A program made the translations under genes and the position numbers. Of a stretch of 64,000 nucleotides of DNA, positions 1 to 64,000 are shown piece after piece. The stretch is from Candidatus Saccharimonadales bacterium. Its GTDB lineage: Bacteria; Patescibacteriota; Saccharimonadia; Saccharimonadales; EFPC-124. The stretch lies in the NCBI GenBank assembly GCA_035457485.1, contig DATIBO010000006.1:434659-498658 (forward strand). The letters run 5' to 3'. The stretch's first letter is position 1, and every line of letters starts with the position of its first letter. The notes under the pieces were generated by a model. That model was not told where the DNA came from. It saw only the letters and a program-made list of their open reading frames with translations, and did no database searches.

Positions 1-1
1 G

Positions 2-256
2 AACTTAGCCCATCCAAGAGAAGTATTCGCAGGGCCACTGACAGATAGAGCAGCGTCGATTATTATTGCTCATAACCATTGTAGTGGTATCTGTGAGCCA
101 TCTAGCCAGGACATTCAGACAACCCAGCAGTTGGCGGCAGCGGGTGTATTGCTTGGCATACCGCTGGTTGAGCATCTGATCGTTACAAAGACAGGGTATT
201 TCAGCTTTCGGGAGCAAGGTTTGATTGACAGAGCTATTCACCAAGCTAACAGGTAA
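2..256 (+). CDS. radC: RadC-like JAB/MPN domain protein, C-terminal part (5' end outside window)
   Basis: Frame 2 reads ...SIIIAHNHCSGICEPSQDIQTTQQLAAAGVLLGIPLVEHLIVTKTGYFSFREQG...stop at 254-256. The HNHxSG plus S..D motif and LGI..DHxI pattern are typical of RadC. It is absent from the ORF track because there is no in-window start. Confidence 0.7.
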   Translation, partial: NLAHPREVFAGPLTDRAASIIIAHNHCSGICEPSSQDIQTTQQLAAAGVLLGIPLVEHLIVTKTGYFSFREQGLIDRAIHQANR

Positions 257-270
257 GGTATTATTAGAGC

Positions 271-1194
271 ATGAAAATATTTATTATCAGCCCCAACGCC
301 GAAAGAATGTTTACCGAAGAGCACCGTAACGCCCTTAATGCTGTTGGTGGTGTAACCGTCTTTGGTGAGATAAAGCCCTTTGATCAACTTACAGAGTTAT
401 ATGATGGTGACGAACCGCGTATTGTAGCTGTTGACCCAGATTTTAGCGATTGGAAGTTTCCGAACGAGGTTATAGATAAAATACCCAGTCTAAAGGCGAT
501 CGTATTACAGACCACATCCTTTAGCTGGTTGGACATACAGTATGCCGCGAAGAAAGGTATACCTGTCGTCAATTTGCGGGGCTTTTCTAGTATTGCCGTC
601 GCTGAGTGGGTCGTGATGCTCACGCTTGCTTTGGCTCGACGCTTACCAGTCGTAGTGAAAGATGGCTGGAAGCTTGACTACGAAAAACATCGTGGCTTTG
701 AATTGCGTGGTAAAAAGGCAGGTGTGATTGGTCTTGGGCGCATCGGTACGGCGGTAGCCGAGAATCTAAAGGGTCTCGGCATGAACGTGCAGTATTGGTC
801 GAGAAACAGTGAAGACGAGCGTTTTGATAAGGTGGAGCTTGATGAGCTAATGCGTAGCTCGGATGTTATTGTATCGGCCGTAGCTCACAATGATGAGACA
901 GAAGGCTTGCTGAGCGATGAGGCGGTTAGATGCATGAAGCCAACGGCATTGTTGATAGACATCACTCACCCTATCTACAGCACCGAACTTGTTTTGCAAC
1001 TAGCTGCTGATGGTAAGATTGGTGGCTATGCGTTCGAGGACGAGAAGAACGCTTTCGGGCATTATGCTGGTAACGTGTGGAACGGTCCAGCACTCGGCTG
1101 GTGTACGAACGAGAGCATGAGTAAGAACGCTCAGCAATGGGTCGAGGCTATAGTTACTGCGGCTGGGGGTGAGTATCCAACGCGGGTAAATTAA
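271..1194 (+). CDS. D-isomer-specific 2-hydroxyacid dehydrogenase, NAD-binding
   Basis: 307-aa ORF with Rossmann motif GKKAGVIGLGRIGTAVAENLKGLG and family-typical layout. Confidence 0.85.
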   Translation: MKIFIISPNAERMFTEEHRNALNAVGGVTVFGEIKPFDQLTELYDGDEPRIVAVDPDFSDWKFPNEVIDKIPSLKAIVLQTTSFSWLDIQYAAKKGIPVVNLRGFSSIAVAEWVVMLTLALARRLPVVVKDGWKLDYEKHRGFELRGKKAGVIGLGRIGTAVAENLKGLGMNVQYWSRNSEDERFDKVELDELMRSSDVIVSAVAHNDETEGLLSDEAVRCMKPTALLIDITHPIYSTELVLQLAADGKIGGYAFEDEKNAFGHYAGNVWNGPALGWCTNESMSKNAQQWVEAIVTAAGGEYPTRVN

Positions 1195-1199
1195 CACCT

Positions 1200-1643
1200 A
1201 TGAATGACTACCTAAGGCAAGCTGTAAATCTATCCCGTAAATCATTTGAGGCCGGTGAGTTTCCGGCTGGTGCGATACTTGTTACTGAAGCTGGTAATGT
1301 GTACGAAAGCGACCCGTCTTTGCCGCATTATCACGGCGAGTGCATGGTTATAGATAAAGCTATTAGGGCCGAAGGCTACCCGCTTACTGGTGCAGTTATG
1401 TATGGCTCTATGGAATCTTGCCTGATGTGTTCGGCGAAAATGTATTGGGCTGGTATTACCGAAGTGCATTTTGTTATCCCTAAGGAAAAGACCAACACAC
1501 TCTATGCTTATGAGGACGATCTACCCATGCAAGGCCGCATTAAGCAGTTCAACACACCGATTACGGCCACACAAGACAGCGGCTTGCTTGATGAGGCACT
1601 AGGGCTGTACGAGGCTTGGGTTAAGAAGATTGAAAATAAGTAA
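1200..1643 (+). CDS. CMP/dCMP-type zinc deaminase family protein
   Basis: HGECMVI (H-x-E) and SCLMCSAKMYWAGI (C-x2-C) zinc-ligand motifs. Confidence 0.7.
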   Translation: MNDYLRQAVNLSRKSFEAGEFPAGAILVTEAGNVYESDPSLPHYHGECMVIDKAIRAEGYPLTGAVMYGSMESCLMCSAKMYWAGITEVHFVIPKEKTNTLYAYEDDLPMQGRIKQFNTPITATQDSGLLDEALGLYEAWVKKIENK

Positions 1644-1645
1644 AC

Positions 1646-2257
1646 ATGCCAGCGCGTAAGTACCTTAGCCCCGAAGACCTACACGAAAACAAAATAGTCT
1701 ACCTCTCGCCGGGCCACGCACCCGGTATGGTTACGACAATCGGCCCAGCCGGTAATGTGAATGTAGCAACCTTTGAGCAAACTATGATTGTTTCGTACCG
1801 CCCACCCCGCGTAATGATCGCTATCTCGCCCAAGTGCGACACACACAAGAACATTCAGGACGGTAGCGATTGCGTGGTTGGTTTTCCGCGCCCGGAGTAT
1901 ATCCAAGTTGCGTATGATGGTGGGGTCAAAACTCCCCGTGACATATCGGAGCTTGATGTAATTGAAAACATTTCCACCTTTGCGTCTAAGCTGGTTACTC
2001 CGCCCTCACTTGACCAATGCTGGATTAACATGGAGTGCAAGCTCAAAAGCATAACACCCGCTGGCGACCATGACCTTGTACTGCTCGATGTAGTTAGCGT
2101 TGCGTTAGACGAAGATGTATGGCGTGATGACAAGGTGGAGCGCCGAAATAATTTGCCAGCCGTATACTACACAACGTCCGGGCATTTTTTCGTGCCGGGC
2201 GAACGTATGCACGTCAGTCTAAGCGAAGATTTGAAGAAGTACGATAACGGCGATTAG
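1646..2257 (+). CDS. flavin reductase-like (FMN-binding split-barrel) protein
   Basis: 203-aa ORF. N-terminal VNVATF...S..PP and C-terminal GDHDLVLLDVVSV pattern are typical of the flavin reductase-like domain. Confidence 0.55.
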   Translation: MPARKYLSPEDLHENKIVYLSPGHAPGMVTTIGPAGNVNVATFEQTMIVSYRPPRVMIAISPKCDTHKNIQDGSDCVVGFPRPEYIQVAYDGGVKTPRDISELDVIENISTFASKLVTPPSLDQCWINMECKLKSITPAGDHDLVLLDVVSVALDEDVWRDDKVERRNNLPAVYYTTSGHFFVPGERMHVSLSEDLKKYDNGD

Positions 2258-2273
2258 GTAGTAAAATGTAGCT

Positions 2274-2792
2274 ATGGAAACGCAGCTAGACATTACCGAA
2301 AATACCGTACTTCGCATGATTAGTGAGCCAAACCTCGGAACGGATGCAACCGGCCACTTCAGGAAACATGACGACATAGCGGCGGAGCTGGGCGAAACCA
2401 ACGAGTCCCTCCAACCAATTATCGACAAGTTATTGGCCCAAAAACTTATACGTACCGTTAATGATAAGTTCGAGCAGATACACAGACACGCTCTTGAATA
2501 TACCGCTTACCAGATCACGGAGTTAGGCAAAAGCCACATGCAACAAAACAGCCACCCCGTACCAACTATTTATAGCAACATCAACGGCTCGAACATTGCC
2601 CACAATTCATCAAATGTTACGCAGACGATTTCAGCAAGCAACATGCCGCCTGATATACAGGAAAAGATTAAAGAGTTCGACGCAGCCGTGAAGCAAAAAG
2701 ACGCCTCAGCCATGAAACGGATATTTGGCTACATTGCAGATAAAACCGTTGACGTGGCAATCGCATTAGTAACGGGGACATTGGTGCGTTAG
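2274..2792 (+). CDS. hypothetical protein, possible winged-helix N-terminal half
   Basis: 172-aa ORF. The LQPIIDKLLAQKLIRTV...YQITELGKSH segment looks wHTH-like. The Asn/Ser-rich motif NGSNIAHNSSNVTQT is shared with the next ORF. Confidence 0.4.
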   Translation: METQLDITENTVLRMISEPNLGTDATGHFRKHDDIAAELGETNESLQPIIDKLLAQKLIRTVNDKFEQIHRHALEYTAYQITELGKSHMQQNSHPVPTIYSNINGSNIAHNSSNVTQTISASNMPPDIQEKIKEFDAAVKQKDASAMKRIFGYIADKTVDVAIALVTGTLVR

Positions 2793-2793
2793 C

Positions 2794-3027
2794 ATGGACG
2801 ACTTAACCAAGAAGACGGATGACGAGCTGCGGGATATTATGCGTACAAGCATTGCGAACTCGTATGTTCCGCAGTCTATACACAATAGAGCAAAACAGGA
2901 GCTAGAGTTCAGGATGCAGCAAAGACCAACCTACAACCTGACTAATTCCAATCTATCCATTAACTCCACGAATGTTAGCCAGTCTACTGAAGTAATCAAT
3001 GAGCCGAAACAGGGTTCAACAGAGTAG
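2794..3027 (+). CDS. hypothetical small protein
   Basis: 77-aa ORF starting 2 nt after the previous stop. Shares motif NSNLSINSTNVSQS with the upstream ORF. Confidence 0.35.
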   Translation: MDDLTKKTDDELRDIMRTSIANSYVPQSIHNRAKQELEFRMQQRPTYNLTNSNLSINSTNVSQSTEVINEPKQGSTE

Positions 3028-3049
3028 CCTATACCTGTAAAATATAGGC

Positions 3050-3895
3050 ATGTCCGACGTGCTGCATATTTTTGATATAGATAAGCAATTAGCAAGGCTA
3101 AAACATGCCAACACACAAGGAAGCAGTTTGGCCAATAGTATTCAGGCGTGGTCTAAAGCAAGTTTAAGCACTACGCCCATAATAAATTCGGACAGAAAAG
3201 GTTGGGCGTTACGATTGGACGTTGCCAAGCCACCACCCTTTGATGATTGGAGCCTTATTTTAAGTGATGCCACCAATCAACTCAGAAGTGCATTGGATAA
3301 TCTCGTGTTCTCTGTGCTTACGCCACTACCTAGCTCTGGTGCGGCTAAAAACGAGAAGCTAATCAAGTTTCCGATTGCGTCATCGGCTAAAGAATGGAAG
3401 AGCGCTAAAGTCTCAATAGAGCATTTGCCAGTTGAGTACCGTGATCGTATTGAACAATGGCAGCCATTTCAAAGACTCAGCAAGGGCGGAAATCTGGAAG
3501 AGGACGGCTTGGTATGGTTACAGCGGTTAAGCAACGTCGATAAGCACGCCTTACAAGTTGAGCCATTGATAAGCACCTCTGAGATGAATCACGAGTTTGC
3601 TCTTGAGTTTGTAACCCTAGAGGACGCAGGTATCAGCTTGCCGCCCCAAGTCGAAGTGATTAACCCTAAATTTGAAGACGGGGCATTACTCATGCGGCAG
3701 TTGACGGCGGGAAAAATTCAGTCAGTTAAGGGCAATTACCATGTTAAGGCACGGGTTCTGGTTAATCTTGAGGGCGGTCAGTACGGTATTACTGAGCTTC
3801 TGGCGAACATCTGGGAATATACGGCCGTAACTATGCAATATGTAACTGGCATTGCCGATGACGAATGGAAGCGTTGGTATTCAAGCGTTACGTAG
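3050..3895 (+). CDS. hypothetical protein
   Basis: 281-aa ORF with native composition. No motif recognised beyond RLSNVDKHAL. Confidence 0.45.
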   Translation: MSDVLHIFDIDKQLARLKHANTQGSSLANSIQAWSKASLSTTPIINSDRKGWALRLDVAKPPPFDDWSLILSDATNQLRSALDNLVFSVLTPLPSSGAAKNEKLIKFPIASSAKEWKSAKVSIEHLPVEYRDRIEQWQPFQRLSKGGNLEEDGLVWLQRLSNVDKHALQVEPLISTSEMNHEFALEFVTLEDAGISLPPQVEVINPKFEDGALLMRQLTAGKIQSVKGNYHVKARVLVNLEGGQYGITELLANIWEYTAVTMQYVTGIADDEWKRWYSSVT

Positions 3896-4098
3896 GGTCT
3901 GGGTTATCGGCCAAAGACCTTTTTGGTCGCTCGTTGTAATATTGGCACTCTCTAGCTTGAAGTGCTAATGCTAGAGTATAATGTGCATGGAGCTACTCCG
4001 CTAGGACTTTGACATACCGAAGATTGTGAACACAGGCCAGGCAGACTGCAAATAGCAGTTAGCTGGTATGTCGGCCAGTTTAATCAGGAAACAAACAT

Positions 4099-4275
4099 AT
4101 GGCAAAGCCAGCGTTTAGACCTGGACAAACAGCTCTCAAATCGGGACAGTACGAGCGGATCAACCGTGTCGGCAACCCGACTGGGAAAGAGGTGACGGTT
4201 ACGCGGGGTGAACCCCTGCCGCCAACACCAAAAAAAGGCCAGACTTTTCGCTTAGTTGATCCGACTAAGCACTGA
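4099..4275 (+). CDS. YjzC-like small protein
   Basis: 58-aa ORF not in the track (below its length cutoff): MAKPAFRPGQTALKSGQYERINRVGNPTGKEVTVTRGEPLPPTPKKGQTFRLVDPTKH. The GQ..SG.Y......G....EVT...GE.LPPTP..GQ.F.LV pattern is typical of the YjzC family. Confidence 0.55.
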   Translation: MAKPAFRPGQTALKSGQYERINRVGNPTGKEVTVTRGEPLPPTPKKGQTFRLVDPTKH

Positions 4276-4468
4276 CCTTTTTAAGCACTAGGAGTAGCTT
4301 CACTAAGTATCATAGCATAAGCATTATCCGTAAGTGTGAATACCACCACTCACTTGATTAGTAAAAACTTCTGGTAGGGTACTTCTAAGATCGTCCTCCA
4401 TCGGTTGTATTCTTCTCTGATAAAGTGAAAACTTTTTTCCACTTGCTGCACCATAAATGAACCAACAT

Positions 4469-4490
4469 AGACGGATATAACCGTCTTTTT
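4469..4490 (+). terminator. rho-independent terminator-like hairpin
   Basis: AGACGG-atataa-CCGTCT followed by TTTTT. Confidence 0.5.
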
Positions 4491-4510
4491 GTTATGTTAC
4501 AATCAGTCTA

Positions 4511-4990
4511 ATGAACATTCATTTTATATGTCGAGGCAATGTCCTAAGGAGCCTTATAGCCGAGACGTATTTGAGGTCTTTAGGTGTTGATGGGGTCGAA
4601 GTTATATCTAGTGGTACAAACGTTAATTGGAGCGATCCTCAGGAACGGGAGTATTTTGCCAATACGCTATCCGTCCTAGGCGGACATGGAATTAAACCAT
4701 ACGCAAAATCGAACGCAGAACAATTAACCCAAGAACGTATAGATAGCTGCCATGACATTATTGTTTTGATGAATCAAAGGGTTGTTGATGAAGCGACAAA
4801 AATCGTCCAACTGCCGGACAACTTTTTTAACTGGGATATTATTGATATTGGTGAGGGTCATCGCACTAATGTCGACAGCCATAAATTATATGAAGAAGAG
4901 ATATATCAAGAGATTACGCATAAAGTCGATTCTTTAATAGAAAGTATGAATTATAACTCTATCGACGACGATTTAGTTAGTTCGCAGTAA
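4511..4990 (+). CDS. low-molecular-weight protein-tyrosine phosphatase / arsenate reductase family
   Basis: N-terminal P-loop ICRGNVLRS (C-x5-R-S). Confidence 0.8.
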   Translation: MNIHFICRGNVLRSLIAETYLRSLGVDGVEVISSGTNVNWSDPQEREYFANTLSVLGGHGIKPYAKSNAEQLTQERIDSCHDIIVLMNQRVVDEATKIVQLPDNFFNWDIIDIGEGHRTNVDSHKLYEEEIYQEITHKVDSLIESMNYNSIDDDLVSSQ

Positions 4991-5456
4991 TTACAAACGG
5001 ACAAATCTTAACGTGGTCGCGCAGCTGGTCGATACCGCTTAATAGCTTATCCTTGGATATCTTGATAATCTTACCGTCCCAAGGGTCGAAGACCTCATAA
5101 AATTTTTCAGTAGCTTTTGTAACCATCATAAAATGAGGAAGGTGCGTCCAGCCATCGGTAATGTTGTTATCAACATAAACAATAAAAGGTGCGGTTAAAG
5201 AGTTGAGGAGTTTATCGTCATTCTTTTTGTGGAGCATATTAATGCGTGGATTGTTAACCCATTTCTTTAATTTCCCAAGGTAGAAGTTATTATCTACGTA
5301 GATTGTTGCCGATTTGTCTTTATAACGGTCAAGGAAAGCTAAAAGGCATCCAAATGTATAATTTTCACGGAGGCGGAAAAGTCCTTCACTAAGAATGCTC
5401 TGTTCTTTCTCGCGAGTTGGCTCAATATCAAATAGGTACATCAAATCAACGACCAA
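4977..5456 (-). CDS. papain-fold (C39-like) cysteine peptidase domain protein
   Basis: 159-aa ORF. Candidate Cys-His-Asp triad in ENYTFGCLLAFL, LPHFMMVTK and VFDPWDG. Overlaps the 3' end of the PTP gene by 14 nt. Confidence 0.4.
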   Translation of the reverse strand: MVVDLMYLFDIEPTREKEQSILSEGLFRLRENYTFGCLLAFLDRYKDKSATIYVDNNFYLGKLKKWVNNPRINMLHKKNDDKLLNSLTAPFIVYVDNNITDGWTHLPHFMMVTKATEKFYEVFDPWDGKIIKISKDKLLSGIDQLRDHVKICPFVITAN

Positions 5457-5612
5457 ACAGCCTTGATACTTTGTTGTTTATAATCCATGTTTAGCATTGT
5501 AGGTTTTTATATATTTATTAACAAGACTTAGTAGGGATATTATGAGCGCTTTTTTATGATAGGTATCCAGGTAAGTTAGCAAATTCTGTAGCTCTACTCC
5601 AAAAGATCATTC

Positions 5613-5632
5613 GGACGCTTCGGCGTCCTTTT
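5613..5632 (+). terminator. orphan rho-independent terminator
   Basis: GGACGC-ttcg-GCGTCC followed by TTTT. There is no plus-strand CDS upstream. Confidence 0.5.
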
Positions 5633-5687
5633 CATTTAACTTAAGTGCTAAAATTGAAGTGGGCATAACTTAAAAATAGGAGTATAC

Positions 5688-6068
5688 ATGGCTAAATATG
5701 TTGATGGGTTCGTTCTTGTAATTCCTAAGGGCAAGCAAGCTGAATATGAAGAAATGGCTAAAATGGGCCGTGATTCCTGGATGAAGCATGGGGCGCTTCA
5801 GTATTTTGAGTGCAGAGGTGAAGATCTTAAACAGCAAGAAATGAATGGTCAGAAATCTCGAGCTTTTAAAGAGATGGCGGGTGCAAATGATGATGAAAAT
5901 GTTTGGTTTTCTTTTATTGTTTTTAAATCCAAAGAGCACCGTGACGAAGTAAACAAAAAAGTCATGGACGAAATGGGCGAAACTTACAAAGACCAGGCGG
6001 ATTTTGAAATGCCTAACGATATGACAAAAATGGCTTACGGAGGTTTTGAAGTGATGGTTGAGGGTTAG
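5688..6068 (+). CDS. DUF1428 family protein
   Basis: MAKYVDGFVLVIPKGK...EYEEMA...WMKHGALQYFEC is typical of DUF1428 (YbaA-like). Confidence 0.75.
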   Translation: MAKYVDGFVLVIPKGKQAEYEEMAKMGRDSWMKHGALQYFECRGEDLKQQEMNGQKSRAFKEMAGANDDENVWFSFIVFKSKEHRDEVNKKVMDEMGETYKDQADFEMPNDMTKMAYGGFEVMVEG

Positions 6069-6131
6069 CTCGGGAGTATTGCGGAACCAACAACGCTTGG
6101 TTGCTTTTAGGCAAAAGTATATATTGGAAGT

Positions 6132-8264
6132 ATGACCACAAAATTCGCTACTTCAAAACTGGAGCATGATATGACTTACACTTGCCCAATGCACCCAGAA
6201 ATTCAGCAAAAGAATCCAGGTTTATGTCCTGAGTGCGGAATGAATTTGGTTCCCGCAAAAAAGACCGTTGTTAATAAGCATGATGTGGTCGACAAACACG
6301 CCGGTCATTCCCCGAATATGTTTAAGCAAAAGTTTTTGCTGAGTTTGATCTTGACGATTCCTACCGTAGTGTTTTCTACGTCGGTGCAAAGTTGGTTTGG
6401 TTATAGCTGGACTTTTTGGGGTAGTGGCTACATTCCAGCAATCTTCGGCGCGATTATCTTTTTTTACGGCGGACTTATATTTCTGAAAGGCGCTAAGGTA
6501 GAGTTGGCTGCTCGGCGACCTGGTATGATGACGCTTATTTCCATGGCAATCACCGTGGCTTTTGGCTATAGTTTAGCATCAACACTTGGGCTTGTGTCGG
6601 GGGTAGATTTTTGGTGGGAATTGGCTACGCTGGTAACTATCATGCTACTCGGCCACTGGTTGGAGATGGCTTCGGTAATGGGTGCGCAAGGGGCACTTAA
6701 AGAGCTCGCTAAATTGCTTCCGGATGAGGCCGAACTGATTATTGACGGTAAGTCCAAAAAAGTTCCTATTAGTGAACTAAGCGTTGGCGATGTGCTACTG
6801 GTGCGGCCTGGGTCGCAGATTCCGGTTGATGGTGTAGTGGTCAAGGGTGAGTCCGATGTAAACGAGGCAATGTTAACTGGCGAATCTAAACCTGTTAAAA
6901 AAACAGTTAAAGAACAAGTGATTGGCGGTACGACCAACGGCAGTGGTTCGCTGACGGTGCGAGTCACTAAGGTCGGCGATAGCACAGTGCTCGCAGGCAT
7001 TATGAAGCTAGTAGCTGATGCACAGGCTAGTAAGTCGCACACTCAAATATTAGCCGACCGAGCGGCATTTTATCTGACGTTTGCTGCCATTGCAGCGGCT
7101 CTTGTTACTGGAGTGGCGTGGACGATTGCTGGGCAATCTGCCGAGTTTATTTTGGAGCGTATCGTAACTGTTCTTGTGATCGCCTGTCCGCACGCCTTGG
7201 GTTTGGCGGTGCCATTAGTCACGGCTATATCGACTACCTTGGCAGCGCGCAATGGTCTGCTCGTTCGTCAGCGTGAGGCTCTTGAAGCTGCTCGCAATGT
7301 AGATGTGATTTTGTTTGATAAAACAGGAACATTAACAAAGGGTGAACAAGGTGTAGTCGATGTTGTTACTATCGAAAAAGAGACGGAACTGTTGATGCTA
7401 GCGGCGGTAGTCGAAGCTGACTCGGAGCACTCCATCGCACGCGCTATTGTTGCCTCGGCCAAGGAGCGCAAAATACCTATCCACCAAGCAACCGACTTTT
7501 CGGCTCTGCCAGGCCGCGGTGCGAAAGCTAACGTTAACGGCAAAGCTACATATGTTGGCGGCCCGCGCTTAATAAAAGAACTAAACGTAGTTTTGCCAGA
7601 TACTTTAGGCCAAGCTGCAAGAGAAGCATCTCAGCAAGGCAAAACCGTAGTTTACGTAATTCAGAATAAGCGCGTACTCGGAGTTGTAATGCTCGCTGAC
7701 GTAATCCGCGACGAATCGCGAGAGGCTGTAGCTGCTTTGCAACGTATGGGCAAGCGAGTAGCCATGCTAACTGGTGATTCCAAAGGTGTGGCGTCGTGGG
7801 TCGCCAGTGAACTAGGTATTACTGAATACTTTGCCGAGGTTCTGCCAGATAGTAAGGTTGAAACGGTTAAACGCCTACAGGCAGACGGCAGTCTAGTGGC
7901 AATGGTTGGCGACGGGGTGAATGATGCTCCAGCATTGACCAGGGCAGATATAGGCATCGCAATTGGCGCCGGTACCGATGTTGCAATCGAGTCTGCGGGT
8001 ATTGTTTTGGCATCTAGCGATCCGCGTGGCGTAGCCAAAATACTTATATTGTCCAAATCTACTTATCGTAAAATGCTTCAGAACCTATTGTGGGCGGCCG
8101 GCTACAACGTAATCGCTATTCCATTGGCTGCGGGCGTTGCGGCAACACTAGGTTTTGTACTATCACCAGCGCTTGGAGCTGTCTTGATGTCACTGTCTAC
8201 TATTATCGTAGCGAGCAATGCCCAACTACTACGAAACCTAGATCTCAATAGAGGGTTACGCTAG
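6132..8264 (+). CDS. copB: heavy-metal (copper) translocating P1B-type ATPase, CPH (CopB-like) subtype
   Basis: DKTGTLT, GDGVNDAPAL and TGES motifs. Transmembrane CPH motif (VIACPHALG). N-terminal CPMHPE...PGLCPECGM metal-binding module. Confidence 0.9.
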   Translation: MTTKFATSKLEHDMTYTCPMHPEIQQKNPGLCPECGMNLVPAKKTVVNKHDVVDKHAGHSPNMFKQKFLLSLILTIPTVVFSTSVQSWFGYSWTFWGSGYIPAIFGAIIFFYGGLIFLKGAKVELAARRPGMMTLISMAITVAFGYSLASTLGLVSGVDFWWELATLVTIMLLGHWLEMASVMGAQGALKELAKLLPDEAELIIDGKSKKVPISELSVGDVLLVRPGSQIPVDGVVVKGESDVNEAMLTGESKPVKKTVKEQVIGGTTNGSGSLTVRVTKVGDSTVLAGIMKLVADAQASKSHTQILADRAAFYLTFAAIAAALVTGVAWTIAGQSAEFILERIVTVLVIACPHALGLAVPLVTAISTTLAARNGLLVRQREALEAARNVDVILFDKTGTLTKGEQGVVDVVTIEKETELLMLAAVVEADSEHSIARAIVASAKERKIPIHQATDFSALPGRGAKANVNGKATYVGGPRLIKELNVVLPDTLGQAAREASQQGKTVVYVIQNKRVLGVVMLADVIRDESREAVAALQRMGKRVAMLTGDSKGVASWVASELGITEYFAEVLPDSKVETVKRLQADGSLVAMVGDGVNDAPALTRADIGIAIGAGTDVAIESAGIVLASSDPRGVAKILILSKSTYRKMLQNLLWAAGYNVIAIPLAAGVAATLGFVLSPALGAVLMSLSTIIVASNAQLLRNLDLNRGLR

Positions 8265-8285
8265 CATCAGGAATAAGGAGTTTTA

Positions 8286-9032
8286 ATGAAGCGATTTGAG
8301 AATAAAAAAGTGTTAATCACTGGTGGAAGCCGCGGTTTAGGTGCTGCAACAGCCAAAAGGTTCGCCCAAGAGGGTGCCGATATCGTTATCAATTACACTG
8401 AACAAAAAGAGGCTGCCGAAGCTGTCGCGCATGAAATTAAATCCTTGGGCGGCAAGGTTATATTGATTCAGGCAGATGTAGGCAACGAGCACAGTGTTAA
8501 AGCAATGGCGGCTAAGGTTGTCGAGCAAGTTGGTTCTGTTGATATTTTGGTGAATAACGCTGGGATAGTTTTTGATGTGCCATTTGACCAAAAAAGTACA
8601 GATCAGTGGCGTCGTACAATGGATGTTAATCTGAACGGGGTTTACTATTGTACAAAATATTTCATGTCACACATCAGTCGAGGCGGCAGTATTGTGAATG
8701 TCGCGTCGACCAACGGTATCGACACATATCACCCCGATTCGATTGACTATGACGTTAGTAAGGCAGGAGTCATAATGTTCACTAAAGCTATGGCCCGTGA
8801 TTTAGCGCCAGACATTAGAATTAACTGTGTTGCGCCGGGCTGGTTCGATACTGATATAAATGCTGATTTGCCCGAGGATTATGTAAAAAAAGAGTCAGAA
8901 AAAATTGCAATGGGAAGGTTTGGTGATCCCAACGAAATAGCCAGCGTTGTTGCATTTTTAGCAAGTGAAGATGCCAGCTTTATGACCGGTTCGGTTGTTG
9001 TAGTCGACGGTGGTTATGGAGGAGCCGTTTAA
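8286..9032 (+). CDS. SDR family oxidoreductase (FabG-like)
   Basis: TGGSRGLGAA cofactor motif, NNAG, and Y-x3-K (YDVSKAG). Confidence 0.85.
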   Translation: MKRFENKKVLITGGSRGLGAATAKRFAQEGADIVINYTEQKEAAEAVAHEIKSLGGKVILIQADVGNEHSVKAMAAKVVEQVGSVDILVNNAGIVFDVPFDQKSTDQWRRTMDVNLNGVYYCTKYFMSHISRGGSIVNVASTNGIDTYHPDSIDYDVSKAGVIMFTKAMARDLAPDIRINCVAPGWFDTDINADLPEDYVKKESEKIAMGRFGDPNEIASVVAFLASEDASFMTGSVVVVDGGYGGAV

Positions 9033-9096
9033 ACTCGGTCGAAAGTGCCCAGCAATCTGGGGATCGTTGCAGAAGGTCAAGTGGTATTATATTACC

Positions 9097-9125
9097 TTGA
9101 CAGTCATAGTAAAACGATATACACT
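9097..9125 (+). promoter_or_regulatory. sigma70-like promoter giving a leaderless padR transcript
   Basis: TTGACA (9097-9102), N17, TACACT (9120-9125), then 7 nt to the ATG at 9133. No SD sequence. Confidence 0.45.
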
Positions 9126-9132
9126 GTATCTC

Positions 9133-9462
9133 ATGATACATAAAACACTTTCTTCGGACTTGCTTCGCGGCCATACGGATACGATTATCCTAAAGCTGCT
9201 TTTGCAGGGCGATAAATACGGCTACGAGATTACAAAGTTGGTCAGCGATCTCAGTGATCATCTTTATGAACTTAAAGAGGCAACCATGTACTCCAGCTTA
9301 AAACGACTCGAAAACGATGGGCAGATAATCTCTTATTGGGGTGACGAAACACAAGGTGGGCGACGCAAATATTATCGGATTACAAATCGAGGCCGCGATC
9401 TTTATCAAACTAATAAACAAAACTGGGATTTTTCTAAAGAAATTTTAGAAAAGTTGCTTTAA
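9133..9462 (+). CDS. PadR family transcriptional regulator
   Basis: LRGHTDTIILKLLLQGDKYGYEI...YSSLKRLENDG...RKYYRIT. Start moved to the ATG at 9133; the track start at 9010 adds a non-homologous extension overlapping the SDR gene. Confidence 0.85.
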   Translation: MIHKTLSSDLLRGHTDTIILKLLLQGDKYGYEITKLVSDLSDHLYELKEATMYSSLKRLENDGQIISYWGDETQGGRRKYYRITNRGRDLYQTNKQNWDFSKEILEKLL

Positions 9463-9471
9463 GGAGATTAT

Positions 9472-10290
9472 ATGGAAGACAAACTAAAGAATTTTTTAAA
9501 TGAAGCTTTTAAGCCCTACGGCGATTTTCCGGCGCGCAAAGACGTCGAACAGGAGCTTCTTGCCAACTTGAATGAACGTTATAAGGACTATAAGGCACAA
9601 GGTAGGACCGATGAAGTTGCCTACAATTTAACGGTTGAATCACTTGGTGACGTTGCTGAAATCATGGAGCAAATTGAGCACGAAAAAGATGGCAAAACGA
9701 TTCGCGAGACGATCGTAGACGTTGTTAAGAGCGCATTTGGTGACGGCGATCAAAGATTCCACGCAACATCTCTAATCGAAACCGACCTATCCGAAACTAG
9801 CTTGCCAAGCACGGATTTTAGCGCCAGCGCGTTAATGAAGACTAAGTTTGATAAAGCGGATTTGCGGAATTCCAAATTCAAAGCCGCTGCATTAAAAGGT
9901 GCAAGTTTTATTGGCGCAAACTTGAGCGGGGCAACTTTTAATACTGCCGATTTACAGGACACCGACTTTAGCGGAGCTAACTTAACGAATGCGAAAATTG
10001 TCAGTTGCAATTTAAAAGGCTCGTCATTTAAGGACGCGATTTTAGATGGTACCGAATTTAAAACGACTGACCTAGAAAACATGCCTTTTGACGGACTCAA
10101 GTTTAACGGCACGAAATTTGTTTCGGCTGGCCTTAGGAATGCCACATTCAATAGAGCTATTTTGCAGGATGTTTCTTTTAAGCACACCAAGGTCAAACAG
10201 ATAAACTTTAGTGGTGCAACAATGGATAAAGTGACCTACGCTTTGCTAAAAGGCGTTAATGCTGATCTGCAAAACGTAACTGTTAGATAA
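9472..10290 (+). CDS. pentapeptide-repeat protein with PadR-associated (DUF1700-like) N-terminal domain
   Basis: The C-terminal half is tandem A(D/N)LxG-type pentapeptides (ADLRNSKFKAAALKGASFIGANLSGATFNTADLQDTDFSGANLTNAKI...). Confidence 0.8.
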   Translation: MEDKLKNFLNEAFKPYGDFPARKDVEQELLANLNERYKDYKAQGRTDEVAYNLTVESLGDVAEIMEQIEHEKDGKTIRETIVDVVKSAFGDGDQRFHATSLIETDLSETSLPSTDFSASALMKTKFDKADLRNSKFKAAALKGASFIGANLSGATFNTADLQDTDFSGANLTNAKIVSCNLKGSSFKDAILDGTEFKTTDLENMPFDGLKFNGTKFVSAGLRNATFNRAILQDVSFKHTKVKQINFSGATMDKVTYALLKGVNADLQNVTVR

Positions 10291-10301
10291 TTTTGGGGGA
10301 T

Positions 10302-10339
10302 GTGCCCGGGACCTGCGACGAATCGCTTGTCCCGGGCAC
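10302..10339 (-). terminator. GC-rich hairpin after lipoprotein gene, no U tract
   Basis: GTGCCCGGGAC-16 nt-GTCCCGGGCAC, an 11-bp stem lying 5 nt past the stop. Confidence 0.5.
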
Positions 10340-10343
10340 GCAC

Positions 10344-10988
10344 TTACTGTGGTTTCGCGCAGTCGCCGACCGGGCGGGTGGTGTGAGCGGCCATGGCTGC
10401 ACCTCGGTTGATCGCCTTGATCGACTCGGGCGTCAGCTTTTGGTACCGCTTGAGATCGTCGGTCAGCTCAGCCAGCTTCGCAGCTTCCTTGACCGTGATC
10501 CAGGCCGCGGCACAGTTCGCCGCAGGGGCGAACTCCCACTTGATCATCCCGGCTTGCAGGACCAGCTGGAACCAGATCACACTGCCGGGCAGTTTGATGG
10601 TATCCAGTTCGGTTCGAGTGGTCACCAGGTAGAGCGTCTTGTCATTCTCGGTGATGCACTCACCGAGGAATGGCATGTCACCGGTGATCGTGGTCACGAC
10701 CGTGCCGTTCACGCAGGTCTGCGTGTCGTTGAGGTTCATAAACCTGATCTCGAACTTGAGGTCCAGGTAGGTCTTGGCGACCTCGAGTACCTCGACGGCC
10801 GAGACGTTGTTGCCACCCAGCTTCATGTCACTGGGCGGAACCTCGCCCCCACTTCCGCCGCCGTTGACACTGGCCGAAGCCGTAGGCTTGGCGGTGCTCG
10901 GCGTGACGTTGGGCGTGCAGCCGGTCGCCAGAACGACGACCGCAGCTACTGCCAGCCCGAGCGCAGGCCACTTCGGTGCTACGTTCAC
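10344..10988 (-). CDS. putative lipoprotein, high-GC (actinobacterial-style) gene
   Basis: GTG start preceded by AAGGAGGA. Signal peptide plus lipobox ...AVVVLATGC. GC-rich third positions. The opposite-strand 250-aa ORF has antisense-type composition. Confidence 0.7.
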   Translation of the reverse strand: MNVAPKWPALGLAVAAVVVLATGCTPNVTPSTAKPTASASVNGGGSGGEVPPSDMKLGGNNVSAVEVLEVAKTYLDLKFEIRFMNLNDTQTCVNGTVVTTITGDMPFLGECITENDKTLYLVTTRTELDTIKLPGSVIWFQLVLQAGMIKWEFAPAANCAAAWITVKEAAKLAELTDDLKRYQKLTPESIKAINRGAAMAAHTTRPVGDCAKPQ

Positions 10989-11059
10989 CAGTCCTCCTTA
11001 AAGGCTTGGGACTATTGGCCGATCACTCGACCGGCCGTCCACTGATGTACTGGAGCGAA

Positions 11060-11088
11060 ATTATAACATATAATCTTTATCTTGTAAA
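11060..11088 (-). promoter_or_regulatory. sigma70-like promoter abutting island 1
   Basis: Minus strand: TTTACA (11088..11083), N17, TGT-TATAAT (11065..11060), ending at the AT-to-GC junction. Confidence 0.45.
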
Positions 11089-11126
11089 TAAAAAATACGC
11101 TGTGCAGTTCACAAATTTGTAATTTT

Positions 11127-12119
11127 TTACTTTGCATCGGCTAGCTCAATGGCTTGTTGTGAACTGCCCCACGAAAGAATCACGCCATTGCCACCGTGGC
11201 CGTAGTTGTGGATTATTTTTTTGTCGTCAATTTGCTCACATTCAACTCGCGGTCCGCCAGATCGTATTGGTCTAAAACCCGACATAGCTCCAATAATATT
11301 TTGTTTTTTTAAGGTGCCCGTTGTTAAACTAAACGGATGGCCGGCATGCTCTAGTGCCTGTGCTATTCCGTTAAAAACGTATTCTTTCTCGGCGGAAGTT
11401 ATCGTTAAATCAAAGTTGTCCTTTATGTAAGAGGCGCCGATGTAGGTCTCATTTTTGCGCGGCGCAATTATGTGATCGTCAAATGATAGTACGTGATTTA
11501 AACCCTGGGTTGGCTTTAGGCGGAGAATCACACCTTTTACAGGCATTAAAGATTCATCGCTAAAGATTGACGCACCACAGCCGAGGCAGTTAAAAACCGT
11601 ACTTTGGGGTAAGTTTAAGATCTGTCGCTTGTTTACGAATGTTTTTTGTCTTAGTTTGCCACCCATGGCTACAAATTTTTTGCCGAGTCGCGGCAAGTAA
11701 GCAAGAGGATTAATCATTATGGTTTCGAAACTGAGCATATGGGTATAGCCAAGTGGTAAGTTCGCACGCTTAGTGATTTTAAGGTTAGGTAATACGTCAA
11801 AAAAGTATGATGGCACAAAGCCGCTTCTCGCCAGTTCATAGTTTTGAATTTTTGTAATGTCATGAGCCGGGTTGGATATTTCGCTAAATCTTTTGTGTGA
11901 ATACAAGAACCATTTTTTTAGAGTTTTTTCAAAGCTGTGGTCAATACCGTCGCCAAGCCAAATTGGATAAAATTGTGCTCCTGCAACATGACTGACTAAG
12001 TTGGTAAAATCACTGGCATAAATTGTTACGTCTGCTTTCGGAAATTTTTCGAGCAACAGTACGCCGGTTGTAAGTCCAATAACCCCCGACCCTAAAATTG
12101 CAAAGTTTCTACCTTTCAT
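11127..12119 (-). CDS. D-amino-acid oxidase family FAD-dependent oxidoreductase
   Basis: N-terminal ILGSGVIGLTTG dinucleotide fold and C-terminal HNYGHGGNGVILSWGS signature. Confidence 0.75.
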   Translation of the reverse strand: MKGRNFAILGSGVIGLTTGVLLLEKFPKADVTIYASDFTNLVSHVAGAQFYPIWLGDGIDHSFEKTLKKWFLYSHKRFSEISNPAHDITKIQNYELARSGFVPSYFFDVLPNLKITKRANLPLGYTHMLSFETIMINPLAYLPRLGKKFVAMGGKLRQKTFVNKRQILNLPQSTVFNCLGCGASIFSDESLMPVKGVILRLKPTQGLNHVLSFDDHIIAPRKNETYIGASYIKDNFDLTITSAEKEYVFNGIAQALEHAGHPFSLTTGTLKKQNIIGAMSGFRPIRSGGPRVECEQIDDKKIIHNYGHGGNGVILSWGSSQQAIELADAK

Positions 12120-12706
12120 TTTAATGAAAACACAAGCTCTAAAAATATATTGTCGGTCATATCTTGTCGCTTTGTTGTTGTAAAAGTTAGCGTTTGGTCG
12201 AGTTTAAAACCGTGTTTTTTAAAATATTCAGCTTGAACGTTGGCTAGGGGCCAGCTTTCTGCATTGCGGTTGGCAATATCGGTACTGTCTATGATCAGTT
12301 TGCCGTCGCTTGTCAACATGCTTTTAAGGGCCGTCGCAATTTTAGTCAATGGATATTCGTTTTTAAACCAAGTAAAAGGAAGGCTAGTGTAGATGTAGTT
12401 GTACTTGTCGGATTCGGCTTTAGTAAAGTCACCTAAAATTACGTTGCTGTTTTTGGCTTCACGAACTGCGATATTGTATTGATGCGAGTCTATCTCTATT
12501 CCGTCGCATGACCCACCGATCTGAGTAATAACGCGCGGTATAGTCCCAACGCCGCAGGCCGGATCGATTCCGCGCAAGCCACCGTGATTTAAGCCGAGTT
12601 TTTTTGCGGTGATTTTGATAACCTCATCCGGAACAATAAAAAGCGGATTTGATTTTGTGTCTTTTGGAATATGTGCCTTGCCTTCGATAATATACATGGG
12701 ATACAT
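12116..12706 (-). CDS. class I SAM-dependent methyltransferase (possible nucleic-acid N-methylase)
   Basis: Motif I GIDPACGVGT. Possible motif IV YTSLPF. Confidence 0.6.
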   Translation of the reverse strand: MYPMYIIEGKAHIPKDTKSNPLFIVPDEVIKITAKKLGLNHGGLRGIDPACGVGTIPRVITQIGGSCDGIEIDSHQYNIAVREAKNSNVILGDFTKAESDKYNYIYTSLPFTWFKNEYPLTKIATALKSMLTSDGKLIIDSTDIANRNAESWPLANVQAEYFKKHGFKLDQTLTFTTTKRQDMTDNIFLELVFSLK

Positions 12707-12747
12707 AGACTATAGATAGAACGCAAGGCCATGTTAAACTGTCTCTG

Positions 12748-13545
12748 ATGTCTGACAACAACGACAAAATAGTTAGAATGATGAAGCAGTACGGTTTGTC
12801 CAGTGCCGAAGCTGTTATTTACATCGAACTTTTGAGCGGCCCATCAACTCATTTAAAGTTGAGCCGAAGAACAGGAATTACAAGAAGTCGTGTTTATCAC
12901 GTTGTAGAACTTTTAGAGAAACGTGGTCTAGCGGTTAAGTTTATGGATGACACAGGCTCTTTTGTTAAGGCTAGCGATCCTAACAATTTTGAAATTGAAC
13001 TGACCGCGCAAGAGCAGAAGCTAAAAGAGCGACGAGAGTTGCTGAATGAACTTATCCCAGAGTTATTGTCGGTTCAAAAAAATGATTCAGGATTGTTTTC
13101 GGTCAAGGCTTATGAAGGCGAATCCGGGTTTAGGCAAATGGCCTGGCACGAACTAAAGGCAAAAAATGAAATTCTATGTTTTGGCTACGCCGAAGTAGAA
13201 GTGTTAATTAATGACCACCGATGGTCGGAGTTGCATCGCCAAATGACAGTTGAGGCTGGATACAAGATTCGTGAGATTGTAAATTATGATTCTAAGAGTA
13301 GTATTAGATCTTTCACTGCCAACGACGAGTATTTAAAGAGGTACGAGTGTAGGGCAATTCCTAAAGAGACGGTATCGTTGAGTAATCAGATTGTAATTTA
13401 CAATAACGTTGTTAATACTTATCACTGGCGTGAAGGTGTGCAGATTGGTGTTGAAATAATCAGTGATAGTTATTCTCAAACTATGAGGGCGGTTTTTGAG
13501 CAGTTCTGGGGTTTGGCTGAGCCGGTGGAGATCACTAAAGAATAA
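12748..13545 (+). CDS. TrmB family transcriptional regulator
   Basis: N-terminal HTH GLSSAEAVIYIELLSGPSTHLKLSRRTGITRSRVYHVVELLEKRGL. Confidence 0.8.
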   Translation: MSDNNDKIVRMMKQYGLSSAEAVIYIELLSGPSTHLKLSRRTGITRSRVYHVVELLEKRGLAVKFMDDTGSFVKASDPNNFEIELTAQEQKLKERRELLNELIPELLSVQKNDSGLFSVKAYEGESGFRQMAWHELKAKNEILCFGYAEVEVLINDHRWSELHRQMTVEAGYKIREIVNYDSKSSIRSFTANDEYLKRYECRAIPKETVSLSNQIVIYNNVVNTYHWREGVQIGVEIISDSYSQTMRAVFEQFWGLAEPVEITKE

Positions 13546-13586
13546 TCTGTTCAGATCGGGTAATGATCTGTATAATTGTATTGCAT

Positions 13587-13660
13587 GGCACGTTGGCCGA
13601 GGAGTTAGGCAAGGGTCTGCAAAACCCTGTACACCGGTGCGACTCCGGTACGTGCCTCCA
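13587..13660 (+). tRNA. tRNA-Cys (GCA), CCA encoded, atypical T-loop
   Basis: Acceptor GGCACGT/ACGTGCC. Anticodon arm AGGGT-CTGCAAA-ACCCT. T arm ACCGG-TGCGACT-CCGGT. TATAAT at 13571-13576. Confidence 0.8.
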
Positions 13661-13691
13661 GGTGATAATTTTAATTGCGGTTTCGCGTTGG

Positions 13692-13735
13692 CGTCCCGCC
13701 ACTATACGGGTTTCGTATAGTGGCGGGACGTTTTT
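13692..13735 (+). terminator. rho-independent terminator after tRNA-Cys
   Basis: 16-bp stem CGTCCCGCCACTATAC / GTATAGTGGCGGGACG, 7-nt loop, then TTTTT. The T run overlaps the stop of the convergent lipoprotein gene. Confidence 0.65.
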
Positions 13736-14277
13736 CAGTTTCGGCTCCGGCTGGCGGTTGGGGCCTGCGTGCTGCTGGTCGAGACCGACGGCAGCGTGAG
13801 CGGCGACTTGAGCAGGCTGTTGCTGAACGTCAGCCACTCATTGCGGAAGAGCTTCTTCGCTTCCGACAGATCCTTGTCGGGGTAGTAGGTCGCGAAGTAG
13901 TCCTCGAACATCGCCTCCTCGGCCGAGCTCGTCTTGAGCCGGCCGCCCGTGAACTGGTTCAGCAGGTACCCGAGCCCGAAGTTCGTCTTGTCCGTCTTGT
14001 TGGACGCGTCGAACTTCTTGGTCAGGTCGACCTGGATCCACTCGCTCTTGCCGATCGGCTCACCGTCCCACTCAGAGCCCTCGCAGGCGTTCGAGCCGGG
14101 AACGTGCGCGCAGTACGCATGAACCTCGTCCACACCGTTCTGGTCGACGTCGGTCGACCAGAGGAAGGTGCGGGTGGTGTCGTTGGTCGGCTGCACGCCA
14201 CAGGCGGCGACCCCCATGCTGAGGATGGCCGCGAAGGCGACCACCAGCGCCTTGAGCCGGTTGCTGATCGGAGACAC
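13735..14277 (-). CDS. putative lipoprotein, high-GC gene
   Basis: GTG start with GAGGA upstream. Signal peptide plus lipobox ...ILSMGVAAC. GC-rich third positions. Confidence 0.7.
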   Translation of the reverse strand: MSPISNRLKALVVAFAAILSMGVAACGVQPTNDTTRTFLWSTDVDQNGVDEVHAYCAHVPGSNACEGSEWDGEPIGKSEWIQVDLTKKFDASNKTDKTNFGLGYLLNQFTGGRLKTSSAEEAMFEDYFATYYPDKDLSEAKKLFRNEWLTFSNSLLKSPLTLPSVSTSSTQAPTASRSRN

Positions 14278-14302
14278 TTGGTGTCCTCGTTTCGTAATTG
14301 AG

Positions 14303-14323
14303 GTCCCGCGACTTTAGCGGGAC
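14303..14323 (-). other. GC-rich hairpin in the 5' UTR of the island 2 gene
   Basis: GTCCCGC-gacttta-GCGGGAC. The stem core matches the hairpin at 13692-13730. Confidence 0.5.
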
Positions 14324-14337
14324 GCACGCAAATATAA

Positions 14338-14365
14338 ATTCTAACATATTTTTATAAAATTACAA
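14338..14365 (-). promoter_or_regulatory. sigma70-like promoter abutting island 2
   Basis: Minus strand: TTGTAA (14365..14360), N16, TAGAAT (14343..14338), just outside the GC-rich segment. Confidence 0.4.
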
Positions 14366-14405
14366 CTTTTAAATTTTTCCTCGAGGAGGTATAATATGCG
14401 GCTAA

Positions 14406-14493
14406 GGGCGAGTGGCGGAATTGGTATACGCGACGGACTTAAAATCCGTTGGCTGAATAAGCCTTGAGGGTTCAAGTCCCTCCTCGCCCACCA
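14406..14493 (+). tRNA. tRNA-Leu (TAA), long variable arm, CCA encoded
   Basis: Acceptor GGGCGAG/CTCGCCC. Anticodon arm ACGGA-CTTAAAA-TCCGT. T arm GAGGG-TTCAAGT-CCCTC. Confidence 0.9.
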
Positions 14494-14512
14494 TGAACTT
14501 ATTAAGGCTAAA

Positions 14513-15001
14513 ATGTCGGAAAAATCTAAAGAATCAACTAAAAATTTAAACGGCGTAAAAGGCTGGCTAGCATTATTTATTGTGGCGATGGGGATTGGGA
14601 TTATCGTTAATCTCCTTTCTTTAACCGAATACTCTGGTGCTTTTGCTGACATTAAAAGTATTCAAAGTGAAATGCCAGAATTTGTTAATGCGATGATTCC
14701 GGCACTTTGGTTTGAAGTTATTCAAAATATAATTCTAATCGCCAGCGCTGCTGCCGTTATAACTTTAATAATTATGCGAAAGTCTGTTGCTAAAATTGGT
14801 GCGATCGCACTTATTTCGGGCGCATTTATATTCGTTCTAGCTGATTATATTTGGGTAGCGTTGATTTTCTCTCAGAACAATCTTGATCTAGGTCTAATCG
14901 AGAGCTCAGGCAGTGACGTTGTAAGAAGTTTGATTACAGCAGCCATTTGGATTCCGTATTTCACTGCCTCTAAACGGGTAAAAGCGACTTTGGTCAAATA
15001 A
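14513..15001 (+). CDS. DUF2569-like membrane protein
   Basis: 162 aa with four predicted TM helices and an N-terminal GVKGWLALF motif. Confidence 0.5.
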   Translation: MSEKSKESTKNLNGVKGWLALFIVAMGIGIIVNLLSLTEYSGAFADIKSIQSEMPEFVNAMIPALWFEVIQNIILIASAAAVITLIIMRKSVAKIGAIALISGAFIFVLADYIWVALIFSQNNLDLGLIESSGSDVVRSLITAAIWIPYFTASKRVKATLVK

Positions 15002-15055
15002 CTATAAAGTGCTGCCTTTTAGTGCTACAATACTACTGTAAATAAGGACTTTTTT

Positions 15056-15613
15056 ATGACTTTGACTTGGATTTTGATTATAGTTGCGGTTATTTTAGTG
15101 ATCGTTGTGATTGCAATATACAACGGTTTAGTTAAGCTTAAGATTCGCACCGAGGAAGCCTGGAGCGATATTACAGTTCAACTTAAGAGGCGAATGGATT
15201 TAATTCCAAACCTTGTTAATGCTGTAAAAGGTTACGCAAAGCACGAAAAAGAAGTTTTTGAAAACGTAACAAAAGCGCGCGCAGACGTACTGGGTGCTAA
15301 TGGCGTAAAAGAGACGGCCAAAGCTGAAAATCAATTTGAGCAGACTTTAAAAAGTTTGTTTGCAGTCGCGGAAAACTATCCACAACTTCGCGCTACCGAA
15401 AACTTTCAAAAGCTTCAGGATGAGCTAACTGACACCGAAGACAAAATCATGGCGTCGCGACGCTTTTATAATGGTGCAGTACGCGAGCTAAACACTAAAA
15501 CCGACACTTTTCCTAGCAATATGATTGCCAACGCATTTGGTTTTAAAAAGCGCGACTTTTTTGAAGTAGAAAACATGGCCGACGTGGAAAAGCCTGTCGA
15601 AGTTAAACTGTAG
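15056..15613 (+). CDS. lemA: LemA family protein
   Basis: N-terminal TM helix, YNGLV...AWSDI.VQLKRR.DLIPNLV...YA.HE...F and RRFYN motifs. Confidence 0.9.
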
Positions 15614-15619
15614 TTAAAA

Positions 15620-16492
15620 ATGTATTCTGCAATTGCCGCTAACAAGCGAAAAACTATTTTTATAATGCTGCTTTTTATTTTTATAATTGCAGTTTTGGGC
15701 GTTATCTTTAGTTATCTTTATGGTGATTTAAGTATTTTTTACATGTGTTTAGTTGGGGCTGTGATTTATAGTGCAATCCAGTATTTCGCGGGCTCTAGCT
15801 TAGCGCTTGCCATGACCGGCGCGAGGCAGATTAAAAAATCAGACGATCCACGACTTTTTAGGGTAGTAGAGAACTTAAGTATTTCTACTGGAATGCCCAT
15901 GCCCAAGGTCTATATTATTGATGATCCTGGGCTTAATGCTTTTGCGACGGGACGTGATCCTAAAAACGCTTCGGTCGCGGTAACTAGCGGGTTGCTTGCG
16001 GTCATGAACAAGTCAGAGCTTGAGGCTGTAATGGCACACGAGCTAGGTCATGTTCAAAATTATGATATTAGAGTAATGATGATCGTCTTTGCATTGGTTG
16101 CGGCAATAGGTTTTATCGCCGATATGTTAATTAGGTTTACTTGGTTCGGCGACCGCGATCGAAATGTTCATCCAATTGTGTTAATTGTCGGCCTGGCGGC
16201 TGCAGTAATCGCACCGTTTGTAGCCTTTATGGTTCAGCTCGCAGTTTCGCGCAGACGAGAGTTTTTGGCCGATAGCACGGCAGCACTTACGACTCGCTAC
16301 CCTGACGCCTTGGCGGATGCTCTGCAAAAAATTCACGATCACGGGTCGGTTTTAAAGAGTCAAAATTCATCTACAGCGCATTTCTTTTTTGCTAATCCGT
16401 TAAAGCCAGGTATGTTTGCTAAATTTTTTAGCACGCATCCGCCGGTCGGTGAACGAATTGCGCGTCTAAGGGCAATGAGTGATAAGCTATAA
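15620..16492 (+). CDS. htpX: M48 family zinc metalloprotease HtpX
   Basis: HELGHV zinc motif, NAFATG, four TM segments, located downstream of lemA. Confidence 0.9.
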   Translation: MYSAIAANKRKTIFIMLLFIFIIAVLGVIFSYLYGDLSIFYMCLVGAVIYSAIQYFAGSSLALAMTGARQIKKSDDPRLFRVVENLSISTGMPMPKVYIIDDPGLNAFATGRDPKNASVAVTSGLLAVMNKSELEAVMAHELGHVQNYDIRVMMIVFALVAAIGFIADMLIRFTWFGDRDRNVHPIVLIVGLAAAVIAPFVAFMVQLAVSRRREFLADSTAALTTRYPDALADALQKIHDHGSVLKSQNSSTAHFFFANPLKPGMFAKFFSTHPPVGERIARLRAMSDKL

Positions 16493-16494
16493 AT

Positions 16495-17391
16495 ATGGTC
16501 AAAAAAACTAAGCAAATTACAAAAGCCAATTCCAAACCGCTACCAAAAATCAGCCAGCATATTAAACAGACTTTCGGATTTTTGTGGCAAGAAAAAAAGC
16601 TCTTTGGAGTTATTGCATTATCTTATGCTTTGATCTTCTATTTGTTTGCGGGCGGGGTTACACAAGCAAGCTTTTTGCAATTTAAGCAAGCTGCAACTTC
16701 TTTACTGAGCAATCAGGTAGATGGTGTGAGTGTGTCAACAATGCTACTATTGGCGACAGTTTCGGGTGAAGGTCAAAACGGTAGCGGCGAACTTTATACA
16801 TTTATCGGTTTCGCCGCCTTTTTGGTTTTTTTCTTAATTATCATCTGGACTGCCCGTGCGCGCATGGCAGGTATTGCAATTAGGATTCGTGATTCGTTTT
16901 ATAGCTCAACAGGTCCACTAATTCAGACGATCATAGTATTTTTAGTAATTGGGATCCAATTTTTACCTGCTGCCGTAGGATTGTATGTAATATTGTTATC
17001 GCAAGCTGGAATTTGGGCGCAGAATGCTCTTGAAAGCGCGATAACATATGGTCTGGGGATCTTACTTTTTGCCGTAACACTATACTATTTAGTCAGCTCA
17101 AGCATCGCTTCTATGATAGTTGCCGCTCCACAGACCTCACCGCTAGGAGCACTAAAAGCTGCTCGCGAACTTGTGCACGGTCGCCGATGGAACATATTTT
17201 TACGCCTCTTTGTTTTGATCGTGGTGCTAATTGTTATATGGGCAGTGATTTTGCCGGCAGCGCTTTTGCTTGCCTACAATCTGCAAATCGACTGGCTGCC
17301 AATTGTTCCAATAACCTTACAACTGCTTAATGCATTTAGCTTAGTTTTTGCAACAGTTTACATTTATAGACTTTATCGCTCCCTTATATGA
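16495..17391 (+). CDS. hypothetical multi-pass membrane protein
   Basis: 298-aa hydrophobic ORF, coupled to neighbours by 2-4 nt gaps or overlaps. Confidence 0.5.
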   Translation: MVKKTKQITKANSKPLPKISQHIKQTFGFLWQEKKLFGVIALSYALIFYLFAGGVTQASFLQFKQAATSLLSNQVDGVSVSTMLLLATVSGEGQNGSGELYTFIGFAAFLVFFLIIIWTARARMAGIAIRIRDSFYSSTGPLIQTIIVFLVIGIQFLPAAVGLYVILLSQAGIWAQNALESAITYGLGILLFAVTLYYLVSSSIASMIVAAPQTSPLGALKAARELVHGRRWNIFLRLFVLIVVLIVIWAVILPAALLLAYNLQIDWLPIVPITLQLLNAFSLVFATVYIYRLYRSLI

Positions 17392-19403
17392 ACAAAACAC
17401 AAGCATCTGATCGAATTCATAAACTTCGGGATCTCATAAACGAGTATCGATACGAGTATCACGTAAACAACCGCTCAATTATGAGCGAGGCAGCCGCAGA
17501 TGGTTTAAAGCACGAGCTTGCTGAACTAGAAGGTGAATTTCCGGATCTTGTAACGCCTGATTCACCAACTCAGCGCGTGGCCGGCGAGCCGCTGCCACAA
17601 TTTGTTAGTGCAGAGCACAAGTATCCGATGCTCAGTTTGAATGACGTTTTTGATCAAGGGGAGGTATCGGCCTGGGAGGCTAGAATCCAAAAATTAGTTC
17701 CTGGTCAAAAATTAGAATACTTTGCTGATATTAAAATGGACGGTTTAGCGTGCTCGCTGGTTTACCAAAACGGCATTTTAGTTAGGGCGCTAACCAGGGG
17801 CAATGGACGAGTCGGCGAGGATGTAACCGCAAACTTAAGAACGCTTGAATCCGTTCCGTTAAAACTTAATAAATCCGCTCAAACAACTACTTTTGAGCAA
17901 GGTTACACAGAAGTTCGGGGCGAAATCGTCATGTATAAATCTGACTTTGAGGCTCTTAACGAACAGCGTGCAAAAGCTGGATTGCCACTTTTTGCCAATC
18001 CACGAAACTTGGCCGCGGGTACCGTGCGTCAACTCGATCCAAAGTTAGTTGTCGGGCGCCCACTTAAATTTAGAGCTTGGGATCTAAGACGCGATGATTC
18101 TAGTGAGGTTCCTACCAATGAGTTTTGCTACGAAATATTAGCTAAACTTGGTTTTTTGGTTAACGATCAGGCCGAGCTTGTAGGCAGCGTGACGGACGTA
18201 ATGAAGTTTGCTAAAAAATGGGAAGAAAAACGCCTAAGACTGCCGTTTAATACAGACGGCTTGGTGGTAAAAGTAAACGACCGCGCGGTTTTTGAAAAAC
18301 TTGGGGTAGTGGGTAAAGCTCCTCGCGGAGCAGTCGCTTATAAATATCCAGCCGAGCAGGCAACCACAAAGGTTAAGGACATTTTTGTGAGCATTGGTCG
18401 AACTGGCGCGGCAACGCCGGTGGCAGTTTTAGAACCTGTAGTCGTCGCTGGATCAACAGTGCAAATGGCAACTTTGCATAACGAGGGCGAAGTTAAACGC
18501 AAGGATGTAAGGGTTGGAGATACTGTAATTATTCACAAGGCTGGCGATATCATCCCTGAGGTAGTAGAGGTTTTAAAAACGCTCCGTACCGGTAAGGAAC
18601 AACCTTTTGAAATGCCAAAAAAATGTCCGGAATGTGGTAGTGACCTAAAAAAAGAAGATGCCGAAGCTGTGTGGCGCTGCCTAAATTACGCCTGTCCAGC
18701 TCGAGTTCACAACCAGATCCAACATTACACCAGTAAATCAGCTTTAGATATTGAGGGTATGGGCGAAAAGAACGTTTTGGCTCTCCTGGATGCAAATTTG
18801 ATTCGCGACCCGGCAGATTTATATACATTGACCAAGGATCAGTTGCTGAAGCTTGATAGGTTTGCAGAGATTTCGGCTAGCAAATTAATTGACGCGATTG
18901 CCGTAAAAAAGCATCCGAGCCTGAGCCATTTTATTTATGCTCTAGGAATAAGGCACGTTGGCGCGCAGACTGCGGTAGATTTAAGCAATAAATTTGGTAA
19001 CCTAGATAGCTTAAGCAGCGCAACGATTGATGAGCTGAGACAAGTTGAAGGTGTTGGTGAGGTTGTGGCCGAGAGTATTATGACGTGGTTTGCAAGCGCC
19101 CAGAACCAGCAGTTGTTGGCGAAGTTTGCAAACGCTGGCGTAGAACCGATGGAAGTAAAACGCGTGAACGGTGGTAAACTTCAGGGATTGGGTTTCGTGG
19201 TTTCTGGAACTCTGGAAACCATGGAGCGCGAACAAGCAGGCGACAAGATTCGACAGCTTGGCGGAACTTTTCAGTCGTCTGTTGGAAAAAACACAGACTA
19301 TTTGGTTTTAGGTGAAAATCCCGGTGCCTCTAAAGTCGCTAAAGCCGAAAAGCTGGGAACGCGAATTATCGACGAAAAAATGCTGCTAAAAATGCTACAA
19401 TAG
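17388..19403 (+). CDS. ligA: NAD-dependent DNA ligase
   Basis: KMDG adenylation motif, four-Cys zinc finger (CPECGS...CLNYACPA), HhH and C-terminal BRCT regions. Confidence 0.95.
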   Translation: MNKTQASDRIHKLRDLINEYRYEYHVNNRSIMSEAAADGLKHELAELEGEFPDLVTPDSPTQRVAGEPLPQFVSAEHKYPMLSLNDVFDQGEVSAWEARIQKLVPGQKLEYFADIKMDGLACSLVYQNGILVRALTRGNGRVGEDVTANLRTLESVPLKLNKSAQTTTFEQGYTEVRGEIVMYKSDFEALNEQRAKAGLPLFANPRNLAAGTVRQLDPKLVVGRPLKFRAWDLRRDDSSEVPTNEFCYEILAKLGFLVNDQAELVGSVTDVMKFAKKWEEKRLRLPFNTDGLVVKVNDRAVFEKLGVVGKAPRGAVAYKYPAEQATTKVKDIFVSIGRTGAATPVAVLEPVVVAGSTVQMATLHNEGEVKRKDVRVGDTVIIHKAGDIIPEVVEVLKTLRTGKEQPFEMPKKCPECGSDLKKEDAEAVWRCLNYACPARVHNQIQHYTSKSALDIEGMGEKNVLALLDANLIRDPADLYTLTKDQLLKLDRFAEISASKLIDAIAVKKHPSLSHFIYALGIRHVGAQTAVDLSNKFGNLDSLSSATIDELRQVEGVGEVVAESIMTWFASAQNQQLLAKFANAGVEPMEVKRVNGGKLQGLGFVVSGTLETMEREQAGDKIRQLGGTFQSSVGKNTDYLVLGENPGASKVAKAEKLGTRIIDEKMLLKMLQ

Positions 19404-20113
19404 TGCTTATGGAAAAGCGCAAATTTAGTATGGGTGGTATGTTTTGCTTTTCGCCTCCAGTAATGATTGCAACTTTTTTTATCGAGATTATCCTGGCTTT
19501 AGCGGTTATCTGGAAATATAAACTTAATCCAATCAGCAGGCTTGTAGTTTTAATACTTCTGTTTTTAGCCATTTTCCAGGTGGCAGAATTTATGATTTGC
19601 GAAGCTTGGGGTTTTGGTTCGCTGGCTTGGTCACGCGTTGGACACGTTGCGATTACTATGCTGCCACCTCTGGGGATTCACTTAGCTTACGAAATTGCTG
19701 GCGCCAAAAAGCGCGCGCTTCTTTTGCCAGCTTATCTTACGGCTGGTGCTTTTGTCGTCTTCTTTTTGTTTGTGGGCGGATCGCTTGAGACTGCTGCTTG
19801 CTTAGGTAATTACGTAATCTTTGAAATGGCAAAAAGTGCAGTTTGGCTTTACGTACTTTATTATTACGGATGGCTTTTTGCCACAATATGGCTGTGCAAT
19901 AAACTTATCGAGCAGACTAAAAAGGTTAAAACCAAACATGCGTTATACGGATTGGCTGCGGGTTACGCCGCTTTTATTTTACCCACGGCCACAGTTAACT
20001 TAATTGATCCTAGTACAGTTGCTGGCATACCGTCGATAATGTGTGGATTTGCCGTTTTACTTGCACTGGCTTTAGTGTTTTGGGTTTTACCCAAAAGCCA
20101 GGCAAAAGCTTAA
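19403..20113 (+). CDS. hypothetical multi-pass membrane protein
   Basis: 236-aa hydrophobic ORF. Its start overlaps the ligA stop. Confidence 0.5.
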   Translation: MLMEKRKFSMGGMFCFSPPVMIATFFIEIILALAVIWKYKLNPISRLVVLILLFLAIFQVAEFMICEAWGFGSLAWSRVGHVAITMLPPLGIHLAYEIAGAKKRALLLPAYLTAGAFVVFFLFVGGSLETAACLGNYVIFEMAKSAVWLYVLYYYGWLFATIWLCNKLIEQTKKVKTKHALYGLAAGYAAFILPTATVNLIDPSTVAGIPSIMCGFAVLLALALVFWVLPKSQAKA

Positions 20114-20279
20114 TTTAGCTTTCGCGTGGCGCGTTTTTCGCTTTTGCTCCATTTTGCTTGCACCATAAGCGTAATAATGATTAAATAAATACAAGCTGGT
20201 GCGCTAAGAGGTTCTTGGCGCGATAGGCAAAATAAAAATGTAGCAAAAAGAGCCTCGGGTGGGCGCGCATCGAAGCGAA

Positions 20280-20309
20280 ACTGTCTGTGTATGCAGGCAG
20301 TTTATTTTT
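20280..20309 (+). terminator. orphan rho-independent terminator upstream of tRNA-Ala
   Basis: ACTGTCTG-tgtatg-CAGGCAGT followed by TTATTTTT. Confidence 0.5.
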
Positions 20310-20342
20310 GTGTGGCAATCTGTTAGAATTCAATTTGTATCT

Positions 20343-20419
20343 GGGGCATTGGCGCAGTTGGCTAGCGCGCTTCCATGGCATGGAAGAGGTCAAGGGTTCG
20401 AATCCCTTATGCTCCACCA
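20343..20419 (+). tRNA. tRNA-Ala (GGC), CCA encoded
   Basis: Acceptor GGGGCAT/ATGCTCC with the G3:U70 identity pair. Anticodon loop ATGGCAT. T arm AAGGG-TTCGAAT-CCCTT. Confidence 0.9.
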
Positions 20420-20472
20420 GAATTTATTTATCAAAAACTCGCCGCAAAAGCCTACTAGCGCTATACTATTAA

Positions 20473-21750
20473 ATGATGAAACAGCTTGTAACTAACTTAT
20501 TGGAACTTCAAGCCAAGCGCCTTTTAAAAAAGTTTAAACCTAAGGTTGTGGCGGTTGTCGGTAGTGTTGGTAAAACCAGTACTAAACTTAATATTGCCAC
20601 TGTTTTAAGCGAGCGCTACAAAGTTTTGGCGCACTATGGTAGTTACAACGTGCCTGCTTCGGTGCCGCTGAGTATGTTTAATTTAAAGGCGCCTGCAAAT
20701 GCAAAAAGTCCTTTTGCTTGGATTAAAATCTTATCTCAAATGCAGAAGATTTTAAGTAGTGATTATTCGTTCGATGTTTTAGTTTTAGAACTCGGGACCG
20801 ACCATCCTGGTGAAATAGCTTATTTTAAACGCTATCTAAATCCGGATGTTTCAGTGGTTACCGCAGTTTCGCCGGAACATATGGCTGGCTTCGGCACCCT
20901 AGATGCCGTAGCTAAAGAAGAGCTGGCGGTGACTGAGTATTCAAAATTAACACTTATAAATCGCGATGACATCGATGGTTCTTTTGCAAAGTTAATCCCG
21001 GATGGTACAAATTTGGATACATACGGCACTAGTGGCGTGGCCGAGTATCGATTTGAAACCGATGAATTTGTTCCGGGCAAAGGCTTTACTGGTAAGTTTA
21101 TCTCGCCGGAATTCAAGGAGCTAAAGGTTGTTTTAGGCGTTGTTGGTGAGCATAATGTTCGAACCGTTGTTGCGGCCGGAACGGTTGGGATAAAACTGGG
21201 CTTAAGCGCCGAGCAAGTTGTAGACGGGATGAAAAAGGTCAAACCTGTTATGGGGCGAATGAACCTGCTAAAAGGTCTCGAGAACACCACAATTATCGAT
21301 GACACATATAATTCCAGTCCACTGGCGGCTGTTGCTGCGCTGCAAACTTTGTATCAATTCCAAACGCCGCAACGCATTGCAATTTTAGGTTCAATGAACG
21401 AGCTCGGCGACTATTCTAAACAAGCGCACGAAGAAGTTGCGAGTGCGTGCGATCCGGCCTCTCTGGATTGGGTTGTGACAATTGGCCAAGAAGCTAAAAC
21501 TTACATGACCCCAATTTTGCAAAAAAAAGGTTGCAGGGTCGAAAACTTTACGAGTCCATACGATGCCGGAAATTTTGTCCATAAAATAATGCAGCCAAAA
21601 GCGGTGATTTTAGCAAAAGGCTCGCAAAATGGTGTGTTTGCCGAAGAAGCCGTAAAAATGCTGCTTCATTCAACTACCGAAGAAGAACAGCTTGTACGCC
21701 AAGACCCGGACTGGATGGCGATTAAACAGCAGCAGTTTGGTGAAAAATGA
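20473..21750 (+). CDS. murF: Mur ligase family protein (UDP-MurNAc-tripeptide--D-Ala-D-Ala ligase-like)
   Basis: ATP-binding P-loop VVGSVGKTSTK and DDTYNSSP motif. Confidence 0.75.
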   Translation: MMKQLVTNLLELQAKRLLKKFKPKVVAVVGSVGKTSTKLNIATVLSERYKVLAHYGSYNVPASVPLSMFNLKAPANAKSPFAWIKILSQMQKILSSDYSFDVLVLELGTDHPGEIAYFKRYLNPDVSVVTAVSPEHMAGFGTLDAVAKEELAVTEYSKLTLINRDDIDGSFAKLIPDGTNLDTYGTSGVAEYRFETDEFVPGKGFTGKFISPEFKELKVVLGVVGEHNVRTVVAAGTVGIKLGLSAEQVVDGMKKVKPVMGRMNLLKGLENTTIIDDTYNSSPLAAVAALQTLYQFQTPQRIAILGSMNELGDYSKQAHEEVASACDPASLDWVVTIGQEAKTYMTPILQKKGCRVENFTSPYDAGNFVHKIMQPKAVILAKGSQNGVFAEEAVKMLLHSTTEEEQLVRQDPDWMAIKQQQFGEK

Positions 21751-21916
21751 TCAAAGTGCTCCTAGATTTAGTCTAGCGAAACGGTTATAAAACAGTAGGT
21801 AATCTGTTATAATGTGGCTAATATGCGAAAGTCATGCCTTTTAGCCAGTCTCAACTTGCTCCCTTAGGGGAAATATATTATTTGACTCAAAAATTACTAA
21901 CCTAAAATTTTATTAT

Positions 21917-24838
21917 ATGAAACGCTACAATCCAAACGAAATCGAACCAAAATGGCAAAAAAACTGGGCTGATCAAGGCACTTACAAGGTGAATCTAAAA
22001 GATGACTCACGCCAAAAATATTTTGGCTTTGCGATGCTACCTTATCCGAGCGGGTCTGGCCTGCACACTGGGCACGTTCGCACCTACACCTTAGCCGACG
22101 TAACTGTTCGAGCCAAACGTCAACAGGGCTTTAACGCTTATAACCCAATTGGCTGGGATGCTTTTGGTTTGCCTGCAGAAAATTACGCGATTAAAACTGG
22201 AACTTCGCCAAAAGAAACTACCGATAAAGCGATTGTGCGCTTTAAAGAACAGCTTAGTCGAATCGGCATGAGCTACGACTGGACTAAAGAGATTAACACT
22301 TCTGATCCGGAATACTACCGTTGGACTCAGTGGATTTTTACAAAATTATTCGAGCACGGCTTAGCTTATCAAAAAGAAAGCTTGCAGTGGTGGTGTGACA
22401 TTGATAAAACTGTTTTAGCAAACGAACAAGTTATAGGTGGTAAGTGTTGGCGTCACGACGGACCTAGCGACCCTTTAGTTACTAAAAAAGCGCTCAAGCA
22501 ATGGTTCTTTAAAATTACCGACTACGTTGATGAACTTTTAGATAGTACAGATGATCTTGAGTGGCCAGAATCGATTAAAACTATGCAAAAAAACTGGATC
22601 GGCAAAAGCGTAGGTGCCGAGATCTACTTTAAACTCGATGACAGTGACGAGCAAATAAAAGTTTTTACAACTCGCCCGGATACTCTTTATGGCGCAACTT
22701 TTATTGTCTTGGCACCAGAGCATGAGCTTACGTTGAAGCTTGCGACGTCTGACAACAAGCGCTCGGTAGAAGAATATATTAAGCAAGCCCAAGCAAAAAC
22801 CGATGTAGAGCGTCAAGAAACGGATCGCGAAAAAACTGGGGTTTTTACGGGCAGCTATGCTATTAATCCAATAAACGGTGAAAAAATCCCGGTTTGGACT
22901 GCCGACTACGCACTAAGCGGTTATGGTACGGGTGCGATTATGGCCGTGCCAGCTCACGACGAGCGCGACTTTGAATTTGCTAAAAAGTATGATCTGCCTA
23001 TCGTTGAAGTGGTGGCTCCAGAATTCGGCGAAAAGCGTGAAGACGAACAATTTGTAGATGGTTCTACAGTTTTTGTTTACAGCAAAAGTACTAATAGGTT
23101 CTTAGGCCTTAAGGCAACCGGGGGCACATATTTAGTTGCTGGGGGGATAAACGAAGGTGAAACTCACGAAGCATGCGCACTGCGCGAATTAGGCGAAGAG
23201 GCTGGAATTTACAAAGTGGCAGAACTATATAAGCTTGGTAGTCAAGGTTTTGCACATTATCGTCATGTTGCAAAAAAAGCAAATAGATTTGCGTCAACCC
23301 AGCCCTTTATTGCAATTGTCGAGGATGAAAAAAATGGAGAAGCAAAGCAAGAAATCCACGAAAACTTTACAAACCAATGGATGAGCGGCGATGAGCTTTA
23401 TGCAGAAATTGACAAGCTCGACGGTGGAAAGCATTGGCTAGAAATGTTGCGTCGTGCGATAAGTTTCGTTCGTGACTACAAGGCTGGCAAAATAAACAAT
23501 ACTGGAATTTTCGACGGTAAACTACTTAACGAAGGTATTCTTATCAACTCTGGTGAGTTTAACAATCTTGCGACTTTTGAGGCTCGTGAGAAAGTTGTCG
23601 AACACTTGATTTCCCAGAACAAGGCTAACTGGAGTACTAATTACAAAATCCGCGACTGGCTTATTAGTCGTCAGCGCTATTGGGGTGCGCCAATTCCAAT
23701 TGTGCACTGCGAAAAAGATGGTGCAGTGGCGATCCCAGAAGATCAGTTACCGGTTAAGTTACCGGTAATTACTGATTACAAGGCTGAAGCTGGCAAGTCC
23801 CCGCTAGCCAAAGTTACTGATTGGGTAACTACGACTTGCCCAAAATGTGGTGGTCCAGCGACTCGCGAAACCGACACCATGGATGGCTATGCCTGTAGTA
23901 GCTGGTATTTTTTGCGCTATCTTGATCCGCATAACAACGAGCAGGCATGGGATCCAAAAATTATAAACCATTGGATGCCAATTGACTTTTATAACGGGGC
24001 TGATCACGCGGTTTCGCATTTGCTCTATGCTCGTTTTTGGATGCACTTTTTCCATAAAATTGGCCTAGTTGCAGACCCTGAGCCAGTTAAAAAACTTGTT
24101 TACAATGCATATGTTTTAGCGAGTGATGGCACAAAAATGAGTAAATCTAAAGGTAACGTGGTTGATCCGCTCGAGGTGGTCGAAAGCGGCTACGGCGCTG
24201 ATGCTCTGCGGGTCTACGAAATGTTCTTGGCGCCATTCGATATGGAAGCGCCGTGGGACGACAAAGGCGTGCCGGGGTCTTACCGCTTTTTGCGTCGAGT
24301 TTGGGATGTCACGCAAGAATTTTTGGCCGCTGGCGATTTAACTGACGATAAAAATAGTGAGTTAGACAAGGTTACGAATAAAACCGTTAAAAAAGTTACA
24401 GCCGATATCGAGGTTACAAAATTCAATACCGCGATAGCTGCAATGATGGAAATGGTGAATTTTCTATACAAGTTTAAGGCCGAGAATGCAATAAATACTA
24501 ATCAGTTTAAGCAAACTTTACAAAGTTTATTGCGGCTACTTGCGCCGTTCGCGCCGCATATTTCGGAAGAACTTTGGTATCAGCTGGGTGCGAAAAACAC
24601 CATACACATTGATAATTGGCCCATTTGGGATGAAAATGCTATAAAAGTAGACTCAATTACGATCGTAGTTCAGGTTAATGGTAAGCTTCGTGCGAAGCTG
24701 CAAATGCCTGCCGACGCTAACCAAAAACAGATTGAAGAGCAAGCTAAAATTGACGAATCGGTAGCCAAATATCTGGCAGGCACACAGCCAAAGCGCGTGA
24801 TTTACGTGCCGGGTAAACTGTTGAATATTGTTGTTTGA
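21917..24838 (+). CDS. leuS: leucine--tRNA ligase with an internal Nudix-domain insertion
   Basis: HTGH (HIGH-type) and KMSKS motifs. CP1 editing TTRPDT and AHDERDFEFA motifs. About 150 extra residues containing a complete Nudix box lie at 23141-23209. Confidence 0.95.
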   Translation: MKRYNPNEIEPKWQKNWADQGTYKVNLKDDSRQKYFGFAMLPYPSGSGLHTGHVRTYTLADVTVRAKRQQGFNAYNPIGWDAFGLPAENYAIKTGTSPKETTDKAIVRFKEQLSRIGMSYDWTKEINTSDPEYYRWTQWIFTKLFEHGLAYQKESLQWWCDIDKTVLANEQVIGGKCWRHDGPSDPLVTKKALKQWFFKITDYVDELLDSTDDLEWPESIKTMQKNWIGKSVGAEIYFKLDDSDEQIKVFTTRPDTLYGATFIVLAPEHELTLKLATSDNKRSVEEYIKQAQAKTDVERQETDREKTGVFTGSYAINPINGEKIPVWTADYALSGYGTGAIMAVPAHDERDFEFAKKYDLPIVEVVAPEFGEKREDEQFVDGSTVFVYSKSTNRFLGLKATGGTYLVAGGINEGETHEACALRELGEEAGIYKVAELYKLGSQGFAHYRHVAKKANRFASTQPFIAIVEDEKNGEAKQEIHENFTNQWMSGDELYAEIDKLDGGKHWLEMLRRAISFVRDYKAGKINNTGIFDGKLLNEGILINSGEFNNLATFEAREKVVEHLISQNKANWSTNYKIRDWLISRQRYWGAPIPIVHCEKDGAVAIPEDQLPVKLPVITDYKAEAGKSPLAKVTDWVTTTCPKCGGPATRETDTMDGYACSSWYFLRYLDPHNNEQAWDPKIINHWMPIDFYNGADHAVSHLLYARFWMHFFHKIGLVADPEPVKKLVYNAYVLASDGTKMSKSKGNVVDPLEVVESGYGADALRVYEMFLAPFDMEAPWDDKGVPGSYRFLRRVWDVTQEFLAAGDLTDDKNSELDKVTNKTVKKVTADIEVTKFNTAIAAMMEMVNFLYKFKAENAINTNQFKQTLQSLLRLLAPFAPHISEELWYQLGAKNTIHIDNWPIWDENAIKVDSITIVVQVNGKLRAKLQMPADANQKQIEEQAKIDESVAKYLAGTQPKRVIYVPGKLLNIVV

Positions 24839-24953
24839 TTTCGCCGTGGTTGGCGGGGTGGCCTCAGACATTGTGCTGGTGCTTGCCGATCGGTCATTTT
24901 TAGAGTATAATTGGCCCAAGTTATATCAGTAATCAAAGGAGGTTTTCTCTTTT

Positions 24954-25112
24954 ATGGGTAAGCCAAAAAAGCAGACGTCACCACGTAAGACCGGTTTGCG
25001 TCGCAGTCATTTAGTAGTAAAATTAGCACGCACAGTTAACGCAAAATCACCAGTTAAAGCGTATACAACTCGTCGTGAAAGCGGTAAAAAACTTGCCGCT
25101 GAAGTTAAGTAA
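24954..25112 (+). CDS. rpmF: 50S ribosomal protein L32
   Basis: 52-aa ORF not in the track: MGKPKKQTSPRKTGLRRSH... (PKxxTSxxxxxxRRSH pattern). AAGGAGG lies 11 nt upstream. Confidence 0.8.
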   Translation: MGKPKKQTSPRKTGLRRSHLVVKLARTVNAKSPVKAYTTRRESGKKLAAEVK

Positions 25113-25142
25113 ACTAAAATAGTAAATTAAAATTTTGACATT

Positions 25143-25604
25143 ATGGCATCTAATCGTCACCTAGGTCGCATAATTGCACTACAAACTCTATACGAATATG
25201 AGTTTAGAGTTGATAGTGGCGATGAAACAGTAGCACTCGATGAAGTTTTATCGAGGAATCTTGATCGTTACAGCGAAGCTATAGAAGACAAAAGTTTTGT
25301 CGAAAAGCTTACAAAAGGCGTTCAAGGCGCTGTTTCAAAGTTAGATGCCTTAATCCAGCCAATTGCACCTGAATGGCCAATTGAACAGATATCGCGCATT
25401 GATCGCACGATTCTTCGTATGGCCGTATTTGAGCTAACACAAATGCAGGATTTGGTACCGCCAAAAGTTGCAATTAACGAAGCGGTTGAGCTCGCTAAAG
25501 CATTTGGCTCGGAAAACTCGTCGAAGTTTGTTAACGGTGTGTTGGGTACGGCCTACCGCACACTTGTAGAAGGTAAAAAAGCCGATGCAAGTACCAGTTC
25601 CTAG
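25143..25604 (+). CDS. nusB: transcription antitermination factor NusB
   Basis: RIIALQTLYEYEF..., ILRMAVFEL, INEAVELAK and FVNGVLG motifs. Confidence 0.85.
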   Translation: MASNRHLGRIIALQTLYEYEFRVDSGDETVALDEVLSRNLDRYSEAIEDKSFVEKLTKGVQGAVSKLDALIQPIAPEWPIEQISRIDRTILRMAVFELTQMQDLVPPKVAINEAVELAKAFGSENSSKFVNGVLGTAYRTLVEGKKADASTSS

Positions 25605-26088
25605 GTTCGAAAGGTTCAAAAAGTATTTTCAACGCCGAAAACCAGCAATACAAGAAGTAGTGCGAGAACAGACTGCCGGCGGTGTTGTTTTTAGACGCAA
25701 CGAAAAGACTAATGAGATCGAAGTTTTGCTGACTCAAGATGCCAAAGATCGTTGGACTATTCCTAAAGGTCACATCGAAGAAGGTGAGACCGCCAAAGAG
25801 ACCGCCGAGCGCGAAGTTCGTGAAGAAACCGGCTTGCAAAAAATGGAAGTCATGAATTGGCTTGGAAAAATCAACTTTCGCTATCGCCGTCAACAAAGCT
25901 TAATTTTAATGACTACGCAGATTTACTTAATTCGTGGCTTAGGTGATACGAACGCGCTTACCAAAGAAGATTGGATGAACGGAATTGGGTGGTTTAAAGT
26001 TCACGACGCTCTTGATATGATTGAATATGAAGACATAACTAAGTTACTTTTATTAGCAATGAAACGAATCCGACATGCAGGATATTAG
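25585..26088 (+). CDS. NUDIX hydrolase
   Basis: Nudix box GHIEEGETAKETAEREVREETGL. Confidence 0.8.
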   Translation: MQVPVPRFERFKKYFQRRKPAIQEVVREQTAGGVVFRRNEKTNEIEVLLTQDAKDRWTIPKGHIEEGETAKETAEREVREETGLQKMEVMNWLGKINFRYRRQQSLILMTTQIYLIRGLGDTNALTKEDWMNGIGWFKVHDALDMIEYEDITKLLLLAMKRIRHAGY

Positions 26089-26773
26089 CAAATATCAAAA
26101 ATTCGCCGAAGATATTTTAGGCTTTAAATTTGACGAACCACAGCATTTGATAACGGCTTTGACACACCGCTCTTACATGAATGAGCACAAATCTAGCGCA
26201 ACTGCCCACAACGAGCGCCTAGAATTTTTAGGCGATGCAGTTCTAGAATTAGTTGTAACAGAGTTTTTATATTTAAATTACGATGAACCAGAAGGTATTT
26301 TAACTAACTGGCGCGCAGCTTTGGTGCGCACGGAATCTATCAGTGCAGCCGGAAGTCGGCTGGGGCTTTATGATTTAATGCGATTGAGTCGCGGTGAAAA
26401 GCACGGGTCTGATCGCGCAAAACAGCAGATTATGGCAAATGCTTTCGAGGCTGTAATCGGTGCAATCTACCTTGATAAAGGCTACAAGGCTGCGAGCGCT
26501 TTTGTTCATAAGCACATTTTGGCGACTTTGGAAGATATTTTACAGACTGGCTCGTGGCGCGATCCTAAGTCACGCTTGCAGGAAGTCGCTCAAAGTGTAG
26601 ACGGCGAGACTCCTGTTTATAAAGTTTTGGCCGAAGACGGTCCAGATCACGATAAAATGTTTACTTTAGGTGCATATATTGGCAACAAATTGCGAGGTAA
26701 GGGCAGCGGACCTTCTAAGCAGATGGCTCAACAAGAGGCGGCGAAGAACGCGCTGAAGAGTTACGAAAAGTAG
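26075..26773 (+). CDS. rnc: ribonuclease III
   Basis: Signature ERLEFLGDAVL plus a C-terminal dsRBD. Confidence 0.9.
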   Translation: MQDISKYQKFAEDILGFKFDEPQHLITALTHRSYMNEHKSSATAHNERLEFLGDAVLELVVTEFLYLNYDEPEGILTNWRAALVRTESISAAGSRLGLYDLMRLSRGEKHGSDRAKQQIMANAFEAVIGAIYLDKGYKAASAFVHKHILATLEDILQTGSWRDPKSRLQEVAQSVDGETPVYKVLAEDGPDHDKMFTLGAYIGNKLRGKGSGPSKQMAQQEAAKNALKSYEK

Positions 26774-27044
26774 TCCAGGGCCGCTTATTGAGTACTGTGC
26801 TAGGCGTGATACGCTCTAAGTATGAATTTCTATAGAATTTACCTAGATAGTCAGCGCAAAAACTGTATTGATGTGCCAGACAAAACATACGAATTGCTCG
26901 TCGCAGTTCACGTACAGAGTGGTTTTAAGGTAAGTCAGATCATTGTTAGTCAACTCGATCATGGTTCAATCATTGACAACAGAGGCGCAACCCTGTAAAA
27001 TAACACTAGTTTTAAACGATAAACCTAAAAGGATTTTATAAATA

Positions 27045-27419
27045 ATGCTAGCTATTCGAATGCAACGTCTTGGTCGTAAGGCTTTACCAGTTTACCGCCT
27101 TGCTGTTCAAGAAGCTCAACGCCACCCAAGCAGCGGTCGCGTGGTTGCTTATGTAGGTTCTTACAACCCACACACCAAAGAAGTAAAAATTGACAAAGAA
27201 AAAGTCGAATTTTATCTAAAAAATGGCGCTCAGCCAACTCCTCGTGTTGTTAAAGTTCTAACAGGCGAAAAAGTTGATTTGCCAAAATGGGTTACTCCTG
27301 TTAAAAATGACCGCGCAGCAAAACTACGCAACCCAGAAAAACTTCGTAAAAACCAGCCAAAAGAAGAAGCCGCTCCAGAAGCTAAGACCGAAGAAGCAGT
27401 AGAAAAAACCGAAGAATAA
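27045..27419 (+). CDS. rpsP: 30S ribosomal protein S16
   Basis: MLAIRMQRLGRKALPVYRLAV... N-terminus with a Lys/Glu-rich tail. Confidence 0.9.
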   Translation: MLAIRMQRLGRKALPVYRLAVQEAQRHPSSGRVVAYVGSYNPHTKEVKIDKEKVEFYLKNGAQPTPRVVKVLTGEKVDLPKWVTPVKNDRAAKLRNPEKLRKNQPKEEAAPEAKTEEAVEKTEE

Positions 27420-27450
27420 AAAACCCCTCGCGACAAAGCGAGGGTTTTTA
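27418..27450 (+). terminator. rho-independent terminator after rpsP
   Basis: CCCTCGC-gacaaa-GCGAGGG flanked by an A run and a T run. Confidence 0.7.
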
Positions 27451-27567
27451 TTTCTACCCCTCAGTAAAAAAGGTACTCATGCTTCATAAAAAACTAGCAA
27501 AAGCAGTTTGCCAGCGTAAATTTTGTGAGTTACAATTAAAGCACCGACTAATAAGGGAGATTTTACG

Positions 27568-28002
27568 GTGACCAGTATCGACCAACAGTTTGTAGAATAT
27601 ATTATTAAGTCGCTAGTAAGTAAGCCGGAAAACGTAAAAATCGAGCGACGAATCGATGAAAAAGGCGTTCTTTTAGAGCTTAGCGTGGACCCAGAGGACT
27701 TGGGTCGCGTAATTGGTAAACGAGGTGCAACTGCACAAAGCGTTCGTACGCTTTTGCGAGCTTTGGGCACTAAAAATGACGCACGTTATAACCTAAAAAT
27801 TGTTGACGTTGATCGTCCAGAAGGCATGCCACGACCAGCTGCTGGCCCAACAGGTTCTGATTCAGATGACAATACTACAACATCTTCTAATGATGACAAC
27901 AAGTCTGTGCAAAACTCAACAGATGATTCTGTGGAAGAACGTGAATCGGTCAGCTCAAGAACTAGAAAAGAGCTTGCAGATTTAGACGATCTCGATATAT
28001 AG
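27568..28002 (+). CDS. KH-domain RNA-binding protein (KhpA/YlqC-like) with acidic tail
   Basis: GTG start after AAGGGAG. LGRVIGKRGATAQSVRTLL contains the KH GxxG motif. Confidence 0.8.
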   Translation: MTSIDQQFVEYIIKSLVSKPENVKIERRIDEKGVLLELSVDPEDLGRVIGKRGATAQSVRTLLRALGTKNDARYNLKIVDVDRPEGMPRPAAGPTGSDSDDNTTTSSNDDNKSVQNSTDDSVEERESVSSRTRKELADLDDLDI

Positions 28003-28082
28003 TAATAGCAGGTCCAAAAAGGGCAACAAAAACAAAAACCAAAAAGCTCATGCGAGCATGATAAATGAGAGCTTTATGTGGT

Positions 28083-28112
28083 AAAAATACTCCGACTATC
28101 GGAGTATTTTTA
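28083..28112 (+). terminator. rho-independent terminator
   Basis: ATACTCCGA-cta-TCGGAGTAT followed by TTTTT. Confidence 0.7.
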
Positions 28113-28125
28113 TTTGTGATAGATT

Positions 28126-28656
28126 TTGTCTATGAGCACTATTGGATTGCGGAGAGGTACTGTAAAGGTTGAGCCCTATGATGCTCGTTGGATGGAAGAA
28201 TTCGAAAGAGAGAAACTGCGCTTACTGCAGGTATTTGGCGATAAAATTATTCAAATAGAACATATTGGCAGCACATCGGTTGAGGGGTTGTGCGCGAAGC
28301 CCGTCATAGATATGGTAGCAGGTGTAAAAAACTTCGACGAGTTGCCATATTTTGTTGAGCTTTTGCAAAAACTTGGCTACGAATATATTCCTGAACGAAT
28401 GATGGGTGATAGAAAGTTTTTTCCTAAGGGTGAGCGAGATAATCGGACTCACCACTTAAATATCGTGATCATTAACAATCCCGATCAATGGGTTGCGCCG
28501 TTAGCTTTTCGTGATTATTTAACGAGTCATGGTGATGTGCGTAACGAATATGCCAATTTGAAACAAGACTTGGCGATAAAATACTCCAAAAATCGCGATA
28601 GCTACACAAAAGCTAAAAATACTTTTATAAAGTCCGTCCTCGCCAAAGCGACGTAA
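28126..28656 (+). CDS. GrpB family protein
   Basis: PYDARW...[20 protein letters not shown] is typical of GrpB (UPF0157). Confidence 0.8.
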
Positions 28657-28675
28657 GCATGTTAAAATAACAGAT

Positions 28676-29335
28676 GTGAACACACGCTTAATCCAGGTTA
28701 TAACTTTATTCCCCGATATGTTCGGGGGTGTTTTTGGCAATTCTATGATGTTCAAGGCGCAAGATCGTAAAATTGTAGAATTTAAAACCATCAATTTACG
28801 TGAATTTGGATTAGGTCCACGCAAGCAGGTTGACGACACTCCTTATGGCGGTGGTGACGGCATGTTGCTTAAACCTGAGCCATTATTTGCGGCGGTTGAA
28901 GCTGCTAAAAGAAATGATCCAACTGCAAAAGTTTTGTTAATGACTCCGCGCGGCGAACGTTGGATTCAGGCTACGGCGCAAAAGTTTGCCGATAATGATG
29001 AAGGCCTAATTATTATTTGTGGTCGCTACGAAGGTTATGATGAACGTATCACGAGTGTGGTCGATCATCAAATCTCTATTGGCGACTACGTTTTAACGGG
29101 TGGTGAAATTCCAGCGATGATAATTGCCGATAGCGTTACACGATTAATCCCAGGTGTTTTAGGTGGAGAAAAATCTGCCGAGATAGAGAGTTTTAGCGAC
29201 GGTCAGACTCTCGAGTTTCCGCAATACACTCGGCCTGCAGAATTTAGGGGAATGATCGTGCCAGAAGTTTTGCTAAACGGAAATCACGCCGAAATAGAAA
29301 AATGGCGCCAAACTAACTCTAGGCAGATCGTTTAG
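28676..29335 (+). CDS. trmD: tRNA (guanine37-N1)-methyltransferase
   Basis: [24 protein letters not shown] and [12 protein letters not shown] motifs. Confidence 0.9.
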
Positions 29336-29406
29336 CTCTGTGGGCTGAGCACTTTAATATTGCTAGTTATCGCGCTTCTGCAGATGCTTGCCGATTGAGC
29401 AATAAA

Positions 29407-29429
29407 ATAAAAAAAGCCCCTCTGGGCTT
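29407..29429 (-). terminator. orphan minus-strand rho-independent terminator
   Basis: Minus strand: AAGCCC-agag-GGGCTT followed by TTTTTTT. No credible minus-strand CDS feeds it. Confidence 0.55.
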
Positions 29430-29672
29430 ATAACCGTTAACCCGGGTAAACGCAAAACATTTAAAAAATGAATCTCGCAACGTTTACCAAGGTAACTGGA
29501 GTTGTTGTGGTGTAATAAGCGAGCCACGACGGGCATTTATTTTGGAAAATTTTTATTTTGTCGTATCGCTTACTAATATATTAAAATTTAAGACCAAAAA
29601 GCGCAAGCAGTTTAAATTACAACATGCTTTTGTATTTATAATGATAGACTAGAGTTATAAGGGGATAGAGCG

Positions 29673-30080
29673 ATGAAGTTATCTTTTGTTAAACCGGTTT
29701 ATGCTCACTGTGATATACCTTGTGGCATTTACGAAACCGACACGATGCGTCACTCGGCGGATACTTGCTTAAGAATGATTGAAAAGATCAACGATTTGCC
29801 TGATAACCAAGGTGAAAAGTCAGATGACCACAATAACTTTGTGCGTATGGTTATAAACAAAGAGAAGCACGCTGAACTTTGCAAAGAACAGATCTACATT
29901 TTGTGGAGTGATTATTTTAAGCCTGAGCACTTGCAAAAATTTCCAAAATTACATGAAACAATGTGGCAAGCGGCCAAGCAGTGTAGTAAGGTGAAGCAAA
30001 CGTTAAGTGCAGACGAAGCTAAAAAACTGATTGACATCGTGCACGAAATCGCACATATATTTGAGGACTCAAAGAAATAA
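29673..30080 (+). CDS. sodN: nickel-containing superoxide dismutase precursor
   Basis: An 11-aa leader MKLSFVKPVYA is followed by the Ni-hook HCDIPCGIY. Confidence 0.9.
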   Translation: MKLSFVKPVYAHCDIPCGIYETDTMRHSADTCLRMIEKINDLPDNQGEKSDDHNNFVRMVINKEKHAELCKEQIYILWSDYFKPEHLQKFPKLHETMWQAAKQCSKVKQTLSADEAKKLIDIVHEIAHIFEDSKK

Positions 30081-30081
30081 T

Positions 30082-30384
30082 ATGTTTTTATTAAGAAGAG
30101 TCAACGGCGCTAGCATGCATCCAAATTTACCACACGGTAAATTGATTTTAGCTTCTAAAATCCGAAAACCCAGAGTGGGAGACGTCGTAGTTGTTAAGCA
30201 TCACAGTGTTGAGGTTTTAAAGCGTGTACATGATCTTAAAAACGGGCTAGTCTACTTATTGGGTGATAATCCAGATGAGAGCACTGATAGTCGGCATTAT
30301 GGTTGGCTGCCGGTAGAACGAATTAAAGCGGTAGTATTAGGAGCGAATAATGGTCAAATCGACACCAGCGCCGAAGCTGAATAA
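30082..30384 (+). CDS. sodX: Ni-SOD maturation protease (S26 signal-peptidase family)
   Basis: GASMHPNL serine motif, GDNPDESTDSRHYG, located immediately after sodN. Start moved to the ATG at 30082. Confidence 0.8.
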   Translation: MFLLRRVNGASMHPNLPHGKLILASKIRKPRVGDVVVVKHHSVEVLKRVHDLKNGLVYLLGDNPDESTDSRHYGWLPVERIKAVVLGANNGQIDTSAEAE

Positions 30385-30766
30385 TAGTAGATACATTTTT
30401 GTAACTTATGTTTATGCGTTATTGTTAATAGGGTTTTCGCTCTTCTCTTTAGTAGGTTTTGGTGGATTTGATTTTGCAGGAATTGCGTTCGAAGTGTCAG
30501 GTCAGCCTTTTTGGATCTTTAGTTTAGTGCTTGCGCAGATTTTTACATTGCCATTTATTTTAAGGCTTAATTTAAGTCCGCTCGCAAGGTGTATAAGCGC
30601 TTACTTATGCTTGCTTACACCTCTGTTATTTTTGATTTATGTTGCCTTTGGCTGGATAAACTTTTTTGGTTTTGCCGACTACTTATTTGGTCTGGGAATG
30701 CTATTTTTGGCGGCAGCCAGCTTTTTAGAACTGAACGGCCAGCAGGTTATTGCCAAAAAGCTTTAG
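30350..30766 (+). CDS. hypothetical membrane protein
   Basis: 138-aa hydrophobic ORF. Confidence 0.45.
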   Translation: MVKSTPAPKLNNSRYIFVTYVYALLLIGFSLFSLVGFGGFDFAGIAFEVSGQPFWIFSLVLAQIFTLPFILRLNLSPLARCISAYLCLLTPLLFLIYVAFGWINFFGFADYLFGLGMLFLAAASFLELNGQQVIAKKL

Positions 30767-30841
30767 ATTTTACCCTATCAAAGGCTTCGAAAGTGGCCTT
30801 TCCAATCTGTTAAAATTGCAGTATAATTTGTAGGTTGTTAG

Positions 30842-30917
30842 TGGCGAGTGGCCAAGTTGGTAAGGCGTCGGTTTCTGGCACCGAAGATCGAAGGTTCGAG
30901 TCCTTCCTCGCCAGCCA
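30842..30917 (+). tRNA. tRNA-Gln (CTG), CCA encoded
   Basis: Acceptor TGGCGAG/CTCGCCA. Anticodon arm TCGGT-TTCTGGC-ACCGA. T arm GAAGG-TTCGAGT-CCTTC. Confidence 0.9.
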
Positions 30918-30944
30918 TGAAATAATTATTGTATTTGTCAAATT

Positions 30945-30967
30945 GAGGCTGTCTGGAGCCTCTTTTT
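30945..30967 (+). terminator. rho-independent terminator after tRNA-Gln
   Basis: GAGGCT-gtctgg-AGCCTC followed by TTTTT. Confidence 0.7.
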
Positions 30968-31266
30968 GTATTTCGACCCGGATTTCATTTTCCATTACAT
31001 CCTCCTTAATGTTTGCGGATTCCACTTACAAAATCCTTCAGAAAAAGTTTTGCAAGGCACAGTTCAGTATTTTGCGGAGAATCCAGCCACGACGCTTCAT
31101 CCTTGCCACTGCACCGACCTCCAGTCGAAGGTGGCGCTGTCAAAAGTCGCAGACGTTCGAGAAGTCGGCTCCGGACTCGCGCTTGAGTACTCATAAAGTT
31201 GGATCATGTTCTGCCCCGGTTGGTGGGGGTGTGTGAGAGTACTCCAGAAATGGGGTACTTTTTTGT

Positions 31267-31295
31267 TTGCAAATTTGATATTTATATTGTATTAT
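31267..31295 (+). promoter_or_regulatory. near-consensus sigma70 promoter inside island 3
   Basis: TTGCAA (31267-31272), N17, TATTAT (31290-31295). About 160 nt upstream of the 98-aa ORF. Confidence 0.5.
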
Positions 31296-31462
31296 ATATT
31301 CGTTCTTTACTGATGTAGCGCGACTACCGTTAAGGTCTGCTTCGTTTAAGCAGCTGGTTCTCCAGGTCGTGCGAAGATTCCCGTAGGCGCAAGGGTAAAC
31401 GCGTTTGCCTTGTGCAAAGGGGTGGCGACTTTTCTGTCCACCAAGGATAGGAAGGGACGTCA

Positions 31463-31759
31463 ATGTCTAGAGTCAAGGTTCGGCTCGTAACGACCATCTA
31501 CGTAAGCCACCTCGAGTGGGAAGATGGTCCTGGGTCGATGCAAAACGTCGTAAGCGACAGCTCGGTATGTGAACGGCAGGAAGTCGACTCCCTAACCATG
31601 GCTGAGGCTAAGGCGCTCAGCTACGACGATCTTCGGTTCGAATACGGACTGAACTTCGAGGAAGACTCACCGGACGGTTTTGAGGAATTCAACTTCGCGT
31701 TGCAATACCTCAACGAAGCCACCGGCAAGTGGTGTCACCTTAAGTCAATTAGCAAGTAA
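31463..31759 (+). CDS. hypothetical acidic protein (98 aa)
   Basis: ATG preceded by AGGAAGGGA. Acidic C-terminal half (NFEEDSPDGFEEFNF). A canonical terminator lies 7 nt after the stop. No family recognised. Confidence 0.5.
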   Translation: MSRVKVRLVTTIYVSHLEWEDGPGSMQNVVSDSSVCERQEVDSLTMAEAKALSYDDLRFEYGLNFEEDSPDGFEEFNFALQYLNEATGKWCHLKSISK

Positions 31760-31765
31760 AGAACT

Positions 31766-31795
31766 GGCGGACGTGCATTTTGCGTCCGCCTTTTC
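31766..31795 (+). terminator. rho-independent terminator shared by convergent island 3 genes
   Basis: GGCGGACG-tgcattttg-CGTCCGCC followed by TTTT. Confidence 0.7.
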
Positions 31796-31863
31796 TATAC
31801 AATGAATAAGTTTTTTAAGACCGTTCTCGGTCAGCGAGCCAGTTGCCTGGCATGGACGTACGT

Positions 31864-33219
31864 CTACTTGGTGTTTCTAAGGCCCTCTTCTAGTGCCTTG
31901 TGGATCCCGGCCCTGACGAAGCGAGGCAGCGAGTTGAATTGCTCGGCCGACTCCGGCATGGGGCTCATGTGTGGGAGTACATAGGTCTTATCCGGCGCTA
32001 GGCGAGCCAGGATCTGCAAACCAGTACTCGCTTCGAACTTGCGGATCTCTTCGCGCTGCCGCTCGGTCATGTTGCCCTTGCGAGGATGACCGCACACAAA
32101 GTGCGGGTTCTTCATCTTGGGCTCCAATACGGGCTGCCGCGCTCCCGTTTCGGTGACTCGCGTTCGCTTGGTGCGCCGCGGGATTGCCGTCCACGGAACT
32201 GTTGTCTTGCTAATGATGGAGCTGCTCTTGAAGACGGGAATACCATCCTGGACCACGGTTTTCGGGCCACGGCTACTCCCGGCGGTCTCTTTGACCGTTA
32301 CGAGGTCGTGATAGACCTGGGCGATCATGGCTACAACATAACTTCCGATCGCAGGCGTCCGGGGCATGTTTTCTGACGGCCCCAGGATTGCTTCCTCGTC
32401 GACTACGGTAAAATAGCTTCCTTGTTCTGACGAGTCAACTCTTGCCAGGATCGACATGTACGGGCTTTTAGGCTTAGGAACTACCTTGAGCCACATTCCG
32501 TTGATGTTGCCGGCCGAGAGCTTGATTTGCACGCCTTGCGGGTGCACGGTGTAGCATTGGTTCTCGAGCGCAGCTGCCAGGGTGGCTTCTACGAATTCGA
32601 GATACTCGTCGCCCCGATACGGTAAATCCAGGCTCCATTCGCTTGGGGTCGGCACCATCCAGGTGTCATCCTGCCCAACGTGATGCATAATGCTAGGCAG
32701 CATCAGAGGGAAGGTTGATACCAGAAGGGCGATGTCGTAGGGTTCGGTCATCTTGTGGCCGAGCTCGCGGAATGCCGGGATGTTGTTCTTGATCCCGACC
32801 AAAATCTTGGTTTCGCTGCCGATCATCGCTGTGATGCAGTTGACGATCAAAGAGCAGATCAATCCGAGGTTCTTTTTCGAGTCGTTCGAAGAGAGCGCGA
32901 TCACGAGCCAAACTGCAGTGTTGAGCTCCTCGATCTCGTAGTACGACTTAGTCTCGACGATTCGAGCTGACTCGGTTGTAACGAGCTCGAAGAACGAGTC
33001 CAGGAATTCACTCTGACTGCCAGCGGCGTACGAAATCGCGACTGATTCCACGATTTCTAAAAGCTGGTCGATTACCGGATCGCTTCTGTCGCTCGGCTGG
33101 TAGTAAACCAGGCTAGGATCTTCTGCGAAGAAAGCTCCAATCTGAGCGCCAGTAACGTCGGTCAAGAGTCGTGGATTTTTCCACACAACTTCCTCCAAAG
33201 GTCGTGCGTCCAACTCCAT
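31864..33219 (-). CDS. hypothetical protein (451 aa), elevated-GC gene, no recognisable domain
   Basis: Longest ORF in the island, and the nested ORFs on both strands are shorter. The ATG at 33219 has no SD and abuts TATAAT. An alternative GTG at 33186 follows GGAGGAA. The C-terminal third is basic (PRRTKRTRV) and contains HFVCGHPRKG. Confidence 0.65.
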   Translation of the reverse strand: MELDARPLEEVVWKNPRLLTDVTGAQIGAFFAEDPSLVYYQPSDRSDPVIDQLLEIVESVAISYAAGSQSEFLDSFFELVTTESARIVETKSYYEIEELNTAVWLVIALSSNDSKKNLGLICSLIVNCITAMIGSETKILVGIKNNIPAFRELGHKMTEPYDIALLVSTFPLMLPSIMHHVGQDDTWMVPTPSEWSLDLPYRGDEYLEFVEATLAAALENQCYTVHPQGVQIKLSAGNINGMWLKVVPKPKSPYMSILARVDSSEQGSYFTVVDEEAILGPSENMPRTPAIGSYVVAMIAQVYHDLVTVKETAGSSRGPKTVVQDGIPVFKSSSIISKTTVPWTAIPRRTKRTRVTETGARQPVLEPKMKNPHFVCGHPRKGNMTERQREEIRKFEASTGLQILARLAPDKTYVLPHMSPMPESAEQFNSLPRFVRAGIHKALEEGLRNTK

Positions 33220-33287
33220 ATTATAAAATGTAAATCAATTTTTGTACAGATGTTGTTTATGCGGCGAATTGAGCGTTTAATTAAAGA

Positions 33288-33917
33288 ATGTTAGCCCTAG
33301 CTGTAGTGCTTGTTGTATTAGCCGTGCTTTTATTAGCAGAATTTTTGGCGCGTTATACCCAAATTCGATCTGAAATCACACGTAAAGTAGTTCATATTTT
33401 AGTTGGTGTATTCGTTGCTTTTTGGCCATTCTTTTTAACTTGGACTCAGATTCAATTGCTCAGTGCGGCACTTTTGGTTGTCGTTTTAATTTCAATAAAG
33501 CTAAATATTTTTAAATCTATCCACGCAGTCAAACGCAACGCCTGGGGTGAAGTATTGTTTGCAGTTGTTGTTGGGGTGCTGGCGACGGTTGCACAAGATA
33601 AGTTTATTTTTATGGCGGCGATGCTGAGCTTAAGCTTATCGGACGGCTTAGCAGCGGTAATTGGCGAAAAATATGGAGTTAAAACTCAATACAATGTTTT
33701 TGGTCGCACGAAGAGTGTTGTTGGTACAATTACATTTTTAGTTGTAGAGGTGTTAGTAATGGTAGGATACTCAGTTTTTAGCGGAATTGCGCCTAGCTTT
33801 TTGATTTTTGTGTGGTTGCCGGTTTTAGCAACCATAGCCGAGAACGTCTCGGGTAACGGTACCGATAACCTAGTTATGCCACTTTTAGTGGCGTTAATTT
33901 TACTACAAGTTTCCTAA
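33288..33917 (+). CDS. polyprenol/phytol/dolichol kinase-like (CdsA superfamily) membrane protein
   Basis: Multi-TM protein. The SDGLAAVIGEKYG...GRTKSVVGTITF motif resembles CTP-dependent polyprenol kinases. Confidence 0.55.
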   Translation: MLALAVVLVVLAVLLLAEFLARYTQIRSEITRKVVHILVGVFVAFWPFFLTWTQIQLLSAALLVVVLISIKLNIFKSIHAVKRNAWGEVLFAVVVGVLATVAQDKFIFMAAMLSLSLSDGLAAVIGEKYGVKTQYNVFGRTKSVVGTITFLVVEVLVMVGYSVFSGIAPSFLIFVWLPVLATIAENVSGNGTDNLVMPLLVALILLQVS

Positions 33918-33972
33918 AAAATGCGTTGTTTACGCAGTCAAAAGGCTGTAAGCTAAGCTCAAAAGGAGCAGC

Positions 33973-35712
33973 ATGACAAAGCCAAAAGAAGACCAGCTAG
34001 AAGCTGAGAATAGTGTTGAAGTTGCCGAGCAAAAAGCCGAGGGACAAAAAACTACAGCCGATAAAAAACATAATAAATTCGTGGACTTTTTAAAGACCAA
34101 AAAAGGAATCACGGTTGTTTGCGTAGCCGCGCTATTGCTTGTTGTTAGTTTACTTTTTGCGATACCGGTTTCGCGTTATGCAATTTTAGGAAACTTTGTT
34201 AAAAAGCAGGTCGTTGTAAACGTCACGGATTCTTTAACGGGTAAACCTGTGAGTGAAGTTGAGGTTGCTGCTGGAAATTTAGCATCTAAGACCGACAGCG
34301 ACGGTAATGCGACGATTAGCAATGTCCCAGTTGGAAAATTACAGATAGTCGCAACTAAGAAATACTATAGTGAAGTAAAGCAAGATGTTGTTGTTGGTGT
34401 TTTCTCTGAAACAAAGATTGTTCTTAAAATGCAAGCAACAGGAAGACAGGTGCCCGTTAAAGTCATCAATAAAATTACGGGCAATCCTATCAGTGAAGCT
34501 GTTATAACTGCCGAAGAATCGTCGGCTAAGACAGACGATGCTGGTGAGGCAATCTTAGTAGTCGCAGCCGATAAAGAGGTTGTGCAAGGTGTAGTGTCCG
34601 CCGACAACTACAATCAAGCTGCTGTTACCGTAACGGTCACAGAGGAACCAAGCGATAAAAATATATTTGGTTTAGTTCCAAGCGGAAAAATCTATTTCTT
34701 GAGCAATCGCACTGGGACAATTAACGTGATGAAGTCTAACTTAGATGGAACTGACCCACAAGTTGTTGTACAGGGTACTGGTAAAGAAGATGGTGATACT
34801 GTCTCGCTGCTTGCTTCAAGAGATTGGAGATATCTAACCTTGCAGGCAAGACGCGATAGCGAAAAACCAAAGCTATACTTGATTGACACCTCAAACGATA
34901 AAATGACTGTGATGGATGAGGGTGACGCTTATTTTACGCCACACGGCTGGTCTGAACATCGTTTTATATACGACGTCACTAGAGGAAATGTAAATACCTG
35001 GGAAAATAAAAAGTTTGCGCTCAAGTCTTTTAATGCCGAAGACGGTGGCATTGCAACATTGGATGAGTCAGAAGCAAGGGGCGGTGAGCTGGATCCAAAC
35101 TTCCAGAACTTTAGTAAGGTTTATATTTTTGGCGACAACTTGACCTACATAAAAAGATGGACAAACTATTCGTACGACCCGCTAGCTAACTATATTTATT
35201 CGATTAAAAATGACGGTTCAAATAAAAAGGAAATTAAGAGTTTTACATCTAAATACGCGAACTTGGATGCCAAACTATACAAACCCAAAGAAGAGTATTT
35301 TAGGGTTGGTTTAGATAATGATCCTAAGCCGTATTTTTACGAGTACGAACAGCAAACAGGTGAATTTAAGGAAGCTGCAGACATTGATAACAACAAATTC
35401 TATGACTTTTACCCAACGTTCTTAGTTTCACCGTCGGGCAAATCTACCTTTTGGTATGAACCTCGAGACGGTAAAAATAGTTTGTTTGTAGGCGACGAGG
35501 ACGCTAAGGATAGCAAAGAAGTCGCCAGCTTAAGTGAACTAACTCCTTACGGATGGTTCTCGGATGAGTACCTCATTGCGTCTAAGAACGGTAGTGAGCT
35601 GTTCATAATTCCAAAAAGCAACCCAAACAACCTCCCTGCGTTAAAAATGACAGATTACTATAGAACGAACTACGGGTTTACGGGGTATGGTTACGGTTAC
35701 GGCGGATTTTAA
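33973..35712 (+). CDS. membrane-anchored extracytoplasmic protein with carboxypeptidase-regulatory-like repeats
   Basis: Charged N-terminus and one TM helix. Repeats of V.V.D..TG.P.S.A.V......KTD.DG.A. Gly/Tyr-rich C-terminus (GFTGYGYGYGGF). Confidence 0.5.
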   Translation: MTKPKEDQLEAENSVEVAEQKAEGQKTTADKKHNKFVDFLKTKKGITVVCVAALLLVVSLLFAIPVSRYAILGNFVKKQVVVNVTDSLTGKPVSEVEVAAGNLASKTDSDGNATISNVPVGKLQIVATKKYYSEVKQDVVVGVFSETKIVLKMQATGRQVPVKVINKITGNPISEAVITAEESSAKTDDAGEAILVVAADKEVVQGVVSADNYNQAAVTVTVTEEPSDKNIFGLVPSGKIYFLSNRTGTINVMKSNLDGTDPQVVVQGTGKEDGDTVSLLASRDWRYLTLQARRDSEKPKLYLIDTSNDKMTVMDEGDAYFTPHGWSEHRFIYDVTRGNVNTWENKKFALKSFNAEDGGIATLDESEARGGELDPNFQNFSKVYIFGDNLTYIKRWTNYSYDPLANYIYSIKNDGSNKKEIKSFTSKYANLDAKLYKPKEEYFRVGLDNDPKPYFYEYEQQTGEFKEAADIDNNKFYDFYPTFLVSPSGKSTFWYEPRDGKNSLFVGDEDAKDSKEVASLSELTPYGWFSDEYLIASKNGSELFIIPKSNPNNLPALKMTDYYRTNYGFTGYGYGYGGF

Positions 35713-36098
35713 TTCCGTCCGTTAGCTTTGTCTTCTAGCTCGTGAATTCGCTTGTGTCCGAGGCCAAAGTGGTGTGCAATTTCGTGCCACAAAGTGTGTT
35801 TAGCTTTGGCCTTCAGGTCTGCAATGTCGTGACTACTACCTATTAACGGATTCTTAAAAATTGTAATTTTATCTGGTAAAACCAAATTATAGCCCATGCC
35901 ACGTTTGGTTAAGGGGATTCCTTGGTAGAGTCCATACAAAGTTTCGTTACAATGTAGTTTTAGTTCAATGCGTTGATCTTCTGTTGGCTCATCTTCGTAA
36001 ACTATCGCGACGTTGCTCAAATTACTTATGTATTTGCCTGGAAGTTCATCTAACGCATCTGTTACAATTTGCTCAAATTCTTGATCGGATATATTCAT
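35709..36098 (-). CDS. zincin-like metallopeptidase family protein (DUF1025-type)
   Basis: HEIAHHFG zinc motif near the C-terminus. Confidence 0.7.
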   Translation of the reverse strand: MNISDQEFEQIVTDALDELPGKYISNLSNVAIVYEDEPTEDQRIELKLHCNETLYGLYQGIPLTKRGMGYNLVLPDKITIFKNPLIGSSHDIADLKAKAKHTLWHEIAHHFGLGHKRIHELEDKANGRN

Positions 36099-36267
36099 AT
36101 GCTAATTCTACATTAAAAAATAGCTTAATCATGATTAGTATGCTAAAATGCGAATGCTAGTAGACGCGCTGCTTTTGTCCCTAGAAATTTAAAAAAGTAA
36201 TTCGTATACCTGAGGAGCAGCGGCTGGTTTGCCAGTTAATCCTCACGAGTAACGAGAGGAGTTAATA

Positions 36268-36615
36268 ATGGCAACTAAGTTATTCGTTGGTTCACTTCCA
36301 TACAGTGTGAACGACCAACAGCTTCAAGATATTTTTGCTGAAGCAGGTACAGTTGTATCTGCAAAAGTAATCATTGATCGCGACAGCAATCGTTCAAAAG
36401 GCTTCGGCTTTGTAGAAATGGGAAGCGAAGAAGAAACTAAAAAAGCTATCGAAATGTTCAACAACAAAGAAGTTGAAGGACGCACAATCACTGTTAACGA
36501 AGCTCGTCCACAAGAACCACGTGGTCCACGTGGTAACGGTGGCGGTGGCTACAACAACAACCGTTCTGATCGTTACGACCGCAACCGTGGCGACAACAAC
36601 AGCAACCGTTGGTAG
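36268..36615 (+). CDS. RRM-type RNA-binding protein with Gly/Asn/Arg-rich tail
   Basis: RNP2 KLFVGSL and RNP1 KGFGFVEM. Confidence 0.9.
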   Translation: MATKLFVGSLPYSVNDQQLQDIFAEAGTVVSAKVIIDRDSNRSKGFGFVEMGSEEETKKAIEMFNNKEVEGRTITVNEARPQEPRGPRGNGGGGYNNNRSDRYDRNRGDNNSNRW

Positions 36616-36633
36616 TCTAAAAACAATAAAAAA

Positions 36634-36658
36634 CTCGTCAAACCTTGGCGAGTTTTTT
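36634..36658 (+). terminator. rho-independent terminator
   Basis: CTCGTCAA-acc-TTGGCGAG followed by TTTTTT. Confidence 0.7.
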
Positions 36659-36702
36659 ATTTTGTTAGCAAAAGCAGTATAATACATGCAAAAGGGGGAT
36701 GC

Positions 36703-37848
36703 ATGGGTAAAAAGTTGATCTTATTTTTTATAGCGGTGTTTGGTGGGACGCTCGCATTTGCAGGCAGTGCGAACGCAGCGACGTTTTTGGGCCAAGATGC
36801 GCCAACAATTGGCCAGGATCAAGTCGTAGACGGCTCTTTGTATATTGCCGGCAATACGGTAACGGTGGCGGGCACTGTAAAGGGCGATCTATTTTGTGGT
36901 GGTCAATCGGTGGAAATCAGTGGAATGGTTGAGGGCGATGTGATTTGTTCTGGCCAAACAGTAAATGTAACCGGAACTGTGACGGGTGACGTTAGAGTTG
37001 CTGCTCAAATGTTTTCGCTTGGCGCTTCAGTTGATAAAAGCGTGACTGTGTTTGGTCAAACTGTAAATTTCAATCAGGGTTCGTTTATTGGGTTTGACGC
37101 AACGGTTTTTGCTGAAACATTAAACGCAAACGGGCAGATTAGTAGAGATTTAGTAGCAAATGCCGGAACTTTAAATATTTCTGGGGTAGTCTCTAGGTTA
37201 GTTCAGGCTAATGTGAACAACTTAAATATCGCAAATGATTCAATAGTGGGTGACGTCGATTACACAAGCAGTCGCGAAGCAGAAGTCGCCGATGGCGCTA
37301 CGGTAGCGTCTTTAGAAAGAACTGTAGTTACACCTACGGAAGTCGAGCCCAGCAATCCAGTCTTAATGTTGATCTCGGGAATGGCTTACTGGTTTGTTGC
37401 GATGTTACTAATCGGTGCGGCAATCTTAATTGTTAAGCCGGGCATTTTGCCAAGCGCTAGTGATTCTATCAAAGCCAACCCTGGGGCCGCGATCGGATGG
37501 GGTGCTTTGTTCCTGTTTGCTACTCCAATAATTTCATTGCTCTTGGCTATAACGATAGTCGGCATTCCCCTCGCGTTTTTGATTTTGCTCGCGTGGTTCA
37601 TTGTTTTAATTGTATCCCAGCCTATTGCAGCCTACTTTGTTGGCAACTGGATCATGGCAAAGACGAACGTAAAATGGGGTGAAATATGGACTCGCATGGC
37701 CTCGCTTGCGCTTGGTCTGCTAATTATAGTGGTTTTGACTGCTATTCCTTTTGTAGGCTGGCTATTTGCTTTAACGGCTACTGCACTAGGGGCTGGCAGT
37801 TTAAAGTATAGTAAAATGCAATCTAAAAAAGTAAAGGGCAATGTATGA
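36703..37848 (+). CDS. membrane protein with bactofilin-like (polymer-forming cytoskeletal) repeats
   Basis: Signal peptide, repeated G.V.GDL/V....V.I.G motif, and a C-terminal multi-TM region. Confidence 0.5.
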   Translation: MGKKLILFFIAVFGGTLAFAGSANAATFLGQDAPTIGQDQVVDGSLYIAGNTVTVAGTVKGDLFCGGQSVEISGMVEGDVICSGQTVNVTGTVTGDVRVAAQMFSLGASVDKSVTVFGQTVNFNQGSFIGFDATVFAETLNANGQISRDLVANAGTLNISGVVSRLVQANVNNLNIANDSIVGDVDYTSSREAEVADGATVASLERTVVTPTEVEPSNPVLMLISGMAYWFVAMLLIGAAILIVKPGILPSASDSIKANPGAAIGWGALFLFATPIISLLLAITIVGIPLAFLILLAWFIVLIVSQPIAAYFVGNWIMAKTNVKWGEIWTRMASLALGLLIIVVLTAIPFVGWLFALTATALGAGSLKYSKMQSKKVKGNV

Positions 37849-38291
37849 ACACAAAAGCAATGTTTGCAATTGTTGCAGGTGTAGTTTTGGTTGGTGGCGC
37901 TGCGGCCTGGTTTGTCTTGAGACCTAATATGCAGGCGAGTAACACTAGCCCTGAGCCCGAACATGCCGCTCAAAATACAACCGAGTCACCAAAAACACCA
38001 AGTGTAAATATGACCGAAGCAGCACAAGTAGAAGTTTCGATAAAAGATTTTAAATACACCCCATCTAACATCACTGTTAAAAAAGGCACCACTGTTATTT
38101 GGACTAACGAAGACAGCAATGAACATAATGTAGTTTCCAATATCGATGCGCCTGCTGGTGGCCCGCCAAAAGACGGTCCACTGCTAGGGCGTCGCCAACA
38201 ATTTACTTTTACCTATGACACTGTCGGAACTTTTGGTTACCATTGCTCGCTACATCCGTTTATGACTGGCCAGGTTACTGTAGTCGAATAA
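37845..38291 (+). CDS. amicyanin-like cupredoxin (type 1 copper) protein
   Basis: N-terminal TM/signal segment. Copper ligands NEHNV and YHCSLHPFMTGQVTVVE (C-x2-H-x2-M as in amicyanin). Confidence 0.8.
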   Translation: MNTKAMFAIVAGVVLVGGAAAWFVLRPNMQASNTSPEPEHAAQNTTESPKTPSVNMTEAAQVEVSIKDFKYTPSNITVKKGTTVIWTNEDSNEHNVVSNIDAPAGGPPKDGPLLGRRQQFTFTYDTVGTFGYHCSLHPFMTGQVTVVE

Positions 38292-38292
38292 A

Positions 38293-39651
38293 ATGGAACG
38301 CAATACTGAGCTAAAAATCGAAAAAATGATTTTGTGGGGTTTGTGGTTTGCAAACCTAGCTATAATATTTGGGTTTTGGTTTTATAGCTCAGGCCAATTC
38401 TTATTCAATGGCTGGAGCGAATTGCTACTAGGTTTAGGTAGACTAGCGGGCCTGCTGGCGACATTTTGTGTTCTAATGCAATTTGTTGCCATGGGCAGGT
38501 TGGGGTGGCTTGAACCGATATTTGGAATGGACCGACTTGCGATTTTCCATAGGCGTAACGGGATTGCAGTTTTAATTTTGATCCTATTGCACCCGCCGCT
38601 TATTAGCCTGGGGTACATGCAAATTACTGGTTTTACAATGCTACAGCAGATATCGTATACGTTGCTTAATACTCCGTTCGTTGCTTTTGCGGCACTTGGC
38701 TTGCTTTTACTTTTGCTAACAATTTGTTCGTCGATTTACATTGCACGCAAACATCTAAAGTTTGAAACATGGTACTTTGTTCACTTGGCAAACTACTTAG
38801 CAATCCTTCTAATTTTTGGTCATCAATTTGCAAATGGATCCACGTTATTAGGTAATCCTTGGTTTAAATATTACTGGATCGGCCTTTACGTGTTTACTGC
38901 GTTAAATTTGATTGTTTGGAGGTTTTTGAAACCGGTTTATAAATTCTTCTACCACGATTTTAAAGTGCAACAAGTAGTCGCCGAAACTCCAACTGCTACG
39001 TCGGTTTATATTTCTGGTAAAAATATGCAAAATTTTAAGGCTGAAGGCGGCCAATTTGTATTAGTTAGGTTTTTAACCAAAGAGTTAGGCCTGCAAGAGC
39101 ATCCATTTTCACTGTCAATGATCCCGGATAGAGAGCGTCTACGGCTTACTATTAGGCAGCTTGGAGATTTTACAAACCAGGTTCCTGGCCTAAAGCCGGG
39201 CACTCCAGTTGTAGTTAGTGGCCCGTTCGGCTCCTTTACACAAGATCGACAAATAACAGATAAGGTTTTGTTTATCGCAGGTGGAATTGGCATAACCCCA
39301 ATTCGTTCGTTAATTGAAGAGCGCGTTAAAAACAACCAAAAACAAGATGCAGTTTTGGTTTATGCTAGTCGTAATCTAAAAGAAATTGCCCTTAAGACTG
39401 AAATTGAACACTTATGCAGCCAGGCCAAAATTAAATTAATAAATGTTTTGAGCGAAGAACCGACCTACAACGGTGAAAAAGGATATGTTGATGCGGCAAT
39501 CTTAGAAAGACTGGTGCCCGATATAAAGTCGCGTGATGTTTTTATTTGTGGCCCTCCTGTTATGGTAGATAAAATCTATCCTGCACTAGAGCAGCTTCGG
39601 GTTCCAAAACAGCTAATTCATGCCGAACGCTTTTCGCTTCATAAGCAATAA
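38293..39651 (+). CDS. NOX-like ferric reductase: transmembrane bis-heme domain fused to an FAD/NAD(P)H-binding domain
   Basis: His pairs FHRRNGIAVLILILLH (14 apart) and VHLANYLAILLIFGH (13 apart). HPFSLS FAD motif and GGIGITP NAD(P)H motif. Confidence 0.8.
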   Translation: MERNTELKIEKMILWGLWFANLAIIFGFWFYSSGQFLFNGWSELLLGLGRLAGLLATFCVLMQFVAMGRLGWLEPIFGMDRLAIFHRRNGIAVLILILLHPPLISLGYMQITGFTMLQQISYTLLNTPFVAFAALGLLLLLLTICSSIYIARKHLKFETWYFVHLANYLAILLIFGHQFANGSTLLGNPWFKYYWIGLYVFTALNLIVWRFLKPVYKFFYHDFKVQQVVAETPTATSVYISGKNMQNFKAEGGQFVLVRFLTKELGLQEHPFSLSMIPDRERLRLTIRQLGDFTNQVPGLKPGTPVVVSGPFGSFTQDRQITDKVLFIAGGIGITPIRSLIEERVKNNQKQDAVLVYASRNLKEIALKTEIEHLCSQAKIKLINVLSEEPTYNGEKGYVDAAILERLVPDIKSRDVFICGPPVMVDKIYPALEQLRVPKQLIHAERFSLHKQ

Positions 39652-39678
39652 GGTAAAATCAGAGTAAGCTTAATTATT

Positions 39679-40575
39679 ATGCAGAATCATCAGTTTTCAC
39701 AAGTAGGAATCGTAGGCGCAGGCGAACTAGGGCAAGCGCTTGGTGGGGCACTTAGCCGTGCAAATGTCCAGGTAATTTATTATGATATTTTGCCAGCCAA
39801 AACGACGACCACAAATATAGAAGACCTCGTTAGGGCCTGTGAGGTTATAATTTTGTGTGTGCCATCTTGGTCAATCAGCGACGTTTGCAAAACTATCAGC
39901 AAAGCAGCCATCCCTAACGAAAAACGACTGGTAATAAGTTGTTCAAAGGGGGCACTGCCTGGATTTGAAACTGTTGATAAAGTGTTGGTCGATCGTTTGC
40001 CCGATCACTATGCGTCTGGTTTGCTTTTTGGACCGATGAGCGCATCCGAAATTGCTCAGGGCAAAATAGGAGAAGGAATCGTCAGCCTAACGGATATGTC
40101 TTATTACTCAGCCTTACGAGAAATGTTTGCTTTGGCAAATATTTATGTGGAGGCCAGCGCTGATCTTAGGGGTGTGGCTGTGGGTGGAGCTCTTAAGAAT
40201 ATCTACGCTATGGCGGTCGGCATGTCGGATGGCCTACGGCTGGGCTCTAATGCTAAGAGTCGTCTGATTGTCCTCATAATCGCAGAAATGCGACGTCTGA
40301 TAGCGGAGTTGGGTGGAAATCCTGCAACTGCTGAGGGTTCGGCTGGGCTAGGAGATTTGGTGTGTGCGACAGTTACTAGCGAATCTTTTAACTACAGAGT
40401 CGGTAAGAGTCTGGCCGAGGGGATCGTGGATCCGCACGTTAAAAGTGAGGGAGTTGTTGCTCTGCATGAGCTTAGTCGTAAAATAAAGCTAGCGGATTAC
40501 CCAATCGTAAACACTTTAAATCAAATAGCTTTTCACTATGCAAAGCCGCAAAAATTTATGGAAATCCTGCACTAA
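39679..40575 (+). CDS. gpsA: NAD(P)H-dependent glycerol-3-phosphate dehydrogenase-like
   Basis: IVGAGELGQALG dinucleotide motif and GGALKNIYAMAVGMSDGL. Confidence 0.7.
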   Translation: MQNHQFSQVGIVGAGELGQALGGALSRANVQVIYYDILPAKTTTTNIEDLVRACEVIILCVPSWSISDVCKTISKAAIPNEKRLVISCSKGALPGFETVDKVLVDRLPDHYASGLLFGPMSASEIAQGKIGEGIVSLTDMSYYSALREMFALANIYVEASADLRGVAVGGALKNIYAMAVGMSDGLRLGSNAKSRLIVLIIAEMRRLIAELGGNPATAEGSAGLGDLVCATVTSESFNYRVGKSLAEGIVDPHVKSEGVVALHELSRKIKLADYPIVNTLNQIAFHYAKPQKFMEILH

Positions 40576-40928
40576 TTTTGGTCGATCTGCACAACTTCAA
40601 TGATTCCTGAAATATCATAGACTTCACTGGTCTCTGGCTTTAGGATACCCTGTACTCTTACCTGATCACTAGTTGTATAAGTGGTCGCGTCATAGTTGCG
40701 CAGGCCATAGTAACGACCGTCATCTGCTAATAAACCGAAGGCACATTCAAGTGTAGTTGGCCCGCCTGAGTTTTTGTGCGGCAGACAGACAATTTCACCA
40801 TTTATAGAGATTGAGGATTGCGGTTCAGGCTTATTAAAGCCTGTAACATTAATAAGCGCGATTATCGCAATGAGCGTTGCGCTTAATAATATAAGTACAC
40901 CTATAACATGTTTCCGCATTCCCCTCAT
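40572..40928 (-). CDS. hypothetical secreted/anchored small protein
   Basis: 118 aa with an N-terminal TM helix. Confidence 0.45.
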   Translation of the reverse strand: MRGMRKHVIGVLILLSATLIAIIALINVTGFNKPEPQSSISINGEIVCLPHKNSGGPTTLECAFGLLADDGRYYGLRNYDATTYTTSDQVRVQGILKPETSEVYDISGIIEVVQIDQN

Positions 40929-40951
40929 GCTTTTAGCTTAGCACACTTTAG

Positions 40952-41386
40952 TTAGGCTGAAAACATTCCTGTCAGCGTCGAACTATCTAAAATATGATTC
41001 TCGATAGCCTTCTTTAGTTCTGGCTCGCCGGCATCGCTTGTAAGGGAAATGTTAGAATCAAGCGCGAACAAATTAAAGACATAGCGATGGGTGCCGTTGC
41101 GCGGGCAGGGTCCACCATAACCCACATTTCCAAAGTCATTTCTTCCTTGAGTTGCATTCTTAGGAGTACTGCCTTCTAAGATCGTAGAATCAGTTGGGAT
41201 GTTCCAGATGACCCAGTGTATAAAATTGCCACTTGGTGAGTCGGGATCGTTAACAATCAGCGCCAAGCTTTTAGCCTGTGGTGGAACGTTTAAAAAGGTA
41301 AGTGGCGGGTTAATATTTTGGCCTTTGCAGGTGTAAATCGATGGAATTTGTTGAGTGTTGTTAAATTTTGAACTATTTATTTGCAT
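40952..41386 (-). CDS. YbhB/YbcL (PEBP/Raf-kinase-inhibitor-like) family protein
   Basis: DPDSPSG...HWVIWNIP and GGPCPRNGTHRYVFNLFALD motifs. Confidence 0.85.
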   Translation of the reverse strand: MQINSSKFNNTQQIPSIYTCKGQNINPPLTFLNVPPQAKSLALIVNDPDSPSGNFIHWVIWNIPTDSTILEGSTPKNATQGRNDFGNVGYGGPCPRNGTHRYVFNLFALDSNISLTSDAGEPELKKAIENHILDSSTLTGMFSA

Positions 41387-41466
41387 ATTTAGCCTCCATT
41401 TAGTATTGTATCTGACTACTAGGTAAATATAAGAGTTAATAGGAGACCTCTAGGTTAAGGTTGCGT

Positions 41467-41907
41467 ATGAAATTTACAGACATCCCTACATATCGTGCTG
41501 CTGTTGCACAATCTCGCGCACAACGTGCACTTAAAATTAAAGTTTCGGAACTTTTAAAGACCCACGGCATTACAATGATGCAATGGTCGATTATTGGTTT
41601 GGTTTTTGAAGCAGGTGATACGGGTATGCGTATTTCTGACTTGGCAAAAGAATTAAATACTTCTATGGCTTTCATTACTACTATCGTAAATATTCTTGAA
41701 GCTAAGTCGGTAGTTCAAAAAACTAGCCACGAGCGCGACAGCCGTGCTAAAGTTGTGCGCTTGAGCGACAGCTTTAAACCAAAGGTTAAAGAGATCGAGA
41801 GTCAAATGCACTCTCAACTTGACGCTTGGCTAAATACCCGAGCCGACAAAACTGAAATCGGCACATATTTCGCGGTTCTTACACGCCTAGCCGAAAACAA
41901 AGCCTAA
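41467..41907 (+). CDS. MarR family transcriptional regulator
   Basis: ITMMQWSIIGLVFEAGDTGMRISDLAKELNTSMAFITTIVNILEAKSVV winged helix. ATG at 41467 preferred over TTG at 41461. Confidence 0.8.
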   Translation: MKFTDIPTYRAAVAQSRAQRALKIKVSELLKTHGITMMQWSIIGLVFEAGDTGMRISDLAKELNTSMAFITTIVNILEAKSVVQKTSHERDSRAKVVRLSDSFKPKVKEIESQMHSQLDAWLNTRADKTEIGTYFAVLTRLAENKA

Positions 41908-41930
41908 CTACTTTGCAAAAAGCGCTCATT

Positions 41931-42782
41931 TTACGGGCGTTTTTTTGTACTTTTAATTTGACACAAGGTCACGTAACCGTCGGCAATTATCTTCTCGCGG
42001 AAACCTTGATAGCGAGTATGCAGTGGCTTGCTAGCTTTGATTCCAATAGAATCTTCAAGTACCTTCGCATCCTTTAGAGTACCTACCAAGAAATCACGTT
42101 CTACATCAGTGTTGCCTTCTTGCTTATGAACAATTTGTAAATTGTAACGATTTATATTCACGCCTGTTTCAAGGCTCGCCGCGCCAATCCAAATTTGCTG
42201 TTTATTACCATTAAAACGGCTTATTAAACTATGCCAAAAACCATGGTGCTCGTGCTCGTCCTCTAGGATCGTGGTACCCAACCTCCAAAACCTAACATGG
42301 TGCCGCTTGCTTGGATTGCCGTCGATTTCTATTTGAAAGCATAAATTTTGCTTACGACCGAACGCGTAAGTATTAGAGAACGGTGCAGTGGGGTAGGATT
42401 TTTTAAAAACAACTGCTCTGATCATTTTAAGCGAGCTTTGTAAATTAAGAGGATCGGCCTGTGCCCAGCCAGCTTTAGTCATAGCCGAAACAAAGGCATT
42501 TTCGTTTTGTGCGAGCACAACAAGGTTCACGGGATCAAGTGCCCAGCCATCAGAAGAATGAGTCCTGGTAGGGACGTGAGTTGGTTTATAAAGAATTTGT
42601 GAAAACCGGTGAAGCGCTGGTAAACCAAAATATGCGACCAAGCAATATGTAATTAAAATCGCGATTGCTAGCGGCATCCAGTTGTCTAGGAGTGGAAAAA
42701 CTGTAAAAACCGTGAGCCAAGCTAAAAAAATACCGAGTACAAGAACTAAAAGCCGCTTAAGTAGCAAGATCATTAGGTACAT
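41931..42782 (-). CDS. LssY C-terminal domain-like membrane protein
   Basis: Two N-terminal TM helices, HHVRFWR motif, divergent from a PAP2 gene (a common pairing). Start moved to M42 of the track ORF. Confidence 0.5.
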   Translation of the reverse strand: MYLMILLLKRLLVLVLGIFLAWLTVFTVFPLLDNWMPLAIAILITYCLVAYFGLPALHRFSQILYKPTHVPTRTHSSDGWALDPVNLVVLAQNENAFVSAMTKAGWAQADPLNLQSSLKMIRAVVFKKSYPTAPFSNTYAFGRKQNLCFQIEIDGNPSKRHHVRFWRLGTTILEDEHEHHGFWHSLISRFNGNKQQIWIGAASLETGVNINRYNLQIVHKQEGNTDVERDFLVGTLKDAKVLEDSIGIKASKPLHTRYQGFREKIIADGYVTLCQIKSTKKRP

Positions 42783-42801
42783 ATTATAACGTTTTTGGTG
42801 T

Positions 42802-43284
42802 ATGATTATAAAGATTATGGATATTTTTATTACTTTTATCGCAGATTGGTTAGTTTTCCCTGTTGTTCTAATTGGGGGCATTGCATTACTAATGATTAAA
42901 CCCACGGATCGTCGATATCAGATGATTGGCAAGGGCGTGATGGCAGGGCTTTTGGCGTTGTTGTTTGCTAAGATCGGTAGCTTGTTTTATCAGGGTGAGA
43001 GGCCTTTTTTGTCGGCGGGTGAGGTGCCGAAAGCTGCGTACTTGAACAATCCAGGTTTCCCGTCTGATCACACGCTTTTTGTTTTTGCTATAACCTTTAT
43101 TGTCTGGGCGACCACCAAGAATAAACCATTATCCATCGCATTGCTTATCATGAGTAGCTTAGTTGCGTTAGGCCGAATTTTAGCTTTGGTTCACACTCCT
43201 ATTGATGTTGCCGGCGGAATAACTTTTGCATTTTTGGCAGTTTGGGCTGTTTTTGGCAATAGCTTTTTCAGCACCAAAAAATGA
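42802..43284 (+). CDS. PAP2 family phosphatase
   Basis: PSDHT and GRILALVHTPIDVAGG acid-phosphatase motifs. Confidence 0.8.
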   Translation: MIIKIMDIFITFIADWLVFPVVLIGGIALLMIKPTDRRYQMIGKGVMAGLLALLFAKIGSLFYQGERPFLSAGEVPKAAYLNNPGFPSDHTLFVFAITFIVWATTKNKPLSIALLIMSSLVALGRILALVHTPIDVAGGITFAFLAVWAVFGNSFFSTKK

Positions 43285-43316
43285 TATAATTTACTCGTAA
43301 GTACAAGGAGGGCATA

Positions 43317-43802
43317 ATGGCGAGCGACGACTTACCTGTGTTTTATAAGGCCGAAAAATCTGAAATTATTAAAATCGTAAGTCTGGCTGCTGCGGTCGGC
43401 CTGCTGATACCTTTACTTAGTGAAGTTATAAGTGTTTGGGTGATTGCGCCAATATTTTGCCAGAATCCTAACGATATTTCAATCTGTACTAACGGCGGAA
43501 TGATTAGTTACTATATTTCTGCCGTGATCATTAACATTGCTGCAGTAAGCCTGCTAATCAACATTGATGTCAACAAGCCCCTTGTAATCGTTTTTGGGTC
43601 CTTGCTTGCCTTGTGGGGATTAAAAGGCTTCCTTACGCCCCTAATGAGTGGTAGCTTCGTGGAGTATTTGATCATTTCGGTTGTACTTTACGTTCTTTGC
43701 TACGTAGCGTTTTATTGGTTCATGAGAATTCGTAGCTTTGGCTTGGCTATGTTTTTTGCCGCAGTAACTGTAATGGCTGTAAGGTGGATCTTGTTAGTAT
43801 GA
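43317..43802 (+). CDS. hypothetical membrane protein
   Basis: 161-aa hydrophobic ORF. Confidence 0.45.
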   Translation: MASDDLPVFYKAEKSEIIKIVSLAAAVGLLIPLLSEVISVWVIAPIFCQNPNDISICTNGGMISYYISAVIINIAAVSLLINIDVNKPLVIVFGSLLALWGLKGFLTPLMSGSFVEYLIISVVLYVLCYVAFYWFMRIRSFGLAMFFAAVTVMAVRWILLV

Positions 43803-44860
43803 CGATAGTTTTAGTAATTTTGCTTATTGGAGTTTTGTTCGCTTTAGCATTCATTATCTACCTGTTAACTCAGCGCAAAAACGACACTGGCGCCACATTA
43901 ATTAAGCAGGATCTGTTGGCATTAAACCAGGGGATTTCTAATTTAAAGGACGGACTACAAAGCCATCTAACTGATAGACTCGATAAAAACCAGGCTATGT
44001 TGAGTAAGCAGTTTAGTGAAAGCACAAAAATAATCGCCGATGTTACAGAGCGCTTAACAAAGTTAGATGAGACTAATAAACGTGTGATTGATGTTGCCGA
44101 CGAACTTAAACTTTTGCAAAATGTTTTACAAAACCCTAAGCAGCGAGGAGTTTTGGGTGAGTATTATTTACAAACGGTTCTAAGCAATGTTTTACCGCCC
44201 GATAGATTTAACTTGCAGCACAAGTTTGCAGACGGTGAAATTGTTGATGCCGTGATATATTTGGATAAAAATAAAATTCTACCCATAGATTCTAAATTTA
44301 GTCTAGAGAACTATAACCGATTACTGGACGAAGCAGATAAACAAAGTCGCGAAAAATACGCGAAACTGGTTCGAGCTGATCTTAAAAATAGAATTGATGA
44401 AACCAGTAAGTATATTCGTGAATCCGAAGGTACTATGGATTTTGCTTTTATGTTTGTACCGAGCGAAGCAGTCTATTATGATCTCCTTATCAACAAGGTC
44501 GGCTCGGTTAATGCGAATACGCGTGATCTAATTGAATATGCTTTTCGCGACAAACGCGTAATTATAGTATCTCCGACATCGTTTATGGCATATTTGCAAA
44601 CAGTTTTGCAGGGTTTGCGTAGTTTGCAGATCGAAGAGCAGGCCAAAGAAATACAGGTGCGTGTTGGGCAATTGCGTCAACACTTGGAATCCTACGACAC
44701 GTATATGGGCAAGCTCGGTAATAGCTTAAAGACAACAGTCAATCACTTTAATACCGCTCACAACGAGCTTAAAAAAGTAGATAAGGACATAGTTAAAATT
44801 ACAAACAAGGCTCAAATAATAGAGCCGGTCACGGTTGACCGGCCCCAGTTAGATGAGTAG
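43784..44860 (+). CDS. rmuC: DNA recombination protein RmuC
   Basis: N-terminal TM helix, coiled coil, and the conserved GVLGEYYL...DFAFMFVPSEAVY...VSPTSF core. Confidence 0.85.
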   Translation: MDLVSMTIVLVILLIGVLFALAFIIYLLTQRKNDTGATLIKQDLLALNQGISNLKDGLQSHLTDRLDKNQAMLSKQFSESTKIIADVTERLTKLDETNKRVIDVADELKLLQNVLQNPKQRGVLGEYYLQTVLSNVLPPDRFNLQHKFADGEIVDAVIYLDKNKILPIDSKFSLENYNRLLDEADKQSREKYAKLVRADLKNRIDETSKYIRESEGTMDFAFMFVPSEAVYYDLLINKVGSVNANTRDLIEYAFRDKRVIIVSPTSFMAYLQTVLQGLRSLQIEEQAKEIQVRVGQLRQHLESYDTYMGKLGNSLKTTVNHFNTAHNELKKVDKDIVKITNKAQIIEPVTVDRPQLDE

Positions 44861-44866
44861 CTGAAA

Positions 44867-45577
44867 TTAATTTTTAGCTTTTGTAGATGTTACTTCCCAA
44901 AGTAAGGCTTTGTAGCCCCAGATTCCGATCGCAATTCCAATGAGCGGAGCGACTGCGTAAACAAGCGTTGACCAGTTGTTGGTGAATGCGTTAACCCCGA
45001 TCGCAACGGCCGGATTTAGTATAGCTGCCGAACCAATTGAGGCAATCAACAATCCTATTAAGAAAGATCCTCCTGCAGTAAAGGCGGCGTCAAAGCCTTG
45101 TTTTTTACCCAAGAAAACGCTACCGATTCCAAACCCAAACACTAGTGCACCCATGAATTGCGACAGAACTGGCAGCCAAGACTGGTCTGTTAGTCCGGTG
45201 ATTTCGAAGGGTGTCACACCTGCTGCAAGCGGATTTGCTGCCAAAAATTGCATGACGATAATTAGCGCTAAAATTGCACCAATCACCTGAGCAATTATGT
45301 AACCCATGGCTTTAACGGGTGTTATTTGCTTAACGCTTAGTAATCCTAAAGTTACAGCCGGATTCATGTGAGATCCTGAAAGTTGGCTGATTACCAACCA
45401 CATAATCAGGTAAGCTAGAACTGCAATTAAAGTGTTAACGGTTCCATCGGTAGAAGTGACCAAAATTGTGCAGGTTAGAACAAATGTTCCAATTAACTCG
45501 GCGAACATCGCCCCCAGCCGAATGTCTTCGCTATTTAATATTTTTTTAAAGTCGGTTTTAGCAACTTTTACGGCCAT
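44867..45577 (-). CDS. MIP/aquaporin family channel
   Basis: Two NPA boxes (SGSHMNPAVT and LNPAVAIG). Confidence 0.9.
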   Translation of the reverse strand: MAVKVAKTDFKKILNSEDIRLGAMFAELIGTFVLTCTILVTSTDGTVNTLIAVLAYLIMWLVISQLSGSHMNPAVTLGLLSVKQITPVKAMGYIIAQVIGAILALIIVMQFLAANPLAAGVTPFEITGLTDQSWLPVLSQFMGALVFGFGIGSVFLGKKQGFDAAFTAGGSFLIGLLIASIGSAAILNPAVAIGVNAFTNNWSTLVYAVAPLIGIAIGIWGYKALLWEVTSTKAKN

Positions 45578-45617
45578 TATTCCCCCTGGTTATTTTTAAC
45601 AAAAGTATAGCACAAAC

Positions 45618-46097
45618 GTGAGCAGCGTGTTGACGCAAAATGATTTTACTAGTATTTGTATAAACATGATTAACAACATGGTAGTTTCGTTGGGCAACTT
45701 TTGGGAAGCAGAAGACTTCTTTATAAAAGTACCCGGAGTAACTCACACAGAAGTCGGATATTGCGGTGGAACAACGTCCAAGCCCATTTATCATAATAAG
45801 GGCGACTATAACGATGCGGTTAAGCTCGAGTTTGACCCGCGTGTAATTAGCCAAGAAGAGTTACTTAGTTTAGTCTGTGAGTTTGCAATTAGTTACGGTT
45901 TAGAAAACCCAACGGTTTATTTTATTGATGACAAAGAGTTTGAGCTTTTTAAAAACTGGCAGCGCGAAATGGGTCACGCCTACCCGGAGTCACTAGAGCT
46001 AACCTTTGAGCCGCTAAATAGTTATCATGTTGCCGAAAATTACCATCAAAAACATTTAGCAAAATTACGTGGTGAGTCTCTGGAGCCCGTGATTTAA
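45618..46097 (+). CDS. MsrA-like protein lacking the catalytic cysteine
   Basis: Aligns by eye to MsrA (GNFWEAEDFF.KVPGV..T.VGYCGG...FDP.VIS.EELL...AENYHQKHL), but GCFWG is GNFWE and TGHAE is GDYND. The true start is possibly an internal Met. Confidence 0.6.
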   Translation: MSSVLTQNDFTSICINMINNMVVSLGNFWEAEDFFIKVPGVTHTEVGYCGGTTSKPIYHNKGDYNDAVKLEFDPRVISQEELLSLVCEFAISYGLENPTVYFIDDKEFELFKNWQREMGHAYPESLELTFEPLNSYHVAENYHQKHLAKLRGESLEPVI

Positions 46098-46114
46098 TCT
46101 GCTAAACTAGATTT

Positions 46115-46351
46115 ATGGCACTATTTTTAAAAGAAACAGATCAAAGATCACAACTTCAAAACAAAATCGCTGCTGACATGCAAACAAGGACTAAGGTTCA
46201 GGGCGGAGGCGATGACCCTCAAGACATCAGCAAAAACAAAATGCTAGAAGATACACAAGAATCTAGTAGCAAATCACTATTTTGGGTCGGGGTCGTTACG
46301 ATAATTGTTATCGCAGCTGTTATTTTTGTAATTTTTATTTACGAAGGGTAA
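46115..46351 (+). CDS. hypothetical small membrane-anchored protein
   Basis: 78 aa with a C-terminal TM helix. Confidence 0.35.
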   Translation: MALFLKETDQRSQLQNKIAADMQTRTKVQGGGDDPQDISKNKMLEDTQESSSKSLFWVGVVTIIVIAAVIFVIFIYEG

Positions 46352-46353
46352 CT

Positions 46354-46971
46354 ATGAAAATCGCAGTTATAAGTGGGAGCTCACGGCCAAAAAGTCAGAG
46401 TTTAAAAATTGCCAATTGGGTGGTTGAAAAACTTAGAGATCTAGACACGGAGCCTATCTTGATTGACCTGCATGAGCATGTTCTGCCCACCGAAATCAAC
46501 TTGCTCGATTTAAAGAACGAGCCAACCGGACTAAAAGCCTGGAGCCCTGTGCAAGAAATTTTACAAGATAGCCTTGGGTTTGTTGTAGTTTCGCCAGAAT
46601 GGAATGGTATGGCTCCTCCGGCGCTTATGAACATGTTCGAATATGCCTCAGTGAGTTCTAAGCCACTTGCGCACAAGCCGGGGCAAATTATAACCGTATC
46701 GAACACGGACGGCGGAAGTTATCCTGCGGCGCAGCTGCGTGTGCATGGAGGTAAGAACAACCACTCTTTTTACAACCCAGAAATTGTAATTATTCGTAAC
46801 TGCGAAAAAGTTTTTAACAGCGAATCACCGGAAGTTGGCAACAGTGCTGACGAATATTTACAGGCACGGGTCGAACACAGCTTACGAATTTTTTTAGAAT
46901 ACGTGAAAGCTATGCAGAGTTTACGCGAAAACTCTAAAGTTGATCTGTTGAAATATCCGAATGGGATGTGA
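46354..46971 (+). CDS. NAD(P)H-dependent FMN reductase family oxidoreductase
   Basis: MKIAVISGSSRPKSQS N-terminus and SPEWNG motif. Start moved to the ATG at 46354. Confidence 0.75.
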   Translation: MKIAVISGSSRPKSQSLKIANWVVEKLRDLDTEPILIDLHEHVLPTEINLLDLKNEPTGLKAWSPVQEILQDSLGFVVVSPEWNGMAPPALMNMFEYASVSSKPLAHKPGQIITVSNTDGGSYPAAQLRVHGGKNNHSFYNPEIVIIRNCEKVFNSESPEVGNSADEYLQARVEHSLRIFLEYVKAMQSLRENSKVDLLKYPNGM

Positions 46972-47353
46972 CCTCAACAGTAATTGCGAATCTGCGAATT
47001 GCTCCATCTACTAAAACCGTGTGAATGCCAGGTTGAACTGCCTGCACGCGAGCTGGGAATCGATCGCGCATTTCTCCCAGGTTTGCATTTTTCACGCTCT
47101 CTTCATCTAGTCTTATTGCTAGAGTTTCCTCAAGTTCGGCCTCGGTTCTTCCGTATTTGCAACGAGCGGCTAAGCCGATTAAAGGCTCGATCATCTCTTT
47201 TGGCTCACGGGCATCATCTGTTATCTCGAACATCTTCACTGTTATAGGCGTGCCAATTTCGGGCATTATGTAATTTGGCGGTTTGAAGTATGAGTGTTCT
47301 GCTTCAAGTTGTAATTCGGGCGCTCTGGCTGTTAATTGTAAAATCTCTGACAT
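46934..47353 (-). CDS. hypothetical protein
   Basis: 139-aa ORF. Its 3' end overlaps the convergent reductase gene by 38 nt. No motif recognised. Confidence 0.4.
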   Translation of the reverse strand: MSEILQLTARAPELQLEAEHSYFKPPNYIMPEIGTPITVKMFEITDDAREPKEMIEPLIGLAARCKYGRTEAELEETLAIRLDEESVKNANLGEMRDRFPARVQAVQPGIHTVLVDGAIRRFAITVEVTSHSDISTDQL

Positions 47354-47404
47354 GACTTTTTTATATCATAATTCAGTGAGTTTGCGGTATACTTATTACC
47401 AGAT

Positions 47405-48412
47405 ATGACGGATAAAATTACAGAAGTTGGTAAAAAGCTCAAAAAGCAGTTTGCGGAGCTAAAAGACAAGCGCGCGATTTTACGTGCATCTGAGCTTAAA
47501 GAGCTCTATACTCAAATTAAGAGTGTGGCTCCAGAACATCGCCGCGAATTTGGCCAAAAAGTTAATGAGCTTAAATTGGAGCTAGAAGCCATGGTGGATG
47601 GTTACGAAAGCGCGGCCGCAAGCGCTGACGTTGAGCCGCTGGATGTAACTGCTCCAAGCGACATTAATGCACCCGTCCCGAGTTTGTTGGGTGCAGAAAA
47701 CGGAAGTCGTCACCCGTTAAGCGTTGAGCGCGAAGTTATTGCTGACATTTTTGCCCGAATGGGTTACGAAGTTTTGGATTCTCGTCAGCTTGATGATGAT
47801 TATCATATGTTTGGTGCTCTAAACTTTCCAGAGGGCCATCCAGCGCGTGATGATTACGACACATTTGTAACCGAAGAAGGCCTAATTGCGCCGGCTCACA
47901 CCAGCGCAATGCAGAACCGAATTTACAAAGGCAAGCAAATTCCAATTCGCAGTGTGCTTATTGGCCGAGTTTTTCGCAACGAAGATCTTGACGCAAAACA
48001 TGAACACACTCTAAATCAGATTGAGGGCGTTTATGTTGATAAAAATATAAACGTCGGCCACTTACTAGCAACATTTAAAACCTTCCTCGAGGCATATTAT
48101 AAAACTGAGCTTGAATTTCGCACTCAGCCGTCTTACTTTCCGTTTGTTGAACCTGGCTTTGAATTTACGTTAAGCTGCCCGTTTTGCAACAAAAAGGGCT
48201 GCGCTACATGTGGCCACGAAGGTTGGATCGAACTTGGCGGCTGCGGCATGATTCACCCTAATGTTTTGCGCGAAGGCGGTATCGACCCAGAGGAATACAG
48301 TGGTTTTGCGTGGGGCTTCGGCCTAGATCGAATCGTAATGATGAAGTACGCAATCGAAGACGTAAGGCATTTCCAAAGCGGCAAATTAGCATTTTTAAGG
48401 CAATTTAAATAA
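47405..48412 (+). CDS. pheS: phenylalanine--tRNA ligase alpha subunit
   Basis: Class II motifs (FRNE..D..H...F.Q.EG; GWIELGGCGM; GFAWGFGLDR). Confidence 0.95.
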   Translation: MTDKITEVGKKLKKQFAELKDKRAILRASELKELYTQIKSVAPEHRREFGQKVNELKLELEAMVDGYESAAASADVEPLDVTAPSDINAPVPSLLGAENGSRHPLSVEREVIADIFARMGYEVLDSRQLDDDYHMFGALNFPEGHPARDDYDTFVTEEGLIAPAHTSAMQNRIYKGKQIPIRSVLIGRVFRNEDLDAKHEHTLNQIEGVYVDKNINVGHLLATFKTFLEAYYKTELEFRTQPSYFPFVEPGFEFTLSCPFCNKKGCATCGHEGWIELGGCGMIHPNVLREGGIDPEEYSGFAWGFGLDRIVMMKYAIEDVRHFQSGKLAFLRQFK

Positions 48413-50874
48413 TGAAAACATCTATTCAATTAATGAAGCTTTTGAGTGACGATACTCAGTGGAAGCTGGCGCCAGAGGACTTGGTTGTAAAAATCGGTAG
48501 TCAACTTGGCGAAGTTAAAGAAGTAATCGACTTACGTGCAAAATACGATGGCATTAAAGTTGCTCAAATCGTAGAGGTTACTCCGCACCCCGATGCAGAT
48601 AAACTAAACATCTATCAAATTTTGGCGGGCGGCAGTCAAAAGATCCAAGTCGTCTCAGGTGATACCAGTTTGAGTGTTGGCGACAAAGTGGCTTGGTTAG
48701 CCCCTGGCGCGACAGTCCCTAGTACTTATGGAACAGAACAGGCATTTGTTTTGAGCGTGAGACCTTTGCGAGGGCATATGAGTCATGGAATGTTTGGATC
48801 GGGCAAAGAACTTGATTTTAACGACGATGCGGCGTCGGTTTTAAAACTAGACACCAAGGCGGAGCCGGGCACGGCATTTGCTGAGGCCTATAATTTAGAT
48901 GATGTGATTATTGACATAGAGAACAAGATGTTCACTCATCGCCCCGACTGCTTTGGTAACTTGGGTGTTGCGCGCGAAATCGCTGGTATCCAGGGTATAG
49001 CTTTTGAAAGTCCAGATTGGTACAGTGCTGATGCCAAAGTTCGCCCAGCCGAGCATGAAACTGTAAAAATCGAAGTCGAAAACAACATCCCAGATTTAGT
49101 TAGTCGCTATGCCGCGGTTGCACTTGAGGTAGAGATTGCGCCGAGTCCGCTTTGGCTGCAAAGCTATTTGCGCAGACTTGGTATTCGGCCAATCAACAAC
49201 GTGGTCGACATTACAAACTACGTAATGATTTGCACTGCCCAACCTTTACATGCGTTTGACTTTAACAAAGTAAGCGGCAGTAAAGATAAGGCTAAGATCG
49301 TTATTAGACATCCAAAAAAAGATGAAGAGCTGATCCTGTTAGATGGAAAAAAAGTTCGGCCAAGCGAAAAGTCTATGTTGATTTGTAACGATGTGGAACC
49401 GATTGCGTTAGGCGGGATGATGGGTGGCGCAAATTCTGATATTAGTAATAATACCAAGCGAATTATTCTAGAAAGCGCGACTTTTGACATGTATCAAATC
49501 CGCCGATCAAGCATGCAAATGGGTATATTTACAGATGCTGTGACGCGTTTTAGTAAGGGTCAATCGCCCGAACAATGCCTGGTTGTTTTGGCAAAAGCTG
49601 TTGAAATTCTTATTAAATTTGCCGGCGCAAAGGTGATTAGTAAAGTTGCTGATGAGTATCCTAAGAAACATACAAACAAACCAATTATTGTCTCGAGTGA
49701 GTTTATAAACAGTCGGTTGGGCAGTGATTTTACCGCTGATCAAATTGCTACAACCTTGCGCAATGTCGAGCTAATTGTCGAGCAAAGTGGCGATGAACTT
49801 GTTGTTACTGCTCCATTCTGGCGCCGCGACATTGAAATAAAAGAAGATATCGTAGAAGAAGTTGGTCGCCTAATCGGTTACGATAAGTTACCGCAAAGTT
49901 TGCCACAGCGCGCAACGTCAACTGCCGATGTAGCTGCAATCGATCTACTAAAGTCTAAAATTCGTAACATTTTAGCTGGCGCCGGTGCTAACGAACTGCA
50001 AACTTACAGCTTTGTGCCTGCAAAATTAATGCAAGCTGTAGGTCAGCAGAGCGAGCACGCGTTTTCAATCCGCAATGCAATTAGTCCAGATCTGCAAAAG
50101 TACCGCCTAAGCATTACCCCTGGATTGTTAGATAAAATTCATCCTAATATTAAGGCCGGATTTAATGAGTTCGGTTTATTCGAAATGAACCGGGTGCATA
50201 TTAAGGGTGATGATGATTGTGACGGCTTACCACGCGAGTATCAGACTTTAGCTTTTGCGTACGCCGCTAAAAAACCTGGCCAAGGCGCACCGTACTATGT
50301 TGCTTTAAAACATCTAGACTATTTATTAAAAAACCTAAACATTAGTTACAAAATTATGCCGGCCGCAACTCAGCCACAGTGGGAAATCGGCCGTCAGGTT
50401 TTCGCTCCGTTCGAGCCTAAGCGTAGCGGTTTCATTATTGTAAACGATGAATTTGCCGGGTTTATTGGCGAGTACAAAATTGCCACGCGCAAAAATTTAA
50501 AATTGCCAGATTATTGTGCCGGTTTCGAGATTGATGTTGAGCGCCTACTTAAGCACCAAAAAACCAGTGTCTATAAAAAATTACTTCGATTCCCATCCGT
50601 TGAACAAGACATCTGTTTTAAGGTTGAATCTAAGACAACTTACGGTGAGCTGCTTGATCTATTTACGCAAGCCCTCACCGTGGATGCGCAGTTACATGTA
50701 GATGTAGAGTTTTTGGACATTTACCAACGCGAGCAGGAGAAATCACATAAACAGATTACATTTAGGGTAAATCTTCAGCACCCAGAAAAAACTTTAACAA
50801 ACGATGAAGTTAGTGATTTAATAAATAACGCAATCGAATCTGTTCGTTCAAAAATTCCGGCAGAGCGAGTTTAG
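48412..50874 (+). CDS. pheT: phenylalanine--tRNA ligase beta subunit
   Basis: 820 aa with tRNA-binding, B3/4, B5 and FDX-ACB architecture. Start overlaps the pheS stop. Confidence 0.95.
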   Translation: MKTSIQLMKLLSDDTQWKLAPEDLVVKIGSQLGEVKEVIDLRAKYDGIKVAQIVEVTPHPDADKLNIYQILAGGSQKIQVVSGDTSLSVGDKVAWLAPGATVPSTYGTEQAFVLSVRPLRGHMSHGMFGSGKELDFNDDAASVLKLDTKAEPGTAFAEAYNLDDVIIDIENKMFTHRPDCFGNLGVAREIAGIQGIAFESPDWYSADAKVRPAEHETVKIEVENNIPDLVSRYAAVALEVEIAPSPLWLQSYLRRLGIRPINNVVDITNYVMICTAQPLHAFDFNKVSGSKDKAKIVIRHPKKDEELILLDGKKVRPSEKSMLICNDVEPIALGGMMGGANSDISNNTKRIILESATFDMYQIRRSSMQMGIFTDAVTRFSKGQSPEQCLVVLAKAVEILIKFAGAKVISKVADEYPKKHTNKPIIVSSEFINSRLGSDFTADQIATTLRNVELIVEQSGDELVVTAPFWRRDIEIKEDIVEEVGRLIGYDKLPQSLPQRATSTADVAAIDLLKSKIRNILAGAGANELQTYSFVPAKLMQAVGQQSEHAFSIRNAISPDLQKYRLSITPGLLDKIHPNIKAGFNEFGLFEMNRVHIKGDDDCDGLPREYQTLAFAYAAKKPGQGAPYYVALKHLDYLLKNLNISYKIMPAATQPQWEIGRQVFAPFEPKRSGFIIVNDEFAGFIGEYKIATRKNLKLPDYCAGFEIDVERLLKHQKTSVYKKLLRFPSVEQDICFKVESKTTYGELLDLFTQALTVDAQLHVDVEFLDIYQREQEKSHKQITFRVNLQHPEKTLTNDEVSDLINNAIESVRSKIPAERV

Positions 50875-50909
50875 ATGTTATTATTAAAAAGCTAGCTTGA
50901 GGGGAGAAT

Positions 50910-51446
50910 ATGGAATCTAGTACTAAAAAATGGCAACGAGTGGTAATCTGGATAATCGCAGTCGTTTTAACTGTAGGAACCTTGGGTTTTTACTTTATTA
51001 TAATTTTGCAAAATAATAACCAGGCTAGTCAAACTGCGCAGCTACAAGAGGCGCTAGCGAGTCAAGCAGAACAGGAGCAGCAAGTGGACCCTACAGCATT
51101 AATCGTAGACGGTGATGTGTCGGAGCTTAAAATTGAAGACCTAGTGGTAGGTGATGGAACCGAAGTTAAAGCCGGTGATTACGTTAAGGTTAATTACAAA
51201 GGTACTCTCGCAAGTAATGGCGTTAAATTCGATAGTAGCTATGATCGCGGTGAACCAATCGAATTTAGCTTGGACGGTGTTATTGAAGGTTGGCAGCAGG
51301 GCATGCCGGGTATGAAAGTCGGTGGGAAGCGCCGTTTAATCATTCCATCGGAGCTTGCGTACGGAGCGACTGCTATTCCTGGGATTCCAGCAAACTCTGA
51401 TTTAGTATTTGAAATCGAACTTTTAGAAGTTAAACCAGCACAGTAA
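50910..51446 (+). CDS. FKBP-type peptidyl-prolyl cis-trans isomerase, membrane-anchored
   Basis: VIEGWQQGMPGMKVGGKRRLIIPSELAYG and LVFEIELLEV. Confidence 0.9.
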   Translation: MESSTKKWQRVVIWIIAVVLTVGTLGFYFIIILQNNNQASQTAQLQEALASQAEQEQQVDPTALIVDGDVSELKIEDLVVGDGTEVKAGDYVKVNYKGTLASNGVKFDSSYDRGEPIEFSLDGVIEGWQQGMPGMKVGGKRRLIIPSELAYGATAIPGIPANSDLVFEIELLEVKPAQ

Positions 51447-51521
51447 AAACTACAATATGTGGGGTATTGCGCTCAAAGATAAGCGCTATATACTGGTAAA
51501 TAGTCTTGGAGGGGCTTAAAA

Positions 51522-51785
51522 ATGAAAAAAATAACAGTATACACAACAAACTCTTGCGCGTACTGCGAAATGGTAAAGCGTTTTTTAAACGGCAAAGGTG
51601 TTGATTTTAATGTCGTCAACTTGGATGAGGAGCCGAGTGAGGTTCGTCAAAAAGTGATTGAAATGAGCGGCGCAATGACTGTGCCTGTGATTGTAGTAGA
51701 AAAAGAACTCGAAACCGGCGAAACCGAAGTTATGGATATAACTGTGGGCTGGAATCCTGGCAAATTAGCTTCGGCGGTGGCTTAG
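51522..51785 (+). CDS. glutaredoxin/NrdH-like redoxin
   Basis: CAYC active site and TVPVI motif. Confidence 0.8.
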   Translation: MKKITVYTTNSCAYCEMVKRFLNGKGVDFNVVNLDEEPSEVRQKVIEMSGAMTVPVIVVEKELETGETEVMDITVGWNPGKLASAVA

Positions 51786-51786
51786 T

Positions 51787-52746
51787 ATGAGTAAGGTTTA
51801 CGATGTAGTTATGATTGGAGCGGGTCCTTCGGCTTTGGCGGCAGCCGTTTACACGACTCGCGAAGACTTAAAAACGGTTTTAATCGAAAAAGGGCCAGTC
51901 GGCGGCCTGGCTGCGGTTACCGACTTAGTGGATAATTATCCAGGCTTTGCAAAAGGAATCTCAGGCTTGGAACTAGCACAAAATTTTCAGGCGCACGCTG
52001 AGCGTTTTGGAGCTCAGATCGAATATGGCGAAGTTACTCAAATTATTGATGGCCCTATTAAAACCGTAAAAACAACCGAAGGCGATTTTAACGCTAAGGC
52101 AGTTTTGATTGCGACTGGATCTTCTTATAAACAGCTTGGAATTCCAGGCGAAAAAGAGTATTACGGTCGTGGAGTTCACTACTGCGCAACATGTGACGGT
52201 GCATTTTACCGTGACAAAAAACTGGCGGTGGTTGGCGGCGGCAACTCAGCGGTTCAAGAAGCATTATTTTTGCTGAGATTCGCGACCCACATAGACTTAT
52301 TAGTGCGCAGTGAGGTTAAAGCCTCCGAGATCCTAAAAGATGATCTTAAAAAAGCGGTTGATGCCGGTAAAATCACAATCCACACAAACACCACAACCAA
52401 CGAGATTATTGGTGAGGATAACAAGGTTATAAAAGTCAAAGTTACTAAAGAGGGTAAAGCGACCGATCTTGCCGTAGATGGTGTATTTGTTTTTATTGGT
52501 TTGATCCCGAACACCAGATTTTTAAAAAATAGTGGCGTTGAACTTGATCAATTTGGTTTTGTTGTTACTGATAAAGACTTACAAACGGCCGTACCAGGAA
52601 TATTTTGCAGTGGCGACGTAAGAAGTGGAGCAACAATGCAGATAGCTAGTGCGGCAGGTGAAGGCGCGACTGCTGCGTTAAAAATGCGTGAACACCTCGA
52701 GATGCTGGAACGAAAAGTCGTTACCCCGATGTCGGAAAAAGTCTAA
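51787..52746 (+). CDS. trxB: thioredoxin-disulfide reductase
   Basis: GAGPSALAAAVY FAD motif, redox CATCDG, and GGGNSAVQEA NADPH motif. Confidence 0.95.
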   Translation: MSKVYDVVMIGAGPSALAAAVYTTREDLKTVLIEKGPVGGLAAVTDLVDNYPGFAKGISGLELAQNFQAHAERFGAQIEYGEVTQIIDGPIKTVKTTEGDFNAKAVLIATGSSYKQLGIPGEKEYYGRGVHYCATCDGAFYRDKKLAVVGGGNSAVQEALFLLRFATHIDLLVRSEVKASEILKDDLKKAVDAGKITIHTNTTTNEIIGEDNKVIKVKVTKEGKATDLAVDGVFVFIGLIPNTRFLKNSGVELDQFGFVVTDKDLQTAVPGIFCSGDVRSGATMQIASAAGEGATAALKMREHLEMLERKVVTPMSEKV

Positions 52747-52753
52747 TTTGCTA

Positions 52754-52783
52754 TTGATACACACTTAGTTGGTATGTAAAAAT
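52754..52783 (+). promoter_or_regulatory. sigma70-like promoter abutting island 4
   Basis: TTGATA (52754-52759), 17-18 nt, TG-T-AAAAAT (52775-52783). GC-rich sequence starts at 52784. Confidence 0.4.
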
Positions 52784-52824
52784 GGGGTTGCGAGTCCGAC
52801 CCTCGGACTTCGTGAAGGGAGAAA

Positions 52825-53082
52825 ATGGTGGGTACTCAGGTGCAGGATCCGCTGGCAGGCGGGGTCGAGGTCAAAGGCTTCCGTGTTGACCTCACCCACG
52901 CGCAGTGGTACAAGTCGACCCGGAGTGGGCCGAACTGCGACAACTGTGTCGAGGTCGCCTTCGTCGGTGGGGCCATCGCCCTGCGCGACAGCAAGAACCC
53001 GACCGGGCCGGCGCTGATCTTCACCCCGGCCGAGTGGGACGCCTTCGTCGAGGGAGCTAAGGACGGCGAGTTCGACATCTGA
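52825..53082 (+). CDS. DUF397 domain protein (BldB/WhiJ-associated type), high-GC gene
   Basis: WYKSTRSGPNCDNCVEVAFVGGAIALRDSKNPTGPALIFTPAEWDAFVEGAKDGEFD matches the DUF397 pattern W.KSS.S....CVEVA....V.VRDSK.P.GP.L.F....W..F. GGGAG RBS. Confidence 0.8.
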   Translation: MVGTQVQDPLAGGVEVKGFRVDLTHAQWYKSTRSGPNCDNCVEVAFVGGAIALRDSKNPTGPALIFTPAEWDAFVEGAKDGEFDI

Positions 53083-53096
53083 ATCCGCCCTTCAAC

Positions 53097-53137
53097 CCTG
53101 ACGGCAGCGCGCTCTCATTCGAGCAGCTGCCGTCAGG
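53097..53137 (+). terminator. GC-rich hairpin after DUF397 gene, no U tract
   Basis: CCTGACGGCAGC-17 nt-GCTGCCGTCAGG, a 12-bp stem. Confidence 0.5.
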
Positions 53138-53143
53138 CAAAAC

Positions 53144-53815
53144 CTAAGCCTTTATTTTGTCGGGCCGGTTTGTAATAATTCCGTCGACACCTATTTTTTT
53201 AAGAGACTGGGCGCGGCTAGGTGAATCGATCGTCCAGGCAAAAACAATTAAATTTTTATCCTTAGCTTTGGCCATAACGCGCTTTGTAATCGTTAAATAA
53301 TTAAAAACGACGGTACTTAGGGGAACCTTTGCTTTTAAAAAGCTGTAAGAGAATGCGCCGTGAATCAAACCGAGTTTAATCTTCGGGTTTAGCTTGTGTA
53401 CTTTCTCGAGGATTTTTAAATTAAATGAAGTAACTAAAAAATCTTCGTACGCTGCGTCTTTTTTAACTAACCGTTCAATATTTTCAACAACAGCCTCTTC
53501 GCAGCCACTACTTTTTATTTCGATATCGGCTTTGGCTTTGGGGTAAATTACATCTAAAGCCTCTTGTAGTGTTGGGATTTTTTGGTCAGCTTTGCCAACG
53601 TTTATTAATTTTGAATATGGAGTTTTTTTAATACTATTCCATTTAAAACCGGTACGCAGGGTGTTTGGATCGTGAATTACTACAACTTTGCCGTCTTTTG
53701 TGGCGCGAACGTCAAATTCAATCATATCTACGCCGGCTTGTAGTGCAGCCTCAAAGCCCTTGACTGTGTTTTCGGGCGCTATGCCGGCTGCACCTCGGTG
53801 GCCAATTATTTGCAT
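53144..53815 (-). CDS. glycerophosphodiester phosphodiesterase
   Basis: GHRGAAGIAPENT...IEFDVRATKDGKVVVIHD motifs. Confidence 0.85.
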   Translation of the reverse strand: MQIIGHRGAAGIAPENTVKGFEAALQAGVDMIEFDVRATKDGKVVVIHDPNTLRTGFKWNSIKKTPYSKLINVGKADQKIPTLQEALDVIYPKAKADIEIKSSGCEEAVVENIERLVKKDAAYEDFLVTSFNLKILEKVHKLNPKIKLGLIHGAFSYSFLKAKVPLSTVVFNYLTITKRVMAKAKDKNLIVFAWTIDSPSRAQSLKKIGVDGIITNRPDKIKA

Positions 53816-53925
53816 ACTATTATTATACTACGTAAAAACACGTCCGCGGGACTTTGGCGGGCAGGTACCTCATATTTTACCCTTGCTAAAATCTGGTATA
53901 ATGTTAAAAAACTAAGGAGTAATAA

Positions 53926-54453
53926 ATGCCTGATTTTAATAAAGTCCTGACCCCGGGTGACGTTAATAGTGGAATGATTAATACTGTGATTGAAATTCCG
54001 CAAGGTTCGTTCTTGAAAATCGAATGGAATCGTAAGGTCGCTGGATTTCAGCTTGACCGCGTTGAGCCATCGATCTTTGCAAAGCCAGTAAATTATGGCT
54101 TTATTCCGCAGACCCTAGACGAGGACGGCGATGAGCTCGACACTTTGGTTGTTAGCGACGAGCCAATCCCGACTGGCGTTTTTACAGAAGCTAAAATTAT
54201 TGGTATTTTGAATTTCGAAGACGACGGCGAAGCTGACCATAAAGTTGTATGTGTACCTGCAGATGATCGAAACACTGGCGATTCGATCAATAGCCTTGAT
54301 GACCTTGGCGCGCGCTGGAAGCAAAAGATCGAGCACCACTTTACCCACTACAAAGATCTAAAAAAACCAGGCTCAACCAAGGTTTTGGGTTGGGGCGACG
54401 CCGAAGAAGCTAAAAAAATCATCAACGAGTGTATCGAACGCTTCGGTAAATAA
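53926..54453 (+). CDS. ppa: inorganic pyrophosphatase (family I)
   Basis: NYGFIPQTL..DGD.LD and DHKV motifs. Confidence 0.9.
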   Translation: MPDFNKVLTPGDVNSGMINTVIEIPQGSFLKIEWNRKVAGFQLDRVEPSIFAKPVNYGFIPQTLDEDGDELDTLVVSDEPIPTGVFTEAKIIGILNFEDDGEADHKVVCVPADDRNTGDSINSLDDLGARWKQKIEHHFTHYKDLKKPGSTKVLGWGDAEEAKKIINECIERFGK

Positions 54454-54556
54454 TCAGTAAACGACTTTTAAGCTGAAAGAAGGACGCTTTGCTTGAAGTT
54501 TTTGCAATCTGGGCTACAATTAATCCAAAGAGGTAACGCTAATTTGGGGGTAGGTT

Positions 54557-55573
54557 ATGAAAATTAGAGTCGCGATCAACGGATTCGGACGGATCGGGCG
54601 CACAGCTTTTAAAGTTGCATTAGAGCGCTCAGATATAGAGATTGTTGCAGTCAATGATTTAACAGATGTCAAGACTTTGGGCCATTTACTAAAATACGAC
54701 AGCACATACGGGGTTTACCAGCATGACGTTAAGGCGTCGGACGGTGGCTTAACTGTGAATGGTCACCATTTTAAGGTTTTAGCCGAAAAAGACCCAGCAA
54801 ACTTACCTTGGGGAGCACATGGTGTTGATGTTGTGATCGAAAGTACTGGGCTTTTTGTTGATCCATCTAAGGCTAAAGCTCATATCGATCCTGCTGGGGC
54901 TAAAAAAGTTGTTATATCGGCGCCGGCCAAGGGCGAAGGTTCGAGCACGATCGTTTTAGGCGTTAACGAGGATGCAATTGCGGAATCTAAAGAAGTTGTA
55001 AGTAACGGTAGTTGTACTACAAACTGCGTAACGCCGGTGGCCGCGGTGATGGAAAGTCATTTGGGCGTAGAAAAAGCCATGATGACAACCGTTCATAGTT
55101 ATACGTCTGACCAACGCTTGCTAGATGCACCGCACAAAGATTTGCGTCGAGCTCGTTCTGCTGCCGAAAATATTGTTCCTACGACAACTGGTGCCGCCAA
55201 AGCTGTAGCCGAAGCACTACCTGCGTTTAAAGGAATCTTTGATGGGTTGGCGATTCGTGTTCCAACCCCTGTTGTAAGCTTGAGTGACTTTGTATTTTTG
55301 ACAAAACGCAACACTACAATAGAGGAAGTCAACGAGATTTTTAAGAAGGCATCCAAGGAGCCTTATTACCAAGGAATTTTGGCGGTCACGGATGAGCCAC
55401 TGGTTTCAAGTGATCTAAAAGGTAATAGCCACTCGGCTATTGTTGATTTAGGTCTAACGAATGTCGTTGGTGGAAATATGGTTAAGGTCGTTGCATGGTA
55501 TGACAACGAATGGGGCTACAGTAACCGTTTAGTTGAGCTAGTCGCTGATTTAGGAAAGACGTTACACAAATAA
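54557..55573 (+). CDS. gap: type I glyceraldehyde-3-phosphate dehydrogenase
   Basis: INGFGRIGR, the catalytic SCTTNC and WYDNEWGYS. Confidence 0.95.
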   Translation: MKIRVAINGFGRIGRTAFKVALERSDIEIVAVNDLTDVKTLGHLLKYDSTYGVYQHDVKASDGGLTVNGHHFKVLAEKDPANLPWGAHGVDVVIESTGLFVDPSKAKAHIDPAGAKKVVISAPAKGEGSSTIVLGVNEDAIAESKEVVSNGSCTTNCVTPVAAVMESHLGVEKAMMTTVHSYTSDQRLLDAPHKDLRRARSAAENIVPTTTGAAKAVAEALPAFKGIFDGLAIRVPTPVVSLSDFVFLTKRNTTIEEVNEIFKKASKEPYYQGILAVTDEPLVSSDLKGNSHSAIVDLGLTNVVGGNMVKVVAWYDNEWGYSNRLVELVADLGKTLHK

Positions 55574-56022
55574 TGAAGATTTACTTAGCGTCGGACCATG
55601 CTGGTTTTCAGTTGAAAGAAAAAGTTGAGGCGCATTTACTAAAAGCTGGCTATGATGTGGAAGATGTAGGCAACAAACACTTAGATCCAGATGACGATTA
55701 TCCTCAGTTTGCCTATGCTGCGGCAGCTAAAATTTTAGGCAGCGAGCATGACGACGCCAAGGCGATTCTAATTTGCGGTAGTGGACAAGGTATGTGCATT
55801 GCGGCAAACCGTGTGCGTGGGATTAGAGCTGCGCTTTGTTGGGACGAAGCCAGCGCGCGCGAAACCCGCAATGACAACGACAGTAACGTTTTATGTGTAC
55901 CAGCTCGTGTTTTGCAAACTGATGAAGCTTTTAAAATGATTGATACTTGGATTAAAACCCCATTCTCAAATGCACCACGGCATGCGCGACGGCTGCGTGA
56001 AATCGAGGAGCTTTACGGATGA
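55573..56022 (+). CDS. rpiB: ribose-5-phosphate isomerase B
   Basis: LICGSGQGMCIAANR and NVLC motifs. Confidence 0.9.
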   Translation: MKIYLASDHAGFQLKEKVEAHLLKAGYDVEDVGNKHLDPDDDYPQFAYAAAAKILGSEHDDAKAILICGSGQGMCIAANRVRGIRAALCWDEASARETRNDNDSNVLCVPARVLQTDEAFKMIDTWIKTPFSNAPRHARRLREIEELYG

Positions 56023-56660
56023 TAGCTCCGTGCGTCACTGCTGTTGATGCAGCTCAATATCGTGAGCAAATGGCTCGGATAGCCCCATTCGCTACAAGGA
56101 TTCACATTGACGTAAGTGATGGGCAATTTGCTCCTATTAAGCTTGTAAATCCAGCTCAAGTCTATTGGCCCGAAGGCGCTTCGGCTGATATTCATTTGAT
56201 GGTTCGTAATCCTATAGAACACCTCGAAACTTTAATTGGAATGAATCCGAATTTGGTTATTATTCATGCTGAATCCCAGGGCGATTTGCTAGGAATGATC
56301 CGTCAGCTTAGGGCGGTGCGCATTAAAACCGGCGTGGCACTTCTGCAACAAACTCTACCAGAGCAGGCCAAAGAATTGGTCGCTGATTGTGATCATATTT
56401 TGATTTTTAGTGGAGACTTAGGACATTTCGGCGGCAGCGCAGATCTGAGTTTGCTTAGTAAGATCTCGCAGATTAAATCTATAAACCCCAACGCTGAGGT
56501 TGCGTGGGACGGCGGAGCCAGCCTCGAAAATGTCGCACAGCTTAGTGGTGGCGGCGTTGATGTGATAAATGTCGGTGGGGCGATTCAAAAATCAGAAGAT
56601 CCGGCAGGTGCTTATAAAGCTTTAGTCGAGGCGAGCAAAGTTATTGCGCCTCAAGTTTGA
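56019..56660 (+). CDS. rpe: ribulose-phosphate 3-epimerase-like protein (divergent)
   Basis: HIDVSDGQFAP, DIHLMV and AWDGGA are equivalents of the RPE motifs. Confidence 0.65.
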   Translation: MIAPCVTAVDAAQYREQMARIAPFATRIHIDVSDGQFAPIKLVNPAQVYWPEGASADIHLMVRNPIEHLETLIGMNPNLVIIHAESQGDLLGMIRQLRAVRIKTGVALLQQTLPEQAKELVADCDHILIFSGDLGHFGGSADLSLLSKISQIKSINPNAEVAWDGGASLENVAQLSGGGVDVINVGGAIQKSEDPAGAYKALVEASKVIAPQV

Positions 56661-56689
56661 TAATTGATTTACGCTCAGGAGTGCGGGTT

Positions 56690-56714
56690 GGGCGCGAGCA
56701 TTACGCTCGCGCCC
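56690..56714 (-). terminator. GC-rich hairpin after island 5 gene, no U tract
   Basis: GGGCGCGAGC-attac-GCTCGCGCCC, extended by an outer GCGGG/CCCGC pairing. Confidence 0.5.
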
Positions 56715-56733
56715 GCCTCCCGCGAAAGCGCAG

Positions 56734-57135
56734 TCAGCTGATCGTTCGAGCGTTGGTCATCAGACCGTACCCGAGCAGCAGTGTCGCGATGTGGGCGATC
56801 AAGGACTCAGCGGCCTTGAGAACCTGTTCGGCGTCACCGGGTCCGGTGTAGCTGTTCTTGAGTAGGTCGACGTCGTAACGGTCGCTGAGCGCACGAAGGA
56901 TGGTGATGGATCCGTTGGTCATGGCGACCAGCGTCTTCCAGTCCTCTCCGAATGTGAGCTCGAGTACGAAGTTTTTCGAGTCCAGGCTGCCCTGAAGCAG
57001 CGCTGCACGGATGACTTCGGGGTTCAGGAGAAGTCGGGGATCGGTGAGATAGTTCACCAATAACCCAACGACTCGCTTGAACGTTTTGACCCGATTGGCA
57101 TTGCTGCCAGGTTCGAGCTCCAAGATTGCGGCCAT
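56734..57135 (-). CDS. hypothetical protein (133 aa), high-GC gene
   Basis: ATG at 57135 preceded by GGAGAGGAG. The track start at 57195 lies in the AT-rich promoter and adds a compositionally different 20-aa extension. No family recognised. Confidence 0.55.
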   Translation of the reverse strand: MAAILELEPGSNANRVKTFKRVVGLLVNYLTDPRLLLNPEVIRAALLQGSLDSKNFVLELTFGEDWKTLVAMTNGSITILRALSDRYDVDLLKNSYTGPGDAEQVLKAAESLIAHIATLLLGYGLMTNARTIS

Positions 57136-57166
57136 TTGCCACTCACTCCTCTCCTGAGCGAAATAT

Positions 57167-57195
57167 ATTATATAACTTTTTTTACGTTTATTCAA
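57167..57195 (-). promoter_or_regulatory. sigma70-like promoter abutting island 5
   Basis: Minus strand: TTGAAT (57195..57190), N17, TATAAT (57172..57167). Confidence 0.45.
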
Positions 57196-57244
57196 ACATA
57201 GTGCTATTCAAAAAATGCGGCAAACAAGTATAATCATAAGCAGT

Positions 57245-58126
57245 ATGAGTCTTACTACTATTCAACTTGAAAAAAAGGCCAACGAGATTCGGATGGATCT
57301 TATTAAGATGTTGGTTAAGGCTGGGAGCGGACATTCTGCGGGACCACTGGATTTGGCTGACATTTTTACGGCAATGTATTTTAATATACTAAAACATGAC
57401 CCTAAAAATCCTGACTGGCAAGATCGTGATTTGCTAATTTTAAGTAATGGTCATTGTGTTCCGGTTCGTTATGTAACGATGGCGCATTCTGGATATTTTC
57501 CTAAATCCGAACTTGATACTCTCCGCAAATTCGGTAGTAGATTGCAGGGTCACCCGGAGCGGGTGCGTTTGCCGGGAATGGAGACCACCTCAGGTCCTCT
57601 AGGCTCAGGAATCAGTCAGGCGGCAGGAATGGCTCTCGCGCTTAAGACCGAAGCAAAGCGACACAGATGGGTTTATTGTATTGCTAGCGATGGCGAACTG
57701 AACGAAGGTAACAGCTGGGAAGGCATAATGTTCGCTGCAAAATACAAGCTGAGTAATTTAATAGTAATAGTTGATCGCAACAATATTCAGATTGACGGTA
57801 ACACCGAAGATATTATGCCTCTAGAAAATCTCCACGAAAAATGGGAGTCATTTGGCTGGCATGTGCAAGAAATCGACGGACATAATATGGACAGTATTAT
57901 AGATGCTTGCAGCATGGCGCGCGCCGTTGAAAACCGACCAAGTGTAATTATTGCGCATACGATTCCGGGAAAGGGTGTTGGGTACATGGAGTATGACTAT
58001 CATTGGCACGGAACACCACCAAATAAATCCGAAATGGCTGGCGCACCTTCAGTTAAGGATCAAGCAAGAGTTGCATTAAACGATTTGCGTACTTTGGGCG
58101 GCAGAATTACAGGAGAACACCAATAA
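57245..58126 (+). CDS. transketolase, N-terminal (TPP-binding) subunit
   Basis: GSGHSAGPLD, GSRLQGHPE and DGELNEG motifs. TTCAAA-N16-TATAAT (57207-57234) places the TSS after the ATG at 57215, so the ATG at 57245 is preferred. Confidence 0.9.
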   Translation: MSLTTIQLEKKANEIRMDLIKMLVKAGSGHSAGPLDLADIFTAMYFNILKHDPKNPDWQDRDLLILSNGHCVPVRYVTMAHSGYFPKSELDTLRKFGSRLQGHPERVRLPGMETTSGPLGSGISQAAGMALALKTEAKRHRWVYCIASDGELNEGNSWEGIMFAAKYKLSNLIVIVDRNNIQIDGNTEDIMPLENLHEKWESFGWHVQEIDGHNMDSIIDACSMARAVENRPSVIIAHTIPGKGVGYMEYDYHWHGTPPNKSEMAGAPSVKDQARVALNDLRTLGGRITGEHQ

Positions 58127-59109
58127 TGCATTTAGTCAAAAATATCGGCGATAAAGATATAAAACAAGAAGCAAATCGCAAAGGTTTCGGTCGTGGGCTG
58201 CTCGAGGCAGGTAGGCAAGACAATAAAATTGTTGCGCTATGTGCCGATCTAACCGAATCTACTCAGATTTTACATTTTGCCGAAGCTTTCCCTGAGAGAT
58301 ATTTTAACGTAGGTGTTGCCGAGCAGAACCTTGTGACGGTGGCGAGTGGTATGGCTGCCATGGGTAAAATACCTTTTGCAAGTAGCTACGCAGCTTTTTG
58401 TCCGGGGCGATGCTGGGAACAGATTCGTACAACGATTGCGTTGAATGAACAGCCAGTGAAGCTTATTGGCTCACACGCTGGAATTAGTGTTGGTCCAGAC
58501 GGAGCGACTCACCAGATGCTAGAAGATATCGCTCTTATGCGAACTATGCCTAATATGGTTGTGGTTGCTCCCTCTGATAGCATCGAGGCCGAGAAAGCCA
58601 CAAAGGCGATTGCAAAAGTTAATAACGCGGTTTACATGAGATTATCGCGCGCAGATAGTCCAGTTTTTACGACCGAGCAAACACCATTTGAGCTAGGCAA
58701 GGCTTATATATATCACGAGGGGGCGGACATCGCGATAATGGCTACGGGGACCATGACTTATCAAGCTCTAGTTGCTGCAAAAGTTTTAAAAGACAGCGGA
58801 ATTAGTGCCTTGGTTTTACATGTTCCAACTATAAAGCCATTAGACGAAAGTGCTGTAGTTGAGGCTGCGAAAAAATGTGGACGAGTCGTAACGGTAGAAG
58901 AGGCTCAGATTGCTGGTGGATTCGGTAGTGCGGTCACCGAACTTTTGAGTGAGTTTTTGCCAATGCCAATTTTACGATTGGGCATGAAAGATCGTTTTGG
59001 TGAATCTGGCGAACCAAATGAGTTGCTAGATCATTTCGGTTTGCTGGGCGAACATATTGCTAAGAGCGCAAAACAATGGTGCGAAAGAATGCCTCAGTTC
59101 TACAGGTAA
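58126..59109 (+). CDS. transketolase, C-terminal (pyrimidine-binding) subunit
   Basis: VGVAEQNLV and HAGISVGPDGATHQ motifs. Confidence 0.9.
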   Translation: MHLVKNIGDKDIKQEANRKGFGRGLLEAGRQDNKIVALCADLTESTQILHFAEAFPERYFNVGVAEQNLVTVASGMAAMGKIPFASSYAAFCPGRCWEQIRTTIALNEQPVKLIGSHAGISVGPDGATHQMLEDIALMRTMPNMVVVAPSDSIEAEKATKAIAKVNNAVYMRLSRADSPVFTTEQTPFELGKAYIYHEGADIAIMATGTMTYQALVAAKVLKDSGISALVLHVPTIKPLDESAVVEAAKKCGRVVTVEEAQIAGGFGSAVTELLSEFLPMPILRLGMKDRFGESGEPNELLDHFGLLGEHIAKSAKQWCERMPQFYR

Positions 59110-59114
59110 AATTT

Positions 59115-59768
59115 ATGCAAAATAACGAGCAAAATAATGATAATTCGCCCATAAAACTACACGGACTGGATCTAAGCACTAAGCCGGGTCTTAATTTGAG
59201 CAATAAATCAGAATCTAAACTCAGCGTTGTGCTAATGGGGGCGATTATTTTATTCGGGCTTTCGCTAATTGCCGGTGGGCTTTTTGCTTATTTTTACTTT
59301 TTTGCGCCCGATCCGGAGGAGCTGCCGGCCGTCGTTGACCCGCGTAATTCAACAACCGTCGACAAGGTGGAGTGGATCGCCCCACAGATACCGGCTAACT
59401 ACGTGATTCAAAATCAAAAGACTGACACTTCTGATATTTTCGTCTACCAAGACGATGCTTCGGGTTGTAAGGTTACTACCAAAGTTGAGCCGGTCACCCA
59501 GAATAAGGAAAACTCCGGTCAGCCATATTACGTAAGGGATATTGACGCAGTGCATGAGTATGAGTTTGGGTCAGAACCGGTTAGCCAGGATGTAGGCGCT
59601 TCTGGTGTGGATATAAGTAAGCTAGAAGGCGTAAATATTTATAAGCAGTTTAATTACCAACTTGCCTCCGTTAGCTATGTGTGCAAGTCGGTTGTTTTGG
59701 ATGCAAAAAAGGCTGAACTAGAAGAGTTTATAAAACAATTTATGGTTAAAACCGAAAGGGCTACATGA
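59115..59768 (+). CDS. hypothetical membrane-anchored protein
   Basis: One TM helix. ATG at 59115 preferred over the overlapping track start at 59076. Confidence 0.45.
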   Translation: MQNNEQNNDNSPIKLHGLDLSTKPGLNLSNKSESKLSVVLMGAIILFGLSLIAGGLFAYFYFFAPDPEELPAVVDPRNSTTVDKVEWIAPQIPANYVIQNQKTDTSDIFVYQDDASGCKVTTKVEPVTQNKENSGQPYYVRDIDAVHEYEFGSEPVSQDVGASGVDISKLEGVNIYKQFNYQLASVSYVCKSVVLDAKKAELEEFIKQFMVKTERAT

Positions 59769-60670
59769 GCATAAAACAAATTCGCGACAACTGTGTAAGA
59801 GCTAGGCATTTAATGATGCGGTCGCGTCAACAGCATTTTGCGGTTGGAGCCTTTAATATCGACAACCAAGAAACATTAATTGCGGTTTGTCGAGCTGCTC
59901 AGGCCAGAAAATCACCAGTCTTGGTGGAGGTTAGTCAAGGCGAAGTTGACGCGATGGGACTGGAAAATATTCGTGATTTAGTTGATAACTATAAAATTGA
60001 GTATGGTCTAGAAATGTATATAAATCTAGATCACAGTCCGAGTGTTGAAGCAGCCAAGATGGGAATTGATGCTGGTTTTGAATTTATTCACATTGATGTG
60101 AGCCAAGAACGGCATGACGCCACGGATGAGGAGATCGTCGCCGCAACCAAAGAAGTTGTAAATTACGCAAAATTTACAGGCGCGCTAGTAGAAAGTGAGC
60201 CACACTATTTTGCGGGCAGCTCAAATTTGCACACCGAAAAAATCGACTACGATGAGATTAAGAAAACATTCTCTACCCCAGAAGGTGCAAAAACTTTTGT
60301 AGATGCAACTGGGATTGATACGTTTGCGGCAGCGATTGGTAATTTGCACGGAAAATATCCTGTTCCAAAGGAATTAGATTTAGAGTTGCTGCAAAAAATT
60401 CGCCAGGCAATTAGTTGCAACATTAGTTTGCATGGCGGCAGTGGAACGCCAGGTCACTACTTTACTGAGGCTGCAAAAATTGGTGTAAGCAAAATTAACA
60501 TAAATTCAGACATGCGCTTTGCCTTTAGAAAAACCTTAGAAAAGGTGCTTGCCGAGAATCCGGATGAATACGCCGTAGTTAAGCTAATGCCCGAGGTTTA
60601 CAAAGAGGTCCAGAAGGTTGTAGAAGAAAAAATTACCACCTTTGGTTCAGAAGGTAAAATGGTTGTATGA
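59765..60670 (+). CDS. fba: class II fructose/tagatose-bisphosphate aldolase
   Basis: AFNI.N.E, LDHS, NLHG, SLHGGSG and KININSD motifs. Confidence 0.9.
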   Translation: MSIKQIRDNCVRARHLMMRSRQQHFAVGAFNIDNQETLIAVCRAAQARKSPVLVEVSQGEVDAMGLENIRDLVDNYKIEYGLEMYINLDHSPSVEAAKMGIDAGFEFIHIDVSQERHDATDEEIVAATKEVVNYAKFTGALVESEPHYFAGSSNLHTEKIDYDEIKKTFSTPEGAKTFVDATGIDTFAAAIGNLHGKYPVPKELDLELLQKIRQAISCNISLHGGSGTPGHYFTEAAKIGVSKININSDMRFAFRKTLEKVLAENPDEYAVVKLMPEVYKEVQKVVEEKITTFGSEGKMVV

Positions 60671-61632
60671 TCCCGCGACTGAGGATGTTGTGCATAGGTA
60701 CGGCAACGCAAGATGTATTTTTGCGTGGCGATATTTTTAAGGGTAAGCGCGAGAACGGCGAAATGTTTGCGCACATCCCTTTGGGTGAAAAACTCGATGT
60801 TGATGAAGTAGTTTTTACTACTGGCGGAAACGCGGCCAATGCCTCGGTTACTTTTGCGAGACAAGGATTGGACAGTAATTTTATGGGGGTGATTGGGACT
60901 GATCCGGCAGGTGAAGCAGTGCTAAGAGATCTTGACGCGGAATCTGTTGGGACTAGCCATCTGAAACAGAAAGATGATTTTAAAACTGGCTACAGTACTG
61001 TGCTTCTTGCGCCAAACGGCGAACGAACTATACTACGAAATCATGGCAACGTGATAAATGCCGATGGATCAGATATTGATCTGGACGCGATCGCGAAAGC
61101 CGATTGGTTATATTTATCTTCGCTAGGGTCGATGAGTTTGCTCGAAAAAGTCATCAGTCTTGCGGGCAAAAATGGGGTTCAAGTCGCCATTAATCCCGGC
61201 ACGATGGAGCTTCGGCAAGCTTCGAAGTTACGCGATATGCTGGCCGATGTTGCGGTTTTGATTACCAACAAAGAAGAAATGCAGGAATTGGTCGAAGGGA
61301 AAACTGCCGAAGAGTTGCTGAGGCATGCAGCACAACTTGTGCCGACGGTGTTGATTTCGGATGGTCCGCGAGGCTCAATTGCTACAGATGGTAAAAAAAT
61401 CGTAAAAGCTGGAATGTATAAGGACGTAAAAGTTGTAGACAGATTAGGCGCGGGCGATGCATTTGGCAGCGGGTTTGTTGCTAAATTTGCCCAAGGCGCT
61501 AGTTTGGCCGACGCTGTGGTTTTTGCTAGCGCGAATTCGACGTCTGTTGTTACAAAAATTGGCGCAAAAGCCGGGATCTTACATGCTGGCACAAAACTTA
61601 GCAAAATGCCGATACAAGAAAAGGATTTTTAA
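60667..61632 (+). CDS. PfkB/ribokinase family sugar kinase
   Basis: GGNAANA and DRLGAGDAFGSGF motifs. Confidence 0.8.
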   Translation: MIPRLRMLCIGTATQDVFLRGDIFKGKRENGEMFAHIPLGEKLDVDEVVFTTGGNAANASVTFARQGLDSNFMGVIGTDPAGEAVLRDLDAESVGTSHLKQKDDFKTGYSTVLLAPNGERTILRNHGNVINADGSDIDLDAIAKADWLYLSSLGSMSLLEKVISLAGKNGVQVAINPGTMELRQASKLRDMLADVAVLITNKEEMQELVEGKTAEELLRHAAQLVPTVLISDGPRGSIATDGKKIVKAGMYKDVKVVDRLGAGDAFGSGFVAKFAQGASLADAVVFASANSTSVVTKIGAKAGILHAGTKLSKMPIQEKDF

Positions 61633-62909
61633 TGTCAAAGTTTTTGAGCGATCTACTAAACGCCAAAGAACCGTTATTTACGAAAAGCCTGGAGCAACTT
61701 GAATCTATCTCGCATAAGCAGGGCGTGGACGCCAAACTCGTTGGCGATATTCACATAAAAGCTCGCAATTCTATAAAGGCACTCGGGCTTGATCCGGCCG
61801 ATACTACAGGTCCCGAGCTGTACCATGCGCTAAACGCAAAAATCAAGACGCACGACGAGCTTTTGGCTAAAAAAATTGGCGGAAATTATAATCAGGCAGT
61901 TCAGGATTTGTTGCCATTGATCCGTGACGCAGTGGAAAAAGTAAAAATGCCACGAAATGCCTGGGTGCTTAAAAAAAGTGTAGCCAAAGAAATGCTGCGT
62001 AAAAATCCACCAAAAAATATTATGAAACGTTTGGGATACCGGTCGGTAGATAGCATGTTAAAGCGCGAAAACCTGGCCGAAATTTATGGCGCCCTGCGTT
62101 TTGCAGAGGACGGCAAGTGGCTTAATAAATTCAATGAAGGTTATAAACATTTAAAGCCTAGCGATTTTGAAACTCGTAAAATCGAGATTGTAATTATGCC
62201 CTATGACCGATGGGCAGATGATGCCGAGCCGTTTGTTCATAAAAAACGCCATAATATTACTCACCTAAAAGAGCTTGGCGTGATCTTAATGCTGCCGGTC
62301 AAAGTTAAAACTCTACCGGGTATTACAATGTGGGCGCTTTCGCTTTTGGTACATTATACAAACGAGATTAGGCTGTATAGTTCGTTTTTTAAAACCAAGC
62401 AAGTTGCACGCAACTTTGGTGATATTTTTGTGGAAACTTTGATTGCAGATCCAGATTTGGGTCCAGTCATGGCTGGTAATAAAATCCACTGGCGAGTGAT
62501 TCAGCGGTATTTTGGAAAACTAGAAAACGAAAGCCACCCCGAGATTTTTGAACCCCATGTTCAACCCGAAGATTTACATTGGCGAGCTGCCGAAGAAGTT
62601 TTGTACCAAATTGAACCAGAGTTGGAGTTCTGGCGAGATCTTGATTACGTTGGATTGATGTTCCCAACAGATGTAAAAGATAGCGACAAAGCAGAGGTCG
62701 ATCGTAGGACTTGGCGCCCGCTAGCTTTTAACATGCTCGACGTTGCGGCTAACTACTGTAACGAGGTTGCCTACGCAGGGCGAACAATTTACCATTTCCG
62801 CGAGAGTTTGTGGAACGAAGTTTTTATCCGTTATATGAGTCAAAAGACCTTGAAGGAACAAATTTTAAAACAGCTCGATAACGAAATGATCGCGCCGGAG
62901 GCAATCTAA
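61632..62909 (+). CDS. hypothetical protein (425 aa)
   Basis: Long ORF with native composition. Start overlaps the pfkB stop (TAATG). No motif recognised. Confidence 0.5.
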   Translation: MSKFLSDLLNAKEPLFTKSLEQLESISHKQGVDAKLVGDIHIKARNSIKALGLDPADTTGPELYHALNAKIKTHDELLAKKIGGNYNQAVQDLLPLIRDAVEKVKMPRNAWVLKKSVAKEMLRKNPPKNIMKRLGYRSVDSMLKRENLAEIYGALRFAEDGKWLNKFNEGYKHLKPSDFETRKIEIVIMPYDRWADDAEPFVHKKRHNITHLKELGVILMLPVKVKTLPGITMWALSLLVHYTNEIRLYSSFFKTKQVARNFGDIFVETLIADPDLGPVMAGNKIHWRVIQRYFGKLENESHPEIFEPHVQPEDLHWRAAEEVLYQIEPELEFWRDLDYVGLMFPTDVKDSDKAEVDRRTWRPLAFNMLDVAANYCNEVAYAGRTIYHFRESLWNEVFIRYMSQKTLKEQILKQLDNEMIAPEAI

Positions 62910-63886
62910 TGTGTACTGTAGCAACTTGGAAAGATAATGGAATCGCCGTCGTCACAGGGCGGAATATGGACTGGAAAGAAGACATGGCCAGTAAGATATG
63001 GATTTTGCCAGCCGGCCAGGAACGAAAAGGTTTTAAGGGCGGAAAATCGCTCGACTGGAAAAGTAAATATGGCAGTGTAGTGACAACTTGTTATGACATG
63101 GCAAGCGCAGACGGCATGAACGAAAAAGGCCTAAGCATGCATGTACTTTGGTTGGTGGAAAGTGACTACGGTAAACCTAAAGCCGAGCTGCCTAACCTGC
63201 TCGTAAGTTTATGGGGCCAGTATTACGTGGACAATTTTGCCACAGTAGCTGAGGCGATTGAATATACCAAGAACAACCCTTTTAATGTTGTTACAATGCC
63301 GATGCCGGGTGGTCAAAAAGCTAGCGCTACTGTGCACTTAATCATTAATGACGCCGAGGGCGATATGGCAGTTTTTGAGTACATTGATGGCCAGTTGCAT
63401 ATTTGGACAGGTGAACAGTATTATGTTGCTACAAACTCCCCAACATTCGATAAGCAGCTTGAAGGCTTACCAGAATATGTTGGGTTTGGCGGTCGTAAAC
63501 AGATTCCAGGCGACACTTCGGCGGCCAGCAGATTTGTAAGAACCGCTTATTACATGAATCAGCTGCAGAAGCCTCAAAGTTTACGAATGACGATTGCTGG
63601 AGTAATTTCACTACTCCGCAGCGCGGCGCAACCATATAGTGTTCCAGATCCAACTCAGCCCAACATCTCGCCTACGATTTGGCGTACAGTTTGTGATCAT
63701 ACAAATCTAGCTTACTACTTTGAGAACACAAAAAGTCCATATTTGGTTTGGCTAAATCTCAGTGATTTTTCGTTTAATCCAGGTAGCCCAACGTTAGTAT
63801 GTGACGTTAGCTCGGATTTTGATCTGCACGGTGATATAAAAGCTGAATTTAAGCCAGCTGAACCTAGCTTTACCACGATTCCTTAA
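62909..63886 (+). CDS. linear amide C-N hydrolase, choloylglycine hydrolase (Ntn) family
   Basis: The N-terminal MC (Cys2 nucleophile) followed by TVATW...GRNMDW is typical of the family. Confidence 0.8.
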   Translation: MCTVATWKDNGIAVVTGRNMDWKEDMASKIWILPAGQERKGFKGGKSLDWKSKYGSVVTTCYDMASADGMNEKGLSMHVLWLVESDYGKPKAELPNLLVSLWGQYYVDNFATVAEAIEYTKNNPFNVVTMPMPGGQKASATVHLIINDAEGDMAVFEYIDGQLHIWTGEQYYVATNSPTFDKQLEGLPEYVGFGGRKQIPGDTSAASRFVRTAYYMNQLQKPQSLRMTIAGVISLLRSAAQPYSVPDPTQPNISPTIWRTVCDHTNLAYYFENTKSPYLVWLNLSDFSFNPGSPTLVCDVSSDFDLHGDIKAEFKPAEPSFTTIP

Positions 63887-63925
63887 CTTGCTCAACCTAG
63901 CCATAAGCTTTTATACTAAAAAGCA

Positions 63926-64000
63926 ATGAGTAAATATCAAATCTGTGTTTCAGGGGCGGCTGCTGGTGATACTGTGGAATCTTCCCATATGTTGGCTTAC
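63926..64000 (+). CDS. hypothetical protein, 5' fragment (continues beyond window)
   Basis: MSKYQICVSGAAAGDTVESSHMLA... Open to the window end. Only 25 codons are visible. Confidence 0.35.
   Translation, partial: MSKYQICVSGAAAGDTVESSHMLAY

Follow-up and report, generated by a model that had tools for sequence, protein, structure and literature searches.

Horizontal transfer into CPR epibionts is a known kind of event, of which the present case is a well-documented example, and fragments transferred into CPR MAGs were reported to measure 518–5,730 bp (PMC10031880). Every Saccharibacterium in culture grows on Actinobacteria, and ComEC makes Saccharibacteria naturally competent (PMC10633639). 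We analysed a 64,000-nucleotide stretch (the window) of an 889-kb contig from a soil MAG of Candidatus Saccharimonadales (44% GC). In it this soil epibiont has probably acquired foreign high-GC DNA on five separate occasions, in fragments of 0.35–2.1 kb that each carry one or two ORFs.

Foreign composition of five GC-rich segments

The mean GC content across the window is 0.442, and values of 0.55–0.64 in 300-nt bins are found in five segments (cassettes c1–c5; Table 1) and nowhere else. These bins, together with a check of the boundaries, which resolve to about 10–20 nt, bear out the initial annotation's description of five sharply bounded high-GC segments. The GC-rich third codon positions that it reported are also present, with GC3 at 0.66–0.92 in the six cassette ORFs (0.81 in c1, 0.92 in c2, 0.85–0.88 in c4 and, computed on a longer listed ORF, 0.68 in c5) versus 0.26–0.56 in 66 native ORFs. 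Synonymous codon usage is beyond the native range in all six. The segments are therefore foreign in composition, as had been proposed, since GC, GC3 and codon usage all lie outside native values. The codon usage of c1, c2 and c4 falls within the range of Micromonosporaceae genes; that of c3 and c5 is only intermediate. These two could have had other donors or have arrived earlier. In c2, amino-acid composition and GC1 (0.53) look low-GC-like despite the high GC3.

The c1 protein (HSE29445.1), whose predicted signal peptide ends in ...LATGC, had no match in Pfam, PHROG, NCBIfam, PADLOC or the PDB, and searches of IMG/VR and of JGI metagenome contigs turned up nothing closely related. The c2 lipoprotein (HSE29449.1) is an ORFan; a search of 1.84 billion representatives returned itself and one 25%-identical lipoprotein, and no more. 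Profile searches with Pfam, PHROG, NCBIfam and PADLOC named no family for c3a (HSE29470.1). At its left edge c3 has a GC-rich stretch that could be a relic of foreign DNA. The c3b protein is also an ORFan: its sole match among 5.8 billion clusters is itself, and it has none among PDB, viral, plasmid and phage sequences. Its AF2 model has a pLDDT of 34, and its true start is likely the GTG at codon 12, which follows a GGAGGA RBS and would give 440 rather than 451 aa. No family, PDB or viral match was found for the c5 protein. A 153-aa version of this ORF was rejected in favour of 133 aa from the ATG at 57135, the form called by NCBI and Logan.

Table 1. Features of the five cassettes and their borders (positions in the window; energies in kcal/mol)
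Feature	Position	Strand	Details
c1, GC-rich island	10291..11057	-	GC 0.55-0.59 vs 0.44 background
c1 3' hairpin	10302..10339	-	11-bp perfect GC-rich stem, no U tract; -31.9, z -6.4
c1 ORF	10344..10988	-	214-aa predicted lipoprotein, GTG start, AAGGAGGA RBS
c1 promoter-like site	11060..11088	-	TTTACA-N17-TATAAT, extended TG; 11/12 matches
tRNA-Cys(GCA), left of c2	13587..13660	+	ARAGORN, Rfam
c2, whole insertion splitting tRNA-Cys/tRNA-Leu pair	13661..14405		745 nt
Hairpin 3' of c2 ORF	13692..13730		17-bp perfect stem; -34.3, z -8.9
c2 ORF	13735..14277	-	180-aa predicted lipoprotein, …GVAAC lipobox, GTG start
Small hairpin, c2 5' UTR	14303..14323	-	GTCCCGC-N7-GCGGGAC
c2 promoter-like sites	14331..14365	-	TTGTAA-N16-TAGAAT and TTTATA-N16-TATATT
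Promoter-like site facing tRNA-Leu	14368..14395	+	TTTAAA-N16-TATAAT, same AT-rich tract as c2 sites
tRNA-Leu(TAA), right of c2	14406..14493	+	ARAGORN, Rfam
tRNA-Gln(CTG), upstream of c3	30842..30917	+	157 nt upstream; ARAGORN, Rfam
GC-rich stretch, left edge of c3	31075..31250		no convincing ORF
c3a promoter-like site	31266..31295	+	TTGCAA-N17-TATTAT, AT-rich tract within island
c3a ORF	31463..31759	+	98 aa; GC3 0.66
c3a canonical intrinsic terminator	31766..31790	+	stem then TTTTCT; -20.8, z -5.7
c3b ORF	31864..33219	-	451 aa as listed; GC3 0.69
c3b promoter-like site	33220..33248	-	TGTACA-N17-TATAAT, abuts GC boundary
c4 promoter-like site	52754..52783	+	TTGATA-N17/18-TAAAAT
c4, GC-rich island between convergent TrxB and GDPD genes	52784..53137	+	GC 0.64
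c4 ORF	52825..53082	+	85-aa DUF397 (BldB-like) protein; Pfam PF04149, E 5e-25
c4 3' hairpin	53097..53137	+	12-bp GC-rich stem, no U tract; -32.3, z -7.3
c5, GC-rich island between Rpe and TktN	56672..57160	-	
c5 3' hairpin	56690..56714	-	10-bp GC stem, no U tract; -21.9
c5 ORF	56734..57135	-	133 aa, ATG start, AGGAGAGGAG RBS
c5 promoter-like site	57167..57195	-	TTGAAT-N17-TATAAT

The donor of cassette 4

Cassette 4 is the only one of the five with a demonstrable donor, and comparison with its homologues shows the donor clade of its DUF397 gene to be the Micromonosporaceae. The protein is 83–89% identical to orthologues from Catellatospora, Micromonospora, Pilimelia, Plantactinospora and Rhizomonospora, and 15 of the 16 named top matches are Micromonosporaceae. 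In the donor loci the DUF397 gene overlaps an HTH_31+DUF5753 gene on its upstream side, and past its end come a U-less GC hairpin and then a convergent gene, a layout described for XRE-DUF397 units (PMC8269248); these donor hairpins agree with the suggestion that U-less hairpins are actinobacterial terminators. Nucleotide homology between c4 and the donors is limited to 52865–53090, and 13 new residues replace the donors' Met-Glu start; c4 arrived with neither its XRE partner nor the native start codon. The GC3 of c4 is not below the 0.73–0.89 of the donors, and there is therefore no visible amelioration. DNA identity to these donors is 79–82%, over coding sequence only, and the closest sampled donor DNA reaches just 80–82% or so; the earlier wording 'recently captured' can be used only in a relative sense. 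The accompanying proposal of an actinobacterial origin holds up for the DUF397 gene; for the other four cassettes we infer such an origin.

It is possible, though unlikely, that the donors were not the host but assorted soil bacteria, actinophages or plasmids supplying environmental DNA, and the cassettes would then say nothing about host identity. In favour of this reading, four of the five cassettes have no assignable donor, and GC3 and codon usage are intermediate in c3 and c5; however, tblastn with the five non-DUF397 proteins found no match among 50,697 phage records and 72,556 plasmid records, and three cassette proteins had no match in IMG/VR. The c4 protein does match the phage family phrog_10815 (E 3e-21), and one close DUF397 homologue (L084) lies among tandem small genes with no adjoining XRE gene, but the closest DUF397 relatives with genome context are chromosomal Micromonosporaceae XRE-DUF397 loci. 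The hosts of all cultivated Saccharibacteria, being Actinobacteria (PMC10633639), also argue against a non-host source.

Insertion sites, promoters and terminators

Synteny comparison for empty sites, as the initial annotation had suggested, shows that, compared with relatives, three or four of the sites have received an insertion. Cassettes 2, 4 and 5 are missing from the syntenic positions: the tRNA-Cys to tRNA-Leu spacing is 2–25 nt in six relatives versus 745 nt here, the TrxB–GDPD gap is 0–48 nt in two (L008 and L003), and Rpe and TktN almost abut in eight. Cassette 1, which begins 1 nt past the stop codon of a native pentapeptide-repeat gene, is missing after that gene in the sole relative that keeps it. 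About 100 related loci yielded no homologue of any cassette protein. Because even the nearest relatives share only about 72% GAPDH identity, the insertions can be dated only loosely. Placement at a tRNA 3' end, claimed for two cassettes, applies to c2; between tRNA-Gln and the GC-rich part of c3 lie 157 nt and a native terminator.

Each of the six ORFs has a sigma-70-like promoter-like site in the correct orientation, with the -10 box ending 0–13 nt from the GC boundary (3 nt in c1, whose site is the best scoring in 9–15 kb; the c4 site lies within a 37-nt AT-rich tract past the TrxB stop codon). The background for a boundary-adjacent site is 1% of all positions, or 5% with AT-rich upstream DNA. 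The adjacency of promoters to cargo genes is thus real and non-random, at a frequency far above chance, and it extends to the 451-aa gene, which had been credited with TATAAT alone. The cassettes cannot simply be described as lying under native promoters, because the AT-rich tracts are themselves new at tRNA-Cys/tRNA-Leu and Rpe/TktN, where relatives have almost no spacer and, ahead of tRNA-Leu, no room for a promoter. Plain insertion beside an existing promoter does not explain these tracts.

No perfect-stem hairpin in the window is stronger than those 3' of c1, c2, c4 and c5. As first described, all four lack a U tract on the strand of the cassette gene, and the native terminators (4469, 5613, 27419, 28082, 30946 and 36625) all have T tracts. 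No strong hairpin follows the c3b ORF. Two hairpins with a common stem motif had been placed past the c2 stop; the one at 13692–13730 is there, but that at 14303–14323 is in the 5' UTR. The former has no U tract on the - strand and is followed by TTTTT on the + strand, and because of this it could equally terminate tRNA-Cys.

The new tracts ahead of tRNA-Leu and TktN, essential downstream genes that need a promoter, suggest that promoter and cargo came together. Mobile elements could have carried foreign ORFs into intergenic hot spots together with an AT-rich bidirectional promoter tract to which they had been joined beforehand, a scenario that we consider improbable, somewhat more so than a non-host source. 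Delivery might have involved either repair of breaks made by a free-standing homing endonuclease (intronless homing with co-conversion of cargo), its gene being lost afterwards, or a recombinase recognising terminal inverted repeats. The tRNA-Cys/tRNA-Leu spacer carries a 164-aa HNH endonuclease gene in L163, and in L144 an HNH-like ORF with a GC-rich gene for a PG_binding_1+YkuD protein, preceded by a consensus TTGACA-N17-TATAAT promoter; in L092 a GC-rich lipoprotein gene adjoins tRNA-Cys. However, the two HNH genes are mutually unrelated by BLAST, the link comes from two metagenomic contigs at one site, and no HNH homologue occurs in the window. A perfect 10-bp inverted repeat, expected in about 0.8% of random segment pairs, bounds c5 (CGCTCAGGAG, 56672–56681; CTCCTGAGCG, 57151–57160) and a 9-bp one bounds c2, but c1, c3 and c4 have none. 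The 9-mer ATTTCGCTC occurs twice in the window, at the c1 and c5 promoter junctions, yet the six promoter tracts have no common sequence apart from the hexamers. No target-site duplications, tRNA-end repeats or attC cores were found at the cassettes, nor any integrase, transposase or other mobility gene in the gene lists over 7.7–18, 22.4–40.7 and 43.8–60.7 kb, consistent with the initial annotation, which had seen no integrase, transposase or flanking direct repeats.

Chimeric joining of high-GC reads to a low-GC genome is very improbable: although the sequence is a metagenome-assembled genome and Logan contigs end inside tRNA-Cys and tRNA-Ala, all five segments are intergenic, resume the exact syntenic position on both sides and have a correctly oriented promoter, and in a contig-level comparison a second assembly by another assembler (contigs of 6.8–82 kb) has 100% identical junctions. 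In this single-run Logan assembly, contigs are 100% identical to the window over c1 (both junctions, L165), c2 (from 13604 onward, L166), c4 and c5, and both c3 proteins are on one 81.9-kb contig. Equally implausible is the capture at secondary sites of integron-type cassettes (promoterless ORFs with a 3' attC hairpin), which are similar in form, with a small single ORF that mostly has no known function, an imperfect-to-perfect 3' hairpin and external promoters; no hairpin has paired RYYYAAC/GTTRRRY cores, the annotated window parts encode no tyrosine recombinase, such hairpins are ordinary terminators past DUF397 in the donor loci, attC sites typically carry extrahelical bases whereas the stems here are perfect, and the cassettes are dispersed rather than arrayed.

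Possible route of acquisition

In the explanation we favour, a Micromonosporaceae actinomycete, either the likely host or one of its close neighbours, supplied at least one fragment. Cassette 4 would be a piece of an XRE-DUF397 locus cut within or just upstream of the DUF397 gene, keeping the donor-type U-less hairpin terminator. For uptake, expression and selective benefit we infer the following. Host DNA would enter via the com/type IV pilus competence system and integrate into intergenic spacers through illegitimate recombination, and the streamlined 889-kb genome would retain only transcribed, useful insertions. Transcription would start at a sigma-70-type promoter in the short AT-rich tract abutting the foreign DNA and end at the imported hairpin, with translation from each gene's own strong Shine-Dalgarno site. 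The terminal inverted repeats of c5 and c2 and the HNH genes at the tRNA site are slight signs of delivery by an element. That the lipoproteins or the BldB-like protein mimic the host is speculation. The Micromonosporaceae gene points to the kind of host on which this uncultured epibiont may live.

Composition of the cassettes and reality of their junctions

The contig that contains the window is 889,392 bp long and comes from an NCBI third-party MAG (locus tags VLA77_). No GTDB species representative has a GAPDH more than 72-73% identical to the one encoded here, and the best matches come from Saccharibacteria of soil and other environments. Among the GAPDH-bearing records retrieved, L005 (DATLCF010000002.1, 557 kb), labelled Nevskiaceae, has a GAPDH 73% identical to that of the window and the full Saccharibacterial gene order, and L018, labelled Bdellovibrionales, has one that is 60% identical; both labels look like MAG misclassifications.

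We used a 300-nt GC profile to assess base composition across the window, the mean GC of which is 44.2%. Exactly five segments lie at 0.55-0.64, and the remainder lies at about 0.34-0.52. The five sharply bounded high-GC segments described in the initial annotation are thus all present, with none elsewhere in the window, and in 20-nt steps the transitions at their edges are only 10-20 nt wide (see the table). The GC content of third codon positions (GC3) is 0.66-0.92 in the cassette ORFs (cassette 1, 0.81; cassette 2, 0.92; the 98-aa ORF of cassette 3, c3a, 0.66; the ORF of cassette 3 listed as 451 aa, c3b, 0.69; cassette 4, 0.85; cassette 5, 0.68) against 0.26-0.56 in the 66 native ORFs. The corresponding NCBI proteins are HSE29445 (cassette 1), HSE29449 (cassette 2), HSE29470 (c3a), HSE29471 (c3b) and HSE29503 (cassette 5). 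We also scored synonymous codons by the log-likelihood ratio of Micromonosporaceae genes to native genes. Native genes score from -1.65 to -0.64 and donor genes from 0.39 to 1.22; the cassettes score 0.99 (cassette 2), 0.77 (cassette 4), 0.55 (cassette 1), 0.26 (cassette 5) and about 0 (c3a and c3b). Because both GC3 and codon scores fall outside the native range, all six cassette ORFs are foreign in composition, those of cassettes 3 and 5 less strongly so. As in an acquired island, GC, GC3 and the synonymous-codon log-likelihood are all beyond the native range.

Coordinates of cassettes and associated features (window positions unless a locus is named)
Feature	Coordinates	Description
Cassette 1	10291-11057	214-aa predicted lipoprotein
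Cassette 2	13661-14405	180-aa predicted lipoprotein, ORF 13735-14277
Cassette 3	~31075-33219	c3a and c3b
Cassette 4	52784-53137	DUF397 protein
Cassette 5	56672-57160	start ATG 57135
Left edge of cassette 3	31075-31250	175-nt GC-rich stretch
Native terminators with T tracts	4469, 5613, 27419, 28082, 30946, 36625	
Left hairpin of cassette 2	13692-13730	TTTTT directly after it on the + strand
Inverted repeat, cassette 5	56672-56681 / 57151-57160	CGCTCAGGAG, 10 bp, perfect
Inverted repeat, cassette 2	13691-13699 / 14317-14325	GCGTCCCGC, 9 bp
9-mer shared by cassettes 1 and 5	11053-11061, 57156-57164 (- strand)	ATTTCGCTC
AT-rich tract before tRNA-Leu	14326-14405	
AT-rich tract before TktN	57161-57244	
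TktN start	57215-57260	probably ATG 57245 and not 57215
Logan contig breaks	13604-13633, ~20367	inside tRNA-Cys and tRNA-Ala
Sod_Ni and peptidase genes	29673-30384	native composition
HNH gene, L163	5047-5646	tRNA-Cys/tRNA-Leu spacer
HNH-like ORF and cargo, L144	4308-5808	tRNA-Cys/tRNA-Leu spacer
Lipoprotein gene, L092	4118-4960	- strand, just upstream of tRNA-Cys

Three features of composition stand beside this pattern. The cassette 2 ORF combines its high GC3 with a GC1 of 0.53 and an amino-acid make-up resembling that of native low-GC proteins (A+G+P+R 0.23 versus 0.37 in donor genes), an unusual combination for a gene out of a 70% GC genome. The stretch at the left edge of cassette 3 contains no credible ORF and is divided from the rest of the island by an AT-rich promoter tract; it may represent either a separate insertion or a remnant in decay. 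Elsewhere in the window, a nickel superoxide dismutase (Sod_Ni) gene is followed by an S24/S26 peptidase gene. Such pairs are typical of Actinomycetota and cyanobacteria, and this one may be an older, ameliorated acquisition.

The junctions are reproduced in an independent single-run metagenome assembly (Logan, SRR25158331; contigs of 19.8, 6.8 and 81.9 kb). The Logan stretches that we fetched are 100% identical to the window over both junctions of cassettes 1, 2, 4 and 5, and both cassette 3 genes are also found on the 81.9-kb contig. An assembly artefact would require five chimeric joins returning to the same syntenic position in two assemblies, which is not credible. The breaks between Logan contigs fall inside two tRNA genes, which suggests that co-occurring related strains caused the assembly graph to branch, possibly with alleles lacking cassette 2 among them.

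Insertion sites and expression signals

The fetched loci allowed the sites of cassettes 1, 2, 4 and 5 to be compared with those in relatives. The gene order FKBP-Grx-TrxB-(GDPD)-PPase-GAPDH-RpiB-Rpe-TktN-TktC-FBA-PfkB is conserved throughout Saccharibacteria. In eight relatives the Rpe-TktN gap ranges from a few nucleotides to a few tens; in the window it is about 580 nt. The TrxB-GDPD gap measures 0 nt in L008, 48 nt in L003 and 397 nt in the window. In a second set of loci, anchored on LemA, the gap between tRNA-Cys(GCA) and tRNA-Leu(TAA) is 2, 7, 8, 17, 18 and 25 nt in six relatives, as against 745 nt in the window. L092, the sole relative that keeps the pentapeptide-repeat gene, has an ABC transporter at the cassette 1 position. 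No homologue of a cassette protein was found in any fetched Saccharibacterial locus, and no homology was found among the cassette proteins themselves. At the level of gene order, the comparison shows that cassettes 2, 4 and 5 are absent from the syntenic site in relatives and cassette 1 from that of L092, so the search for empty sites bears out insertion. We also considered whether TrxB-GDPD is a hot spot for foreign DNA in relatives; the extra 2 kb found there consists of ordinary genes of native composition.

The initial annotation had described all but one of the cargo genes as abutting AT-rich DNA with a promoter pair, and a re-implemented scan rule agrees. It returns 123 promoter-like sites in the window on both strands, and all six cassette ORFs have a correctly oriented predicted site, with -35 and -10 hexamers at the 16-18-nt spacing of sigma-70 promoters and with 0-13 nt between the end of the -10 box and the composition boundary. 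The background for such proximity is 1% of all positions, or 5% of positions with no more than 25% GC in the 40 nt upstream. Closeness to the boundary is partly geometric, since each AT-rich promoter tract spans just 37-84 nt and two contain divergent promoters; the presence of promoter-like sites at the cassettes is far beyond chance. The six upstream tracts do not align outside the hexamers, which argues against a shared mobile promoter.

Some gene starts can be refined. The cassette 5 start in the table is common to NCBI and Logan gene calls and gives a 133-aa protein, and c3b most likely starts at an internal GTG behind GGAGGA, giving 440 aa. The probable TktN start (MSLTTIQLE..., as in relatives) lies just 3' of a TTCAAA-N16-TATAAT site, which would imply a very short leader. 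Rfam returned four tRNAs and nothing else, with no riboswitch in the 157-nt leader of c3a.

In a scan of the whole window for perfect stems of at least 8 bp, the cassette hairpins are the strongest. Those of cassettes 1, 2 and 4 fold at -32 to -34 kcal/mol (z of -6.4 to -8.9) and the cassette 5 stem folds at -22 kcal/mol, and none of the four has a U tract on the strand of its gene. The distinction that had been drawn between these U-less, GC-rich hairpins and the U-tract terminators of native genes holds, with an ambiguity at cassette 2, where the + strand T tract suggests that the left hairpin may be a tRNA-Cys terminator. The c3a gene ends in an ordinary U-tract terminator, and no strong hairpin follows c3b in the fold scan. 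Like the I-shaped terminators of GC-rich bacteria (PMC8269248), the cassette stems are long (10-17 bp), GC-rich, U-less and positioned immediately 3' of the stop codon; the difference lies in their setting, a genome with A-tract/stem/T-tract hairpins as its native terminators. We regard them as putative terminators in the recipient.

Origin of the cargo genes

A donor lineage could be identified for only one of the five cassettes. The cassette 4 protein matches Pfam PF04149 (DUF397, BldB-like) over the whole profile (positions 1-55 of 55) at E = 5e-25, scoring 87.9 bits where the gathering cut-off is 24. Apart from its own Logan copy, its best 119 matches among those listed are 77-89% identical. 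The best 120 matches include 16 named proteins, all actinobacterial: 15 from Micromonosporaceae (Catellatospora, Micromonospora, Pilimelia, Plantactinospora and Rhizomonospora) and one from an unclassified 'Actinomycetes bacterium'. All 50 columns that are invariant among Micromonosporaceae orthologues are retained. By match list and invariant columns, cassette 4 thus belongs to the Micromonosporaceae DUF397 orthologue group, which upholds the affinity to high-GC Actinomycetota that had been proposed for this gene. Its DNA is 79-82% identical to four donor-type contigs over the coding sequence only, and no donor DNA closer than the best of these (about 82%) was found. Since GC3, at 0.88 in the comparison with donor genes, is as high as in the donors, no amelioration is visible.

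What cassette 4 has lost is its context. In Catellatospora and a second genome, the DUF397 gene overlaps an upstream HTH_31+DUF5753 (XRE) gene and is followed by a U-less, GC-rich hairpin and then a convergent gene, an arrangement also seen in Streptomyces Term-seq data (PMC8269248). Cassette 4 resembles these XRE-DUF397 (WhiJ/BldB-type) pairs (PMC10294661, PMC10364602, PMC8269248) in having a full DUF397 domain and a 3' U-less hairpin that faces a convergent gene. It differs in lacking the XRE partner, which the donor-type loci L082 and L083 have and in place of which the window has a thioredoxin reductase gene, and in lacking the donors' Met-Glu start, which is replaced by a new 13-residue N-terminus beginning at an ATG behind a GGGAG site. 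BldB-type proteins do not bind DNA and work through protein partners (PMC10294661); for the orphan copy no such partner is evident in the epibiont, and the window contains no WhiJ-like regulator on which it could act. One of the closest DUF397 homologues, L084 (Logan SRR30224751, 1,383 bp, 68% GC), lies in a run of four to five overlapping genes of 65-74 aa with no XRE partner, a context that looks unlike the chromosomal pairs and more like phage or plasmid.

The remaining cargo gave little homology. Cassette 2 and c3b are ORFans: c3b matches only itself among 5.8 billion clusters, and cassette 2, searched against 1.84 billion representatives, matches itself and a single lipoprotein at 25% identity. 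No close relative of cassette 1 was found in JGI contigs or IMG/VR. The proposal that the foreign genes are possibly host-derived fits the Micromonosporaceae source of cassette 4 and finds no informative relatives to bear it out for cassette 2 and c3b. Apart from DUF397, the cassette proteins have no significant match in phages or plasmids (tblastn), NCBIfam, PADLOC or PDB. Single-sequence AlphaFold models of c3b and cassette 1 reach a pLDDT of only 34-35. The N-termini of cassettes 1 (...VVVLATGC) and 2 (...SMGVAAC) are lipobox-like when read by eye, and the only family signal for lipoprotein status comes from a lipoprotein model that the signal region matches below threshold.

Route of acquisition and implications

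It is established that the DNA is foreign and inserted between genes, that recipient-type promoters stand at the junctions, that the ribosome-binding sites and terminators are of donor type, and that one cassette has a Micromonosporaceae source. Saccharibacteria live attached to Actinobacteria. They are also naturally competent via ComEC (PMC10633639). Given both properties, the simplest route would be for host DNA to be taken up and then integrated by illegitimate recombination. An 889-kb genome should retain only those insertions that are transcribed and useful, which would explain why a promoter faces all six ORFs.

An element-mediated route is unlikely, but several observations that simple uptake leaves unexplained favour it. 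Relatives leave no space for a promoter at the tRNA pair or at Rpe-TktN, so the AT-rich tracts there are as new as the cargo. Each also provides a promoter-like site to the displaced tRNA-Leu or TktN. These tracts cannot be decayed donor DNA, given that GC3 is still 0.92; they were either present beforehand in a closer ancestor or brought in together with the cargo. The earlier view that the genes were placed under native promoters thus keeps its recipient-type sites at the junctions and loses, at these two sites, the assumption that the tracts were already in place. Cassette 5 is bounded by an inverted repeat, as is cassette 2, and the only two copies of ATTTCGCTC in the window lie immediately downstream of TATAAT, where cassettes 1 and 5 meet their promoters. 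One arm of CGCTCAGGAG overlaps the cassette 5 Shine-Dalgarno region, and the mRNA could therefore pair its 5' end with its 3' end.

The tRNA-Cys/tRNA-Leu spacer is a recurrent insertion site. In L163 it holds a 164-aa HNH endonuclease gene of native composition, and in L144 an HNH-like ORF together with a GC-rich PG_binding_1+YkuD L,D-transpeptidase gene (GC3 0.79) that has a consensus TTGACA-N17-TATAAT promoter at the AT/GC boundary. Free-standing homing endonucleases with co-converted cargo are known from the seg/mob genes of phage T4. The cassettes resemble such loci in lying in spacers between conserved genes, one of which contains HNH genes in relatives; the difference is that no window cassette carries an endonuclease gene, and the link is circumstantial. 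The close syntenic relative L092 carries beside tRNA-Cys a GC-rich gene for another lipoprotein, of 280 aa, and GC-rich lipoprotein genes thus recur near this tRNA.

Against an element-mediated route, the gene lists for the annotated parts of the window contain no integrase, transposase or recombinase, in keeping with the initial annotation, and our searches found no target-site duplication at any cassette, no paired RYYYAAC/GTTRRRY attC cores at any hairpin and no direct repeat of a tRNA 3' end at the far border. A more elaborate version, which we consider very improbable, is that soil Saccharimonadales have a dedicated system of host-gene capture. Foreign ORFs would be coupled to short bidirectional promoter modules rich in AT and would then enter intergenic sites that are used repeatedly, such as the tRNA-Cys/tRNA-Leu spacer, with insertion initiated either at breaks made by homing endonucleases or by an unknown recombinase recognizing short terminal inverted repeats. 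If so, the orphan BldB-like DUF397 protein, the partner of a host developmental regulator, might let the epibiont interfere with WhiJ-type regulation in its host.

Known element classes fit poorly. Two cassettes adjoin tRNA 3' ends, as tyrosine-integrase islands do, but with neither integrase nor tRNA 3'-end duplication and at a size 10-100 times smaller. Integron gene cassettes are rejected because attC cores are lacking, the cassettes are dispersed and no recombinase was seen, and IS elements or MITEs because inverted repeats occur only at cassettes 5 and 2, with neither target-site duplication nor transposase. Phage or plasmid origin found no match by tblastn or in the IMG/VR scans; among defence-system and phage families, PHROGs matched DUF397 only, and neither PADLOC nor NCBIfam returned a significant match.

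The cassettes are an unusually clean case of a kind of transfer already reported. Fragments of 0.5-5.7 kb moving into or out of CPR genomes have been described in bulk, with 84 transfer events of 518-5,730 bp in activated-sludge MAGs (PMC10031880). Those foreign fragments are likewise short, lie in reduced epibiont genomes and carry one or a few ORFs, often hypothetical ones, and their size range fits that of the window cassettes (0.35-2.1 kb). The window differs in that its junctions are nucleotide-resolved, relatives have empty sites, one donor family is identified, and a recipient-type promoter abuts each gene, which also has a terminator of donor type. Jaffe et al. (PMC8406219) found little evidence of transfer between cultured Saccharibacteria-host pairs, and our searches returned no literature linking Saccharibacteria to Micromonosporaceae hosts.

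The insertions in the tRNA-Cys/tRNA-Leu spacer in several lineages, with HNH genes in two, offer a lead on mechanism that could be followed up in thousands of CPR genomes. The cassettes also suggest how foreign genes may be domesticated, with a competent, streamlined epibiont keeping the donor ribosome-binding site and terminator and having a recipient-type promoter at the junction. The hosts of environmental Saccharibacteria are almost all unknown; hence the value of the nucleotide-resolved transfer from Micromonosporaceae, which provides a testable host prediction for an uncultured soil lineage.

Follow-up and report, generated by a model that had tools for sequence, protein, structure and literature searches.

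The MAG of a Candidatus Saccharimonadales bacterium (CPR/Patescibacteria) is about 0.89 Mb long with about 44% G+C, and the 64-kb stretch of it analysed here (the window) is likewise about 44% G+C overall. Within this stretch a pentapeptide-repeat gene and a gene for a FAD-dependent oxidoreductase of the DAO family converge, and a block of high-GC DNA sits between their two stops (Table 1). Both the ORF and the Pfam calls agree with a sequence-only reading of this DNA, which had placed a cassette between the stop of the pentapeptide-repeat gene (10290) and that of the D-amino-acid oxidase gene (11127). The cassette has one gene on the minus strand, encoding a protein of 214 amino acids with the features of a lipoprotein precursor, and predicted signals for expression lie on both sides of the ORF.

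Table 1. Features of the locus and other high-GC segments, with positions counted along the window.
Feature	Position	Strand	Basis or remark
Pentapeptide-repeat gene	9472..10290	+	Pfam PF00805, 1.1e-29
Antisense ORF of 250 aa, mirror artefact	10293..11045	+	GC1/2/3 = 0.77/0.48/0.61, negative codon score
High-GC segment (insert A), putatively foreign: predicted 5' UTR, ORF and hairpin	10295..11057	-	Maximum-likelihood change points; 763 bp, GC 0.623
Hairpin, 4 nt past the stop codon	10302..10339	-	Inverted repeat and fold energy
Orphan ORF, putative prolipoprotein of 214 aa; GTG start, TAA stop at 10346..10344	10344..10988	-	ORF list
Mature domain, about 160 aa	10347..10826	-	No family
Linker rich in Pro/Thr/Ser/Ala/Gly (about residues 25-54)	10827..10916	-	Translation; low-confidence coil in both models
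Predicted signal peptide and lipobox (residues 1-24)	10917..10988	-	PROSITE-type and G+LPP patterns
Predicted GC-rich 5' UTR, about 65 nt	10989..11053	-	Sequence; start site inferred
Predicted sigma-70-like promoter of recipient type, in AT-rich DNA	11060..11088	-	Consensus scan
FAD-dependent oxidoreductase gene, DAO family	11127..12119	-	Pfam PF01266, 6.6e-25
Insert B, between tRNA-Cys and tRNA-Leu	about 13690-14329		180-aa orphan ORF, GC3 0.92, lipobox MGVAAC
Insert C, weaker segment	about 31826-32800		Inside a 451-aa orphan
Insert D	52784-53138		85-aa DUF397 protein, Pfam 5e-25
Insert E	56672-57160		133-aa orphan

Boundaries, reading frame and expression signals

How sharply is the segment set off from its surroundings? 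Between the flanking genes, a fine composition profile jumps to 0.60-0.67 G+C. A high-G+C block of about 770 bp had been proposed at 10291-11058, and the maximum-likelihood change points fall within four bases of these limits. The interval as first proposed has a G+C content of 0.618, a value reached by none of the other 768-bp windows across the 64 kb (n = 1265; median 0.436), and the robust z of the segment is 5.9. The shift is also found at third codon positions, where the GC3 of the 214-aa ORF is 0.81 versus about 0.42 in the neighbouring genes.

The junctions at 10295 and 11057 are present in a second, independent assembly. A Logan contig of 19.8 kb (run SRR25158331) is 100% identical to positions 344..13633 of the window (13,290 bp) and crosses both of them, contiguity being judged at the level of contigs. 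This identity makes a chimera very unlikely and argues that the junctions are genuine, as opposed to an assembly artefact. No target-site duplication above chance was found at the segment's junctions, and none of the neighbouring genes scanned belongs to an integrase or transposase family.

Which strand of the segment is coding? The minus-strand ORF has GC1/2/3 values of 0.59/0.47/0.81, and this periodicity, which is that of a genuine high-GC coding frame, indicates that the ORF is a real gene. The antisense ORF on the plus strand is ruled out as a gene by its mirror-image GC1/2/3 values and negative codon score, and it has no family, the antisense ORF covered by the family search being that of a sister insert. 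Codon usage was scored as a log2 ratio per codon by a model trained on 153 Micromonosporaceae ORFs versus 38 native ORFs of the window. The minus-strand ORF scores +0.46 and the antisense ORF -0.17; the plus-strand frame is therefore not the better supported of the two, and the original gene call holds. On the same scale, native genes score -1.57 +/- 0.27 and Micromonosporaceae genes +1.10 +/- 0.17. The codon usage of the 214-aa ORF is 7.5 sd from that of native genes, moved toward actinomycete usage, and its score is 3.8 sd under that of real Micromonosporaceae genes. This lower score may reflect a donor that is less GC-rich, or change since the transfer.

Upstream of the gene, the predicted promoter consists of TTTACA (11088..11083), a 17-nt spacer ending in TGT, and TATAAT (11065..11060). 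It matches 11 of 12 consensus positions plus the TG and is the top-scoring site in 9000-15000. The claim that it ends at the AT-to-GC junction proved accurate to 3 nt, the distance between the promoter end and the compositional boundary. A leader that is GC-rich and about 65 nt long had also been described; it is present in the sequence, its first base depending on an inferred transcription start. The leader contains an internal 8-bp hairpin and has a modest fold energy of -24.9 kcal/mol (z = -2.2), and no Rfam family was found in it. The GTG start is preceded, as stated in the sequence-only reading, by a Shine-Dalgarno sequence, AAGGAGGA, which was located at 10999..10992. The spacing between the two is only 3 nt (CTG), which is rather short.

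Downstream of the gene, the hairpin has perfect 11-bp stems (10302-10312 and 10329-10339) and an inner 4-bp helix, and it can be extended to 17-nt arms. It folds with -31.9 kcal/mol (z = -5.8), none of 200 shuffled sequences folds equally well, and 11 nt separate its end from the stop codon of the convergent pentapeptide gene. Neither strand has a U tract beside it, and a canonical intrinsic-terminator scan makes no call; the stems and the fold energy thus confirm the hairpin much as it was first described, with an 11-bp stem and no U tract after the stop. U-less 'I-shaped' hairpin terminators are common in Actinobacteria. By analogy, the hairpin of the cassette fits this type and may act as such a terminator.

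The predicted lipoprotein and its lack of relatives

What kind of protein does the gene encode? Residues 1-24 of the translation are MNVAPKWPALGLAVAAVVVLATGC. The putative signal peptide (residues 1-23) has an n-region with a single positive charge, K6 (MNVAPKW), and a hydrophobic core (ALGLAVAAVVV), and it leads into the lipobox L-A-T-G-C24. The string VAAVVVLATGC24 matches both the PROSITE lipobox (PS51257-type) and the Gram-positive G+LPP pattern, so that two patterns agree on the signal peptide and lipobox that had been proposed. Among 1026 start/ORF combinations in the six frames of the window, the G+LPP pattern is matched only by the 214-aa ORF and by ORF 13735..14277, and the PROSITE-type pattern is additionally matched by one spurious antisense ORF. 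These matches support the view that the 214-aa product is a lipoprotein precursor.

The Gly/Ser/Pro linker that had been pointed out, TPNVTPSTAKPTASASVNGGGSGGEVPP, is present in the translation. The mature part has four Cys residues (92, 111, 159, and 210) and not the five that had been counted. For the mature domain, low-confidence models predict a helix followed by strands and, at the C terminus, two more helices. AlphaFold2 run without an alignment gave a pLDDT of 36.8 for residues 50-214 and 37.4 for residues 55-214, and these models are unusable.

In its layout the protein resembles the tethered lipoproteins of actinobacteria and other monoderms, which are substrates of Lgt and LspA. It shares with them a short positive n-region, a 13-residue hydrophobic core, LATG-C24, a low-complexity linker, and an even number of Cys residues in the exported part. 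It differs from them in that its mature domain has no sequence relative, its gene resides in a member of the Saccharimonadales, and its lipidation is a prediction. SPII-type signal peptides are predicted in Saccharibacteria, in native arrays flanked by T4SS genes (PMC7427843), and this makes the processing of lipoproteins plausible. The cassette is like these genes in encoding a predicted lipoprotein in the same phylum; unlike them, it is foreign and stands alone, its neighbours being a pentapeptide-repeat gene and an oxidoreductase gene. Within the 64-kb window no credible Lgt or LspA motif was found, the only matches, which fell within the pentapeptide gene and an antisense ORF, being spurious.

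Does the mature domain belong to any family? None could be assigned in the sequence-only reading, and every family search performed since has come back empty. Pfam, NCBIfam, PHROGs, PADLOC, and PDB sequences gave no match to the 214-aa protein. A word-indexed search of 5.8 billion clusters returned only the protein itself (VLA77_02570, hypothetical protein), an exhaustive HMMER search of 1.84 billion representatives found nothing beyond this self match, and no relative was found among about 15 billion proteins. At the nucleotide level, tblastn against 50,697 phage records and 72,556 plasmids gave no match, nor did JGI metagenome contigs or IMG/VR. The window holds no paralog of the protein, and the two high-GC lipoproteins of the window (10344..10988 and 13735..14277) show no similarity to each other. 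The 214-aa protein is a true orphan.

Two candidate relationships, both from sub-threshold HMMER matches, were rejected. The first was a match to a eukaryote-like repeat protein (P0002), whose E-value was summed from weak repeat matches. The second was a PAS-like domain, suggested by a multi-PAS kinase (P0003) with a whole-sequence E of 1e-3 that was likewise summed over tandem repeats; its best single domain reached 14.2 bits with an i-Evalue of 2.7e3, and Pfam gave no PAS match.

What is found at the same locus in relatives? Among the DAO orthologs whose genomic context could be used, the nearest come from three relatives and are distant (46-49% identity). All three relatives keep the module TrmB / methyltransferase / (2-hydroxyacid dehydrogenase) / DAO, and beyond DAO each of them continues with different genes. 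None of these distant genomes has the lipoprotein or a high-GC island at the locus, and the pentapeptide neighbour is also absent from them. A genome scan with the DAO protein found no closer relative, and the pentapeptide protein, when searched against metagenomes, matched a single fragment with 37% identity. The absence of the cassette from these relatives would agree, if weakly, with its acquisition.

Other high-GC inserts and the origin of the cassette

The cassette (10295-11057) is one of several high-GC segments in the window. With the cassette as insert A, there are three more small inserts, B, D, and E, and a larger and less clear one, C. Insert B encodes the second orphan lipoprotein predicted in the window (ORF 13735..14277). 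Its hairpin has a plus-strand T tract and resembles a terminator that would serve the native tRNA-Cys, and the Logan contig breaks inside the tRNA-Cys beside it.

The source of insert D can be traced. A scan of one genome per species confirmed 321 relatives of its DUF397 protein, and all of the 80 loci listed of these 321 belong to Micromonosporaceae or to unclassified Actinomycetota. The best among the matches listed is from Catellatospora tritici, with identities of 90% at the amino acid level (residues 14-85) and 82.6% at the nucleotide level over the coding sequence. The GC3 of insert D is 0.88, compared with 0.78-0.96 in the actinomycete copies; since it is as high as theirs, the insert has not been ameliorated. 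Insert D shows directly that this genome very recently took a gene from a Micromonosporaceae-like actinomycete. The homology continues upstream of the donor's start codon and into its overlap with the donor's upstream gene. Insert D no longer has the donor ATG; its ORF begins instead with a new N-terminal extension that is preceded by a Shine-Dalgarno sequence of its own. A search of the literature found no paper that mentions run SRR25158331 or DUF397 in Saccharibacteria.

The four small inserts have a common layout. In each of them a recipient-type -10 element lies within about 10 nt of the switch from AT-rich to GC-rich DNA (TGT-TATAAT, TGT-TAGAAT, TGT-AAAAAT, and TATAAT for A, B, D, and E, respectively). 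Downstream follow a GC-rich leader with a Shine-Dalgarno sequence, a single ORF, and a hairpin with a strong fold (-32 to -40 kcal/mol). Every small insert is arranged tail to tail with a native neighbour, either a gene or a tRNA.

Where did the focal gene come from? That the cassette is a foreign insertion, as was first suggested from composition, is upheld by codon usage 7.5 sd off that of native genes, by the GC3 of 0.81, and by the contig-verified junctions. No donor-lineage homolog of the focal gene was found, insert D being the only one of the inserts to have one. From the Micromonosporaceae source of insert D, together with the composition and layout that the inserts share, we infer that the cassette has an origin of the same sort, with a donor that would by analogy be an actinomycete. 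It is probable, in our judgement, that the cassette is a recent single-gene transfer, likely from a high-GC actinomycete that was probably of the host lineage, and that it is now expressed as a surface-tethered lipoprotein.

Is the cassette a working gene, or is it inert scavenged DNA? A competent, nucleotide-scavenging epibiont might acquire such DNA as a by-product of uptake, in which case the ORF would be functionless and intact only through recency. The orphan status of the 214-aa protein is compatible with this, since with no homolog there is no sign of selection, and the non-ameliorated state of insert D points to very recent arrivals. The contig break in the tRNA-Cys beside insert B could also reflect heterogeneity in the population. 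Against this, a strong recipient-type -10 element lies no more than 10 nt from the compositional boundary, followed by a Shine-Dalgarno sequence, in four of the four small inserts. The lost donor start of insert D and its new start and Shine-Dalgarno sequence look like adaptation to expression, and the presence of one gene per insert would be expected if deletion bias in a reduced genome spares only useful DNA. We regard inert DNA as an unlikely explanation that still deserves some weight.

A second possibility is that the transfer was real but came from another source, such as an actinophage, a plasmid, another mobile element, or a different high-GC phylum. Mobile elements often carry small orphan genes for secreted proteins or lipoproteins, and the 214-aa protein is an orphan even against hundreds of Micromonosporaceae genomes. 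Its intermediate codon score of +0.46 is also in keeping with such a source. Nevertheless, the phage records and plasmids searched by tblastn gave nothing (50,697 and 72,556, respectively), no PHROG family or IMG/VR sequence matches, and the junctions come without an integrase, a transposase, or a target-site duplication. Moreover, the sole insert that can be traced, D, is chromosomal-type Micromonosporaceae DNA. Such a source is doubtful, to about the same degree as inert DNA.

Could the inserts have been captured by a dedicated system? The small inserts are transcript-shaped, in that each comprises a 5' UTR, one ORF, and a hairpin and runs from the predicted transcription start, with the promoter outside. 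This shape might be produced by an integron-like cassette system or by reverse transcription of host mRNA. The cassette is like integron cassettes in having just one ORF with no promoter from its source, an imperfect inverted repeat after it, and a resident promoter; it is unlike them in having no attC cores, integrase, array, or shared recombination site, so that the likeness is one of layout only. No attC core site (GTTRRRY / RYYYAAC) was found in 10285-10350, and the lone GTTRRRY match in insert E has no partner site. The inserts do not form an array, and the neighbouring genes scanned include no integrase family. The homology of insert D reaches the overlap with the donor's upstream gene, which argues that the foreign DNA did not begin at the donor's transcription start, and in insert B the hairpin has the look of the native tRNA-Cys terminator. 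The idea of RNA-mediated capture was rejected on the alignment of insert D with its donors. With no support for a dedicated mechanism found at the inserts, we consider capture of this kind very improbable.

Hardly credible at all is an assembly chimera or contamination, by which high-GC reads of another organism would have been spliced into the MAG contig: abrupt steps in composition are the classic warning sign of this in a MAG, but a second assembler (Logan) reproduced 13.3 kb across both junctions with 100% identity, native sequence resumes on either side, the boundaries coincide with the predicted promoter and the neighbour's stop codon instead of falling at random, and the architecture is repeated in the three other small inserts of the window.

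A proposed history and its meaning for the epibiont

How would a single gene transferred from an actinomycete have come to be expressed at this locus? The donor would be a high-GC actinomycete, plausibly of the lineage on which the epibiont lives. Saccharibacteria live as epibionts on Actinobacteria and are naturally competent (PMC10633639), which makes uptake plausible, and natural competence was probably the route of entry. The DNA would then have become fixed in an intergenic spacer through illegitimate recombination, and deletion bias combined with selection for expression would trim such inserts to promoter-proximal single genes. Transcription is predicted to start from the AT-rich, recipient-type sigma-70 promoter with its extended -10 that abuts the foreign DNA, and to end at the stable U-less hairpin. 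Translation is predicted to start at the GTG codon behind a strong Shine-Dalgarno sequence.

Judging from its sequence patterns, the 214-aa prolipoprotein would be exported by Sec, diacylglycerylated by Lgt at Cys24, and freed of its signal peptide by LspA. The flexible linker of about 30 residues would then tether the domain of about 160 aa to the membrane's outer face, and the four Cys residues of this domain could form two disulfides. As to what the domain does there, our best guess, which is speculative, is that it is a surface protein acting at the interface between epibiont and host.

How does this compare with gene transfer in related organisms? Horizontal gene transfer into Patescibacteria has been reported to take place mostly within the phylum, at 4-35% divergence, with few genes from Actinomycetota (PMC12455944). 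The inserts described here resemble the transfers and genomic islands of that study in being compositionally deviant foreign DNA in an ultra-small genome, in intergenic positions that are partly beside tRNA genes. They differ from them in being single, non-ameliorated genes, with Micromonosporaceae as the one traceable donor. For the oral TM7x, a strong signal of genes acquired from the host was not reported (PMC7427843).

A much bolder reading, which we hold to be a long shot, is that there is an ongoing, large-scale flow of genes from a Micromonosporaceae host to its Saccharimonadales epibiont, of which the cassette would be one visible case. Host genes, above all those for surface lipoproteins, would be captured singly and come under the control of epibiont promoters, and their products on the epibiont surface would imitate the host envelope or engage with it. 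If this were true, four to five inserts per 64 kb would translate into possibly dozens genome-wide, and the inserts would identify the uncultured host and bring to light a class of factors for interaction with it.

Returning to the single-gene transfer that we favour, the focal gene is probably a horizontally acquired, likely expressed, orphan lipoprotein gene, and as such it belongs to an ordinary category. Its interest comes mainly from the pattern of which it is part, namely single-gene inserts that an uncultured epibiont has freshly obtained from actinomycetes. This environmental member of the Saccharimonadales has several fresh, non-ameliorated high-GC inserts, in contrast to TM7x with its lack of a strong host-derived signal. 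Such inserts could serve as markers of host identity for uncultured epibionts, and the two foreign lipoproteins are candidate surface factors at the interface between epibiont and host.

Lipoprotein signals and the layout of the small inserts

When all ORFs of the 64-kb window are scanned for a lipoprotein signal pattern, no native gene carries one. The matches are the two foreign high-GC genes, namely that of insert A, which encodes the 214-aa orphan prolipoprotein, and that of insert B, together with one antisense ORF (18550..18828) that was rejected as spurious. The product of insert B is a 180-aa orphan with the lipobox MGVAAC26, encoded by an ORF with a GC3 of 0.92; no similarity was found between this protein and that of insert A. 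Its promoter reads TTGTAA-N16-TAGAAT, with a TGT element.

High-GC segments of the window other than insert A
Segment	Position	ORF	Description	Setting
Insert B	13690-14329	13735..14277(-)	high-GC	between tRNA-Cys (13587-13660) and tRNA-Leu (14406-14493)
Segment C	31826-32800	within 451-aa ORF 31864..33219(-)	moderately high-GC (0.56-0.59)	near tRNA-Gln (30842-30917)
Insert D	52784-53138	52825..53082(+)	high-GC, DUF397 protein	
Insert E	56672-57160	56734..57135(-)	high-GC, 133-aa orphan	antisense, with a plus-strand gene on either side

Insert E has the same promoter-flush layout as the other small inserts, and its hairpin (-39.9 kcal/mol) lies 17 nt from the stop of the neighbouring gene. Segment C, by contrast, departs from this layout: the 5' part of its ORF is AT-rich and the ATG follows immediately after TATAAT. 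The 451-aa ORF gave neither a family match nor a plasmid match.

Do the 5' junctions of the inserts have sequences in common? Inserts A and B both have ATATGTTA(T/G)AATTT as their -10 region (repeat D11; 11058-11071 and 14336-14349), and TTTCGCTC is found just downstream of the -10 element in inserts A (11046-11053) and E (57153-57160). With only four inserts to compare, these short common words may be due to chance.

Boundaries of insert B

Insert B is flanked by two hairpins, at 13692-13730 and 14302-14324, which have the stem base CGTCCCGC / GCGGGACG in common; about 3% of random junction pairs share an 8-mer or longer. On the plus strand, the left hairpin also has the form of a canonical tRNA-Cys terminator.

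The Logan contig, an independent assembly of run SRR25158331, stops at position 13633 of the window, inside tRNA-Cys and just ahead of insert B, whose protein was not found in the Logan-derived sources. Insert B may thus be polymorphic in the population; alternatively, these observations may simply reflect branching of the assembly graph at the tRNA.

DUF397 genes and the donor of insert D

The protein of insert D shows up to 90% amino acid identity (82.6% at the nucleotide level) to Catellatospora and other Micromonosporaceae. Its GC3 shows no amelioration, and a new N-terminal extension stands in place of the start codon of the donor.

A second DUF397 gene is found at 13056-13316(-) of another contig, which carries a 46%-identical ortholog of the DAO gene (the FAD oxidoreductase gene adjoining insert A) in the same TrmB/methyltransferase/DAO module and presumably belongs to a distant relative. 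This copy is native in composition (GC 0.49 versus 0.515 for its contig) and shares no more than 39% identity with insert D; thus, DUF397 acquisition in this group may be older or recurrent. Insert D provides a direct clue to donor and host for the Saccharimonadales genome.
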